The notes under the pieces: model-generated
What the model saw: only the letters and a program-made list of their open reading frames with translations
The model's database searches: none
What the model was told of the DNA's origin: nothing
Part shown: positions 1 to 64,000 of the stretch, piece after piece
Layout of the letters: every line of letters begins with the position of its first letter
Numbering within the stretch: the first letter of the stretch is position 1
Program-made: the position numbers and the translations under genes
Source: Macrostomum hystrix
Lineage: Eukaryota; Animalia; Platyhelminthes
Reading direction: 5' to 3'
Assembly: GCA_950097015.1 (NCBI GenBank)
Contig: CATNEN010000001.1
Coordinates: 8,432,001 to 8,496,000, forward strand
Length of the DNA: 64,000 bases

Positions 1-409
1 TTGATTGAATTGCCTGTTACCACTGTAATTGTTTTTAAAACACTTCAATTTTCTGTCTTGTGTCACGCTCGATTTAATTTACTATTTGTAACTTTTCTAG
101 TTCCTGGGTAATTGTGGTGTTTTGAAATTACGCATAAAATTTTCAAAAAAGGATTTAAATACACACTGCATGCATGATGCCGCCCAATTTTCGTTCCAAA
201 AACAGTTTTATTTTATTGCAGAGTATCAAAGTGTTTTGTTACATTTTTAGTTTACTAAACTAATAAAATATCTAGGTGTAAAAATATCGTTAGTCAAAAG
301 TAATTTAACAACTTTTTGTAGTGTCTTTACACTTGTTCATCAGTCCACAAGATATGTATGCGTTTCCTTTTCAATTATTATTCACTCCTTTCACTCCAGT
401 CACTCTTTA

Positions 410-1518
410 TTCAGGGTCACTCATCACTCCTCAGTCACTCCTCAGCCACTCTTCAATCATCTCTCCTCAGTCACTCCTCAGCCACTATTCACTCTAGTCT
501 GTAGTCACTCTTCACTCATCTCTCCTCAGTCACTCCTCAGCCACTATTCACTCTAGTCTGTAGTCACTCTTCACTCATCACTCCTCAGTCACTCCTCAGC
601 CACTCTTCAATCATCTCTCCTCAGTCACTCCTCAGCCACTATTCACTCTAGTCTGTAGCCACTCTTCACTCATCTCTTCTCAGTCACTCCTCAGCCACTA
701 TTCACTCCAGTCTGTAGTCACTCTTCACTCATCTCTCCTCAGTCACTCCTCAGCCACTATTCACTCTAGTCTGTAGTCACTCTTCACTCATCTCTCCTCA
801 GTCACTCCTCAGCCACTATTCACTCTAGTCTGTAGTCACTCTTCACTCATCTCTTTTCAGTCACTCCTCAGCCACTATTCACTCTAGTCTGTAGTCACTC
901 TTCACTCATCTCTTCTCAGTCACTCCTCAGCCACTATTCACTCTAGTCACTCTTCACTCATCTCTTCTCAGTCACTCCTCAGCCACTATTCACTCTAGTC
1001 ACTCTTCACTCATCTCTTCTCAGTCACTCCTCAGCCACTATTCACTCTAGTCACTCTTTACCCATCACTCCTCAGCCACTATTCACTCTAGTCACTCTTC
1101 ACTCATCTCTTCTGAGTCACTCCTCAGCCACTATTCACTCTAGTCACTCTTCACTCATCTCTTCTCAGTCACTCCTCAGCCACTATTCACTCTAGTCACT
1201 CTTTACTCATCTCTTCTCAGTCACTCCTCAGCCACTATTCACTCTAGTCACTCTTTACCCATCACTCCTCAGTTACTCTTCACTCATCACTCCTCAGCCA
1301 CTCTTCACAATTGTCACTTTTCACTCTTCACTCTTCAGTCACTCCTTATTCACTCTTCACTCTAGTCACTCTTCACTCATCTCTCATCAGTCACTCCTCA
1401 GCCACTATTCACTCTAGTTACTCTTTACCCATCACTCCTCAGCCACTCTTCACAATTGTCACTTTTCACTCTTCACTCTTTAGTCACTCCTCAGTCACTC
1501 TTCCCTCTAGTCACTCTT
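410..1518. repeat. CT-rich minisatellite (~59-bp and ~52-bp units built on CACTC)
   Basis: Repeating CACTCTTCACTCATCTCTCCTCAGTCACTCCTCAGCCACTATTCACTCTAGT(CTGTAGT) units. Confidence 0.95.
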
Positions 1519-1651
1519 GACTATTACCTTAGTCATTGGTCACTATTCAAATTTGTTCAGCTTTCAAATAGACCTGTATCGAAATATTTATAAATATATA
1601 TTATTTATTTATTACGGATTCCAGCCACACAGCACTCCAGTATCGACCAAC

Positions 1652-2260
1652 ATGCAGCAGCAGCAGCAGCAGTCTCATTCACCCGTCAACTATCAGCGCT
1701 ACTATTTCTATCCTCTGCCTGATGGCACTGTACTACCATGCGTACTACACAATGGTCGCTTGTGCCCGATCGGGCCTCCAATAATCAATAACCAACGCCC
1801 TGTACCTCCGCCGCCGCCGCCACCACCGCCACCGCCTCAGGAGTCAGCTATCACTGCGCCAACTGATCCAACATCCATAGCCTTAGTTAAACAGCTTGGC
1901 CTGAGTGTATCTACCTTGCGCACTATGAAACACGAATTATTTGATAGTTGCACAGCTGACCAATCACTTTGCTCCCCGGCTAAGCTAGCTAGCCAATCGC
2001 AGCAGCTCTGGCGCGTGGCATCCGCCTCAAAAGTTGCCGTCACTTGTCGTCGGCCGCAGCCGCCGCTGCCCCCGGTTGTTGTTGACACTGGCAACGGTTT
2101 AGTTTCGTCGTTTAGTCGAAGAAAGTTTTCAATTTTCTCCACGTCATCTTCGTCTGTTGTCGCGGATCAAGCGCCGGCTAATCCTTCGCCAGTGTCTGTT
2201 CGCAATGGGTCCAGGCATTCCTCTTGGCGTAGAACAGAGAGCTCAACGCTGCTCAGATAA
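1652..2260 (+). CDS. Possible orphan ORF (polyQ, polyP, S/R-rich), function unknown
   Basis: ATG at 1652 in ORF 1517..2260; GC-richer than flanks; no recognisable domain. Confidence 0.25.
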   Translation: MQQQQQQSHSPVNYQRYYFYPLPDGTVLPCVLHNGRLCPIGPPIINNQRPVPPPPPPPPPPPQESAITAPTDPTSIALVKQLGLSVSTLRTMKHELFDSCTADQSLCSPAKLASQSQQLWRVASASKVAVTCRRPQPPLPPVVVDTGNGLVSSFSRRKFSIFSTSSSSVVADQAPANPSPVSVRNGSRHSSWRRTESSTLLR

Positions 2261-2484
2261 CAAAACATTTAGGGAGATTACAAAACTCTTTTATTGCCGT
2301 CTCTTGAGTCTCATTCCTTATCTCTGAAGAATAACTCGGATCTGGGCATGCCTGTTCGTTTTCCCATATTCTATCTATCCGCTATCTACCATCTCCCTAA
2401 CTCCCTAACGCCCCTCGTTCCGCTCTCTACAACCACTTTCCGCTCCCTCGCATCCGCTCTCTACCAATAATCGTTCCGCACTCA

Positions 2485-2872
2485 ACCACCAATCCCTTCG
2501 CTCTCTACTACCAATCCCTTCGCTCTCTACCACCAATCCTTCCGCTCTCTATCACCAATCCTTCCGCTCTCTACCACCAATCCTTCCGCTCTCTACCACC
2601 AATCCTTCCACTCTCTACCACCAATCCTTCCGCTCTCTACCACCAATCCTTCCGCTCTCTACTACCAATCCTTCCACTCTCTACCACCAATCCTTCCGCT
2701 CTCTACCACCAATCCTGTCGCTCTCTACCACCAATCCTTCCGCTCTCTACCACCAATCCTGTCGCTCTCTACCACCAATCCTTCCGCTCTCTACTACCAA
2801 TCCTTCCGCTCTCTACCACCAATCCTTCCGCTCTCTACCACCAATCCTATCTCTATCTATCTATCTCTATCT
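2485..2872. repeat. 22-bp minisatellite followed by short (TATC)n
   Basis: Tandem CCAATCCTTCCGCTCTCTACCA, ~16 copies. Confidence 0.95.
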
Positions 2873-3429
2873 GCCTCTCATTTGTCTAAGATTGCCTAGT
2901 CCATATCCCTGCACTGTCCTAATTTGGTTGTTGATGTTTTTACATATTTTTCTAGTAAAAAATGTTTAAGAATTATTTGGAAAATAAACAGGTTTGCGCA
3001 AATTTTATCGCCAAAAGTACCATGAAATCCAGTTTTTTGACGTTTCCATTTTTTATTGCCACTCAAATTCCTGGCATGCCCGGAATGAAAGGTTTTTACG
3101 TGTCAGTTTTTCTATAATTATTTAAACCAAAAGCCGTCCTTTTACCCCAAAGCATTGTTTTGTAATTCTCTTGCTATTTTCTCAGAGTTTCTCCGCTCTG
3201 CTTTTTGACGTAGCCGAAATAGAAAACAAACTCGCAAAACATATCAAGTGTAGTTTTTAAACCACGAATTAAATTATTTTTAGTTTAAATCCATCTGCCC
3301 ATCGCTCTACTATGAGTAGACTAGCTAGGAAAACTGCTTTGTATCGCCTAATTTATTTTCATTGCGTCGACAGCTTGCCCATTTCTCTATATAATAAGAA
3401 CGAGGTGACGATGTAATTAAGATAAATAT

Positions 3430-3620
3430 TGCAGTAGGGCTGCGGGTAATGGCACATCATTTCGTGACACTAGACCCGCAGCCAGCGAGGAGGCAATTCT
3501 GCCCATTCCGCTGAGGTGTGTACGTATGCCCTGACTTTCTCATTGTCAGGCAGTGTGTACACTCTCACTGTGCCTTGGAGGTTGGGCCTCAAACGCTTAA
3601 CTTACACAACATGCCCCCCA
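3430..3620 (-). mobile_element. SINE family 1, 3' fragment
   Basis: Matches the 3' part of the full copy at 15044-15396. Confidence 0.8.
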
Positions 3621-4331
3621 AATTATTCTGAATGTGTCTTTTTTCACATGACATTTTAAAAAAAATTGCTTGAAATTGTCGCTTTTGCCTACTTATCAGT
3701 AGTAGATAATATTTGTAATACATTTTAAGCACAAAATACTTTTTATACTATGCAATAGCTAAATGCACGCAATCACTATTTATTGTTGTTGTTTGTTGGC
3801 TTGTTTATTTCTGTTTTATTGTTGCTTTTTCGCAATTGCTTCGAATTTTCGCACCTACATTTGCGTTGAGCAGTTGTTTGTTGTTTTTAATTTAACTCTA
3901 CCAATTTTTTTATCTGCACTTTCCAAGCCTGATAATGTATTGCATTATTGGTGCTGTGCTGGTCTATTGAGTTTAGCAACTCGAATGCACTGGTGTTGTT
4001 CGCTTTTTTTAAAACATTTTTTGTATTACAAAATAAGCTTTTTAGCAACACGTTAACTCATTAGCCATGCTGTTGAATTCAAAAGGCAACTTATAAGTTT
4101 TTAACTGTTCCAAATAGTGTACCGAAGTTTTTAAAATAAATTAACAAAATACTCTTTTTGTGTGCAATTATAGTTGCTTATCTATTTTTAGGTGTCAACA
4201 AGTTGATAAACATTTATAAACAAATAAATAATAAAAACATAAAATCTAGATAAGGGATACGAAATTTAGGTAGCCTGAGTAAAAATTATTCAGGTCCAGA
4301 AAGGTAAAATATTTTGGTCTGTAAAAATGGA

Positions 4332-4832
4332 AGATTCAGGTGGCTGAAGTCCAAGATTCAGGTGGCTGAAGTCTGAGATTCAGGTGGCTGAAGTCCAAGA
4401 TTCAGGTGGCTGAAGTCTGAGATTCAGGTGGCTGAAGTCTGAGATTCAGGTGGCTGAAGTCTGAGATTCAGGTGGCTGAAGTCTAAGATTCAGGTGGCTG
4501 AAGTCTGAGATTCAGGTGGCTGAAGTCTAAGATTCAGGTGGCTGAAGTCTGAGATTCAGATGGCTGAACTCTGAGATTCAGATGGCTGAACTCTGAGATT
4601 CAGGTGGCTGAACTCTGAGATTCAGGTGGCTGAAGTCTAAGATTCAGGTGGCTGAAGTCTGAGATTCAGGTGGCTGAAGTCTGAGATTCAGGTGGCTGAA
4701 GTCTGAGATTCAGGTGGCTGAAGTCTAAGATTCAGGTGGCTGAAGTCTAAGATTCAGGTGGCTGAAGTCTAAGATTCAGGTGGCTGAAGTCTAAGATTCA
4801 GGTGGCTGAAGTCTAAGATTCAGGTGGCTGAA
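4332..4832. repeat. 22-bp minisatellite
   Basis: Tandem GATTCAGGTGGCTGAAGTCT(A/G)A, ~23 copies. Confidence 0.97.
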
Positions 4833-4883
4833 ATGAAGAGATTCAGTGTTAAAGGTTAAATGTTAGCTGATTAAGTCGATCAG

Positions 4884-7800
4884 CCCTTATTCATTCGCAC
4901 GCTGCAGCAGCAACAGCAGCAGCAGACGAGGATGTTCCTGCCGTCAACCTGCGCATCGATCGGCGATCCCCGTTCCCGATCGTCGTTTCTAGCTTCGCCA
5001 GTCAGCATTGGCCTCGGCGGCGGCCACCCAGCCGCTCCGTCTCCGTCGAAGCTTCGTCGCACAGCGGCCTCGGCCATCGGCAACGTCGGCCACGCCATGT
5101 CGACGCAGTCGCCGCTTCGCCTGAAGCCGATGGATTTCGCCTTCGCTCCCGAGTCACCGGTGCCATCGTCCATGCCGAGCAGACCAGCTGCGCGGCTTCG
5201 CTTCCCAGACTCGGTGAAGCACGCCTTTGACTCGGGCTTCGTCGATTTAAATCAGTGCGCCGCCGATTTCAGCCCGGCCGATGCCGGCTTCTGGCGCAGT
5301 CGGTCTCGTCGCGTTGCCTGGGGTCCGTCTGGCGAACTGCTGGCTATCGACGGACAGATGGTGTGTACCTTCTGCTGTTGTTTTGTTTTTTTCAATGCAT
5401 ATCGGTTGTACTATTGTTATATATTATCCTTAATTATCTAAATCTCGTATACAGATTTAGCTACAACTCGGCGAACTGAAGCACTAGAGAACTAAGTTTC
5501 TTGCTCAAATATATAAATTGTTTAAACTATTTGGCTAATCTTAGGCTAAGTAGGCTAATTTTTTATAAGATTCGATCTCCCGACCATATAAGAAGTCCGT
5601 AGCTATAAGAAATAGCTATTTAGCAAATTCGACGCATTTTTTAATTATCTTCCATCCATATCCGTGAAATAAAATAAAACCCGAAAGCTTTTTTTGGATT
5701 TCGAAGATATATAGTTTATTTTGCTTGCTTGGTTGATTTTAGATTTTTCGAAACATATCGGTTTAGGTTTAAAGTTTATTGTAATTTTAATAATTTTAGG
5801 CCGGCGAGTTATAACTTTCGCTGTGTCTTTCAGTTTATAAAACTTTAAGAACGTGGATAGGATGAGAAGTAACGTTACCCAGACTTCTATTAAACCGTGT
5901 CCTCAGGTGCATTTCACCAGCGTATTCGCGCCGGAACCATGTCGAGAAGCCAGCGTTCAAGAGGAGAATCTGCTCAACGCTGCTCTGGACACGTCAGTGT
6001 CAGATCGGGGCAGTAGCAGCGGTGGACTAATCAAGAATCGCGGCGACCAAACACCCGCCCATCTGCAATGCCCCCGCTGGGCGCCACAGCCAGGATTCGA
6101 ACCCCTGACCCAGTACCTTTCCGAATTGGAGTCCCAACCGGAGTGCGTCCTGTCCCGCCTGCTGACCCTAGCTAAGGCTCTCTGGTCTCCCCTTGAGCAG
6201 CCTGCCGATCTAGGAGCGGCTCCCGGCTCTGTAGAGGACGAGTTTCTAGCAGCACAGCTGCCTCGCAAGGAGGCCTTCACCGAGTGGGTCCAACGTCGGC
6301 CTTCAACCGCCGCCGCCGATGCTGTCGAATATGGTGACGAAAGCGAAGGCGAATGCGCGAACGCAATTTTTCGCCTACTGAGCGCCGGACAATTCACCGA
6401 AGCCTGCGCTCTGGCATTGAAAAAGCGGCATTATCGTCTGGCACTATTGTTGGGCCAGCCGCACACTGAGTCGGTGCGCGATCTCATTGCTCAACAGGTG
6501 GCCTGCTGGCAACAGACTGGGGCGAAAGACTTTATACCGGCTAGCGTTTGGCGACTCTACCGGCTATTATCTGGCGATGTTAATGGAACAGGTAGGAACT
6601 ATTGTTGGGCTATAATTTTTGCTATATTTCGTAGCCGATATGTATCGAAAAACATGTTAACACAAAAATTTCAACTTTTTTTGTTCAATGGTTTAAAAAA
6701 TAAAAACAATTTTTTTATTTTAATGTTAGGTTAAAAATATCGCAGTAAAATAGAAACCTTACTATTTAAATATATGGTTCTTGTGTTTGCAAAGCTTCTT
6801 TCGATCCCGATATGTTTTGAAAATCTTATCTCGTACTATATGTAGCATAGAATTTTTAATTGACTGAAGACAAAAAATACGAAGTTATTTATTTCTATGT
6901 AGCTGGTATTTATGTTTTCTATTTTATTTTTTAAGGTTTTTCTTTTCTCCCTTAACTACTGACCTAGTAGAAGTCAAATACGTGGCAATAATTTTACTTC
7001 TTAAAAAATTCTTATCACTTACTCAGAGGGCATGGATTGGACTCGCGCGTTCACACTCTACCTGTGGTTCGCTGTGCCATACGGCGACGGTCTCAACTCC
7101 GCTCTGCGCTCCTACAAAGCCGCTTTTAAACAATCAACGACTAACGACTCAGCGCCACCGCCACCGTCGCCGTTGAATCCGGAGCACGGCGGCTCCAGAT
7201 GGGACACGGCTTATCATCTGGTGCGGCTGCACTGCAAGCGAACCCACCGCCTGGCCAAACTGTTGGATCCGCGCGGCTACGGCTTGGATCCCATAGACTA
7301 TGGCCCAGCCTGGCACCTGTGGCGATGCTTGCGCGCTATTGGCTACAGCCATCTGACCGAGTCGGCGACTCAGGCTCTGCACTGCGGCTACGCTGCTAAA
7401 CTGGAGTCTCAGGGACTCTGGGATTGGGCTCTGTTTGTTCTGCTGCACATTGACGACGATTTGGCCAGGTGAAGATACTATGATTGTTGAAGCTTTTTAG
7501 AACTTCAAACTTCTTATCTAGAGGTCGGGAGTTCGAATCCAAACTTTAAGTATAGCATTTTTACATAAAATTGAAGCTATGTTTAGAACTTTAGACTTCT
7601 AATGGCCAAAAGATCAGGAGTTCGAATCCCAATTTCGGGTATAGCATTTTTATAGGCTTAAAGTTTTGCCTAGAACTTTAGGCTTATTATGGCCGAAGGG
7701 TCAGGAGTTCGAATCTCAACTTCAAGTATAGCATTTTTTCATATAATTGAAGCTTTGTTTAGAACTTTTAGACTTCTTATGATCGACAGGTCAGGAGTTC

Positions 7801-9953
7801 GAATCCCAGTCTTAAAAATGTTAAATGGTTAAATCTTATTACCGTTCTGCTTTTCTTTTAGAGAGCTTGGGAGTTCGAATTCCCTTATTAAGGAAAACAC
7901 GTTAAATATTTAAAAGATTTTAGCTTTGCTTAGAGCAATAGACATCTGACCGAGGTTTCGATTCCAAATTCATCCATCCAATCCAATCCCTCCAATCAGA
8001 ATACGAGCTGTCAGCGGCTGTCTCTGCCGACACCTGGGCACGGTGCGCGATCCGGCATTGCGCAATTTTCTAACCAAACAGCTCGGCCTGCCGATCGAAT
8101 GGCTGCACACAGCCTGGGCCCTGGCCTGCCGTTCTCGGGCTGTCAATTTATCGATCGACTTTTCGCCGGAGACCGACAGTGTTGAAGCCTTGCGCCGGAG
8201 AGAGGCCAAGCACTGGCTAGCAGCCGGACAGTGGCGACCGGCTCACGACATTCTGCTGAACTGGCTGGCTCCCAGCTGGCTTGTCGCCGGCCAGCTCAGC
8301 CGTGTCAGGCGTAGCCTCGCTCCGATTGGTCGCTTAGCCGGCGATCGGCAGGATTGGCAACTGGGCGGTCAGCTGTATTTGGACTTTCTAAAGCTATTGG
8401 ATCAATTGGATGGCGCTGAGAAGAGCCAGTTGGATCCGGAGGTTCGTCGGCATGACATAAAATTTCTTTTTGAATCAAATATTGAATCTAGGTGTCCTAA
8501 ATTTGCTACTCGTAGTAGAAAGTAAAGAATATTATTTTCATTTTTTTACAGTAGGTTATAATAGTTTTATTTGAAGTGTACATAAAAATATATACAGAAC
8601 ACATTTAGAAATATCCTGACACCAGGCTTGTAAGGCAGAGAGAGATGAGACAGGGGAGAGATAAGACGGGAAAGAGATAAGATGGAGGAGAGATAAGACG
8701 GAGGAGAGATAATACGGGGGAGAATTAAGACGGAGGAGAGATAAGACGGAGGAGAGATAAGACGGAGGAGAGAGAAGACGGGAGAGAGATAAGATGGAGG
8801 AGAGATAAGACGGAGGAGAGATAAGATGGAGGAGAGATTAGACGGAGGAGAGATAAGACGGAGGAGAGATAAGATGGAGGAGAGATAAGACGGAGGAGAG
8901 ATAAGATGGAGGAGAGATTAGACGGAGGAGAGATAGGACGGGGGAGAGATAAGACGGGGGAGAGATAGGACGGAGGAGAGATAAGATGGAGGAGAGATAA
9001 GACGGAGGAGAGATAAGACGGAGGAGAGATAAGACGGGGGAGAGATAAGACGGAGGAGAGATAAGACGGAGGAGAGATAAGACGGGGGAGTGATAAGACG
9101 GAGGAGAGATAAGACGGGGGAGAGATAGGACGGGGGAGAGATAAGACGGGGGAGAGATAGGACGGAGGAGAGATAAGATGGAGGAGAGATAAGATGGAGG
9201 AGAGATAAGATGGAGGAGAGATAAGACGGAGGAGAGATAAGACGGAGGAGAGATAAGACGGGGGAGAGATAAGACGGGGGAGAGATAAGATGGAGGAGAG
9301 ATAAGACGGAGGAGAGATAAGACGGAGGAGAGATAAGACGGGGGAGAGATAAGATGGAGGAGAGATAAGATGGAGGAGAGATAAGACGGAGGAGAGATAA
9401 GACGGGGGAGAGATAAGACGGAGGAGAGATAAGACGGAGGAGAGATAAGACGGAGGAGAGATAAGACGGAGGAGAGATAAGACGGAGGAGAGATAAGACG
9501 GGGGAGAGATAAGACGGGGGAGAGATAAGACGGAGGAGAGATAAGACGGAGGAGAGATAAGACGGGGGAGTGATAAGGCATAAGAGAGATATGAATGGGG
9601 AGAGGGCTTTGCAGTCCGGAGTTTGCTGACAAGTAGAATAACTACACTAAATTTTATAAGAATCTGTTGAAAAGCTCTATTAAAAATAGACTTCAAATTG
9701 AACCCAGGACGCCCAAGCCAATTTGGCATCGCTGTGCACTCGGGTGGCCGCCCTGCCCACTTCCACTGTGCTACAGCGCGTCTGCCAGACTGAATTGGCT
9801 CAACGCTGCGCTCACCTGTTGCGCGTCCTGCTGCCCGACTGCCCCGATAGGCAGGCCGCACTGCTGGGCCAGCTTAGCGGGCTGTGCTGTCCGTTGAGAT
9901 GCGCCGACTGTCTGCTCCATGGTCTCCTGCTGACTGATCGCGGCCAGTTGTAA
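4884..9953 (+). CDS. Nup96: Nuclear pore protein Nup96 (C-terminal moiety of Nup98-Nup96); 5' end uncertain
   Basis: Exons 4884-5360, 5907-6591, 7027-7468, 8000-8441, 9708-9953 with GT-AG sites and consistent phases (0,1,2,0). Motifs DAGFWRSRSRRVAWGP, HYRLALLLGQ, MDWTRAFTLYLWF, YAAKLESQGLWDWALFVLLHI and FLTKQLGLPIEWLHTA match Nup96 conserved blocks. Confidence 0.9.
7488..7968 (+). repeat. Degenerate ~85-bp tandem array of tRNA-like half-units in Nup96 intron 3
   Basis: 5-6 copies of AGAACTTTAGACTTCT...GGTCAGGAGTTCGAATCCC (Pol III B-box GTTCGAATC). Confidence 0.8.
8640..9630. repeat. 16-bp purine-rich minisatellite (GGAGGAGAGATAAGAC)n in Nup96 intron 4
   Basis: ~57 copies, followed by GAGAGGGCTTTGCAG..TTGCTGAC. 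Confidence 0.97.
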
Positions 9954-10129
9954 TAACTCAACTATCGGCTAAGCTGAACTTTCTTGTTCTACTACTATTA
10001 GTCAACTGCCTTTCTCCTGGCATTCTTAACCTTAGTGCTAATTTTGTGGCCTAGAAGATGATGAGACACGGGTACACTTATTGCAGGGCAGAATTGAGAC
10101 GCGGGAGATAAAATAATGAAAAAGGGCAG

Positions 10130-10742
10130 TAGAGGAGACAAAGGAGAGATGAGACACGGGGGAGATGAGACACGGGAGAGAAGAGACACGGGAGAGATGA
10201 GACACGGGAGAGAAGAGACACGGGAGAGATGAGACACAGGAGAGAAGAGACACGGGAGAGATGAGACACAGGAGAGAAGAGACACGGGAGAGATGAGACA
10301 CGGGAGAGATGAGACACGGGAGAGAAGAGACACGGGAGAGATGAGACACGGGAGAGATGAGACACGGGAAAGATGAGACACGGGAGAGATGAGACACAGG
10401 AGAGAAGAGACACGGGAGAGAAGAGACACGGGAGAGATGAGACACGGGAGAGAAGAGACACGGGAGAGATGAGACACGGGAGAGAAGAGACACGGGAGAG
10501 ATGAGACACAGGAGAGAAGAGACACGGGAGAGAAGAGACACGGGAGAGAAGAGACACGGGAGAGATGAGACACGGGAGAGAAGAGACACGGGAGAGATGA
10601 GACACGGGAGAGATGAGACACAGGAGAGAAGAGACACGGGAGAGAAGAGACACGGGAGAGATGAGACACGGGAGAGATGAGACACAGGAGAGAAGAGACA
10701 CGGGAGAGGGCTTTGCAGGCCGTTGCTGACCCATGTTCTAGT
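10130..10742. repeat. 16-bp purine-rich minisatellite (GGGAGAGATGAGACAC)n
   Basis: ~35 copies, with the same 3' flank GAGAGGGCTTTGCAG..TTGCTGAC as the 8.6-9.6 kb array. Confidence 0.97.
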
Positions 10743-11793
10743 ACTATAAAAACACTCGCAAAGCTGATTAGATATTTTTTATCTAGTTAATTAAATTCAC
10801 TCGAATCATATTCGCTAGTTTCATATTGAAGTTTTACTGTCATTGAAACATTTAAAACTTTGTGCTTTATTTATATTTAGAAAACACTGTTAATTATGCC
10901 TAACTACTTGAAGTAGCCGTTCATGAAAAGCATCTTGCATCGCTTGTAAATGCAAACAATCCTATGTCCCCTGACATTGAATATGCCCTCTATTTTGTAT
11001 TCTTCATCGCTTCGATAACTTGTGCGTATTAGTAAAGGCATTTACATTCATATATCACAAGTTTTTATAATGCAAAAAACATCAAATTATACGTGCGAAA
11101 TAAATAACAAAACATTAGATAATTTAGTTTTTAGTTTAATTTCATTAGTAATAGTTAGCGTTGAAGTTTTATTCTTAAATTTTTTTCCATGAAATCCATT
11201 AATTGACTTAGCATTTTTTCAACTTTATTATGGAAAAGCGGTGGGTTAATTAATGTTTAAAGTCAATTTTTAAGTCCAGCTCATGTTACTACTGATTAGT
11301 AGCAAATTTAGATGGCATCTTCATTTTCTTGGCAGAGTGGCGGACACCTTCGACTGAAAATGAGTTAGTTTATTATTGTAAGTCATAAATTTGTGTTTTT
11401 ATGAAAAAGACGCATTCTTTGCATTCCCTAGACAGCTGAAAAGTTGACAGTTTCTTATATTTCCCACATAAAATAAAGTCGAATTAATGGAGATATATCA
11501 GCCTATGACAGTCGCCTCTTGCCCATAGACAGTTGAAGCATGCGATAATTATTTATTCTAAGCGAGTATCAATACAGCACGCTCCAAATGTCTATGGCCA
11601 ATGTTAGGGCCAGTTTAGCAGGATAAACACAACAAGGTCTCTCTGCTGTTAATGTAACTAGACAGGCATCACTTGCACGCGACAAAAGGATTAGGGAATG
11701 TTGCAGACCCTCACTGATTGTAAATTATTTGATAGCTACAATGAGGAACCCAAGGAAACGATCCTTGTCCTGTCAGCAAATCTTACAAGCCCC

Positions 11794-14230
11794 TCAAACC
11801 ATTTGGATTACCTTTTGAATTGACGCATGAAAACGTTTAGTCGACTTGCGCAATACCTGCAATTAATCGATTTAATGGAGACTTGTCATATTTTCTACAA
11901 TCTAAGCTTGAAAGTATTGTCCAAGTAAAAATAATGATTCACCAGCATGTTCTTCTCCACAATGAGCCGTCTGACAGCCGCCACATCACTGTAGCGTTCG
12001 TCTTCGACTCCGACGCTGCCGCCCCAGGGCAGGTTTCGAGACGTGTCCGGGTAAGCGGCGCCTATCACTGCTAGCGGCGATGGAAGCACTCGCTGGCCAA
12101 GCTGCGGCTGCTGCTGCTGCTGCTGCGGCAGCATTGGTAGCAGGAATTGGTGCACCGCAATGCCGAGACGCTGAAGGTCGGCAGCCACGGCGGCTTTGCG
12201 TTCGGCAAGTTCGTCCGCTGTGTAGGTGTCCGCCTTGGCCAAGACTGGCACGAGGTTCACCTTGTCGTCGAGGTATTTCAAAGCCAGAGCGTCACATCGG
12301 CGCAGGCCGCGGCCTCCGATTGGTGGCAGAAAATACAGGCAGCAGTGGACGCGTTCGTCCTCTTCGGGTCGGAAGTCGAACTGATTGGCCGCCCGAGCGT
12401 TCACGTAGCTGGTCACCTATATTTTGAGGTGCTTATAGTCAATGGTTGTTTTGGTTGCTGCCATTTTTGCCGCCCGTTTATATAATAACGGGCGGAAAAT
12501 TTCCTAGGCGATGATGTACTGTGGTTGATCTGCGCCTAATATTTAGTCTTGATGAGTGAAATCGGAGAAATTCGCGTCAGGGTGTCCATAGTGGCCTAGT
12601 TCCACCTGTTGTAGCCCTCAAATGTCCAGCATTACGTCTAGATAAATGGTAGTTGACCAACGAAGATGGAGATGATGCAGGCATATTCGGGTGACATACT
12701 GATAAATTTTGAAGGCCTTGCAAGGCCGCACTGAGGCGCACTGGTGATTTGTGGATAGGGGTGTATGAAATACACTAGCGCTTATGGGAAAAATGTGACC
12801 TTAGGTCAGAACCATTGAATATCTCGACGGTCTGAAGAGCTGGCGACTTGATTCTTGTTTCAGAAGATGCGCAACAAAAAGTTGGCCCGTGTTTTTTAGT
12901 TTCGTGTGCTTGCGTCGTTCCGTTCGGGTGCAGCACCAAAAATTGTCAGGGGGGATTTCCCCACTGGTAGTTCTACTGTTAATAACTGGTCCATTTTTCA
13001 GGGCCATGGGTTCGTCTTTTATCTAAAAGACGAGCTTCGTGTCAGTATTGCTTGGTGCTGCTTTAAGAACACACCGTTTTCTAATAGTCGAGTTTCGAGC
13101 TCTAGAGCTCATCTGTCAGGATCCCGAAGCTATTTAGCCACTGGACAACCAACCTACAATGAACTTGAAGGCTACGATTTATATTTATATCAGATGCCTT
13201 AGCAGTAAAACGACAAGAGTTATTTCAAATACCCGCATTTTTTTCTGTACCTCTTAAAATATTCTACCGATCGCCATGAAAATCCAGAACACGGGCTAAA
13301 ATGTTTCCTCTCTATACGATGAAACAACTAACAGAATCATAAGACATCGGCATCGTCAAGATATTCAACGTTTCTCGTCGGGGTGTGTTGAGGCGAAAAC
13401 CGCCAATATACGCTTAATTTTCTGCTCACAAAATTTCATCGTGTCACCATAATAGGCTATATTTGTCTTGACGATGCTGACGTCTGACGGCTTTGAAATT
13501 GAGTTCATCGTGAAGAGCGGAAAATGTAGATAAATTTGATATGTTAAGTAGAATTTCACGGAAATCTGTCATTCGGTTTGGGAGCGATCGTGGAGTTGGC
13601 AGTGAATATTTTAAATAACCCCTAGTTTTCCCCACGGGGAAAAAAGCGTCTTTCCGCTGCTAACAATTGGCCCAACATACTACTTAAAACACAACTAGAG
13701 CTTAAAAATTTTGAACGCGTCAACAGCAGAATGATTTTTCAATGCCAGATAATTCATCAGAATTTAGCATTGCAAACCTGCTTAGCTAGATAGTCAGCCA
13801 CAACTGTCCATGGACTGCGGTTGCTGTCTCCAATAGTGTAGTTAACGGTGGTCATAATTCGTACAGTCAGCCTGCGATTGCTACCAGTAAGTGAAAGCGC
13901 CTGCTGCTGCTGCTGCTGACCGTCGCTAGACGATTCAAGAGTCGAGCTGGACTCACCAATACAGAGCTTCTCTTTGAGCACACTAACTGGGAACTCTCTG
14001 GTTGGATCGGCACTGGCTGTGACAGCCAAGGATCGATCTCTTTCTTCTCGAAGTCTGGTGGCCCGGACGCCAAACAGTGTCTCCAAGAATGTCAGCTTGC
14101 CGACGCTGTCCTCGCCAACTGCCATGAGGTTGAAGCATGCTGGCTTACTCAGCAGATAGTCTATGGTCTGGGTTTCCAGGCATTTGCGCAAATAACCTGC
14201 CTCCGGCTGCACTTTAGTGCTGCTTTCCAT
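11794..14230 (-). CDS. Divergent septin-like protein
   Basis: Exons 14230-13778, 12416-11943, 11856-11794 (phase 0 GT-AG); possible extra 5' exon 14359-14328 splicing to 14267. Septin motifs FNLMAVGEDSVGKLTFLETLF, DERVHCCLYFLPP, KVNLVPVLAKADT, RNLPWG..VEDERYSD. Confidence 0.85.
12460..12992. mobile_element. Non-autonomous interspersed repeat (MITE-like), same family as 62545-63178 in opposite orientation
   Basis: 12828-12990 is the reverse complement of 62545-62720; the TTTTGCCGCCCGTTT end matches 63155-63172. Confidence 0.6.
13200..13645. mobile_element. Interspersed AT-rich repeat family (DNA-transposon/MITE-like); related pieces at ~14560-14965, 20340-20655, 25800-25925 (inverted), 58240-58365
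   Basis: Shared blocks TTTTCTGCTCACAAAAT and GTCATTCGGTTTGGGAGC.ATC. Confidence 0.6.
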
Positions 14231-15043
14231 TGTGAAGCGCTGAATTAGTCTTGAGCTTCCACTTTCGCTAGATTTATTTGCAGAATTCGTCCTATTTATC
14301 TGTGCAACCGTTGGAAAAGGTTCTCACCAATCTTGTCTGAAGCGACTTTTGGTTCCCATGCTGCTGCTTAGTCAAACAACTAGTGCGCAGATACACACTG
14401 GCCAGTGAACAGATTTTGGTTGGCTGTTCGGTTCACAGGGAAAGCTTTTCTAAGATACCAAACATGTTAGTTTTTTATTCTGTAGCACAACAGTATGGCT
14501 AGATGACTTGCTATGAAGCCATATTTTTAATTCAAGAAAAATTTTGTTTTACAGTACCAAGACCTCGGAGGGTATTTCAAATATCCACATTTTTCTTCTT
14601 TCTGTATCTCACAAAATAGTCAACCAAGCGCCATCAAAATACAGAACAAAGGTTAAAATTATGCGCTCTATCCGATGAAAAATTTCCAGATATTTAACCA
14701 TTCTCATCGGGTAGTCTGGTGGCAAAAACCACAAAAAACGTCAACATTTTTCTGCTCACAAAATTTCACCATGTCTGCTATCATTTTTGTCAATTTGGGA
14801 TTGTTTAATTGTAATCTTTTTTTTTTGAACCAATATGGATTCGCCACAGAGCTAAGAGTATGTGAGTTGTCCTTGTCACCAGGGTCTCCGACAAGAGTCG
14901 CTGAATATTTCGACGATGCTGACGTCGGACGGCTGTGAAAGTTAGTTAATCCTATGAGCGTAAAGTGCGCAAAATTTTCGGCGCTCGCGCTGCAGTAACA
15001 ATGAGACTCAAAAATAGTGAGGAAGAAAACAATTCTATGTGCT

Positions 15044-15396
15044 TATAATAATAATTGCAGGAGGGCTGCGGGCAATGGCACATCATTTGGTGACACTAGA
15101 CCCGCAGCCAGCGAGGAGGCAATTCTGCCCCATTTCGCTGACTCCTGAACACACACGCACACAGATACTGTACGCAGGCATACACTCACACAGATGTGTG
15201 CATCTGCCCTGACTTTCTGAAGTGTAAATTTCACTGTGCCTTGGAGGTTGGCCCTCAAGGGCGTAAATTGTACGACAAGCCCCCAAGCATTTTCTCCGCG
15301 GCTGCGCCCCAAAAAAATGTGGCCTCGCTGCGGAATCGAACTTAGGGACCGTGGTACGAGACGCAAACGCGATAACCGCTCTGCCACCGACCCCCT
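15044..15396 (-). mobile_element. tRNA-derived SINE family 1, full-length copy
   Basis: Minus strand begins GGGGGTCGGTGGCAGAGCGG (A box)...GTTCGATTCC (B box) and ends in a long hairpin and (TTA)n tail; ~11 copies in the window. Confidence 0.85.
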
Positions 15397-15643
15397 TGCT
15401 ACGTGCTTTAGCCTATGGGTATTAACGGCGATGGGCAGAGAGAGAAGGGGGTGTGGGGCGAAGTCCCCACTTCCTACCATAGACAAAACTGTTTGACTAA
15501 GCTATTCCTTGAATGTGGTCTACTAAACTTTAGTCTATGAAGTAGAGCGACATTAACGCTCATCCAACGCGCGTCTTAATGTCACCCAAAGTGCATAACA
15601 ACGAACAAAATTTTCTAAACATTCAATAAAACACGAGTTCAAT

Positions 15644-15649
15644 TTTATT
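15644..15649 (-). promoter_or_regulatory. Candidate polyadenylation signal of gene A
   Basis: AATAAA on the minus strand ~115 nt after the stop codon. Confidence 0.5.
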
Positions 15650-15763
15650 TTGCTTCTTTTGTTTCTTTTAGGTTAAATCACCTTAAATAGTTACTGAATC
15701 CCATTAACCAATTAGTTAATTAAAGAAATCAAGTTTGTCCATTATGTCATTTCGGAAGCTGCG

Positions 15764-18700
15764 TCACTTGACCTCGAAGATGCCATTGTAGACGCTCCCA
15801 CCGCACCTCTCGCCGGCGTTGCCTGTACAGGCCACGTTGCAGTTGGCATTGGAAGTGTCGCCGCTATTGCCGTACTGGTCTCCGCAGCCGCAGATTCTGC
15901 CATTCTTCAAGCCGAAATAGGGCAGCTTCTTGGCCTTGCAGAGATTGTTGCACTGCCACACGGTCATTCCGTTGGACACCTTGGCCACCGCCAGCTCCGG
16001 GTAGCTCGGGTCGTCCAAGTAGCAGCCTAAGAATCCTGGAATAGCGTATAGATAGGCTATAAATTACTGCAGCACAGATGAATCATTATAACAAGCCGCT
16101 AACATACCTGGATGCGGTCTCACACAGATTCGACGTGTGACAGTGCGACAAGGACATTCTGTAAATATAGTGGCAGAAATTGTAAAAAAAATTATTCTTT
16201 AAAAAAATAATAATAATTGCAGGAGGGCTGTGGGCAATGGTACATCATTTAGTGACACTAGACCCACGGCCAGCGAGGAGGCAATTCTGCCCATTTCGCT
16301 GACTCCTGAGCACACACGCACACAGATACTGTACGCAGGCATACGCTCACACAGGTGTACATCTGCCCTGACTTTCTCATCGTAAGCAGTGTACACTCTC
16401 ACTGTGCATTTGAGATTGGCCCTCAAGGGCGTAAATTGCACGACAAGTCCCCAAGCCTTCTCTCCGCTGCTGCGCCCCAAATAAATGTGGCTTCGCTGCG
16501 GAGTCGATCTTAGGGACCTTAATGCGAGAGGCAAACGCGTTAGACCCCTCTGCCACTGACCGCTCTTAGATTGCGCTTTAGTTTCTCTTGAAGTTCATAT
16601 TTACTACTTAGAAAGATGTGTGCCTCAGTTACTCACTTCCTTTGAGCACATTGTCCAGACCGGCGATGTTGGCAGGGAAAGCGCTGAAACTCATGTCACC
16701 GTGGGCGCTGCGCCTGATGAACTCCATGATCTGAACAGCGAAAACGAGGGAAGCGGCGCAGAATTATAATTAGTATTCGCAAGACAAGTGTACACTCTCA
16801 CTGTGACTTAGGGGAGATTTGGCCCTTATGAGCCAAGCCTACTCTCCACAGCGCCACAAATAAATGTTGACTTACCGCGGATTTTAAGTAAGTAGGTTGT
16901 AGCCTAGTAAGGGGTTGTAACTTAGTAAGGGGTTGCAGTCTAGTAAGGGTTTGTAGCCTAGTGGCGTCGGACTAACGACTTAAAGGTCGTGGGTTCGATT
17001 TCGGACTCCACTGGAACAATTTGTGTCCTTTAGCAAGACACTTAACACTGCATTGCTTCAGTTCGTCCAGCTGTTACGCTCGTAAATGGGTAACAGCATC
17101 AGCTTGGGTAATTGAGGGTGGGTGTCCCCATAGTCCATGGACTTTGGAAATCTAATCAAGTGGTCAGCAGCCATAGCCTACCTTATTGCTAGTCTTCGAG
17201 TGCAGCCGCGACAGCCGGCCGAAAGTCAGTTTGGCCAGTTTAGCAAACGCGCCACCCTTTGATCCACACATTCTGCCTGTGGCCACTGTGAAGAACCTGA
17301 TCCGCTTGGCCTTCAGCTTGGCGGCTACGGCGTTCATCTTGCGCTCATCCTTGGCCGACGCATCGGTGAACAGAATTATGATGGAGTTTGGCTCGGCTGC
17401 CTCGGCAGCGTCCAGGGCACCCGACATGGCAAACTCGGGACAGTCGCCGCCACCGCTGGCCTTCAGCTTGTTCAGGAAGCTGGTGATCTCCGACACGCTG
17501 GTGGTCTTCTTCAACAGCTTCTTGTAGGGATCGCCGAATGTGGCAATGACGAAGTCATCGAATCTATTGTTCGCGGCGATGATGCGCCGTATGTTATTCT
17601 TGACAGACTGGATGACCTTGCCCATGCTGCCAGTGGTGTCAATGACAAACACCAGTGAGCCGAGACCGCGATGGTCCTTCGGCGGCTTGCACGAACAGGT
17701 GCGATGAAGCACAAATTTCTCCTTGGTGCCGAGGGCACAAGCTGGAATCGAATTCGTTTTGTGAGTGCTATATCAAGAAGGCGGTGAACGCGCCCTCTCC
17801 ATCTCTCGCACTGAATGCCCTGAACTGAAATCTGCGTCGAGGCTAAAATAATTTGGGAAGCAGTCGCGAGGAGAGAAGACTTGGTAGCCAACCCCAAGAC
17901 ACAGCGCGGTGAGAGTGCACGCTGCATAACTATGGACACTGCCTGACTATGGACACTACCTAACGATGGACACTACCTAACGATGGACACTACCTAATGA
18001 TGGTCATTGCCTAACGATGGACACTGCCTAACGATGGTCATTGCCTAACGATGGACACTGCCTAACGATGGACACTACCTAACGATGGACACTGCCTAAC
18101 GATGGACACTACCTAACGATGGTCATTGCCTAACGATGGACACTACCTAACGATGGACACTGCCTAACGATGGACACTACCTAACGATGGTCATTGCCTA
18201 ACGATGTACACTGCCTAACGATGGACACTGCCTAACGATGTACACTGCCTAACGATGGACACTGCCTAACGATCGTCACTGCCTTACGATGGACACTGCC
18301 TAACGATGGATACTACCTAACGATGGTCATTGCCTAACGATGGTCACTCCCTAACGATGAGTCCTAACTTCGTGCTTGTATATTCTGTGAGTATCTTCGC
18401 AGATTCAAAGTACCATTGCAAAAAAACCTGTTTGATATTAATAAATGACAACCAAGGACTCACTCGAGGCCTCCAGCTCAATGCCAGTTGTGAAGATGTC
18501 GTTTCTCCAGCTGGCTCCGCAGTACAGAGCCCCGTTTCCCGTGCACTGCATGCGGCACTCCGCCTGGCTTCTCTTTCCGTGCTTTCCGTAGCTGTTGCCG
18601 CACCAGCACTCGTTGGCGTATTGGACTCCGAAGTAGCGATAGCCTAGACGCTTGCACTTCATGCGGCACTTCAGCACGGACATCTTGCCGGTACCAGCCA

Positions 18701-21700
18701 GCTTTGGTAGATCGCGATGGTGCGAATCGGCGAAGCAGCCGATGTGCTTCATACCTAGGGCTGAAGTTTGCAAATGAAGCCAATTTAAATTTTACCCCAT
18801 GAAAGAGACAAAATTTCCAGGTCCCACTATGTAATCCGACGATCTGATACTGCCGTTCAGAAGAAATGGTTCTAGATACAATAAAAACGAGTTTATTTTT
18901 TCAACTCCGAAATTTCAAAAGCCTGAGTGAATAAAAGTATAATAAATCTAAATAATTTATAACTTGCAAGCTTGTGTTTAGTTGAAATTGCGCAGTGAAT
19001 GCGCGGCGCATCTGACGGCTTTGTACGGCTGTTCAGTCCATGGACTGGGGGGACACCACACCCACTCTCAATAACCCCTATTTAACAGCTGTGTGAACTG
19101 AAGCAATTTACATTTAAGCATCTCGCTTAAGGACACAAATTGTTCTAGCAGAGTCGGGAATCAAACCCTCGACCTTCAGGTCGTGAGTCCGACGCTCTAA
19201 CCAATAGGCTACTGATATACGGAAGCAAGGAGCAACTAAATTGAGACGAATCATAGGTGATCATATTTTTACCTCTCGGTTTTTCAATCTCAATGCCGGT
19301 GGTGAATACTTCGTTCCTGTACGGTCCGCCACATTTCGACGTCTTATCGCCCTGGCAGGCCGACTTGCAGGACTTCTCAGACGCCCGACCGAATGCTCCG
19401 TAGGAGTTGCCGCAGGTGCAGTGATCACCGTTCTGTAGGCCGAAATATGTGTAGCCCTTGCTCTTGCAGTAGCGCCAGCAGAACGCCTTGCTGGTCTTGA
19501 AGCCGGCGCGGTAGAGCACCGGCAAGTCGCGCTTGGCGTTGTCGACGAAGCAGCCTAGGCGCTGAACACCCCTGGCTTCAATGTGCATTGTGCAAATGAG
19601 CAAGAAAATTTGATTAAATGCCAATGATAATAGGAAAAAATGTTGTAGGTAGATAAAAAGTTAATAATAAATAGTTACAGAACTAATATATAGAACTAAT
19701 TGGGCCAGATGTGCAGCCGACAGCACAGCCGCGGCTTTTGTTCTAGCAGATCGGCTTTGTTCAGTCCATGGACTGGGAAAACGCGACACCCACCCTCAAT
19801 TACCCCAGCTAATGCTGGTACCCATTTAACAACCGGGAGAGCTGAAGTAACACAGACTATGACTCATCGATTGGGATCTAAAAGAAGCTTTAAAATAGAC
19901 AAAAAACTCCGAAATTTTCAGGTAGAGTGTACTTTTGTCCAGTATCAGTGGTTTACCTCGGCTGGCAATCTCGATTCCCGTGGTGTAGACGCTGTTTCTC
20001 CAGCCAGCTCCGCAGTAGGTGGTCTTGTCACCGCTGCACTGCATTCGGCACTCAGTGTTTGGCCTGATACCGTAGCGACCATAGTGATTGCCGCAGAAGC
20101 AGTGAGTTGAGTACTGCACACCGAAGAATCTGTAGTTGAGCTTGCGACACAACTGGTAGCACTTCGGCACGCTCATGTTGGTGGTGCCAGCCAGGTGTGT
20201 CAGATCTCTGGTAGCGGTGTCAACGTAGCAACCGATGTACTTAAGACCAGGAGCTGAAGGAGAGGAGTTTTAATGAATGAAAGAGCAGAAATTTCAAAAC
20301 GATAGCATTTAATTTGACTGAACTTGCCAGTAGAAAGACCAGAGGAAGGTATTTCAAATGCCCACATTATTAACTTTTGTACCTCAAAATATTCAACCAA
20401 TCGCCAGGAAAAATAGTGGTGAAAACAACCAATATAGGCATTATTTTTCTGCTCACAAAATACCATCATGTAACCGTCTGCTATCATTGTTGACGGTTTT
20501 AGATTGATAATTTTTTTTACTTTTTTAATCTTTTAACCAACAGTTAGTTCAGTTAGTTCAAAGTTCACAAAAATCGGTCATTCGGTTTGGGAGCTATCAT
20601 TAAGTTGGCAGTAGGTATTTTAAATACCCCTCCGTTGTCTTTCCCCAGGCGAAAGACCGTGTTCTTTCTATTTACGAGCGTATAGTACTCACTGGAAGCA
20701 CGCTTCGTCTGGAGTCCGGTGCTGAAGATGGAGTTCCTCCAGCCGCTGCCGCATTTCTCGCGTCTGTCACCAGCGCAGGCCATATTGCACTGCTTGTCGC
20801 TAACACGACCGAACGATCCGTAGCGGTTGCCGCAGGTGCAGCTGGTTGAATACTGCATGCCGGCGAATTTGTAGCCAGCTCGCTTGCACAGCTTGATGCA
20901 GTACGGCCTGGTTGCCTTGGGACCCACGTGCACCACTCTTGGCAGGTCGCGAACAGCGTTGTCAATGAAGCAGCCGAGGTACACGGAGCCTGATGAACAA
21001 AAGAAATTTAGTCGTGTTGTTAATACTATAGCTTTTCATGCCAGTTGCTAAATGAACTCACCCTTGATCTTAGCCTGCAGTCCTGTAGTGAAGATGTCGT
21101 TTCTCCATCCGGCGCCGCAGTAGGCGGTCTTATCCCCGCTGCACTGCATCCGGCACTCGCTCTTGTCGTGTCGTCCGTAGCGACCGTAGTGGTTGCCGCA
21201 CCAGCACTCGTTGGCGTATTGGACACCGAAGAACCTGAAGCCGAGCTTTCTGCACAGGCCGTAGCACTTGCCCACTGTCATGTCGCCCGTACCACCAAGC
21301 TTAGGCAGATCGCGCACTCGAGCATCGACAAAGCACCCCAGATGGACCATGCCGGGTGCTGTACGAGTTAAAACAATTCTTTCATTTGTTAGTCACGTTC
21401 ATAGTTGTAAAAGTGAAACCTAATTTCCAAACTCACTCTTGGATTTCTTCGATATCAAGCCGGTGGTGAAAACCTCATTTCTCCAGGCGCCGCCGCATTT
21501 CGCTCTGCGATCGCCCCGGCAGACGCTTGAACAGGTGGCAGCCGTGCCTCTGCCATACCGACCAAATGTATTGCCGCAGGTGCAATGATTGCCGAATTGC
21601 AGGCCGAAGTACTTGTAGCCCCTGTCTCTGCAGTAGTGCCAGCAGAAGGTCTTTGTTGTGCGGTAACCAGCAGCGAATAGTAGCGGCAGGTCGCGCCTCG

Positions 21701-24700
21701 CCGCATCGACAAAGCAGCCGAGTCGACGAACTCCAACCTCTGTTAATTTTTTCAAGGTTGAAAAGGGTGCGAAAAAAACTTTCTTGATTCTGGCGATGTC
21801 TTCGTCTTGACTGGCATTTCTAAAGTCTGCTTACAGCTAGCTGCTCAGTCCATGGACTGGAAAACGTTCGCCACACCCACCGAAACTTCTACTTGTAGCC
21901 CAAAGAATTCAGATGCTTGTGTCAGTTAGGACGCTGAAGCTGAACTCATTGAAGAGCTACAGCTTTGAGCTAGATTAGCAGGTCAAAAGTTCAGCGATGG
22001 ACTCACGTGCATTAGCCAAGTCCAAACCAGTAGTGTAGATCATGTTCCTCCAACCAGCACCGCAGTAGCCAGTCTTGTCACCTGTGCACTGTTTTCTGCA
22101 CTCAATTCGCGATCGGCTGCCATAGCGACCATAGTGATTGCCGCACCAGCACTCGTCGCCATTCTGAACACCGAAGAATCTCTGCTTCTTCTGTCGGCAG
22201 AGGTGGTAGCACTTGGCGGTGCTCATGGAGCCTCTGCCAGCTAGGAGTGGCAGGTCTCTGGACTTTTGATCAACGAAACAGCCAAGCTTGGCCATGCCTG
22301 GAGCTGAAAATGTTTATAGGTAAATTAAAAACACGTATGGTCCATTAACACTGAAAAAGCGGTTTACTCATTTAGAATCCGAGACTCACTGGCAACACGC
22401 GGCGCGGACAGTCCAGTTGTGTAGACCGCATTCCTCCAGGGTCCGCCACAGTAGGTGCTCTTCTCGCCCTGGCAGAATGATCGACAGTTGATCTCAGACA
22501 CTCGACCGAACTGGCCGTACGAATTGCCGCATGTGCAGTGGTCGCCGTTCTGCACGCCGAAGTACAGATAGCCGCGCGATTTGCAATACTTGAAGCAATA
22601 GTTGCGAGTTGTCTTTGATCGGGCGGCGAGTAGCGTGGGCAAATCGCGACGACCGTTGTCGATGTAACATCCGAGATACCTGACTCCCGCAGCTATAAAT
22701 TAAATTTACGAAATTATCTTAGATATTTGAAAACTTACGGATATATTTCCTAATCGCAAAAAACTTTTTGTTGCTTGAAGCCTATTTAACTGACTCCTGG
22801 ACACAGGACACACAAGCACGCAGATACTGTAAGCGTACACGTACTCACAGATCTACGTACATCTGCCCTGACTTTCTCATCGTTAGGCAGTGTACACTCT
22901 CACTTTGACTTAGAGGTTGGCACTCAATGGCCTAAATTGCACTAATCTTTCTCAAGGTGCGAAAGGCAAAAGCGTTAACTGCTCTGCTGCTTAGTCTCTC
23001 CCTTAATCCTATAGTTATGTAGTCAAGGCTTGCCTGGTGGCCAAGCCCTAGCTGTGACATAGTGTCCGAACGCCTGGACTTCGCACAAAGTCAAAGGAGC
23101 CCGGTTCCTTGTCTCAATTCGGACAACGCGTCCAATCAGGTTGCAGCTGAAAGTTCGCACCGAGAAGGCTGCTGAAGAATGGTATGAGGCGCACTCTTGG
23201 CCGTCGACCTTCACCACGAAGTTGTTGAGTCGATTAGCGCAGCAGTCCTGCCTGTTGTAGATGGTGACCTCCGTGATTCTAGCCAGTCTGGCGGTCTTCG
23301 CCTGCCACCAGGCACCCTTAGCAGCGGCGGTGTGAGTGCAGGAATGCTTGAAGAAGTGCTGATTAGTGTTGCCGTCGATGGCTCTGATGCACGGTGCCTT
23401 CCAAACAGTCGACTTTTGCGAGCACTGAGACAGAGACAGCTTGACTGGAACAATTGTTGGTGGTTTGATGTTGAATTGTATTTTATAACGTATAAGGTCT
23501 CAATTTTCGTTAGTGCATCTGCTAAGGATACAAAATGCTTACCTTCGCCCCTCTTTCCCAATCCAGTCGCGTAGACATTGTTTCTCCAGGCGGCGCCGCA
23601 CTTCTGCTTGCTGTCGCCAGAGCATCGAGCGCTGCACTCAGAAGCGCGCCTACCCCCGTGTTTTCCATATTCGTTGCCACACCAGCACTCGTTGCCGTTC
23701 TGCAGGCCAAAGTAGGCCATGTTCTTCTGCCTGCACAGCTGGTAGCACTTCTGGATTCGCATTGAGCCGCGGCCGGCAAGGGTGGGCAGGTCGCGATTTG
23801 AGCTGTCCAAGAAGCAGCCAACGTAGAGCAGTCCCGGCACTGGAGTTTTGAGTATGCGATATGGGCTTATAAAGTCTATAACTAATTTTACTTTTAGCAA
23901 GCTGATTTCACTCACTTATATCGCCAATCGTTAGTCCAGTCGCGAAGATGTCGTTGCGCCAAGCCGAACCGCAGTACGTGCTGCCATCGCCTCTGCACCT
24001 CATTCTGCACTCTTTCTTTGGTCTCACGCCGTAACGTCCGTAAGTGTTGCCGCACCAGCACTCGTTTGAGTTCTGCACTCCAAAGTACAGGTACTTTCTA
24101 GCTCGGCACATTTGGTAGCACCTGGCTACTCGCATGTTGCTGCCTCGACCGGCCAGGACCGGTAGATCTCGTCGGCCTTTGTCGACGTAGCATCCAAGAG
24201 CTCTCATACCTGGAGCTGTATTAGTCGAAAACTATTCAAATTACGAAATCAGACAGTATATTTTAAGAGCCTTCAACATGACCACAAGCGTTTAAACTTA
24301 CTCGGAATGGCAGGCGGTGTCACACCAGTCGCATAAATGTTGTTCCTCCAGCCGGCGCCACAATACGTCGACTTGTCGCCGCTGCATCGCATCTGACATT
24401 CTGTGATCTGTCTCACACCGTAGCGACCATAGCTGTTGCCGCACCAGCACTCGTTTCCGTTCTGTACACCGAAGTACATGTAGTTCTTGCCTCTGCAGAG
24501 CTTGTAGCACTTTGGCACGGACATGTGTCCCGATCCGAGGTTGGCCGGAAGATCTCGGCTGCCCGAATCAACAAAGCAGCCAAGGTGTCTGATGCCTGGC
24601 ACTGAAATTGAATCAGTGCGTTTCAGTAAGGTGGTTTTCCTGAACTACTGAAAGTTTACAGTTGTGCTACCGATCAACTTACTCTCCGGTGCTGTTCTCA

Positions 24701-27700
24701 GTCCAGTAGAATAGACCAGATTTCTCCAGCCACCGCCGCAGAAGGCCTTGCTGTCACCGGTGCACTTCTGTCGGCACTGTGACTCGGGTTTGCTACCGTA
24801 GCGACCATAGCTGTTGCCGCACCAGCACTCGCGAGCATTCTGCACTCCAAAGTAGGCGTACCTGCCTCGCCTGCAAAGCTGATAGCAGCGGGGCACGCTC
24901 ATAACACCCGATCCCAGTTGCTCGGGTAGATCGCGAATACGGTTGTCCACGAAGCAGCCAATCTTTCGCATTCCTGGAGCTAAAGTTTTATTGCTTAAAC
25001 AATCAAATATTTTTCTTAACTAATAAAAAAAACCGAATCAAATTAATACTTACTAGGGATCTTAGGAACTTTCAGTCCGGTGGTGAAGACCTTGTTCCTC
25101 CATCCCGCGCCGCAGAATGCCGATCTATCGCCGGTGCATCGCATGTTGCACTCCCGATTCGCTCTAGAGCCGTAGCGACCGTACCTGTTGCCGCACCAGC
25201 ATTCGTTCGAATTCTGCACACCGAAATAGGCGTAGCGTTTGCCTCTGCACAAGGTGTAGCACTTTGGAACACTCATCGAGCCGCGGCCAGCTAGGACTGG
25301 CAAATCGCGACTCGCTCGATCGATGAAGCAGCCAACTAGGCGCATGCCTGGTGCTAAAAACGTCGAATTAGCTTATAATTGAGAAAATTGTATTCTAAAA
25401 AATGTTAAACTAGATCAGAAAACTACATACTTCTGATCACTTTGACGGGAAGTCCCGTGGTGTAGACGTTGTTTCTCCAGCTGGAGCCGCAGAAAGCGGA
25501 TCTGTCACCGGTGCACCTCATGTTGCACTCTCTAGCGGGCCTCGAACTGTACTTGCCGTAACTGTTGCCGCACCAGCACTCCTTTGAGAACTGCACACCG
25601 AAGTACATGTACCTCTTTGCTCGACACAATTTGTAACACTTGTACACACTCATAGAGCCAGATCCAGCCAGCAGCGGGAGATCTCTTGAGGCGGCGTCGA
25701 CAAAGCATCCGATCTTTCGAAGACCTGGTGCTGAGAAGAGTTTTTCAAGGATTTAGATTCCTAAATAACTTTCGTTTCTCTTAACATTAGAAAGATCACA
25801 CTATTTTCCCCCTGAGGGAAAGACCACGGAGGGTACCCCTATTTCAAATTCGCACTGCCTGGTTTACGATAGCTCCCAAACCGAATGACTGATTTTCGTG
25901 AAAGTCTACCACATGGATAAAACAATTTCCCCATTTACCTTCCGAACTTGCAGAAAAATCCCCCTTGTCTTTCTACTTTTTAATGCAACTCGAATACTTA
26001 CTCTTTCTCACGGCCACACAAAAGCGTCGATTGATGGTTCTGCAACGGCAGCCTGAAACAAACGAAGTGAAAAGTCAAATTACCACAACACGATGTATTA
26101 AACACAATAGTACACAAGAGAGATGTAAAGTCCTGTTTCGCTTACGTCCACGAAGAGCACTCTCAAGAGCTGCAGCGTTGGGAGGGAACGCGCTGAAGCT
26201 CATTCTTCCGTTGGCGGCACGCTTTACAAACTCCATCAGCTGAAAAAGCAAAATGTCCCGTCTTTACAAATAGTTCAATGCAAGGTCTACTGACATGAGA
26301 GAGTCACCTTGTTGAAGTGTCCAGAGCGCAGCGTAGCGACGTAGCCGCCAGAGCCTCTGGCCAATGCATCGTACTGTCCAGAGCCTCTGCCGCAAAGGCT
26401 TCCGCTGGCCACAGCGTAGAACCTGATGCTCTTCGACCTGAGCCTGGATGCCACTCGACTGCTCAGATGAGCATCCTTGGCCGATGCGTCAGTGAACAGC
26501 ATCATGACTGAGTTATGGTCGGCAGCCGCCGCAGCATCGAGTGCACCAGACATGGCCATCTCGGGGCAGTCGCCGCCACCCGTGGCTCGCAGTCGGTTGA
26601 GAAAGTAAATCACCTGCCGGGCGTCTCTCGTCTTCTTCAAATGCCTCACGTAGGGGTCGCCGAATGTGGCGACGACGTAGTTGTTGAAGCGCCTGTTGGC
26701 AGTCAAAATCTTCCGGATGTTGTTCCTAACGGCGTTGATCACGCTACCCATGCTGCCAGTGACGTCAATGACAAAGACAAGAGATCCCAGGCTCCGCTCC
26801 TCCGGGGCAGGTGTGCAAGAGCAGGTTCGTCGGGAGATGCGCTTCACTCTGGTTCCAGCCGGACAAGCTGAGTTGCGAGAAAGAGGTTTGAAAGGTTTTT
26901 GAATATTTGTTTAAACATTGACATTAGCAGGTTTAGCACAGAGTTTAGCGGAGAATAACACCTGCTGGTCTGGGCCTCTCAGCCACGTAATGTCCGAACA
27001 CCTGCACTTCGCACAGAGTCAATGGAACCAAGTTCCTCGTCTCGATGCGCACAGTGCGTCCCTCGGCATTGCAGGCGAATGAGCGCACAGAGAACGCTCT
27101 TGATGAGCGATAGGAGGCGCACACTCGACCGTCAACCTTGATGACAAAGTCGTTGAGCCTGTTCGCGCAGCAGTCCTGTCGGTTGTGGATGGTGACCGAT
27201 GTGATTCTGGCCCGTCTGCTGGTCTTTGCCTGCCACCAAGCACCTCTGGCAGTGTTTGTGTGAGTGCAGGAGTTGTGGAAGTAGCGCTGATCCGTGTTGC
27301 CGTCGATGGCTCTTGAGCAGGGTCCTCCCCAAGTGGTGGAGTGCTGAGAGCAGTGTGACAGCGGCAGCTTTGCTGGAAAGATCAAGTCGTAGATTATTAT
27401 TCCTGCTTCAATAAGTGTTCAAAACAATAACTGTTTCTATCGTTGTGCTCTCATTAATTGAAAGACGTTCGTATGTTGAGGAATCGCTGAGGGAATTAAT
27501 TTCTGTCATCATTTTTACTGGTCCATTTTCATCGCTTTTCTTGTGAGGCCGTTGGATATTGTTGGATCGCCGCTATGCCGTTTTGAACCGGTGGGGGTAG
27601 CTCGGCCATTATCTCGTCCTATTCCCCCGTCACCCCGCTCTGCGTGCCTCGCGCCGCCGCCTGATTGGCTGGGCGCGGGCGTTGTATGTTAGCCCTACCC

Positions 27701-30700
27701 CCGTCCTGCGTGGCTTTACCGCTCCTGCCAATGAGATCTGTGAGCCCGTGTGCCTGGCCAACGCGTGCAACACAACCCCGGCTGACTTGACGTAGGTTTT
27801 TGTGCCTCGCGCCCCTGTCTGCCTTACTCCCCCTTATAGCTCCCCTTATCCGTAACAGCGTCGGTCCTTGTGCCAGGGCACATCTCCGCGCTTTTGCACT
27901 TCGCTCAAGTCTCATGATTCGAATCAAAGCTGTACATAAAATCTCCTACTGCAAAGACTTCAATTTTTTACATGCGATACAAGCCAGAGACAAACGAAGC
28001 CAAATTTAACGAACTCATTAGATCAGCTACCTGCGTCTACACCCTACGTCCCGACCGAAAAGCGCTGCTTTCGTGTCTTTCCTTTCGGAGTGCCAGGTTC
28101 GTACTAGTATATTACAATGTTAACTACATTGATGCCTGCTAGAACGTCTTTACACCTGTGCTAGTAGCCTCCTTGTGCTAGAACTAAGTACTACTGCAAG
28201 TATTACCTGGGGAGTACTGAGCACGCGTATTAACGCCACCCAGTGCCAGGCCGAAGCAGTCCTAACGCCTGCTTAAGTGACTACTCGTAGTAAACTTATT
28301 AGTGCTGTAGGCCTGGGACCCCGAACCGACTGCAGTCAACACAGTAGCGTTCCAAACCCCTTTTGCCAGGGGCTTGTGGTGTAAATTTTATCAAATGTGA
28401 GGAACGGCACTTAATTGGCTATTTATAGTTACTCACAATGTCGTTAAAAATTCACCGCACGTCGAGAGAAAATCTGTCTGGGAAATACAGTAAAGTCTAA
28501 AGAAAAATATAGACGTGCATATACAACATTTTATGCCTAAAAAGGAATAAAATAATCTTGCGACGATAAGCAAGAGTTTCTCACTTTTTGGAGCACGGCT
28601 TACAGGAAGTCCCGTGGTGTAGACGTTGTTTCTCCAGCTGGAGCCGCAGAAAGCGGATCTGTCACCGGTGCACCTCATGTTGCACTCTCTAGCGGGCCTC
28701 GAACTGTACTTGCCGTAACTGTTGCCGCACCAGCACTCTTTTGAGAACTGCACACCGAAGTAGACGAACCGTCTGGCCCTGCACAGGTTGTAGCACTTTT
28801 GCACATTCATGGAACCTGAAGCAGCCAATACTGGCAGATCTCTCGAAGGCTTGTCAAGAAAGCATCCGATCTTTCGAAGACCAGGAGCTAAAAAAATAGA
28901 ATAAAGAGTTAGGAGAGAAAGAAAAAATATGCAGAGTTTCGAGAGGGCTTTTTAATAGATGTTTAAAACATGACATTAGAAGGTTTAGCACAGAGTTTAG
29001 CGGAGAATAATACCTGCTGGTCTGGGCCTCTCAGCCACGTAATGTCCGAACACCTGCACTTCGCACAGAGTCAATGGAACCAAGTTCCTCGTCTCGATGC
29101 GCACAGTGCGTCCCTCGGCATTGCAGGCGAATGAGCGCACAGAGAACGCTCTTGATGAGCGATAGGAGGCGCACACTCGACCGTCAACCTTGATGACAAA
29201 GTCGTTGAGCCTGTTCGCGCAGCAGTCCTGTCGGTTGTGGATGGTGACCGATGTGATTCTGGCCCGTCTGCTGGTCTTTGCCTGCCACCAAGCACCTCTG
29301 GCAGTGTTTGTGTGAGTGCAGGAGTTGTGGAAGTAGCGCTGATCCGTGTTGCCGTCGATGGCTCTTGAGCAGGGTCCTCCCCAAGTGGTGGAGTGCTGAG
29401 AGCAGTGTGACAGCGGCAGCTTTGCTGGAAAGATCAAGTCGTAGATTATTATTCCTGCTTCAATAAGTGTTCAAAACAATAACTGTTTCTATCGTTGTGC
29501 TCTCATTAATTGAAAGACGTTCGTATGTTGAGGAATCGCTGAGGGAATTAATTTCTGTCATCATTTTTACTGGTCCATTTTCATCGCTTTTCTTGTGAGG
29601 CCGTTGGATATTGTTGGATCGCCGCTATGCCGTTTTGAACCGGTGGGGGTAGCTCGGCCATTATCTCGTCCTATTCCCCCGTCACCCCGCTCTGCGTGCC
29701 TCGCGCCGCCGCCTGATTGGCTGGGCGCGGGCGTTGTATGTTAGCCCTACCCCCGTCCTGCGTGGCTTTACCGCTCCTGCCAATGAGATCTGTGAGCCCG
29801 TGTGCCTGGCCAACGCGTGCAACACAACCCCGGCTGACTTGACGTAGGTTTTTGTGCCTCGCGCCCCTGTCTGCCTTACTCCCCCTTATAGCTCCCCTTA
29901 TCCGTAACAGCGTCGGTCCTTGTGCCAGGGCACATCTCCGCGCTTTTGCACTTCGCTCAAGTCTCATGATTCGAATCAAAGCTGTACATAAAATCTCCTA
30001 CTGCAAAGACTTCAATTTTTTACATGCGATACAAGCCAGAGACAAACGAAGCCAAATTTAACGAACTCATTAGATCAGCTACCTGCGTCTACACCCTACG
30101 TCCCGACCGAAAAGCGCTGCTTTCGTGTCTTTCCTTTCGGAGTGCCAGGTTCGTACTAGTATATTACAATGTTAACTACATTGATGCCTGCTAGAACGTC
30201 TTTACACCTGTGCTAGTAGCCTCCTTGTGCTAGAACTAAGTACTACTGCAAGTATTACCTGGGGAGTACTGAGCACGCGTATTAACGCCACCCAGTGCCA
30301 GGCCGAAGCAGTCCTAACGCCTGCTTAAGTGACTACTCGTAGTAAACTTATTAGTGCTGTAGGCCTGGGACCCCGAACCGACTGCAGTCAACACAGTAGC
30401 GTTCCAAACCCCTTTTGCCAGGGGCTTGTGGTGTAAATTTTATCAAATGTGAGGAACGGCACTTAATTGGCTATTTATAGTTACTCACAATGTCGTTAAA
30501 AATTCACCGCACGTCGAGAGAAAATCTGTCTGGGAAATACAGTAAAGTCTAAAGAAAAATATAGACGTGCATATACAACATTTTATGCCTAAAAAGGAAT
30601 AAAATAATCTTGCGACGATAAGCAAGAGTTTCTCACTTTTTGGAGCACGGCTTACAGGAAGTCCCGTGGTGTAGACGTTGTTTCTCCAGCTGGAGCCGCA

Positions 30701-32500
30701 GAAAGCGGATCTGTCACCGGTGCACCTCATGTTGCACTCTCTAGCGGGCCTCGAACTGTACTTGCCGTAACTGTTGCCGCACCAGCACTCTTTTGAGAAC
30801 TGCACACCGAAGTAGACGAACCGTCTGGCCCTGCACAGGTTGTAGCACTTTTGCACATTCATGGAACCTGAAGCAGCCAATACTGGCAGATCTCTCGAAG
30901 GCTTGTCAAGAAAGCATCCGATCTTTCGAAGACCAGGAGCTAAAAAAATAGAATAAAGAGTTAGGAGAGAAAGAAAAAATATGCAGAGTTTCGAGAGGGC
31001 TTTTTAATAGATGTTTAAAACATGACATTAGAAGGTTTAGCACAGAGTTTAGCGGAGAATAATACCTGCTGGTCTGGGCCTCTCAGCCACGTAATGTCCG
31101 AACACTTGCACCTCGCACAGAGTCAATGGAACCAAGTTCCTCGTCTCGATGCGCACAGTGCGTCCCTCGGCATTGCAGGCGAATGAGCGCACAGAGAACG
31201 CTCTTGATGAGCGATAGGAGGCGCACACTCGACCGTCAACCTTGATGACAAAGTCGTTGAGCCTGTTCGCGCAGCAGTCCTGTCGGTTGTGGATGGTGAC
31301 CGATGTGATTCTGGCCCGTCTGCTGGTCTTTGCCTGCCACCAGGCACCTCTGGCAGTGTTTGTGTGAGTGCAGGAGTTGTGGAAGTAGCGCTGATCCGTG
31401 TTGCCGTCGATGGCTCTTGAGCAGGGTCCTCCCCATGTGGTGGAGTGCTGAGAGCAGTGTGACAGCGGCAGCTTTGCTGGAAAGGTTGCGAGTATGTGCA
31501 TTTTTCGTATTGGTTTATAACGGGCTATTTTGATTCATCTTGATAATTAATAGCAAGCATAAAGCAAATCTTCATTTATGTATATTATAGTGTCCCTATT
31601 TAAATATTCGCCACTCTGAAACTTATGTGACATGAGGCCTCGGTGCCATTGCAGTACAGCAAACAATATTTCAAAAGTACAGCGTTTTCTTTTTTTGTAA
31701 AGCACCGATAATCTTACTTTTAGGAGCTCTGCGCACAGGCAGTCCGGTGGTGTAGACGCTGTTTCTCCAGCTGGCTCCGCAGAACGCTGCCCTGTTGCCT
31801 GTGCACCTCATTCTGCACTCTCCGTTCGACCTCTTGCCGTATCGACCGTAGCTGTTGCCGCACCAGCACTCGTTGCTGTACTGAACTCCGAAGTAAGGGT
31901 ATCGTCTGGCCCTGCACAGTCGGTAGCACTTGCTGGCTCTCATGGCACCGGTTCCTGCCAAGACTGGCAGGTCGCGCCTGCCGTTGTCAACAAAGCAGCC
32001 GAGGAATCGCATTCCTGGGGCTGTAAAGTTTACTGTTAGAGAAACTGATCATCATAAACGTAAGTAAAAATGTATTTCTTACTTCTGGACCTTTGGGTGG
32101 TGGCGTAGACGCTGTTGCGCCAGCCGGCGCCACAGAAGGTGCCTCTGCTCCCGCTGCAGCGCATTCTACACTCTCTGTTCCACCTTTTGCCGTACCGGCC
32201 ATAGCTGTTGCCGCACCAGCACTCGTTGGCGTACTGCAGTCCGAAGAAGCGGTAGTTCCTGTTTCTGCAGAGCTGGTCGCACTTGCCTGCGTACATGCCG
32301 CCTGTCCCAGCCAGCACTGGCAGGTCGCGTCTTCCGTTGTCCACGAAGCATCCGATGTAGCGATATGCTTGTGCTAAAATTACAATTTCTAAATATTAAG
32401 GTCAATACTGAACATCGAAAGTCCAGGTAAATAAGGACTCACCTTGCAGCACAGCGTAGAAAAGGCATGTGGCCAGCACAAGCCAGGCCCGATTAGCCAT
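15764..32500 (-). CDS. Gene A: giant secreted WSC / F-type lectin / vWA mosaic protein (~2923 aa; SP-WSC2-FTP-WSC-FTP-WSC-FTP-vWA-WSC6-FTP-WSC8-vWA-WSC)
   Basis: 30 exons: 32500-32443 (signal peptide MANRAWLVLATCLFYAVLQ), 32373-32083, 32020-31718, 31476-31066, 30939-30637, 29424-29014, 28887-28585, 27372-26962, 26867-26308, 26239-26146, 26052-26002, 25730-25431, 25353-25054, 24979-24683, 24601-24302, 24215-23916, 23839-23543, 23444-23034, 22692-22390, 22303-22007, 21739-21437, 21358-21062, 20989-20693, 20253-19957, 19575-19273, 18760-18464, 17741-17182, 16730-16637, 16158-16108, 16035-15764. Total 8772 nt, a multiple of 3. WSC pattern GCFxD..RDL..C..C..YFGVQ..ECWCGN..C...C.G....CG..WRN. Confidence 0.88.
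16200..16562 (-). mobile_element. SINE family 1, full-length copy
   Basis: Colinear with 15044-15396. Confidence 0.85.
16895..17145 (+). mobile_element. tRNA-derived SINE family 2 (CORE-like central domain) with tandemly repeated 5' end
   Basis: GTAGCCTAGTGG (A box, preceded by three 18-bp repeats), GGTTCGATT (B box), GTGTCCTTTAGCAAGACACTTAAC...CAGCTGT..AAATGGG resembling the CORE domain. Confidence 0.7.
17182..17741 (-). other. Gene A vWA domain 2 exon (hemicentin/VWA7-type)
   Basis: LVFVIDTTGSM...GGGDCPEFAMSG...LFTDASAKD. Confidence 0.9.
17928..18362. repeat. 17-bp minisatellite
   Basis: Tandem CCTAACGATGGACACT(G/A), ~25 copies. Confidence 0.95.
19003..19212 (-). mobile_element. SINE family 2 copy (3' fragments also at ~19710-19850, 21835-21885, 56430-56540)
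   Basis: Reverse-complement similarity to 16953-17145; shared palindrome AGTCCATGGACT. Confidence 0.7.
22790..22992 (-). mobile_element. SINE family 1, partial
   Basis: CTGACTCCTG...CATCTGCCCTGACTTTCTCATCG...GAGGTTGGCACTCAA. Confidence 0.75.
23034..23444 (-). other. Gene A F-type lectin (fucolectin) exon 4
   Basis: AIDGN...SCTHT...WWQ...IYNRQDCCANRL...LTLCEVQAFG. Confidence 0.9.
26308..26867 (-). other. Gene A vWA domain 1 exon
   Basis: LVFVIDVTGSM...GGGDCPEMAMSG...LFTDASAKD. Confidence 0.9.
26930..31484. repeat. Near-identical 2052-bp tandem duplication (F-lectin exon + ~1.2-kb intron + WSC exon)
   Basis: ORFs recur at exactly +2052 (26945/28997/31049; 27619/29671; 28433/30485). Confidence 0.97.
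27560..28341. mobile_element. LTR-like insertion inside the duplicated intron (second copy 29612-30393)
   Basis: GC-richer block bounded by TGTTG...CAACA; no target-site duplication found. Confidence 0.35.
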
Positions 32501-32597
32501 TGTTGAATTCTTTCGCTTGTCCTGACGATTGAAAACTCTTTACTTTGTCGAGTCGAATCGGCGTGGAGTCGCATCTGATGGTCTGATTTCGGCTTCA

Positions 32598-32605
32598 TAT
32601 TTATA
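32598..32605 (-). promoter_or_regulatory. TATA box candidate of gene A
   Basis: TATAAATA ~100 nt upstream of ATG 32500. Confidence 0.55.
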
Positions 32606-34559
32606 GCCGATCGAGTATCCGTGGGCGTCTGTTTGGCGTTCGAGAAACTCTTTAAAAAAGCAGCATTATTGATTAGAATCAGCATTTTTGCATTTCTTAA
32701 AAAATTTGCGAAAAGCAAATCGAGCTGTAAGCGATCGTCCATGCAGAAGCGTTGACTCGTCTAGCATCTGTCGAACTGTGCTTCTGGGGGTTTAGCGACT
32801 TTGAGAGAAATTCTGCCTGACTGAGGGCTGCTAGTTTAGGTCTATTTTTTTTCCAAAAAACACTTCGATATTGTTAACGCTTTTCTCGGCCAACTTTTAT
32901 TTTTCTCATTCCATTAAGTTGGATTATTTTTTCTGGGGCAGAAAAAGGTTGCCTCAGTTCAAGTAGGTGATATTGGGAGCGAATTTTGTTCAAGCTTCAA
33001 TGGCCTGGGTATAATGCGGTTGAGTCTTTAATTTTTTTTTCATTTTCAGTTTTCCATTGAAGTCCTATTGAGTGATTCCTCCCAGCATAGAAGGCCAGTG
33101 TTTGCCCATGCACCGTTGAGTGTTCTGCTATCTTCGAAGGCCCGCGAGCTCACAAAAGTTTATATTCCTTTTTTATTTAGGATCAGTTCAATATCAAGTT
33201 TGGGGAAGTGGGTCACCGAATGAACCTATCGAGGGATTTGGGGAAAAGCGAAACCTGAAAATTATTTCCAATCGTTTTTTCTCGCCTTTTTCCAGAAATT
33301 CGGCGAAGATCCAAAAGGAAATTCCCGCTCATTTAATTTCTTTTCGGTATTTTTCCACTTAGAAACGCGCACGTCGTTGGCAAACAAGGCCATCAACTTC
33401 ACATAACGTCATTTTACCAATTTAAAGACTTTTATGAATTCATTTTTTACACTCAGATCAAAATGAGCTGATTAATCTCCTTACTTAGTTAATATCCCCA
33501 TTTGTTGCTGATAATTCCCTCAAAACATTGAATAATACCCCAATGCCCTAAACTAGCAAGTTTTCTTCGCCAAGTTGCAAGCAAGCTTTATAAAATTAAT
33601 ATTATAGAGACATTCTCAATTTAACACTTGGCAACGGTATCCAATTTGAAAACTTTTATCCTCTTCTGTCACTGTCTCTATTCTGAGAATGTTTCAGTTT
33701 TCTTGAGGGATAAATTGCCCCAAATGCCAGATAATTGAAAAAATATGGGGAAGAAATTTATCCAAATTAACGATCACCTCGTTCTTGCTTAGCCCAGCAT
33801 ATTTAACCTAAAAAATTGCACTCTCAATGTACAATAATAGGCCAGCGATCTCATTCAGCACGGATGTAACCCTTTGACATTCACATTTACGAAGCCATTC
33901 TCAAGATCAATTTTTTTGATTTTTGGATCAAATTCAACTTGAGATCTGGAGCTTCCACTTTCGCACCACGAAAGGCTTGTTCACACTGCCATACATAAAA
34001 CGTTACGTCTTAGGTGCATATTTGCGTGTTCCAATGAAAGATTATAAGATCGTGTTTTTGGCCTCGTTTCATGGATGTGTGAATTAGCCCTACATAGGGC
34101 CTTTCTTTGTTGTTGCAGTACATTTTTGGTAGCTGAGCAGAGCGTTCAGTCCGGAGAAATCTACTGTGAAACGAGAGATCAGGATGAAAACCAACAGTGA
34201 CTCTAATCAGCAGCAGGACGCCCAAGAAGATGCTGGCGCACTGCGCGTGGATGGGTCTCCAGAAAGAAAGCGGCGGGGCAAACTCGGTGCAAAAACAAGC
34301 TGTCCTGGATTTTACAGAAGTGCGCCCCTGACAAAGAAGTTTAATAGGGCTGCCACACCCTAAACTGTAGGATCAGATCAGCACGATTTATGTCAGGATC
34401 CCGATCAGGATCAAGGATAATGAGACGCGACAGTGGATCCTCGACGAGATGAAGTAGGTCGAGGACGATTATCAAGCGGCACTTCAGCGCGTCGATTGGG
34501 CCCAGTTTGAGAGTGGGTTTGACTAACCTTCTCTGAGTACTGTCATCTAGGATCTAGGC

Positions 34560-34870
34560 AGTACCTTCGAGGCGCTGAAGTTCATTGAACATCTTGGACA
34601 CTCTGAGGCTGCCTATGAGGTAGCTAAGGAGAGTATAGACAAAGAATTAGACCAAGAAGCTAGGAAAACAGCGGCAAATCGCCTTAAACTTGGAACAGTT
34701 AGATAACTTTCCTGCTGTGTGTCACGGCATTGCCGGGGATCTGAAAAGCTTTGCTAGTCTGTTGGATGTAGCAGTAGTGATTAGTCTGTAAGAGGCAGGA
34801 AAAGATGCTGAACTCCAAGATGACATACTGTTTGTTAGGCTGCAGAAGAAACTGCTGGAGCAAATGGCGT
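34560..34870 (+). pseudogene. Decayed BEL/Pao retrotransposon gag (DUF1759-like) fragment
   Basis: Frameshifted translation EALKFIEHLGHSEAAYEVAKE...LEQLDNF...DLKSFASLLDVAVV...LFVRLQKKL. Confidence 0.65.
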
Positions 34871-34971
34871 TATCTGCTCAAAAGCAAGCTGGACCTGTGA
34901 CGCTTGCTGTCTGCTGGCGGAATAATGGTCAGGCAAAAACAATGTTTAAAATGTTTTTTCGCATTCTCGTG

Positions 34972-37900
34972 TGTAATATTCCAATCTAACACGTGTGCTC
35001 GGAATGTTGGCTAGCTGTGCCTAGAACCGCGTGCATTGACCCAACCAATTATCTGCCTGCGATATGTAGATCGATATGCCAATCGATAGTTGCACCCCCA
35101 CCGGTTTGCTCAAATAAAATGACGCGCGCTTGGCGTCACGTTACGCGGGGCGCGGGGCCTTACGTTTCTTCGCACCACACTAAACTACTCTCGTGCGTAC
35201 TTCATACTTTACAGTGGCCTCTCAAGCAGGCCCACCCCAGCTTGCTAAACATGGCTCAATTCATCTCACTGCCTCCCCCTGAGCAATTAAGCACTAGCAC
35301 AGACCTGCAGCGCGCCGGTAAACGCTGGAGCAAATGGGCCGATCATTTTTGCGACTTTATCGATGCATCGGGCATCAAAGACGAAACTCAGAAGTGCAAG
35401 CTTCTTGCCTACACTGCTGGCAGGGAAATCGCGCAAATTATCAAGGACCTTGCCGACGCGGAAGTCTCTGCTGCAGCGAGCACTTCAAGGATCGCAGCAA
35501 CATCGTTTTCGCCTGCTATCAGTTTCGGCTGTGCATCCAGCAAACCGGCGAACCAGTCGATACATGGTACTCCCGCCTCAAGTCAGCGGCCGAACCCTGC
35601 GAGTTCTCAACGCTCAAGGACTCACTCATCAGAGACCAAATCGTCGCGACATCCTGCTCTGACAGACTCCGCCGACAGCTGCTGCAGGAATCAGACATCC
35701 CGCTCATTGACGCACTAAAGCAAGCTCGAGCATTCGAAGCAGCAGAGCAGCAAGCCACAGCCATCGAGAACTCCTCAGGCAGCGTCGCGGCAGAGCACAG
35801 GGCAGCGCCGAAGCAATTTGCAGCGCACCTCGACAGAACAATCAACGAGTTACGAGCGTCCCTACCAGCAGCGGACACGCCACCTGCTACCGCTGCGGCG
35901 AGCGCGGACACAGCTCGTGCGACGCCGCAAGAGGCAAAATCTGCTCGTCCTGCGGCAAGCCCAACCACCTGGCTAAAGCCTGCAGACAGCGCAGACCGCA
36001 GCCCGGCTCCAGCGTCAACGCCGTGGCCGACAGCAACGCCGAGACAGTGCTCATCGATCCCAACTCTCTGGCGGAAGAAGCCTTCACCATACAACCGCCA
36101 AAGCCGGCACAGAGGCCTAACTCTGCAAACACTCGCCTGCGGATCGAGAACAAGGACTTCGTCGTGCTGGTCGACAGCGGAGCCAGCTGTAACGTCATGA
36201 GCGAGGAGAACTTCCGCCACCTTAGCGGAGCTCAGCTGCGCAGCGCCATTCACCCGATATTCAGCTACGGATCAACCTCGCCTCTGCACGTCCTGGGCAT
36301 CGCCGACCTCACCGTGAGCACAGCAGCAATGAGCCAGCGAGTGCCGTTCTACATCGCCAAGGGCGGCGGAACCACACTGCTTGGCTGTGACACCGCCTTC
36401 AGCATGGGAATCCTCCACATCCAGCATCCAACAGCGGAAGTCAACTCTGCGCAGCCGAACAAAGCCCAGGGTGCATCGGGGATTCAAACCCTGCTCACTA
36501 ATCACGGCAACATCGACAAAGACCTGCCAGCCGAGCTCCGCATTTGCAACATCCTTGGTGAGTTGCAGTCCCTTTTCAAAGGCCTCCGCTGCGTAAAAGG
36601 CATCGAGGTCGATGTCCGTCTGCGAGCAGAAGCTGTGCCGATTTGCCTTCCTCCATCCAGGGTTCTCCTCCATCAGCGGCAAGCAGTCGTCGCCGAGCTG
36701 CAGGCCCTCCTGGACCAAGGCATCATCGAGCGCGTCAACGGTCCGTCGCCGTGGGTCTCCCGAAAGAGAACGGCAGCATCCGCATCTGCCAGGACCTACG
36801 CGACGTCAACTCGTTCGCTGTCCCAGAAAAGCAGCCAATACCAACTTTCGAGGAGATCACGGACGAGATGGCGGGCTCCACGGTCTTCAGCGAGCTCGAC
36901 ATCGCCAAGGCCTTTCATCAGATCGTCGTCAAGCCCGAATCTCGCCACATCTTCACGTTCAGCACTCCCCTAGGCCTGATGAGACTGACCAGGCTCAGCA
37001 TGGGCTTCGCCAACGCGTCCGAAATTCTGCAAAGAGTAATGACAGGCGTTCTCAGCGGCCTCCGGGGTGTCCGATGGGCGCACGACGACATCATGGTCTT
37101 TGCGAGGACTGTTGAAGAGCACAACATCCGTCTGAGAGAGTGTCTGCATCGCCTCAAGGACCACGGCATTACGCTGAACCCGGACAAGTGTCGACTAGCC
37201 CAGCCCTTCATTGACTTCCTCGGGATGCGCATCAGTGCTAGAGGTGTTCAGCCCGCGGCCGAGAAAATCAAGGCACTGAAGGACTTCAAGGAACCGACAA
37301 GCGTGACGGAGCTGCGCTCCTTCCTCGGCTTAGCCACTTACCTGTCCAGGTTTGTCCCAAACTTCTCGGACCTGACCCAGCCGATGCGAGAGTTGCTAAA
37401 GAAGGGTCAGACATGGTGCTGGACGGCGAAGTAACAAGAAGCATTTCAGCAAACAAGAGCCGAGATATGCAAAGAAAGTGTCCTGGCCTTCTTCGACGTC
37501 AGCCTTCGAACAGAAGTCCACGTTGACGCATCGCCTATCGGGCTCGGAGCCATCCTCAGCCAAGTAGACAAAGGGGTCCGCAGACCCGTCGCCTTTGCCA
37601 GCCGGTCGCTCACGCCCAGCGCTACGCCCAGATCGAACGTGAAGCACTCGCCGTAAAATTCGGCTGCCTGTGCTTTGAGCACTACCTCAGCGGCTGCCCC
37701 GATCTCACGGTCGTCACGGACCATCGACCACTGGTCTCGCTGTTCCAGCCCGGGTCCAGAACTCCACTAAGGATCGAGCGAATGGCCCTACGAGTGCAGC
37801 ATCTCAGCTTCAAGCTCATTTACGAGCCAGGACCGCAGAACCCAGCAGACATCCTCAGCCGGCAACCGGAGATGCAGACTAAGGACACGTGTGCTCGGAA

Positions 37901-38102
37901 TGTTGGCTAGCTGTGCCTAGAACCACGTGCATTGACCCAACCAATTATCTGCCTGCAATATCAGATATGTACATCGATATGCCAATCGATAGTTGCACCC
38001 CCACCGCGTCATAAAATGACGCGCGCTTGGCCGGTTTGGGCCGTACGATTCTTCGCACCACACTAAACTACATGTACTCTCGTGCGGACTTCATACTTTA
38101 CA
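34972..38102 (+). mobile_element. Ty3/Gypsy (Mag-like) LTR retrotransposon, defective, integrase deleted
   Basis: 5' LTR 34972-35213 (TGTAA...TTACA) then GTGGC PBS-like sequence; 3' LTR 37885-38102 lacking its first ~17 nt; flanks TCGTG/TCTTG (near-TSD). Gag with CCHC knuckles, protease VLVDSGAS, RT, RNase H VDASPIGLGA/TDHRPL/NPADILSR. Confidence 0.93.
35251..37880 (+). pseudogene. gag-pol of the Gypsy element (frameshifts, in-frame stop at 37434)
   Basis: ORFs 35334-36200, 36023-36973 and 36643-37434 in different frames; RT ELDIAKAFHQI...WAHDDIMVF. Confidence 0.9.
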
Positions 38103-38934
38103 TCTTGCGAAAAATCTTTATCTGTATGAGCCTGCTCATACTTTTGCTCAGAACAATCTGCGCTTTTTCTTATCGCCGTTAAGTGTGCTTCATTGAAACT
38201 CTTCGCTTTCGGTTTTGATCTTTGTTTATTGTTATTTTTTCGTCATCGGCATGCCAATGTGGGGCATTTCTTTTAAGGCCTGTGTTATCAGGCCAATTTA
38301 TCAATTCAATGACTTAATGCACTGCATAGAGATGAGACACGGGAGAGTTGAGACACTTTATATTTTAGCCGCGTGTATTTTACATTTATATTTTTTTATT
38401 TTATATACTTTATATTTTAGTTAGCTCAAAAGTAGCTGTCTTGTGCTAAATGTGCCTTAATTTAACATAAAAACAAAAAAAACTATTTTTTCACAATGAA
38501 ACTGCCTGACCGAATTTTAAATAAGACTCAAACAATTAGTATTTTCGTATTATTTTCTCGTCCACAATGCGCAATAGTTTAGTTTTAGCGAGTTGCCTTC
38601 AAGTTTCAAAATTCACAAATAACTGAGACCTGAAATTCTTAATATCATAATTAGTTCCTGATCTTTCATAATGTGTCTGTTGTGAAAATGTTCCATTAGA
38701 TTTTCGCACTATTTGTGTAAGTGTCTTTTGGGTTTTGCTTCGTTGTTGGAATTCGGCTGTTTGAGTTAGTAACTGATTTAAATATACTCATCTCTAAGGC
38801 TGTCTCTCTACGGAGATCTTGTGATTAAATACGCTCTCAATAATTTTAAGCGCAGGTATTGATATCCGCTTTTTAGCTGACAATGCATCTTAAAAATTAA
38901 TATTAGTCAAGTGCCTTCATGGGTTTCTTGCCTT

Positions 38935-39075
38935 TCCTTGATTTTCTCATTGTCAGGCAGTGTACACTCTCACTGTGCCTTGAACCAATTAAAATTATTG
39001 TGACCTCGCCGCGGAATCGAGCACGGGTACCTTGGTGCGAAGAGGCAAAAGCGTTAGACCGCTCTGCAACCCACC
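38935..39075 (-). mobile_element. SINE family 1, partial
   Basis: CTCATTGTCAGGCAGTGTACACTCTCACTG and CGCCGCGGAATCGA. Confidence 0.7.
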
Positions 39076-39386
39076 CCCAGTATTCTTATCTAGTCTAGTC
39101 TAGTGTCCTTAGATAAACTATTTTTCTAGACCAAATTTTCTATACTCTTAACCAACTGCTTATCTCTACGCCTGTAATACCTGTGTGTACCTGGCCTTGT
39201 GCTGGTACACAACCCATAGGCATGGCAACTAAACATGATTCATTTCAGGCGCTGGCACCATTTACTAGAGTTTATGCATCGACCTAGTTAATATTAAAGT
39301 ATAGACCAAATAGACAAAGATTTTCTTCAATCTTATCGCTCTTATGAGCTTCTTATTTTGAAGAAAAACATCCAACTTGTTTTCTG

Positions 39387-39393
39387 TATAAAA
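39387..39393 (+). promoter_or_regulatory. TATA box candidate of gene C
   Basis: TATAAAA ~88 nt upstream of ATG 39475. Confidence 0.5.
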
Positions 39394-39474
39394 CCAGTCC
39401 GTACACTTAGATTAACTGCAAGTACTGGCGAGGAGAAAACTCTGTTAAAAAGGATTGAAAACTATATTGCAGCG

Positions 39475-42400
39475 ATGAAGCTGTCTCACATAGGCCTGAT
39501 AGCTCTAATAAGTTGCACTGGACTTACTAACGCCCAGCTTAACCAAAGTGTGAGCACCCAAGTCTCTGGGACAGGTGAGACACTTGTCTAATTTTTTATT
39601 ACTACTCAAACTGAGATGACAATACTAAAACTGAGTTGAGAGTACTAAGACTGAGTTGACAGTACTAAGACTGAGTTGACAGTACTCAAACTGAGGTGAC
39701 ACTACTCAAACTAAGGTGACAGTAGTTCAGTGTTGCCACAGGTAGTTCTCAGATTCTTAGCAGTTCTAGACTCGCAGTAAACATCTCGATAAAATATTAA
39801 AAGAAATTTTCAGCATGCCTGCGGATACTGGCACATCATTCGGTCACACTAGGACCGCAGTCAGCGAGGAGGCAATTCTGCCAATTTCACTGACTCCTGA
39901 GCACTTACTCGCATACAACATACTCGCGAGAACATCTGCCCTGACTTTTTCATCTCTTTCATTTCAGTAATTGTACACTTTCACATTGCCTTGGAGGTTG
40001 GTACTTATAGGCGTAAATTGCACGACAAGCCTCCAAGCCCTCTCTTCGTGCTGGGTCCCAAATAAATATAGGCTCGCCGCGGAATCGAACTAAGGGACCT
40101 TGGCGCGAGAGGCAAACGCGTTATACCGCTCTGCCACTACTCCACAAAATTTCAATACCTCTCTTTAAAATACCTCAAAAGGAGAGACCTACTTGGGCTG
40201 CTTCGTTGACAACGAACAGCGCGATCTGCCGCACTGCAAGGACGCCGGTCACGAGGCCACCAAGGAGTTCTGCTGGAACTACTGTCGCAAGGCCGGCTTC
40301 AAGTACTTTGGCCTGCAGTACAGCAGCGAGTGCTTTTGTGGCAACACCTACGGTCGATACGGTAGGGGTGCCGACAACACTTGCAACATGCCCTGCCTGG
40401 GCGACAAGAGGACAAAGTGTGGAGGCAGCTGGAGAAACCAGGTCTACACCACCGGACTGGCTAGCAGAGCTGGTGAAGCCAGTAAGCTTTCGAAGACTAA
40501 ACAGTTTTTTGTTTAACGTCAAATAGAATATAAAAAGTGCTTGCTTACTGTGATGGAATTGCATTGCATGTGACAGACCCTTTGCTATGTGTCGCGTCGC
40601 CAGTGTACGCTTGGCGCTCCTCATCTATTTATGCGTGTTGGGGCACGTGTGCGTGGGGTAGGTGTTGTTGAACTACAGCAATGTGCACTTTTATTTGAGA
40701 CGATGAAGCAGATTGAGAATCGTCTATGTCCACAACCTCTGCTGCTTGTACAGGATCAAGCCCAAAATACACTAGCTTTTGTAGCGTAAAGCTGCTCAAC
40801 AGGAGCACTAGATTTAGACCGTAAAAGGCCAAGCTAGAGGCTAGCCACTAAATTGGGTCGTCTCCGTCATCTGACTCAGAAGTAACAGGTGTTGCGTCAG
40901 AGAGAGAGTCATTTCAATTCTTTATATATAGCCCAATCGGCTAGCCTCAGGGCTCTCTGAGTAAAGTTAATTTATACGTTCGTACTGCCTTCAATCAATA
41001 ACACTCAGAGTTAAGTTTTATTCCTATACACTTACTGTATAATATTCACATCGTCTTGCTACAGCACCTGGAATGGTTCATCTCGGATGCTTCGTTGATG
41101 CTGGAACACGCGATCTCACAATTAAGACCGCCACTGGTGGTATGACGGTCAGCAAGTGCTACGGCCTCTGCAAGAGACAGGGCTACAGGTTCTTCGGCGT
41201 GCAATACGGTGACGAGTGCTTCTGTGGCAATCACTACGGCCGATACGGCAGGCGAGACACGAACGAATGCAGGATGCAGTGCAGCGGTGACAAGACCACC
41301 TACTGCGGAGCTGGCTGGAGAAACGATATCTTCTCAACTGGCGTCGAATTCGCCACCGAATGTGAGCACAAAATCTTTTTTTTCATTTCGCGATAAGCGA
41401 TGGCATGTTTATCAAAAGAACGGACAGATGGAAACTAAAAATATCTAAGGAATGAAAATTTTCGTATTGTCACTACAAGTCTCGGTAGTTTTGCGAGTGC
41501 ATTGTTTTTTCAATTGTATATTATACGCTAACATCGAAATAATTAATACTTTAAGCCACTGGAGTCACTCTTCTCGGCTGCTTCGTTGACAACGAACAGC
41601 GCGATCTGCCGCACTACAAGGACGCCGGTCACGAGGCCACCAAGGAGTTCTGCTGGAACTACTGTCGCAAGGCCGGCTTCAAGTACTTTGGCCTGCAGTA
41701 CAGCAGCCAGTGCTTTTGTGGCAACACCTACGGTCGATACGGAAAGGGCGCCGACAACACTTGCAACATGCCCTGCCAGGGCGACGAGCGGACAAAGTGT
41801 GGAGGCAACTGGAGAAACCAGGTCTACACAACCGGACTGGCTAGCAGAGCTGGTGAAGCCAGTAAGCTTTCGAAGACTAAACAGTTTTTGTTTAACGTCA
41901 AATAGAATATAAAAAGTGCTTGCTTACTGTGATGGAATTGCATTGCATGTGACAGACCCTTTGCTATGTGTCGCGTCGCCAGTGTACGCTTGGCGCTCCT
42001 CATCTATTTATGCGTGTTGGGGCACGTGTGCATGGGGTAGGTGTTGCGTCAGAGAGAGAGTCATTTCAATTCTTTATATATAGCCCAATCGGCTAGCCTC
42101 AGGGCTCTCTGAGTAAAGTTAATTTATACGTTCGTACTGCCTTCAATCAATAACACTCAGAGTTAAGTTTTATTCCTATACACTTACTGTATAATATTCA
42201 CATCGTCTTGCTACAGCACCTGGAATGGTTCATCTCGGATGCTTCGTTGATGCTGGAACACGCGATCTCACAATTAAGACCGCCACTGGTGGTATGACGG
42301 TCAGCAAGTGCTACGGCCTCTGCAAGAGACAGGGCTACAGGTTCTTCGGCGTGCAATACGGTGACGAGTGCTTCTGTGGCAATCACTACGGCCGATACGG

Positions 42401-42527
42401 CAGGCGAGACACGAACGAATGCAGGATGCAGTGCAGCGGTGACAAGACCACCTACTGCGGAGCTGGCTGGAGAAACGATATCTTCACCACCGGACTCGAG
42501 GAAGAAAGCAATAATTTTTTGAACTGA
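39475..42527 (+). CDS. Gene C: short secreted 4xWSC protein (~437 aa), inverted partial duplicate of gene B
   Basis: Exons 39475-39574 (signal peptide MKLSHIGLIALISCTGLTNA), 40182-40481, 41065-41361, 41556-41861, 42217-42527; all introns phase 1; 1314 nt open frame. Confidence 0.75.
39600..39725. repeat. 20-bp minisatellite
   Basis: AGTACTAAGACTGAGTTGAC-like units, ~6 copies. Confidence 0.85.
39815..40142 (-). mobile_element. SINE family 1 copy, co-duplicated with the gene B intron (counterpart 56966-57277)
   Basis: Both SINE and flanks are reverse complements of 56925-57370. Confidence 0.85.
40549..41030. mobile_element. Solo LTR (482 bp) with 5-bp TSD CTTAC
   Basis: TGT...ACA ends; CTTAC at 40544-40548 and 41031-41035; absent from the homologous gene B intron 51082-51176. 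Confidence 0.85.
41928..42182. mobile_element. Duplicate of the solo LTR with a 227-bp internal deletion
   Basis: Same ends and TSD; the segment between AGGTGTTG direct repeats (40660/40887) is missing. Confidence 0.85.
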
Positions 42528-42597
42528 ATGTATTTATTCTTTACAAACAATGGCTGCTTTCGATTGGAATTTATAGTTTTAATTAAAACTATCATAC

Positions 42598-42668
42598 GGC
42601 GGAGTTGCTAGTCTCGGCTGCTACATCGAAAATGCCTCAAGAGATCTGCAATTGGTGTACAGAGCAGC
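42598..42668 (+). pseudogene. Truncated dead fifth WSC exon of gene C
   Basis: GVASLGCYIENASRDLQLVYRA homologous to gene B exon 50700; acceptor TAG mutated to ACG; homology stops abruptly. Confidence 0.75.
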
Positions 42669-43656
42669 AGTATAAAAAATGACACCCCCTTTTCTAAATG
42701 GCGAAATACATAGGAAGTACCGCATAGGAAAATCCTATGTGACGATATACATGTAAGCTTATTGTATCAGTAAATTACGTTTTTGCCAACTATTATCTTA
42801 TGTATTTCGTATTTTATATAAATTGTTTTTTTTGTGTTCTATTCGCAACTGTTATTGGACCTACGGTTTTACGTATAATAGTATTAAATCTTAATTTTTT
42901 ACGGTATATCGTATTTAAATAGCGTTCGAACGCGTATTTTCTACCTTATCCGACCTCGTTGTACCTGTACTTGTACTTGTCCTTCTTCGTCCTCTGGCTG
43001 CCGTCACTCGCTCACGGCCGTCCTATGCATTGTGACAATAAATATAATGCACCGCTACACTAATATAATAATTTCTGTCTTCGTTAGTCTTTATTGCCGT
43101 CTTCGTCACACCTATACTCATAGAAAATATTTCAAGTCCGAACATTATTGTTGTGAGATACCTCGAAACTTTCCGAGTTGTACAGCCATACGCATGCTGC
43201 ATAGTTTTAAACTGCATAATTTCTTAAACTTTGAGAAGTTGCACTGTTTATTCTTTAAAAGAAAACTGATGCTCAAGTAAAAACTAATTCAACTAGTTTT
43301 AACCCACAAACAGACACGATAGCAATTGATCACAAAATAATTCTTTGTGAATGTCATGCTCACTCGCATAGGCACGACGCTTTGACTTGGGATCTCTTAA
43401 AAGTTTAAAGTTTTACTCCTATTAAGTTGGTCAAATTTTTCAATATCCCCTTAATTCAGAAAACCTTTACCTGAAATTTGATTTTGTAAATATTTGTACT
43501 GGAATTTGTCAAGCACTTATCTTTGTTCTTGATGATTGCATTTTAGTATTAGGAAGAAATTTGTGTGCCAGAGCGATAACTTTAATTTCCTATTGCCAGC
43601 TGAAAATTGAAAAATGGGAAAATTTGATTAGCTTAGATAGAAATTTCGCTGTTTAA

Positions 43657-43735
43657 GGGGGCGAGTGGGTCAGCGGCTTACGTCGCTGCCTCGCACTCCA
43701 AAGGACGCTAGTTCGATTCACCCTTCAAGTCACGA
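43657..43735 (+). mobile_element. tRNA-like SINE head (third type)
   Basis: GGGGCGAGTGGGTCAGCGG (A box) ... GTTCGATTC (B box); no proper acceptor stem. Confidence 0.5.
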
Positions 43736-45037
43736 TTAATTTCGGGACTTGTTGGGGGTTTGAACAGTAGCGACCAGCGGAGGTGCACCATATTTCGTGC
43801 AATCAAAGCTTGAAATAATAGCTTCGCTCCTACCTTCTGTGTGCCTGTTCTGCGTTGTGTGAGTTGTGTGCGTTGGCGCTGGGGCGTGAGGCCTTGCGGG
43901 GGTGGCTGGAGGGCGGGTGTACACCGCCGCGCGCTTTCTGGACTTCCGTCAGCGCGATTGGATAAGTGTACACTCATCACCCGGCCCCCCCTGAGGACTG
44001 ATTTCTTATCAGCCTTCCGCCCCGGCTTGGTCTGCTATGTGCGTGTGGGGCTGGGGTGGGGACACTGCTGCCTATTCTGGGTGCCTCCTGCCCTCCCCGG
44101 CTGGTCTGTGCTGCTGTGTGTGGTGGCCTGCTCAGGGGAGGCGGCGCGATGGGCGCAAAAGCGCCTAGTTCGCCGGTCTGGGGGCGTGCCGCTCCGTCGC
44201 TTGTGCGACAAGTGCCCCGGGCCCCCCTGCAAAATATATAGATTTGGGTATTTGTTACTGAAGCTCCTGCCCAAGTAGGGCTGTGTTCTTCGCATAAACA
44301 ACTGGCTTTGGTGTCATCTGTCTACAAGTAAATAATTGAGGTACTGAAGTAGATTAAGTCTGGCAAATTACAATTGTATTTGGGTGCACATCAGATTTGT
44401 TTTCCTCAACTTCCTCAACTATGTGCTTAAAGAGATTGCTTGTTAAATTTAAAAGCTTTGAGCTCAATACTAAACCTTCCGTCGTTTTTTTCTCTACTCT
44501 CTTCCAGTTAGCAGTGGGAAAAAGCTGCTAAGCTAAGCCATTTTTAACACGTTAAAAAGATATTTCCGCAGGGAAAAGAACCTAACGAAAATCTCTAACC
44601 CAGAACAAAGGCGCACAATGTCCCGATTCATATGTAGAGAACTAAGTATAGAACGAAGTATAGAACGAACTTTATATTCTCTTTAGGTGCAATTGGTCCG
44701 TTCACGTTCCACGTTATGTTACATTATGAGATGAATTCACTAATAAAGTGGCTGGCATTGTTCGGAATTTTGAAAGCTTAACAGCCGAGTACAAATACAA
44801 TGTTATAGCTCGTATACAATGACACAGAATTGCACAAAAATGAAAAGAAACTAGTGGGCTTCGTAGAAAAAATACTTAAATCAAGATGCCGCTGCCCTGA
44901 GATCATAGTTTTATTTTAGAATTGCTGTAACTGCATGCGTAACTCATTCTTTAGCGCTCTGACGATCAAGATTTTTAAGAATCAGCATGGTCGGAAAGCT
45001 TGATCAAATGTAACACTTGGAACACGATAAAATTACA

Positions 45038-45970
45038 CCACTAGCAGTTATCAATTCAAGGACCACTAGCAGTTATCAATTCAAGGACCACTAGCAGTTA
45101 TCAATTCAAGGACCACTAGCAGTTATCAATTCAACGACCACTAGCAGTTATCAATTCAAGGACCACTAGCAGTTATCAATTCAAGGACCACTAGCAGTTC
45201 TCACTTCAACGACCACTAGCAGTTATCACTTCAACGACCACTAGCAGTTATCAATTCAAGGACCACTAGCAGTTATCAATTCAACGACAAATAGCAGTTA
45301 TCAATTCAAGGACCACTAGCAGTTATCACTTCAACGACCACTAGCAGTTATCAATTCAAGGACCACTAGCAGTTATCACTTCAACGACCACTAGCAGTTA
45401 TCACTTCAATGACCACTAGCAGTTATCAGTTCAAGGACCACTAGCAGTTATCAGTTCAACGACCACTAGCAGTTATCAGTTCAACGACCACTAGCAGTTA
45501 TCACTTCAACGACCACTAGCAGTTATCCATTCAAGGACCACTAGCAGTTATCACTTCAACGACCACTAGCAGTTATCAATTCAAGGACCACTAGCAGTTA
45601 TCAATTCAACGACCACTAGCAGTTATCAATTCAACGACCACTAGCAGTTATCCATTCAAGGACCACTAGCAGTTATCAGTTCAAGGACCACTAGCAGTTA
45701 TCAATTCAAGGACCACTAGCAGTTATCAATTCAAGGACCACTAGCAGTTATCAATTCAAGGACCACTAGCAGTTATCAATTCAAGGACCACTAGCAGTTA
45801 TCAATTCAAGGACCACTAGCAGTTATTACTTCAAGAACCACTAGCAGTTCTCACTTCAACGACCACTAGCAGTTATCAATTCAACGACCACTAGCAGTTA
45901 TCACTTCAAGGACCACTAGCAGTTATCACTTCAAGGACCACTAGTAGTTATCACTTCAAGAACCACTAGC
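45038..45970. repeat. 25-bp minisatellite
   Basis: Tandem CCACTAGCAGTTATCAATTCAAGGA, ~37 copies. Confidence 0.98.
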
Positions 45971-46439
45971 AACTAGTATGTTATACCAATTGATATTGAA
46001 TCATGCTTGACAATCTTCTCGGCTTTACATTTCTTCATAACAAATTGTGCATGCTTATGCAATTCTCATTTACTTATCGAGTTGACAAATTCAACGGACT
46101 TATATACGGGCGTACAATCGTATTGTTAGCCACGGTTCTATAAGCTCCATCTACTTGTGTTTTTAATGTTACACGTACCAGAGCATCATACTCTTACATT
46201 CGTTTTCTCAGAACTGGCAGAAAAGTAAAGAACTCAACAATTTTTCGTTATAGTTAAACAGAGGAAAAATTTCGCATTAATTATCTTTTGCCGTTAAAAT
46301 TTATTTGATGTTAAATGGAGTCATGGTTAACTCAATGATTATTCTTTCCCAACACCTTTTAATGTTAAGACTTGTAGCGCAGAGTTTGTCTTGTAAATTC
46401 TTCTATAATTTGGTGCTCTCAAAAAATGACAGATTGTCA

Positions 46440-49400
46440 CTACTTGACTTCGAACACGCCGTTGTAGACGCTGCCGCCGCACTTCTCAGCCGACAAGCCC
46501 GAGCAGGCCGTGTCGCAAAGAGCGTTGGCAACGTCACCGCTGTTTCCGTACTGGTCTCCGCAGCCGCAGATTCTGCCGTTCTTCAAACCGAAGTAGGGCA
46601 GCTTCTTGGACTTGCAGATGTCGTTACACTTCCACACGGTCATGTCGTTGGAGACGCTAGCAACAGCTAGCTCAGGTGTGCTGTCTTCGTCCTTGTAGCA
46701 GCCCAGGAAGCCTGACCAATGATTCCCAAGGTGATTTTAGTACTTTAGAGTTTGTATAGCTTAGGTATCAACATTTCTTCTATGAATTTACACGTTTCGA
46801 TGGCATCAAAAGAGGCCGATAACTCAGAATGGGACACGGAAATGACATCACGTAACTAAAAAATGTTAACTTTTTTTCTTATGAAATACGAGACCTAGAA
46901 GTAGGAAACATTGAGCGTCTGCCTCTCGCATCAAGGTCCCTGAGCTCGATTCCGCAGCGAGGCCACATTTATTTGGCGCGCAGCAGCGGAGAGAAGGCTT
47001 TGGGACTTGTCGTGCAATTTACGCCCTTGAGGGCCAATCTCCAAGGCACAGTGAGAGTGTACACTGCCTGACGATGAGAAAGTCACGGGCAGATGTACAC
47101 ACCTGTGTGACCAAATGATTTGCCGTTGCCTACAGCCCTCCTGCAAGCATTATTTTTAATAACCTTTGAGTCATGATTTTTAATAAGGTTCCAAACTTAA
47201 TCAAGATACTTAACTCGTTAGATGAGTTATTATAAGTTCACTTTAACAAGATTCGAAGAATATGTGCTCCACTAATGATTGGCAACATTGGACTCACCAG
47301 TGTGTGGTTTAACACAGATGCGACGATTGATAGTGCGACACGGGCACTCTGCAAAGAACAGCGAATAAAATGTTTTGAAAGTGTTCAGAGTCAGGTCAAG
47401 CTCTTGTAAATAAATTATTATTTTCGATGGTCTCTATTCAACAATAAACAATGCTTACTTCCGCTCAGGACACTATCAAGACCCCTGTGGTCGCTCGGGA
47501 ACGCGCTGAAGCTGAGGTCGCCGCTGGCGCCCAGCTTGATAAATTCCATGACCTGTAATAGAAGAATTTGTAATGTTTTCAATTGTTTGGTTCAGTGCTA
47601 AATAAAACTATATAAAATAGGACTGCTTATTTAATCGTTAAAAAGTGTACCATTCTGAGCAGGGAATGTGTTGTCTATGGTAATTTTTGGTGAGATTATT
47701 TGACAAAAACCAGGATATTATATCATATAATCTCCTCGAAATAAGGAGCATTATATGGAACATTGAAGTGAACTTTGAATTCGGCTTTTACGTTTTGCCA
47801 CCACTGACTGACTGGCTGCTTCGTGACTGTATCTTCGTGAGAAATTTATTTTTTTGTCTATGGTCGGAATCAAATGGTCTAAACCTATATGTCTATCAAT
47901 CAGATGGGGTGCCCCCGAAAAATAAGCAATAGAATTTCATATATGATAAACGCCGTTTAATTCATCATAGTCTATGGTTAGAATATCCTCGGCTGCAATC
48001 AATGGTCCTCGGCTCGCTGCGCTCGCCTCGAGACCATTAAACGCAGCCTCGGACATTCTAACCACAGAATGTGAATTAAACCAAATATCTAGTAAAAGCA
48101 AAAGGACACAAACTCCCTATCCCTCGGTCAGAAGTCCATCACTAGCTCGTTGAAGAGCAAAAATCGCCCCAAAAGACCCATCACTAAACTAAATAAAAGG
48201 ACGGTTGTAATAGACTCACCTTGTTGCTAGTCTTTGAGCTAAGCTTGGAGAACTGTCCAAAAGTGGCGCTCGCCAGCTTGGAGAACTCTGCTCCCTCAGT
48301 GCCGCACAGACTGCCTGATGCCACCGTGAAGAATCTGATTCTCTTGGCCTTCAGTTTGGCCTCGACAGCGTCCAGCTTGTTCTTGTCCTTGGCTGATGCG
48401 TCGGTGAACAGCAGCATCACGGAGTTCGGCTCGGCTGCCTCAGCGGCGTCTAGGGCGCCAGACAAAGCGAATTCGGGACAGTCGCCGCCGCCGTTGGCAC
48501 GCAGCTTGTCGAGGAATTTAATGATCTCTGACACGCTGGTGGTCTTCTTCAACTGCCTGACGTAGGGGTCGCCGAAAGTGGCGATGATAAAGTCGTCGAA
48601 GCGTTTATTGGCTGCCAGAATGCGACGGATGTTGTCCTTCACCGATTGGATGACTGTGCCCATGCTGCCCGTGACGTCGATGACAAACACCAGGGAGCCG
48701 AGGCTGTGCTGGCCAGCTGGCGGCTTGCAGTCGCAGGTTCGCTCCGGAACGAATTTCTCAACTGTGCCGACCGGACATGCTGAAAATCGACGCAAAATCG
48801 ACGTGAAATTACAATGAAAATCGACGAATAGGAAAAATTACTAGACTTATGCTTGAGTACTTCAATGTCTGAGCATTCAATTCCAAGACAATATTACGAG
48901 TATAAGGTACTTTGAAAGCTCACTGGAAGCTTCTAGCTCAACGCCAGTAGAGTAGATGTCATTTCTCCAGTTCGAGCCGCAGTACGAGGTCTTGTCTCCT
49001 GTGCACTGCATGCGGCACTCGAGCTGCTCCCTGCGACCGTGTCTGCCGTAGGTATTGCCGCACCAGCACTCCTTGGCGAACTGAACGCCGAAGAATTTGT
49101 AGCCTAGCCTCTTGCACTTCAGTCGACACGACAGCACCGACATATCGTTGCTGGAGGCGGCCATGTGAGGCAAGTCTCTGGAGCTGGAGTCAGCGAAGCA
49201 GCCGAGATGCTTCATGCCTGGAGCTGAGTTAATCAGTTAGAATAATCTCTGACAGCGAGGTTCGCTAATTCAAAAGCACCGATATACAAAAACACTCAAA
49301 CAAATGATCTGCAGTCATAAATTTTTACTTAAACACACCTGAAAGCGGTATAGCCAGCACTCCCGTAGTGAACACTTCGTTTCTGTAGCCGCCGCCGCAT

Positions 49401-52400
49401 GTGGCGCTCTTGTCACCTTTGCACGGTGTACGGCAGGTGTCCTCCGAGGCTCGACCGAACAAGCCGTATGAGTTTCCGCATGTGCAATGGTCACCATTCT
49501 GCAGGCCAAAGTACACGAAGCCTTTCTCGCGACAGAACTTCCAGCAGGTGGCCTTGGTAGTCTGGTGGGCGGCGTAGTGCAGCACTGGCAGGTCACGTCG
49601 GGCGTTGTCAACGAAGCAGCCAAGTCGCTTGACGCCATCGCCTGTACGACAGTGATAGGAATGACTCTAATTACCGTAATATAGAAGTGCGGTTGAAAAT
49701 AAACCATCAGTCAAAGCTATGGCTAATACTTACGCTCAGTTGCAACCTCGAGTCCAGTGGCATAGATGCTGTTCCTCCAGGCAGCTCCGCAGTAAGTAGC
49801 CTTGTCGCCGACGCACTGAGCTCTGCACTCGATGCTTGGCCTGGCGCCATGCCTACCGTAGCTGTTGCCGCACCAGCACTCGTTGCCGTTCTGAACACCG
49901 AAGAACATGTAGTTCTGTGCGCTGCAGAGAGAGAAGCACTTGTTGATTGTCATACCGCTGGAGCTAGCCCGGAATGGCAGGTCTCTGCTAGAGCTGTCGA
50001 TGTAGCAGCCAAGGCTCTTGATCTCTGTGTTTATTGAAAAGTAAATATGCCATGGTTTAAATAAATTATAGTACCAAATTGATTTTGAAATTAGTAGTCA
50101 AGAAGAAATGACGCCCAGTTAAAACAGACACAGTTCTTGCGAAGGCCTGCATAGGCTTCATACAGCTCTCTATTCCATGGACTGTGAGGCATCAACTTAA
50201 GAAATATAAGTCTTTCCCACTAGTGCCCAAATCGATTTTCGATTTTCATGGGCTGAGACTCGAAAGTTACCACTGAGCTACAAATACCGACTACTTGTAG
50301 TACTAGTAGTCTAAAATTTCGTGTACCCATTTTAAGCCTAAAAGGTCTAATTATATCAGTCAGTAGCAACTTTCATAGCTATAATAGTAAGTTAACTCAC
50401 TCGGCACAAAGCCCTCCGCCAGTCCGGTGGTGTAAATCTGATTCCTCCATCCGCTGCCGCATGTGCGTCGGCTGTCACCGAGACACTTCATGTTGCACTG
50501 CTTGCTGTCCACTCGGCCAAACAGGCCGTAGCTGTTGCCGCATGTACAACTGTCGCCGTTCTGCAGGCCGAAGAATCTGAATCCGCGCTGCTTGCAGTAA
50601 TTCAGGCAGAAGTCCTTGGTTGTCTGGTGCGCAGCTGTGTACACTAATGGCAGGTCTCTTGAGTGGTTGTCGATGAAGCAGCCGAGACTGACAACTCCGC
50701 CTAATGATGGTTTTTAATTAAAACTGTAAATTCGAATCGAAACTAGCGATTGTCCGAAACAATCAATATATTCAGTCCAAAAATTACTGATTTCTTCCTC
50801 GAGTCCGGTGGTGAAGATGTCGTTTCTCCAGCCAGCGCCGCAGTAGCTAGCCTTATCGCCGTCACACTGCTTCCTGCACTCGTTCTTGTCTCGCCTGCCG
50901 TATCGTCCATAGTGATTGCCGCAGAAGCACTGGTCACCGTTCTGCACGCCGAAGAACCTGTAGCCCAGTCTCTTGCAGAGGCCGTAGCACTTGCTGACCG
51001 TCATACGACCAGTGGCGGCGTGCTTTGTGAGATCGCGTGTGCCAGCATCAACGAAGCATCCGAGATGAATCATGCCAGGTGCTGTAGCAAAACAATGTGA
51101 ATATTTGAAAGTAAGCTAACAATTTCTATATTCTGCTTGGCGTTACACAAAAACTGTTACGTCTTCGAAAGCTTACTGGCTTCACCAGCTCTGCTAGCCA
51201 GTCCGGTGGTGTAGACCTGGTTTCTCCAGCTGCCTCCACACTTTGTCCTCTTGTCGCCCAGGCAGGGCATGTTGCAAGTGTTGTCGGCACCCCTACCGTA
51301 TCGACCGTAGGTGTTGCCGCAGAAGCACTGGCTGCTGTACTGCAGGCCAAAGTACTTAAAGCCGGCCTTGCGACAGTAGTTCCAGCAGAACTCCTTGGTG
51401 GCCTCGTGACCGGCGTCCTTGTAGTGGGGCAGATCGCGCTGGCCGTTGTCAACGAAGCAGCCGAGAAGAGTGACTCCAGTGGCTGGAAATGTTTATCATT
51501 ATGATCTTAGTGTATACAATTGAAAAAAAACAGTGCACTTGCAAAACTACCGAGACATGCAGTGACAAAACGAAAATTTTCATTCCTTAGATATTCTTTG
51601 TTTCAACATGTCAGTTTTTCTGATGAACATGCCATTGCTTATCGCGAAATGAAAAAAATATTTTGTGCTCACACGCAGTGGCGACTTCGACGCCAGTAGT
51701 GAAAATGTTGTTTCTCCAGCCAGCTCCGCAGTAGGTGGTCCGCTCGCCGCTGCACTGCATCCTGCACTCCAGGTTCGACCTGATTCCGTAGCGTCCATAG
51801 TGATTGCCGCACCAGCACTCGTTGCCGTTCTGCACGCCGAAGAATTTGTAGCCGAGCTTTTTGCAGCGCTCGTAGCACTTCGGCACCGACATGTCTCCGG
51901 TGGCGCCAAGGTGGGGCAGATCGCGAGCACCGCTGTCGACGTAGCATCCGAGGCGCGACAGGCCGGGCACTGAAATTTCAGTGTGAGGCAGCAATGCACT
52001 CTTAGGCCACAGTACAGTACTAATTATCGAAAATCTCAGCAGCGGTACTCACAGCTTGGAGTCCTAGTCGACAGGCCAGTTGCATAGATAGCGTTCCTCC
52101 AGCCGGCTCCGCACTTCTCGCGACCGTCGCCTCTGCACTTCATGTTGCACTGACTGTTGTCCACTCTGCCGAAGGCGCCGTACAGGTTGCCGCATGTGCA
52201 GCTGTCACCATTCTGCAGACCGGCGTACTTGTAGCCGCGGTTCTTGCACAGCTTCAAGCAGAAGGACTTGGTAGCCTCGTGACCGGCGTGGTGGACGAGC
52301 GGCAGATCGCGAGAGGCATTGTCGATGAAGCAGCCCAGGTAGGCAGCTTAAAGAAGACAGTAGCGAAAATTTAGTTAATTTAACTTTTATGACTGCATGT

Positions 52401-55400
52401 GAAGCAATTATAAAATGGTTTTCGTTGGGCTCTACCTGAAATATCCTGGATGCCAGTGGTGAAGATATCGTTTCTCCAGCCGGCTCCGCAGTACGTAGTT
52501 TTGTCACCGTCGCACTGCTTCCTGCACTCGTTCTTGTCTCGCCTGCCGTATCGTCCATAGTGATTGCCGCAGAAGCACTGGTCACCGTTCTGCACGCCGA
52601 AGAACCTGTAGCCCTGTCTCTTGCAGAGGCCGTAGCACTTGCTGACTGTCATACCACCAGTGGCGGCGTGCTTTGTGAGATCGCGTGTGCCAGCATCAAT
52701 GAAGCAGCCGAGATGGACCATGCCGGGTGCTAAAATAGAGTTTAATTTTTGTTACAAAAAATAGTCCCTTTTTCATAAATTTTTTACATGAAGCTTGTAA
52801 GGAGAAAATATGACATTTATCTTCAAATCCAAAACAATGCGCTTCTGGGAAAGTAGGAAAAATTCTTCAAGTTTGGTCATTTTGCTGAAAGCTACAAGCC
52901 TATTATTTACATATAATACTCCTTCTGAAATGAAACCAGTTGCGAAGCTACCGCCGTTACGCGGCGCACACAAAAGGCTGAGTACAACTGTTCAGAACAT
53001 GAACTTGACGGCAGTCACACCCAACCCAGACTTAGATCTAGCTGATTATTGTTTTCTATTTACAGCTTGATGAACTCAGGATTGACGAATTTAGTGTCTC
53101 ACTCACGAACACTAGCTCTAAGCTCTAAGCACTGGTCTAGCCGCCAATACCCATAGTTATCATGAATGCTCGTATATATTGTTATGTTTAGCTTAGGAAT
53201 GCAAGGAAATTAACTTTTGAGCATTCGTAAAATACTCGTAATTCATTAAGAATCTCGCATCTGATGCAGCGAAATACACCATAACTTACTGGCATCACCA
53301 GCCCTGCTAGCCAGTCCGGTGGTGTAGACCTGGTTTCTCCAGCTGCCTCCACACTTTGTCCTCTTGTCGCCCAGGCAGGGCATGTTGCAAGTGTTGTCGG
53401 CGCCCTTGCCGTATCGACCGTAGGTGTTGCCGCAGAAGCACTGGCTGCTGTACTGCAGGCCAAAGTACTTGAAGCCGGCCTTGCGACAGTAGTTCCAGCA
53501 GAACTCCTTGGTGGCCTCGTGACCGGCGTCCTTGTAGTGGGGCAGATCGCGCTGGCCGTTGTCAACGAAGCAGCCGAGCAAGTGAACTCCAGCCGCTAAA
53601 GAATTTGAGAGTACCGTAAGGCAACCATAGAAACAAATGCAACGAAACGAGCAACAAAGTAAGCGAAACATTATTCTTAAATATTTTAAATCTGTAACTA
53701 ATTGTGTGACTGTGACATCAGTGACCTTGTGATTCTCATTTAAAGAATGTTCATACAAACCTGCTGTGGCCACCTCCAAGCCAGTAGTGAAAATGTTGTT
53801 TCTCCAGCCAGCTCCGCAGTAGGTGGTCCGCTCGCCGCTGCACTGCATCCTGCACTCCAGGTTCGACCTGATTCCGTAGCGTCCATAGTGATTGCCGCAC
53901 CAGCACTCGTTGCCGTTCTGCACGCCGAAGAATCTGTATCCAAGAGTTCTGCAGCGCTCGGAGCACTTCGGCACCGACATGTCTCCGGTGGCGCCGAGGT
54001 GGGGCAGATCACGAACACCGCTGTCGACGTAGCATCCGAGGCGCGCCAGGCCGGGCACTGTATTGGTTGATTGAGGGTTGAGTGGAACGAGCGTGAAATA
54101 GTAAGAACTCATATTCTAGCAACTTTGTTGTAGTACGATGGCATCCGTGAGGGCAAACTCGAATGGTGAAGCGGGAATGTAAACTTTATCACAGTAAGAA
54201 TGTGAGGGCAGGTAAACATTTTTGTGCGCTTCTTTCTTTTGTAACAGATTTGAGTGCGTGCCCAGGGGTCACCGGAACGCTCAGAGTTGCAAGTTGGCAA
54301 CTCTGCTAGCTGAGGATCTATTGTTGCCAGATGATGTATCAGTACCAGAGCCCCAGAGCCACCATATAAAGTAGCATCTTATATTGAATGATTCAAGGGG
54401 GTTCTCACCTGCTGGGGTCTTGGTCGTCAAGCCAGTCGTGTAGATGGCGTTCCTCCAGCCGGCTCCGCACTTCTCGCGACCGTCGCCTCTGCACTTCATG
54501 TTGCACTGGCTGTTGTCCACTCTGCCGAAGGCGCCGTACAGGTTGCCGCATGTGCAGCTGTCACCATTCTGCAGACCGGCGTACTTGTAGCCGCGGTTCT
54601 TGCACAGCTTCAAGCAGAAGGACTTGGTAGCCTCGTGACCGGCGTGGTGGACGAGCGGCAGATCGCGAGAGGCATTGTCGATGAAGCAGCCAAGGTAGGC
54701 AACTCCAGCTAAATATTTTAATGAAGCAAATTTGTAGCGCTGAGAAAGGGTTTTTCATCCTTTTTTTTACTTTTACCTGGAATATCCTCAATGCCAGTTG
54801 AGAAGATATCGTTTCTCCAGCCGGCTCCGCAGTATGTGGTTTTGTCTCCGTCGCACTGCTTCCTGCACTCGTTCTTGTCACGCCTGCCGTATCGGCCGTA
54901 GTTGTTGCCGCAGAAGCACTGGTCACCGTTCTGTACACCGAAGAACCTGTATCCCTGCTTCTTGCAGAGGTTGTAACACTTTTCGACAGACATTTTGCCA
55001 GTCGCGGCGTGCTTGGTAAGATCGCGTGTGCCAGCATCAACGAAGCAGCCCAGGTGTTCCATTCCAGCGGCTGAAATTGTAGACAAAAAATAATAGCCCT
55101 TAGCACTAAGCTTCTGTTTCGCAATGTTTTTGCTGTCACTCACGAGAAAACGGTTTGGATCCCAGGCCTGTGGTGAAGATCTGGTTTCGCCAGTTGCCGC
55201 CGCACTTGGTCTTCTTCTCGCCTTGGCATTCCGCGCTGCAGGACGATGCGTCGGCCCTGCCGTAGCGGCCGAACTCGTTGCCGCAGGTGCACTGGAAGCC
55301 GGCTTGCAGACCGAAGAAACGATAGCCTCTCTCTCTGCAGTACTTGAAGCAGAAGGCCTTCGAGGTGCGGTGATAAGCATTGTACACGTGCGGCAAATCG

Positions 55401-58400
55401 CGACTGCCATTGTCGACGTAGCAGCCGAGGTCGCGGACACCGGCAGCTGGGTTTAAAGCAGGTTTTTCGAGTGACGATGTTATGGCTGAGTTCATTTTTC
55501 ACTGAAAAGTACAACTATAAATTAAATGCGCCTTTAAAATGGTGCTTCTTTCTTAAAGTTATGAGTTCCCTTCGATAGTACTGGGTAGGGGTGAGTGGCA
55601 GACTGGTCTGTGTGGCACACAGATTCATTTGTGGCGCAGCCGCGGAGAGAAGGTTTGGGGCTTTTAATGCTGTTTATACCCTTGAGGGCCAATCTCCAGG
55701 GCACAGTGAAAGTGTACACTGCCTGACAATGGGAAAGTCAGGTCAGATGTACACACCTGTGCGAGTGTGTGCCTGCGAACGGTATTTGTGTGCGTGTATG
55801 CTCAGGAGTCAGAGAATCGGCAGAATTGCCTCCTCGCTGGCTGGGAGGCAAAATTATCGGCCTTTGTCCGGAGCCCAACTGCGGTTATTATAATTTTTTT
55901 TTCTATCGGACTTGGATAACACTCGTAACAACAATGACGAATTGTGTCACTGATACAGATGAAGAAAGTGATACAGAAAGTATCACCAATTGGTTCTCAC
56001 CAATGCTGGCAACTTCCAAGCCGGTGGTGTAGACGCTGTTTCTCCAGCCGGCTCCACAGTAGGTGGTCTTGTCCTCGCTGCACTGCATTCGGCACTCAGT
56101 GTTTGGCCTGATACCGTAGCGACCATAGTGATTGCCGCAGAAGCAGTGAGTTGAGTACTGCACACCGAAGAATCTGTAGTTAAGTCGGCGACAGAGCTCG
56201 TAGCACTTGGGCACGCTAGCTCCGCTGACTGCGGCAACATGCGGCAGGTCTCTATCGGCGCCGTCAACGAAGCAACCCAGATACTTCAGCCCTGGAGCTT
56301 CAATGTGTAAATTAGAGGCCAATAGTTGTTACCGGCATACAAGACATAACAAAGAATCGCTGTGCAATCAATTGATAGATACAATAATAAATATATTACA
56401 CTTGACGCAAAAAAGCCAGATGCGTATTGTGCAGCCAACAGCACGGCGCATCTGCAGGCAGCCTACGGGTGTTCAGTCCACGGACTTGTGAAACACCGCA
56501 CCCACCCTAAATTACCCGCGCTGATGCTGGCACCGATTTCCAATGAACCCCGGCATTTTAGTCCCTCTTAGGCGCAGTATAGGACAACATAGAGCCAGAC
56601 AACTTGGATTGCCTTCAAAATGCTTACCTGTGAATGGTCGCGTGGTCAAGCCAGTCGTGTAGATGGCGTTCCTCCAGCCGGCTCCGCACTTCTCGCGACC
56701 GTCGCCTCTGCACTTCATGTTGCACTGGCTGTTGTCCACTCTGCCGAAGGCGCCGTACAGGTTGCCGCATGTGCAGCTGTCACCATTCTGCAGACCGGCG
56801 TACTTGTAGCCGCGGTTCTTGCACAGCTTCAAGCAGAAGGACTTGGTAGCCTCGTGACCGGCGTGGTGGACGAGCGGCAGATCGCGAACACCGTTATCAA
56901 CGAAGCAGCCCAAGTAGGTCTCTCCTTTTAATGTGTTTTTAAACAGAGGTATCGAAATTTTTGGGGGAGTAGTGGCACAGCGTTATAACTCGTTTGCCTC
57001 TCGTGCCAAGGTCCCTGAGCTCGATTCCGCAGCGAGGCTATATTTATTTGGGACCCAGCCGCGGATAGAGGTCATGGAGGCTTGTCGTGCAATTCACGCC
57101 TTTGAGGACCAACCTCCAAGGCAAAGTGAAAGTGTACAATTCATGACGGTGAGAAAGTCAGGGCAGAAGTACACCGCTGCGTGTGTGCTCAGTAGTCAGT
57201 GCAATGGGCAGAATTGCCTCCTCGCTGACTGCGGTCCTAGTATCACCAAATGATGTGCCAGTATCCACAGCTATCCTCAAAATGTATTTTAACAGTTTTA
57301 TCGAGATGTTTACTACAGGTCTAGCACTGCCAGAAATCAGAGAACTAGCTGTGGCATCACTGAACGACAGTATATATTGGTCATAGCTCGTAGACGTCAT
57401 TATGTTGAGGAGCATTTTCTGTCAAAAAATAAATAGAATTCTCACCACTGACAGTGTCTTCCAGGCCGGTCGTGAAGATGTCGTTTCTCCAGCCAGAACC
57501 GCAGTAGGTTGTCTTATCACCAGAGCACTGCATTCTGCACTCATTCTTGTCTCGGCGTCCGTAGCGTCCGTAATGATTGCCGCACCAGCACTCGTTAGAG
57601 TATTGCAAACCGAAGAACCTGTAGCCCTGCTGCCTGCACAGGCCGTAGCACTTGGCCACTGTCATGCTGCCAGTGCCGCCCAGCTTTGGCAGATCTCGGA
57701 CACCGGAGTCAACGAAGCAGCCAAGGTGAACCATACCTGGTGCTTAATAAAAAAATATGAGATTCGGATTTAATACGAATAATTAAACTTATTTTTATTT
57801 ATTTATTGGTATAACTATTCTTCACATTAGAAACTTACTCCTGGACGCCTGCGACTGCAGACCGGTTGTGTAGATTTCGTTTCTCCAGCCGCCGCCGCAC
57901 TTGGTCTCGCGGTCTCCCCGACACGGCACGTTGCAGCTGGCCTCCGAGGCCTTGCCGTAGCGACCGAAGGTGTTGCCGCAGGTACAGTAGCCGCCGTATT
58001 GCATAGCAAAGTACTTGTATCCTCTATCCTTGCAGTAGGTCCAGCAGAATGTCTTGGTTGTCTGGTACTCAGCTGAGAACACCAACGGGAGATCACGCTG
58101 CGCCGTGTCCACGTAGCATCCGAGTCTGCGAACTCCGACCTCTTTAAAAAGAAAAGTTTCCTTTCTTTAATTGATTATTTTTAACAGTAGAAAGACGCGG
58201 GGATATTGGAAATACACAGAATTTTTTTCTGTTTATTCTAATGCAAGTATATAACCAATTGTCATGAAATCCAGAGCAAGGGTAAACTTTTCCGCTCTAT
58301 CCGATGCAGCAACTTCCAGAATCACGAAACGTTGGCATCGTCGAGATATTCACCTATTCTCACCTTTCTAAAAGCACGAGTTCCTTACAAAGCTCAAAGT

Positions 58401-61400
58401 GTTCTCACTTTCATTAGCGGCATCAACGCCTGTGGTGTAGATCAAGTTTCTCCAGCCGGCGCCGCAGTAGCTGGTCTTGTCGCCGGTGCACTGCATTCGG
58501 CACTCCAGGCGGGACCTGATGCCGTGTCTGCCGTAGTGATTGCCGCACCAGCACTCGTTGGAGTTCTGAACGCCGAAGAATCTGTAGTTCTTATTCCGAC
58601 ACAGCTGGTAGCACTTGAATGCACTCATAGAACCGCTGCCAGCCAGCACTGGAAGGTCTCTGGCACCGCTGTCGATGAAGCAGCCGAGCAGTCTCATGCC
58701 GGGAGCTGAAATTATTCAGATAAAAATTCTTGTTGAGTATCTAAAGCGTGCTTATTAACGTCAATAGGTTCCCTATCGACTCACTAGAAACTGCCGGGAC
58801 AGCCAATCCAGTTGTGTAGACGGCGTTCCTCCAGGGTCCACCACAGTAGGTGCTCTTCTCGCCCTGGCACTGCGATCTGCATTGGTTTTCGCTGGCCCGT
58901 CCGAAGGCTCCATAAGAATTGCCGCAAGTGCAATGGTCGCCATTCTGCACACCGAAGAACAGGTAGCCACGTGATTTGCAGAAGTTAAAGCAGAAGCTGC
59001 GAGCTGTGTTGACGGTGTCTCTGTGCAACACTGGGAGGTCTCGATTGCCGTTATCGACGTAACAGCCAAGGTACTTCACATTGGCAGCTAAAATTTGAGT
59101 GACAGAAAGATTTACAGATAGAGTACTCGCATATTTGGTCGCACAAGTTACGGAAAATTTACGAAGTGAATTTTCTCACCAGGTGGCCAAGATCTAGCAG
59201 CAACATAGTGACCAAACACCTGCACCTCGCACAGGGTCAGCACATCGTTCTTTCTCGTCTCAATTCGCACGGTGCTTCCGATAAGGTTGCAGACGAATGT
59301 TCTCACAGAGAAGGCCGCTGTGGACTCGTACAGGACGCACTCCTGGCCGTCGACCTTCACCACGAAGTTGTTGAGTCGACCGGCGCAGCAGTCCTGCCTA
59401 TTGTGGATGGTGATCTCGGTGATTCTAGCCAGTCGGTCAGTCTTGGCCTGCCACCAGGCACCCTTAGCAGCGGAGGTGTGAGTGCAGGAGTGCTTGAAGA
59501 AGTCCTGATTGGTGTTACCGTCGATGGCTCGCTGGCAGGGAGCGCTCCAGGTGGTTGAGTGCTGCGAGCAGCTCGTCAGTGGCAGCTTGACTGGAAATAA
59601 AAAACGGATTTTTATTCCATAAAATAATAAATCGAACAGACTGCTCAGTCAGACAAATGCTGGCACCTGTTTTACACTGGGTGGACAGAACCGCTAGAAA
59701 ACTAAGCGTTTTGCTAGTAATGACAAAGGACACTATTTATTTTCTTTTGGTCGAGATTTTGGCTAAAGACCAAACCACTGATCGATGGGGCCAAGAAATT
59801 CTCACCTCTGTTATTAAGTCCAAGGCCAGTGGCGTAGACATTATTTCTCCAGCCGGCACCGCAGTTCTGCTTGTTGTCACCGGTGCACTTTGCGCTGCAC
59901 TCGGAAGCCCGTCTGCCACCGTGCTTGCCGTAGCTGTTGCCGCACCAGCACTCGTTGGCGTTCTGCAGGCCAAAATAGGCTGCGTTTCTTTGCCGACAGG
60001 ACTGGTAGCACTTCTCGATGGTCATAGAGCCGGTGCCAGCGAGGGTAGGCAGGTCGCGGTTGGCGCTGTCGAGGAAACAACCGATGTCGCGTAGGCCAGG
60101 CACTGAAGAAAATTGTTCGAAGGATGGCATCAAAGCTTTTATTGGGGTAAATTTCTAGCACAATTGTAGATGCTGTCGTTTGATACAAGTTAAACCCTAA
60201 TTACGAAGCAATTTAACTCACTGATGTCAGTGATGCTCAAACCAGTGCTGAAAATACTGTTTCTCCAAGGCGCGCCGCAGAATGTGGTGCCATCGCCGCG
60301 GCATCTGAGGTTGCACTCGGATGTAGGCTTCAGGCCGTGTCTTCCGTAGGTGTTGCCGCACCAGCATTCGTCGGAGTTCTGCACGCCGAAGAACATGTAG
60401 CTCTTGGCTCGGCACAGCTGGTAGCATCTGGGCACTCGCATCGAGTTGCTTCGCTCAGCAAGAACTGGTAGGTCGCGAGCGCCGCTGTCAACATAGCAAC
60501 CAATTGGTCGCATTCCAGGGGCTGAAAAATATAATAGAATAATAATTAGGCGTTTTTTTCTTGAAGTCCACTCGAAAAGACGGCTAGAAGCGAATCATGG
60601 AAAGAAGCCTACTAGGCATGGCTGGCGGGTTGACGCCGGTCGTGTAGACATTGTTTCTCCAGCCGGCTCCGCAGTAGGTTGATCTATCTCCGCTGCATCG
60701 CGTCTGACATTCCGAAATTTGTCTGACACCGAATCGGCCGTAGCTGTTGCCACACCAGCACTCGTTGCCGTTCTGGGCACCGAAGTACATGTAGTTCTGG
60801 CCACGGCACAGTCTGTAACACTTTGGCACGGACATGGAGCCAGTTCCTGCCAGCTTGGGCAGGTCGCGACTGCCATTGTCAACGAAGCAACCAACTTGTC
60901 TCAGACCTGGCACTGGAAGTCAGATATTTATGGTTTGAGTATCATCGTTTTCGAAAAACTGCGCAGGTTACAAAAAATAATATCGTAGAGCTCGTATTTG
61001 CCGATGGGCTGTTGGCACTGGCAAATCCTTTGGTAACACTAGACCCGCAGCCAGCGGCGAGGCAGTTCTGCCCATTTGGCTGACTACTGAGCATACACGC
61101 ACACGGATGCCGTACAAAGGCACACGCTCACACAGGTCAGCTGTGTACACTCTCACTGTACCTTGGAGGTTGGCACTCAAGGGCGTGACTCTAACTCGTC
61201 ACGCCACTCGTCACGCTAACCGCTCTGCCACTCACTCCCTCAGGTCACATCGCTAAAGTGCACGATTGTCAGCTTACTTGGCGGTGAAGTATTCAATCCG
61301 GTGCTGTACACATTGTTTCTCCAGGCTCCGCCGCAGAAGGTGGCTCTATTACCGTCGCAAGCAGAGCGGCACTCCGAGGTTGGCCTAGAACCGTATCGAC

Positions 61401-64000
61401 CGTAGCTGTTGCCGCACCAACACTCGTTAGCGTGCTGGACTCCAAAATAGGCGAAGTTCTTGCGTCTGCACAGGCGATAGCACCTGGTGATGGTCATGGA
61501 ACCGGATCCGGCCAGCTCAGGCAGGTCGCGCACTCCGTTGTCAAGGTAGCAGCCGATGAGACGTAGGCCCGGGGCTGCAAGTGTTCAAGTATCACGGGAC
61601 TGTTCAGCTCTGGTTCAAACCGATTTTCTACCGTAGCTATTACCGGTACACTCTAATGATTTCAGTTTCTTGCTCAAGGACCATCTGGTCAGAAGTTCAA
61701 AGCTCTTTAGAACCGCAGAGACACAGAGCTCTATACAAGTTTCTCACATGCTCCACAGTTAAGCAGTGGACAATACTGAAAGCAATCTTTCCCACTACAA
61801 TTATTTCTAAAGATACGCTGCTTACTTGGAATGACAGGCGCTTTTAGTCCAGTGGAGTAGACGCCGTTTCTCCAACCTGCGCCGCAGAATTTCGAATTGT
61901 CGCCAGAGCAGCGCATGTTGCACTCGCCAGCGGGCCGAACACCGTACAGCCCGTAGCTGTTACCGCACCAGCACTCGTTGCTGTTCTGGACGCCGAAGAA
62001 TGCGTAGTGTCTGCCGCGGCAGGCACGGTAGCACTTGGCCAGGCTCATGGCTCCGGTGCTGGCTAGAACCGGCAGGTCGCGGCTGCCGTTGTCAACGTAG
62101 CATCCGATGAAACGCAGGCCAGGGGCTAGGCAGAGAATTAAGATGAGTTATGACACTGGAGTTAAACTCGATCTGTTTAGCAGAAGACGTCTCGAAATAA
62201 GAATAATTTCAGGAAAATTCACTTGGATCAACTGGTCTGGGCAGTCCAGTGGAGAAGACGATGTTTCTCCAGCCAGCGCCGCAGAAGGCGGAGCTGTCAC
62301 CGCTGCATCGCATGTTGCACTCGCTGTTGGCCCTGGCACCATAGCGACCGTAGCTATTTCCGCACCAGCACTCGTTGCTGTACTGCAGACCAAAGTAGGC
62401 ATAGCGGCGGCGCCTGCACTCGCGATAGCACTTGTAGACACTCATGGATCCGCTGGAGCCCAGTACTGGAAGGTCTCGACTTGCTGAGTCGACAAAGCAG
62501 CCGATTCTGCGAAGACCAGGAGCTGGAAGAGAAGCAAGTACCCCCCGATTTTAACGGTAGAACTACCAAGAGGAGTAATTCCCTCCTGACAATGACAGTT
62601 TTTGTGCTGCACCCGAACGGAACGGAATAATGCAGGCACACGAAAGTCATGAACACCGGCCAACTTTTCTTTGCGCATCTTCTGAAACAATAATCAAGTA
62701 GCCAGCTCTTCAGACCGCTGAGTTATTCAATGCTTCTGGCCGAAAGTCAGATTTTTTCAATAAGCGCTAGTGTATTTTATCCACCCCTAAACACGAAATC
62801 GAGCTACACCTCAGTGCGGACTTGCGGGGTTTTGAGAATTTACCAACATGTCACCCGAATGTGCCAGAATCATCTCCGTCTTCGGTGGTCAACGATCTAG
62901 ACGGACTGCTGAACCTTTAAGGGCTACAACAGGTGGAACCTATGGACACCTAGGAACCTATGAACCTATGCAACTATGGATACCATTAACATTAATTTCT
63001 CCAATTTCCTTGATCAAGCCTAAATATTTGGCGCAGCTCAACCACAGGACACCCTCGCCAAGTCTGGCAACCAATCAGTCACAACCCTACGCTGTTAGCA
63101 TTCGGGCGCTGTCAAAAAAGTTTCAGGGGGGATTTCCACTCAAAAACTTGATATAAAAACGGGCGGCAAAATAGCTTGGTAGTCCTACGAGTACTATTAA
63201 GCAAGATTCTGTTAAAAACATGAAACTACGAGTAGAAATTAAGCTAACTTTCCATCGACTTCGATACTATAACATTCTCAGACAAAACTGATGCCCACTT
63301 ACTGAGCCTCTCAGCCACACAGATTCGTCGGTTGATTGTTCGGCATCCACAGTCTAAAAACAGAACGAAACATTGAAAATTAATAAAATACGAGTATTGA
63401 GTTCATCAGGTGTTTAAGTTACATATATTGATTAGAATACTTACGTCCTCGCAGAGTATTGTCCAGTGCGTGAGAGTTGGCTGGGAAAGCACTAAAACTC
63501 ATCTTGCCATTAACGGCTCGCTTCACGAACTCCATCAGCTGTTTATAAATGGTTGCAAGCAAAGTTTAATAAAATACGTTTAGCGAGAACTAATCGGCTA
63601 ATCGAAATAACTCAAGAACACACTAAGATCAAGGCTCGGCCCACCTTGTTAAATATTGACGAAGCCAGACGGCTAACTTGTCCATTTGAGTCCCTGGCGA
63701 GCTGGTCAAACTGCTTTGTGCCAACGCCGCACATGTTGCCACTGCCTACGAAGAACAAACGGATATGCTTTGCGTGCAGCTTAGAGGCCACTACGCTACG
63801 CAGGTGTGCGTCCTTCGCAGATGCGTCAGTAAAAAGCATCATGACGGAATTAGGATCTGCAACATCAGCAGCGTCGCGAGCTCCTGACATGGCGAACTCG
63901 GGACAGTCGCCACCGCCGCTGGCGACAAGACGGTCGAGGAATCGCCTGACCTCGGCAGCGTTGGTGGTCTTAAGCACATTTCTAACGTAGGGATCACCGA
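46440..64000 (-). CDS. Gene B: paralog of gene A, 5'-incomplete (vWA-WSC6-FTP-WSC20-vWA-WSC visible)
   Basis: Exons >64000-63645, 63538-63445, 63353-63303, 62522-62223, 62125-61826, 61574-61278, 60912-60613, 60521-60222, 60102-59806, 59590-59180 (FTP), 59087-58785, 58705-58409, 58141-57839, 57742-57446, 56924-56628, 56297-56001, 55446-55144, 55070-54777, 54708-54409, 54057-53761, 53595-53290, 52729-52436, 52346-52053, 51969-51673, 51482-51177, 51081-50788, 50700-50401, 50024-49734, 49641-49339, 49223-48924, 48779-48220 (vWA), 47552-47459, 47348-47298, 46711-46440. Exon lengths match gene A in the colinear parts. Confidence 0.88.
46914..47150 (+). mobile_element. SINE family 1, partial
   Basis: GCTCGATTCCGCAGCGAGGCC...CCTCCTGCAA. 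Confidence 0.8.
47955..48081. repeat. 127-bp imperfect palindrome (hairpin-type non-autonomous element)
   Basis: Arms GTTTAATTCA/TGAATTAAAC, TGGTTAGAAT/ATTCTAACCA, GGCTGC/GCAGCC, AATGGTC/GACCATT; loop CTCGCTGCGCTCG. Confidence 0.8.
55590..55845 (+). mobile_element. SINE family 1 copy
   Basis: Colinear with the consensus; ends GCCTCCTCGCTGGCTG. Confidence 0.8.
56966..57277 (+). mobile_element. SINE family 1, near full-length
   Basis: GTAGTGGCACAGCGTT...GCTCGATTCCGC...CACAGCTATCC. Confidence 0.85.
59180..59590 (-). other. Gene B F-type lectin exon
   Basis: AIDGN...SCTHT...IHNRQDCCAGRL...LTLCEVQVFG. Confidence 0.9.
61005..61237 (-). mobile_element. SINE family 1, partial
   Basis: ACACTAGACCCGCAGCCAGCGGCGAGGC...CCTTGGAGGTTGGC. 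Confidence 0.8.
62545..63178. mobile_element. MITE-like repeat, same family as 12460-12992
   Basis: Ends match the septin-intron element in reverse orientation. Confidence 0.55.

Follow-up and report, generated by a model that had tools for sequence, protein, structure and literature searches.

The 64,000-nucleotide stretch of Macrostomum hystrix DNA analysed here (the window) contains three neighbouring genes, of which two, A and B, are giant and the third, C, is a small spin-off copy. Genes A and B probably encode giant soluble secreted polycationic lectin strings that bind or bridge glycans or polyanions, thickening, gluing or agglutinating an extracellular secretion. In the literature that we searched, no description of this giant architecture of WSC, F-type lectin and vWA domains was found.

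Three neighbouring genes built from phase-1 module exons

An HMM made from the window's own repeats identified 50 WSC domains between 15764 and 64000, 46 on the minus strand and four on the plus strand (at 40190-42500), and jackhmmer identified five F-type lectin domains (23032, 26948, 29000, 31052 and 59178) and four vWA domains (17167, 26290, 48211 and 63636, the last truncated by the window end). The Pfam matches were to WSC (PF01822, E 1e-19 to 1e-21), VWA_4 (PF25106, E 2e-35) and F5_F8_type_C_2 (PF22633, E 3e-13). The counts are exactly those given by a first-pass annotation of the same DNA, in which the vWA domains were called hemicentin-type, and its division of the cluster into three neighbouring genes was borne out by exon models for A and B on the minus strand and C on the plus strand. 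Almost every module is a single phase-1 exon, and all WSC and F-type lectin exons are phase 1-1 with AG/GT borders. Homology searches were run exon by exon, and the joined models were used, by script, only for frame, length and charge.

15764-32500, minus strand: gene A, 30 exons, 2,911 aa, 324 kDa, pI 9.8; ATG at 32500, stop at 15764; joining the exons gives a single stop-free frame
32443-32500, minus strand: gene A exon 1, ATG and signal peptide MANRAWLVLATCLFYAVLQ, phase-1 donor CAAG/GTGAGT
26900-31500, minus strand: 2,052-bp tandem unit (F-type lectin exon, intron, WSC exon, intron), about 2.25 copies
26002-26867, minus strand: internal vWA module of gene A in three exons (Pfam, AF2 model), namely the VWA_4 main exon (26308-26867), an 'LMEF' exon (26146-26239) and a 'CxCRTxNRRxCV' mini-exon (26002-26052)
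23034-23444, minus strand: fourth F-type lectin exon of gene A, with a GC donor (CAG/GCAAGC)
18464-22692, minus strand: gene A WSC exons A11-A18; splice joints in RNA contigs cover 18464-21739
15764-17741, minus strand: C-terminal part of gene A, with a vWA exon (17182-17741), exons 16637-16730 and 16107-16158, and a terminal WSC-like exon from 16034
15764-15766, minus strand: gene A stop TGA, at the end of the terminal WSC-like exon

Gene A encodes, in order, a signal peptide, two WSC domains, two F-type lectin plus WSC pairs, an F-type lectin domain, a vWA module, six WSC domains, an F-type lectin domain, eight WSC domains, a second vWA module and a terminal WSC-like domain followed by the stop, for a content of 19 WSC, four F-type lectin and two vWA domains. 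Exons A11-A18 alternate between two WSC subtypes, an ECWCGN type and an HCTCGN type, and the WSC domains of the gene together hold one N-glycosylation motif. The protein carries 460 Lys and Arg against 178 Asp and Glu (net charge about +280). A phase-1 acceptor 90 nt past the F-type lectin donor rules out the vWA exon as the start of a new gene. The coordinate at which the first-pass annotation began the cluster, 15764, is the final base of the gene A stop codon.

46440-64000, minus strand: gene B, 3' 37 of 47 exons (predicted model from frames and splice sites); the remaining exons lie past the window end
63303-64000, minus strand: third vWA module of gene B, with a main exon (63645-64204) that runs past the window end, an LMEF exon (63445-63538) and a CxC mini-exon (63303-63353)
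59180-59590, minus strand: third F-type lectin exon of gene B
49734-55446, minus strand: WSC cassette amplification with a four-exon unit (B18-B29), specific to gene B

The whole gene B model comprises 47 exons that join into a single open frame of 4,680 aa (518 kDa, pI 9.45), from a first exon with the ATG and signal peptide 7,070 bases past the window end to the stop TAG at 46440-46442. It runs from the signal peptide through a 109-aa Arg-rich exon, two WSC, vWA, WSC, vWA, F-type lectin, WSC, F-type lectin and WSC to the third vWA domain, after which come six WSC, an F-type lectin, 20 WSC, a vWA and a terminal WSC-like domain before the stop; the total is 32 WSC, three F-type lectin and four vWA domains. 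The head of the protein is 45% arginine, and Lys and Arg number 668 against 347 Asp and Glu (net about +320). By composition the A and B models are rich in Cys, Arg and Gly, and every module type is basic.

39475-42527, plus strand: predicted gene C, a signal-peptide exon MKLSHIGLIALISCTGLTNA and four WSC exons (40190, 41079, 41573 and 42231), about 430 aa
34990-37450, plus strand: LTR-type retroelement fragment with aspartyl protease and reverse transcriptase frames (RVT_1 E 2.5e-24)

The WSC exons of gene C are copies from the amplified cassette of gene B, together with part of one upstream intron flank, and its signal-peptide exon is unrelated in sequence. Because the last donor has been lost, the frame runs on to a TGA at 42525-42527. 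Gene C is an inverted partial copy of gene B, a recent four-WSC offshoot. The retroelement fragment sits in the spacer between A and C, outside the lectin genes. A tRNA search of the sequence was blank, and SINE-like repeats are therefore not recognisable tRNA copies.

The first-pass annotation had also noted signal peptides wherever 5' ends are visible, which agrees with the first exons at 32500 (A) and 39475 (C), and the absence of a membrane segment or GPI-like tail. No membrane segment was found in any domain exon with 19-residue Kyte-Doolittle windows (maximum mean 1.58, in a vWA core strand), and genes A and B lack a GPI-like tail because both end '...FEVK-stop' right after the last domain.

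Gene A is transcribed and spliced across its 3' exons

In transcript contigs drawn from two studies (four runs, three organism labels), ten consecutive 3' exons of gene A are spliced together and nine introns with GT-AG ends are skipped. The RNA splice points fall exactly on the predicted exon borders, including those of the C-terminal part (17741/18464, 16730/17182, 16158/16637 and 16034/16107), and the ten joined exons are in frame through to the stop. This support covers the 3' third of gene A, and the records are contigs, so their depth is not an expression level. Individual contigs are at most 1.2 kb long and bridge only two to four exons, the ten-exon chain being assembled from overlapping contigs. 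The contigs also include some 'goes back' and long-skip joints. Exon skipping, possible for any phase-1 exon, could yield far shorter products. The case of several small or silent genes, named by the first-pass annotation as contrary to its proposal, was checked in this way, and over the tested part the exons of gene A form a single transcribed and spliced unit.

The WSC and F-type lectin modules retain the residues expected of their folds and predicted binding sites, and the vWA modules carry a MIDAS-like variant

Representative and terminal WSC exons score 58.7-74 bits against PF01822 (curated cut-off 27.8), with both stop-bearing terminal exons above the threshold and that of gene A at 58.7 bits. 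The eight Cys columns are kept in all 55 WSC copies of genes A, B and C, and the domain aligns Cys-for-Cys with the WSC domain of Kremen-1 (E 8e-10). Since the Kremen domain makes its contact with protein rather than sugar, the WSC modules here could serve as structural spacers.

The F-type lectin exons match striped bass FBP32 (3cqo, E 3.7e-24), Sm-hPAF (E 5e-18) and the eel agglutinin AAA (1k12, E 3e-14), as well as Pfam F5_F8_type_C_2 (E 2.7e-13). The family is defined by a His...Arg-x-Asp-x4-Arg/Lys motif and a calcium motif, h2DGx (PMC5712786). All seven copies in genes A and B contain the fucose motif H(x26)RQDCCA[NDG]R, aligned with the same spacing as in FBP32, and the calcium motif AIDGN. 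The fucose- and calcium-site motifs are intact and mark predicted binding sites. Taken with the signal peptides, the lack of a membrane segment or GPI tail and the conserved WSC cysteines, they uphold at the level of sequence the earlier reading of these genes as encoding secreted multi-lectin proteins.

The vWA exon matches VWA_4 with 121-122 bits (E 2e-35). Its AF2 model (pLDDT 85, pTM 0.80) was matched by Foldseek to the vWA domains of CMG2, integrin beta and ITIH1 (probability 1.00, TM 0.61-0.67), so the VWA_4 modules are predicted to have the alpha/beta vWA fold. All six copies carry DxTGS and FTDA; relative to the MIDAS consensus DxSxS...T...D, Thr replaces the first Ser. A PDB sequence search with this exon gave no match, and an Atlas search gave only generic vWA clusters with scores below 0.9.

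The locus appears to have grown by exon duplication within a genome-wide expansion

Fifteen A/B exon pairs gave a pooled dN/dS of 0.14 at a dS of about 1.4; judged from these comparisons, the A and B exons are evidently under purifying selection and the genes appear to be old tandem paralogues. The architecture would grow through phase-1 exon duplication, and the locus displays three stages of such protein growth side by side: a duplication of 2 kb in which the introns are also identical, cassette exons 87-98% alike with diverged introns, and a small new gene from an inverted fragment. Copies of the 2,052-bp unit in gene A are 99.6% identical, introns included, so either the unit was duplicated very recently or the repeat was produced by the assembly. 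The B18-B29 exons of gene B have adjoining introns that are unalignable.

Genome-wide, M. hystrix has at least 436 WSC candidates, 134 F-type lectin candidates and 51 VWA_4-type vWA candidates, and all 150 of the genomic WSC candidates scored against Pfam lie above the cut-off. The A/B architecture is one member of this large expansion of WSC, F-type lectin and vWA domains; within the candidates of this genome, the three were seen combined only at the A/B locus. The nearest relatives outside M. hystrix are M. lignano proteins. A two-WSC ORF query matched WSC-only proteins alone and an F-type lectin exon query gave only two weak short matches, in both cases among targets of 0.55-1.75 times the query length, a range outside which giant relatives fall. 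Literature searches pairing WSC domains with F-type lectins, vWA, mucus or adhesives found no paper with such an architecture, and no paper among those searched mentioned WSC domains and F-type lectins together. The first-pass annotation's statement that the architecture was unrecognised therefore holds for the giant form, of which no characterised example was found, and fails for secreted WSC proteins as such, which are known in M. lignano.

Proposed function and alternatives

We suggest that the A and B proteins are secreted from a gland or epithelium, where the positively charged backbone of each molecule would carry tens of weak sites for glycan binding and the vWA domains may contribute cation-dependent protein-protein contacts. 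The bridged targets might be acidic or sulfated glycoconjugates and cell or microbe surfaces, and bridging would leave the extracellular secretion thickened, glued or agglutinated.

A more specific assignment, tentative at best, is to the matrix of an epidermal, rhabdite, adhesive, cement or shell-gland secretion, with the cationic scaffold gelling or sticking acidic mucopolysaccharides. The high positive charge and the arginine-rich head of gene B are consistent with this, as are the closest M. lignano vWA relatives, which are secreted K/R-rich giants (26-33% Lys plus Arg), and the cohesive glue protein Mlig-ap1, which also pairs lectin domains with K/R-rich regions (PMC8621496); but the known glue proteins ap1 and ap2 contain no WSC, F-type lectin or vWA domain.

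A role for the proteins in the prostate gland or seminal fluid, with transfer during (hypodermic) insemination and an effect on sperm or partner tissue, is doubtful; they would then be giant relatives of small WSC proteins listed as seminal-fluid candidates in M. lignano. In that species two WSC domains occur in a prostate-linked transcript (PMC4490696), a resemblance to WSCD2 is described for Mlig-pro46 and 'several other SFP candidates' (PMC6953679), and an in situ hybridisation screen lists many candidates with WSC-type best matches (PMC5977470 Table S1). The closest relatives of the window WSC exons are M. lignano WSC-only proteins, and rapid duplication turnover is typical of reproductive proteins. 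Nevertheless, the M. lignano proteins are small, with 0.7-1.4 kb transcripts, and share only 37-45% identity, the dN/dS of 0.14 is lower than seminal proteins that evolve fast would suggest, and the WSC exons of the genome, at least 436 in number, are too numerous for most to be prostate genes.

Humoral pattern-recognition agglutinins that clump microbes via fucose- or glucan-type ligands seem improbable, since sizes of 320-520 kDa and the module number go well beyond known soluble agglutinins, even though fish and invertebrate F-type lectins act in immune recognition (PMC5712786), multivalency and positive charge favour binding to microbial surfaces, and big, fast-duplicating lectin repertoires are typical of invertebrate immunity. 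Finally, an artefact of several small genes, pseudogenes or mis-assembled repeats, which the short reach and irregular joints of the contigs and the possibly assembly-derived 2,052-bp repeat would permit, is very improbable given overlapping spliced contigs that link ten exons through to the stop, 60-odd domain exons free of internal stops, start exons or terminal exons, a single signal exon and a single stop exon in each gene, and the low dN/dS.

The interpretation of A and B as secreted lectin strings can be extended to an unlikely but far-reaching form, a 'reverse mucin' whose very long chain is itself the lectin and cross-links glycans, as opposed to a glycan-coated chain bound by lectins. 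These giants and their wider family would then supply the main gel or glue scaffold in one of the flatworm's secretions, be it seminal fluid, rhabdite mucus or egg cement, and gene conversion confined to exons would keep them uniform. Macrostomum is a model genus for sexual selection and bioadhesion. Positional RNA-seq of M. hystrix is published (PMC10468722) and could assign the genes to one context or the other.

Comparison with known systems

The M. lignano small WSC prostate and seminal-fluid candidates (RNA815_80.4, Mlig-pro46) belong to the same genus, are secreted and have tandem WSC domains, and they are the closest sequence relatives of the window WSC exons, at an identity of only 37-45%. 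They contain two or three WSC domains in about 200-450 aa, compared with 19-32 in 2,900-4,700 aa for A and B, no F-type lectin or vWA domain is reported in them, and their expression site is established. The closest vWA domains among 1.84 billion representatives (44-62% identity) are those of the M. lignano VWA_4 mosaics, including A0A1I8JEL7 (LCCL and VWA_4), PAA86075.1 (two VWA_4 and VWD, 4,112 aa) and A0A1I8GDF5 (SUEL lectin and VWA_4). Like A and B these are secreted, large, lectin-associated and very basic, but they combine VWA_4 with LCCL, VWD, SUEL lectin and K/R/C-rich repeats, where A and B have WSC and F-type lectin.

Tandem and mosaic F-type lectins, the latter including Drosophila furrowed, are well known, and the F-type lectin exons of A and B match AAA and striped bass FBP32 and retain the fucose triad and calcium motif. 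Known members have one to five F-type lectin domains, alone or with pentraxin, C-type lectin, CCP or H-type lectin, and the combination with WSC arrays and vWA is absent from the review of the family (PMC5712786). The vWA domain of hemicentin and VWA7-type proteins is likewise VWA_4 by Pfam, with the DxTGS variant, and this domain type is all that these proteins have in common with A and B, which lack an Ig array, EGF, G2F, a fibulin module and VWA7_N. Membership of the hemicentins was rejected, as the coding exons are signal, WSC, F-type lectin, vWA with two small followers and, in B, Arg-rich, with no Ig or EGF exon. Kremen, polycystin-1, WSCD1/2, glycerotoxin (a secreted annelid protein with two WSC domains) and fungal WSC lectins have the same WSC fold with eight Cys, in one to three copies each and in receptor, toxin or cell-wall sensor contexts.

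[quoted passage not shown] Their modules are vWD-C8-TIL, C-type lectin, EGF, TSP-1, LDL and low-complexity repeats, none of which occurs in A or B. Specifically, ap1 combines C-type lectin, vWD-C8-TIL and EGF, and ap2 combines TIL-vWD-C8-LDL with two long repeat regions (PMC8621496); these lists share no module with the A and B models, which excludes membership of that group, and the models' lack of vWD-C8-TIL and of a Pro/Thr/Ser-rich (PTS) region excludes the gel-forming mucins. If multivalent glycan binding proves true, A and B would rank with the largest tandem arrays of lectin domains so far described for any animal and would represent a lectin-based route to gels and glues, distinct from mucins and known flatworm glue proteins.

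Gene structure and domain content

The first-pass annotation had put about 50 WSC, five F-type lectin (F-lectin) and four vWA domains in three neighbouring genes, and these counts proved exact: an HMM trained on repeats taken from the window found 50 WSC domains, iterated searches found five F-lectin and four vWA domains, and Pfam confirmed the identities (WSC, F5_F8_type_C_2 and VWA_4). Homology searches were run exon by exon, and joined gene models were used for local computation only. The division into three genes also held, as each has its own single signal-peptide exon and single stop-bearing exon.

Landmarks of genes A, B and C and of the spacer (window coordinates unless stated)
15764-15766, minus strand: gene A stop (TGA)
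32500, minus strand: gene A start (ATG), signal-peptide exon MANRAWLVLATCLFYAVLQ with phase-1 donor
34990-37450, spacer between genes A and C: fragment of a retroelement whose frames overlap and are broken
39475, plus strand: gene C signal exon, different from those of A and B
46440-46442, minus strand: gene B stop (TAG); the gene runs past the window end
L006 (sequence beyond the window end) 6558-6887, i.e. window end + 6,558 to 6,887, minus strand: gene B exon 2, 109 aa, ~45% Arg

The gene A model joins 30 exons in one frame of 2,911 aa (324 kDa). To complete gene B we added 20 kb beyond the window end, which supplied two further F-lectin, two vWA and five WSC modules and the remainder of the third vWA exon, cut by the window; the predicted model comprises 47 exons encoding 4,680 aa (518 kDa). 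Its signal exon, MGKIAWLLLAVCFVCALTM, is paralogous to that of gene A, and directly after the signal peptide comes the arginine-rich exon 2, a repeated RRWSRPVRRHVRHV unit with no Pfam match and no counterpart exon in gene A. The frames of the retroelement fragment cover a reverse transcriptase (RVT_1, E 2.5e-24), a weakly matching aspartyl protease and a region resembling gag.

Every WSC domain (~290-306 nt) and every F-lectin domain (411 nt) is a single exon with an AG acceptor, a GT donor and phase 1 at both ends, except that gene A's fourth F-lectin exon seems to have a GC donor (CAG|GCAAGC, 23032-23034) where the paralogues have GT. The vWA module spans three exons: behind the main one lie the 'LMEF' exon (94 nt) and the 'CxCRTxNRRxCV' mini-exon (51-52 nt). 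No mini-exon was found behind two gene B vWA exons. The vWA exons are internal; 90 nt separate the acceptor of the one at 26867 from the F-lectin donor before it. No stop codon interrupts any of the 55 WSC, seven F-lectin and six vWA exons.

All 55 WSC copies keep the eight cysteines (alignment to the Kremen-1 WSC domain, E 8e-10), and two subtypes, ECWCGN and HCTCGN, alternate within the C-terminal halves. The F-lectin exons matched FBP32 at E 3.7e-24 and eel agglutinin at E 3e-14, and 7/7 copies keep the fucose motif His...Arg-x-Asp-x4-Arg and the calcium motif AIDGN (as defined in PMC5712786). DxTGS and FTDA are present in 6/6 vWA exons, and AlphaFold modelling (pLDDT 85) gives a vWA fold, nearest to the vWA domains of CMG2/ANTXR, integrin beta and ITIH1. 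The reported signal peptides were recovered for genes A (32500) and C (39475) and also for gene B beyond the window, and the reported lack of a TM segment or GPI-like tail was borne out, in that no domain exon contains a membrane-like stretch and both large proteins terminate directly after the last domain. All module types are basic, giving 460 K+R versus 178 D+E (pI 9.8) for gene A and 668 versus 347 (pI 9.45), plus the arginine-rich head, for gene B.

Transcription and selection

Gene A is transcribed. Contigs from two studies (four public runs under three organism labels), placed on 15720-21700 in its 3' part, skip nine stretches with CT..AC ends, corresponding to GT..AG on the minus strand.

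Contig joints coinciding with predicted gene A exon borders
16034/16107
16158/16637
16730/17182
17741/18464
18760/19273
19575/19957
20253/20693
20988/21061
21358/21437

Since the contigs lack introns, their source is spliced RNA regardless of run label. It was from these joints that the two small exons behind the vWA exon were recognised. Joined in this way, the exons give an open frame that passes through five WSC domains and the vWA module, then a terminal WSC-like domain, and ends at the stop. This answers, over 15720-21700, the objection that the exons might be silent or belong to several small genes; because each contig spans only two to four exons, the continuity depends on overlapping contigs. 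Three further joints (18612/21175, 'skips 2562'; 19729/19000 and 21609/19980, 'goes back') lead to WSC exons that lie far away or further back. Chimeric assembly of similar exons is the most likely cause, with exon skipping or repeat-number variants as less likely ones.

Between genes A and B, 15 positionally matched WSC exons gave pooled pN 0.17 and pS 0.63, or dN/dS 0.14 at dS ~1.4, which indicates that the duplication is old and that purifying selection acts on both copies, and lends independent support that the genes are real.

Gene growth

Three stages of growth are visible. Gene A holds ~2.25 copies of a 2,052-bp unit, made up of an F-lectin exon and a WSC exon each followed by an intron, at 99.6% identity including introns, reflecting either a very recent duplication or an assembly effect. 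In gene B, a four-exon cassette is amplified (exons B18-B29, 49734-55446); because the exons are 87-98% identical (pS 0.07-0.39) while the adjoining introns range in length from 68 to 560 nt and are unalignable, homogenisation may have been restricted to exons, as in exon-limited gene conversion. Finally, gene C is an incomplete copy in inverted orientation that has gained its own first exon and stop codon: its four WSC exons were copied from the gene B cassette, along with a piece of one intron flank upstream, and its last donor is lost, so that the frame reads eight codons on to a stop at 42525-42527.

Other repeats occur in and around the genes. A ~380-bp repeat in a gene B intron (62810-63189) has at least 1,519 genome candidates at 72-84% identity, and related SINE-like pieces apparently lie at 15043-15486, 16199-16534, 39800-40150 and 55591-55893; ARAGORN found no tRNA in these repeats. 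Contig depth in the four runs spikes at 16120-16519. Tandem repeats occupy 17922-18359 in a gene A intron (17-bp unit x 26) and 45037-45971 just downstream of the gene B stop (25-bp unit x 37).

Relatives within the genome and the genus

Genome-wide counts, all lower bounds, cover the 42 contigs of the assembly (220,453,370 bases; published as ~220 Mb, 42 contigs; PMC10468722), in which the window is C1:8,432,001-8,496,000. There are at least 436 candidate WSC exons (150/150 scored were above the Pfam threshold), at least 134 F-lectin exons and at least 51 vWA exons of the window's type; among the matches listed, the three occur together only at C1:8.447-8.503 Mb, the present locus.

Related loci in the M. 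hystrix genome
C7:5912300-5935600: second giant locus, ~11 near-identical 1.7-kb repeats with several WSC exons each
C1:6619500-6637200, C39:5197000-5200300 and C3:4452900-4462700: dense F-lectin exon arrays, 52-63% identical to the window's
C24:6.56 Mb: cluster of four vWA

The C7 locus is flanked by three vWA exons of the window's subtype (54-58% identity) with no F-lectin match nearby, and the C1 array also holds a WSC exon. The window's cluster is thus one member of a wide WSC, F-lectin and vWA expansion in this genome.

Outside this genome, the vWA and WSC exons have their closest relatives among proteins of Macrostomum lignano; of 1.84 billion representatives, only 11 matched the vWA exon at E 1e-30 or better. 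Since the closest M. lignano proteins combine the vWA with LCCL, VWD or SUEL-lectin modules and contain 26-33% K+R, this vWA type looks like a module that has been shuffled within a Macrostomum set of large secreted proteins, cationic and lectin-bearing.

Function and comparison with known systems

The products of genes A and B are multivalent, cationic secreted proteins with intact lectin motifs, and would bind and bridge glycans or polyanions extracellularly. A seminal role is a fair candidate by analogy with M. lignano, where small WSC proteins are repeatedly found among the seminal-fluid candidates with prostate-limited expression (PMC4490696, PMC6953679, PMC5977470 Table S1), although these are small and just 37-45% identical. 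A role as immune agglutinins is possible. Positional RNA-seq exists for M. hystrix (PMC10468722).

Identity with hemicentin, mucin or the M. lignano glue proteins ap1 and ap2 was rejected; the glue proteins have no module in common with genes A, B and C. No published paper or database entry combining WSC arrays with F-lectin and VWA_4 was found, so the earlier remark that the architecture was unrecognised stands within protein similarity searches that were length-limited, with giant relatives outside their range. The architecture is new, built from known lectin and adhesion modules, and its family is already partly known in the genus.
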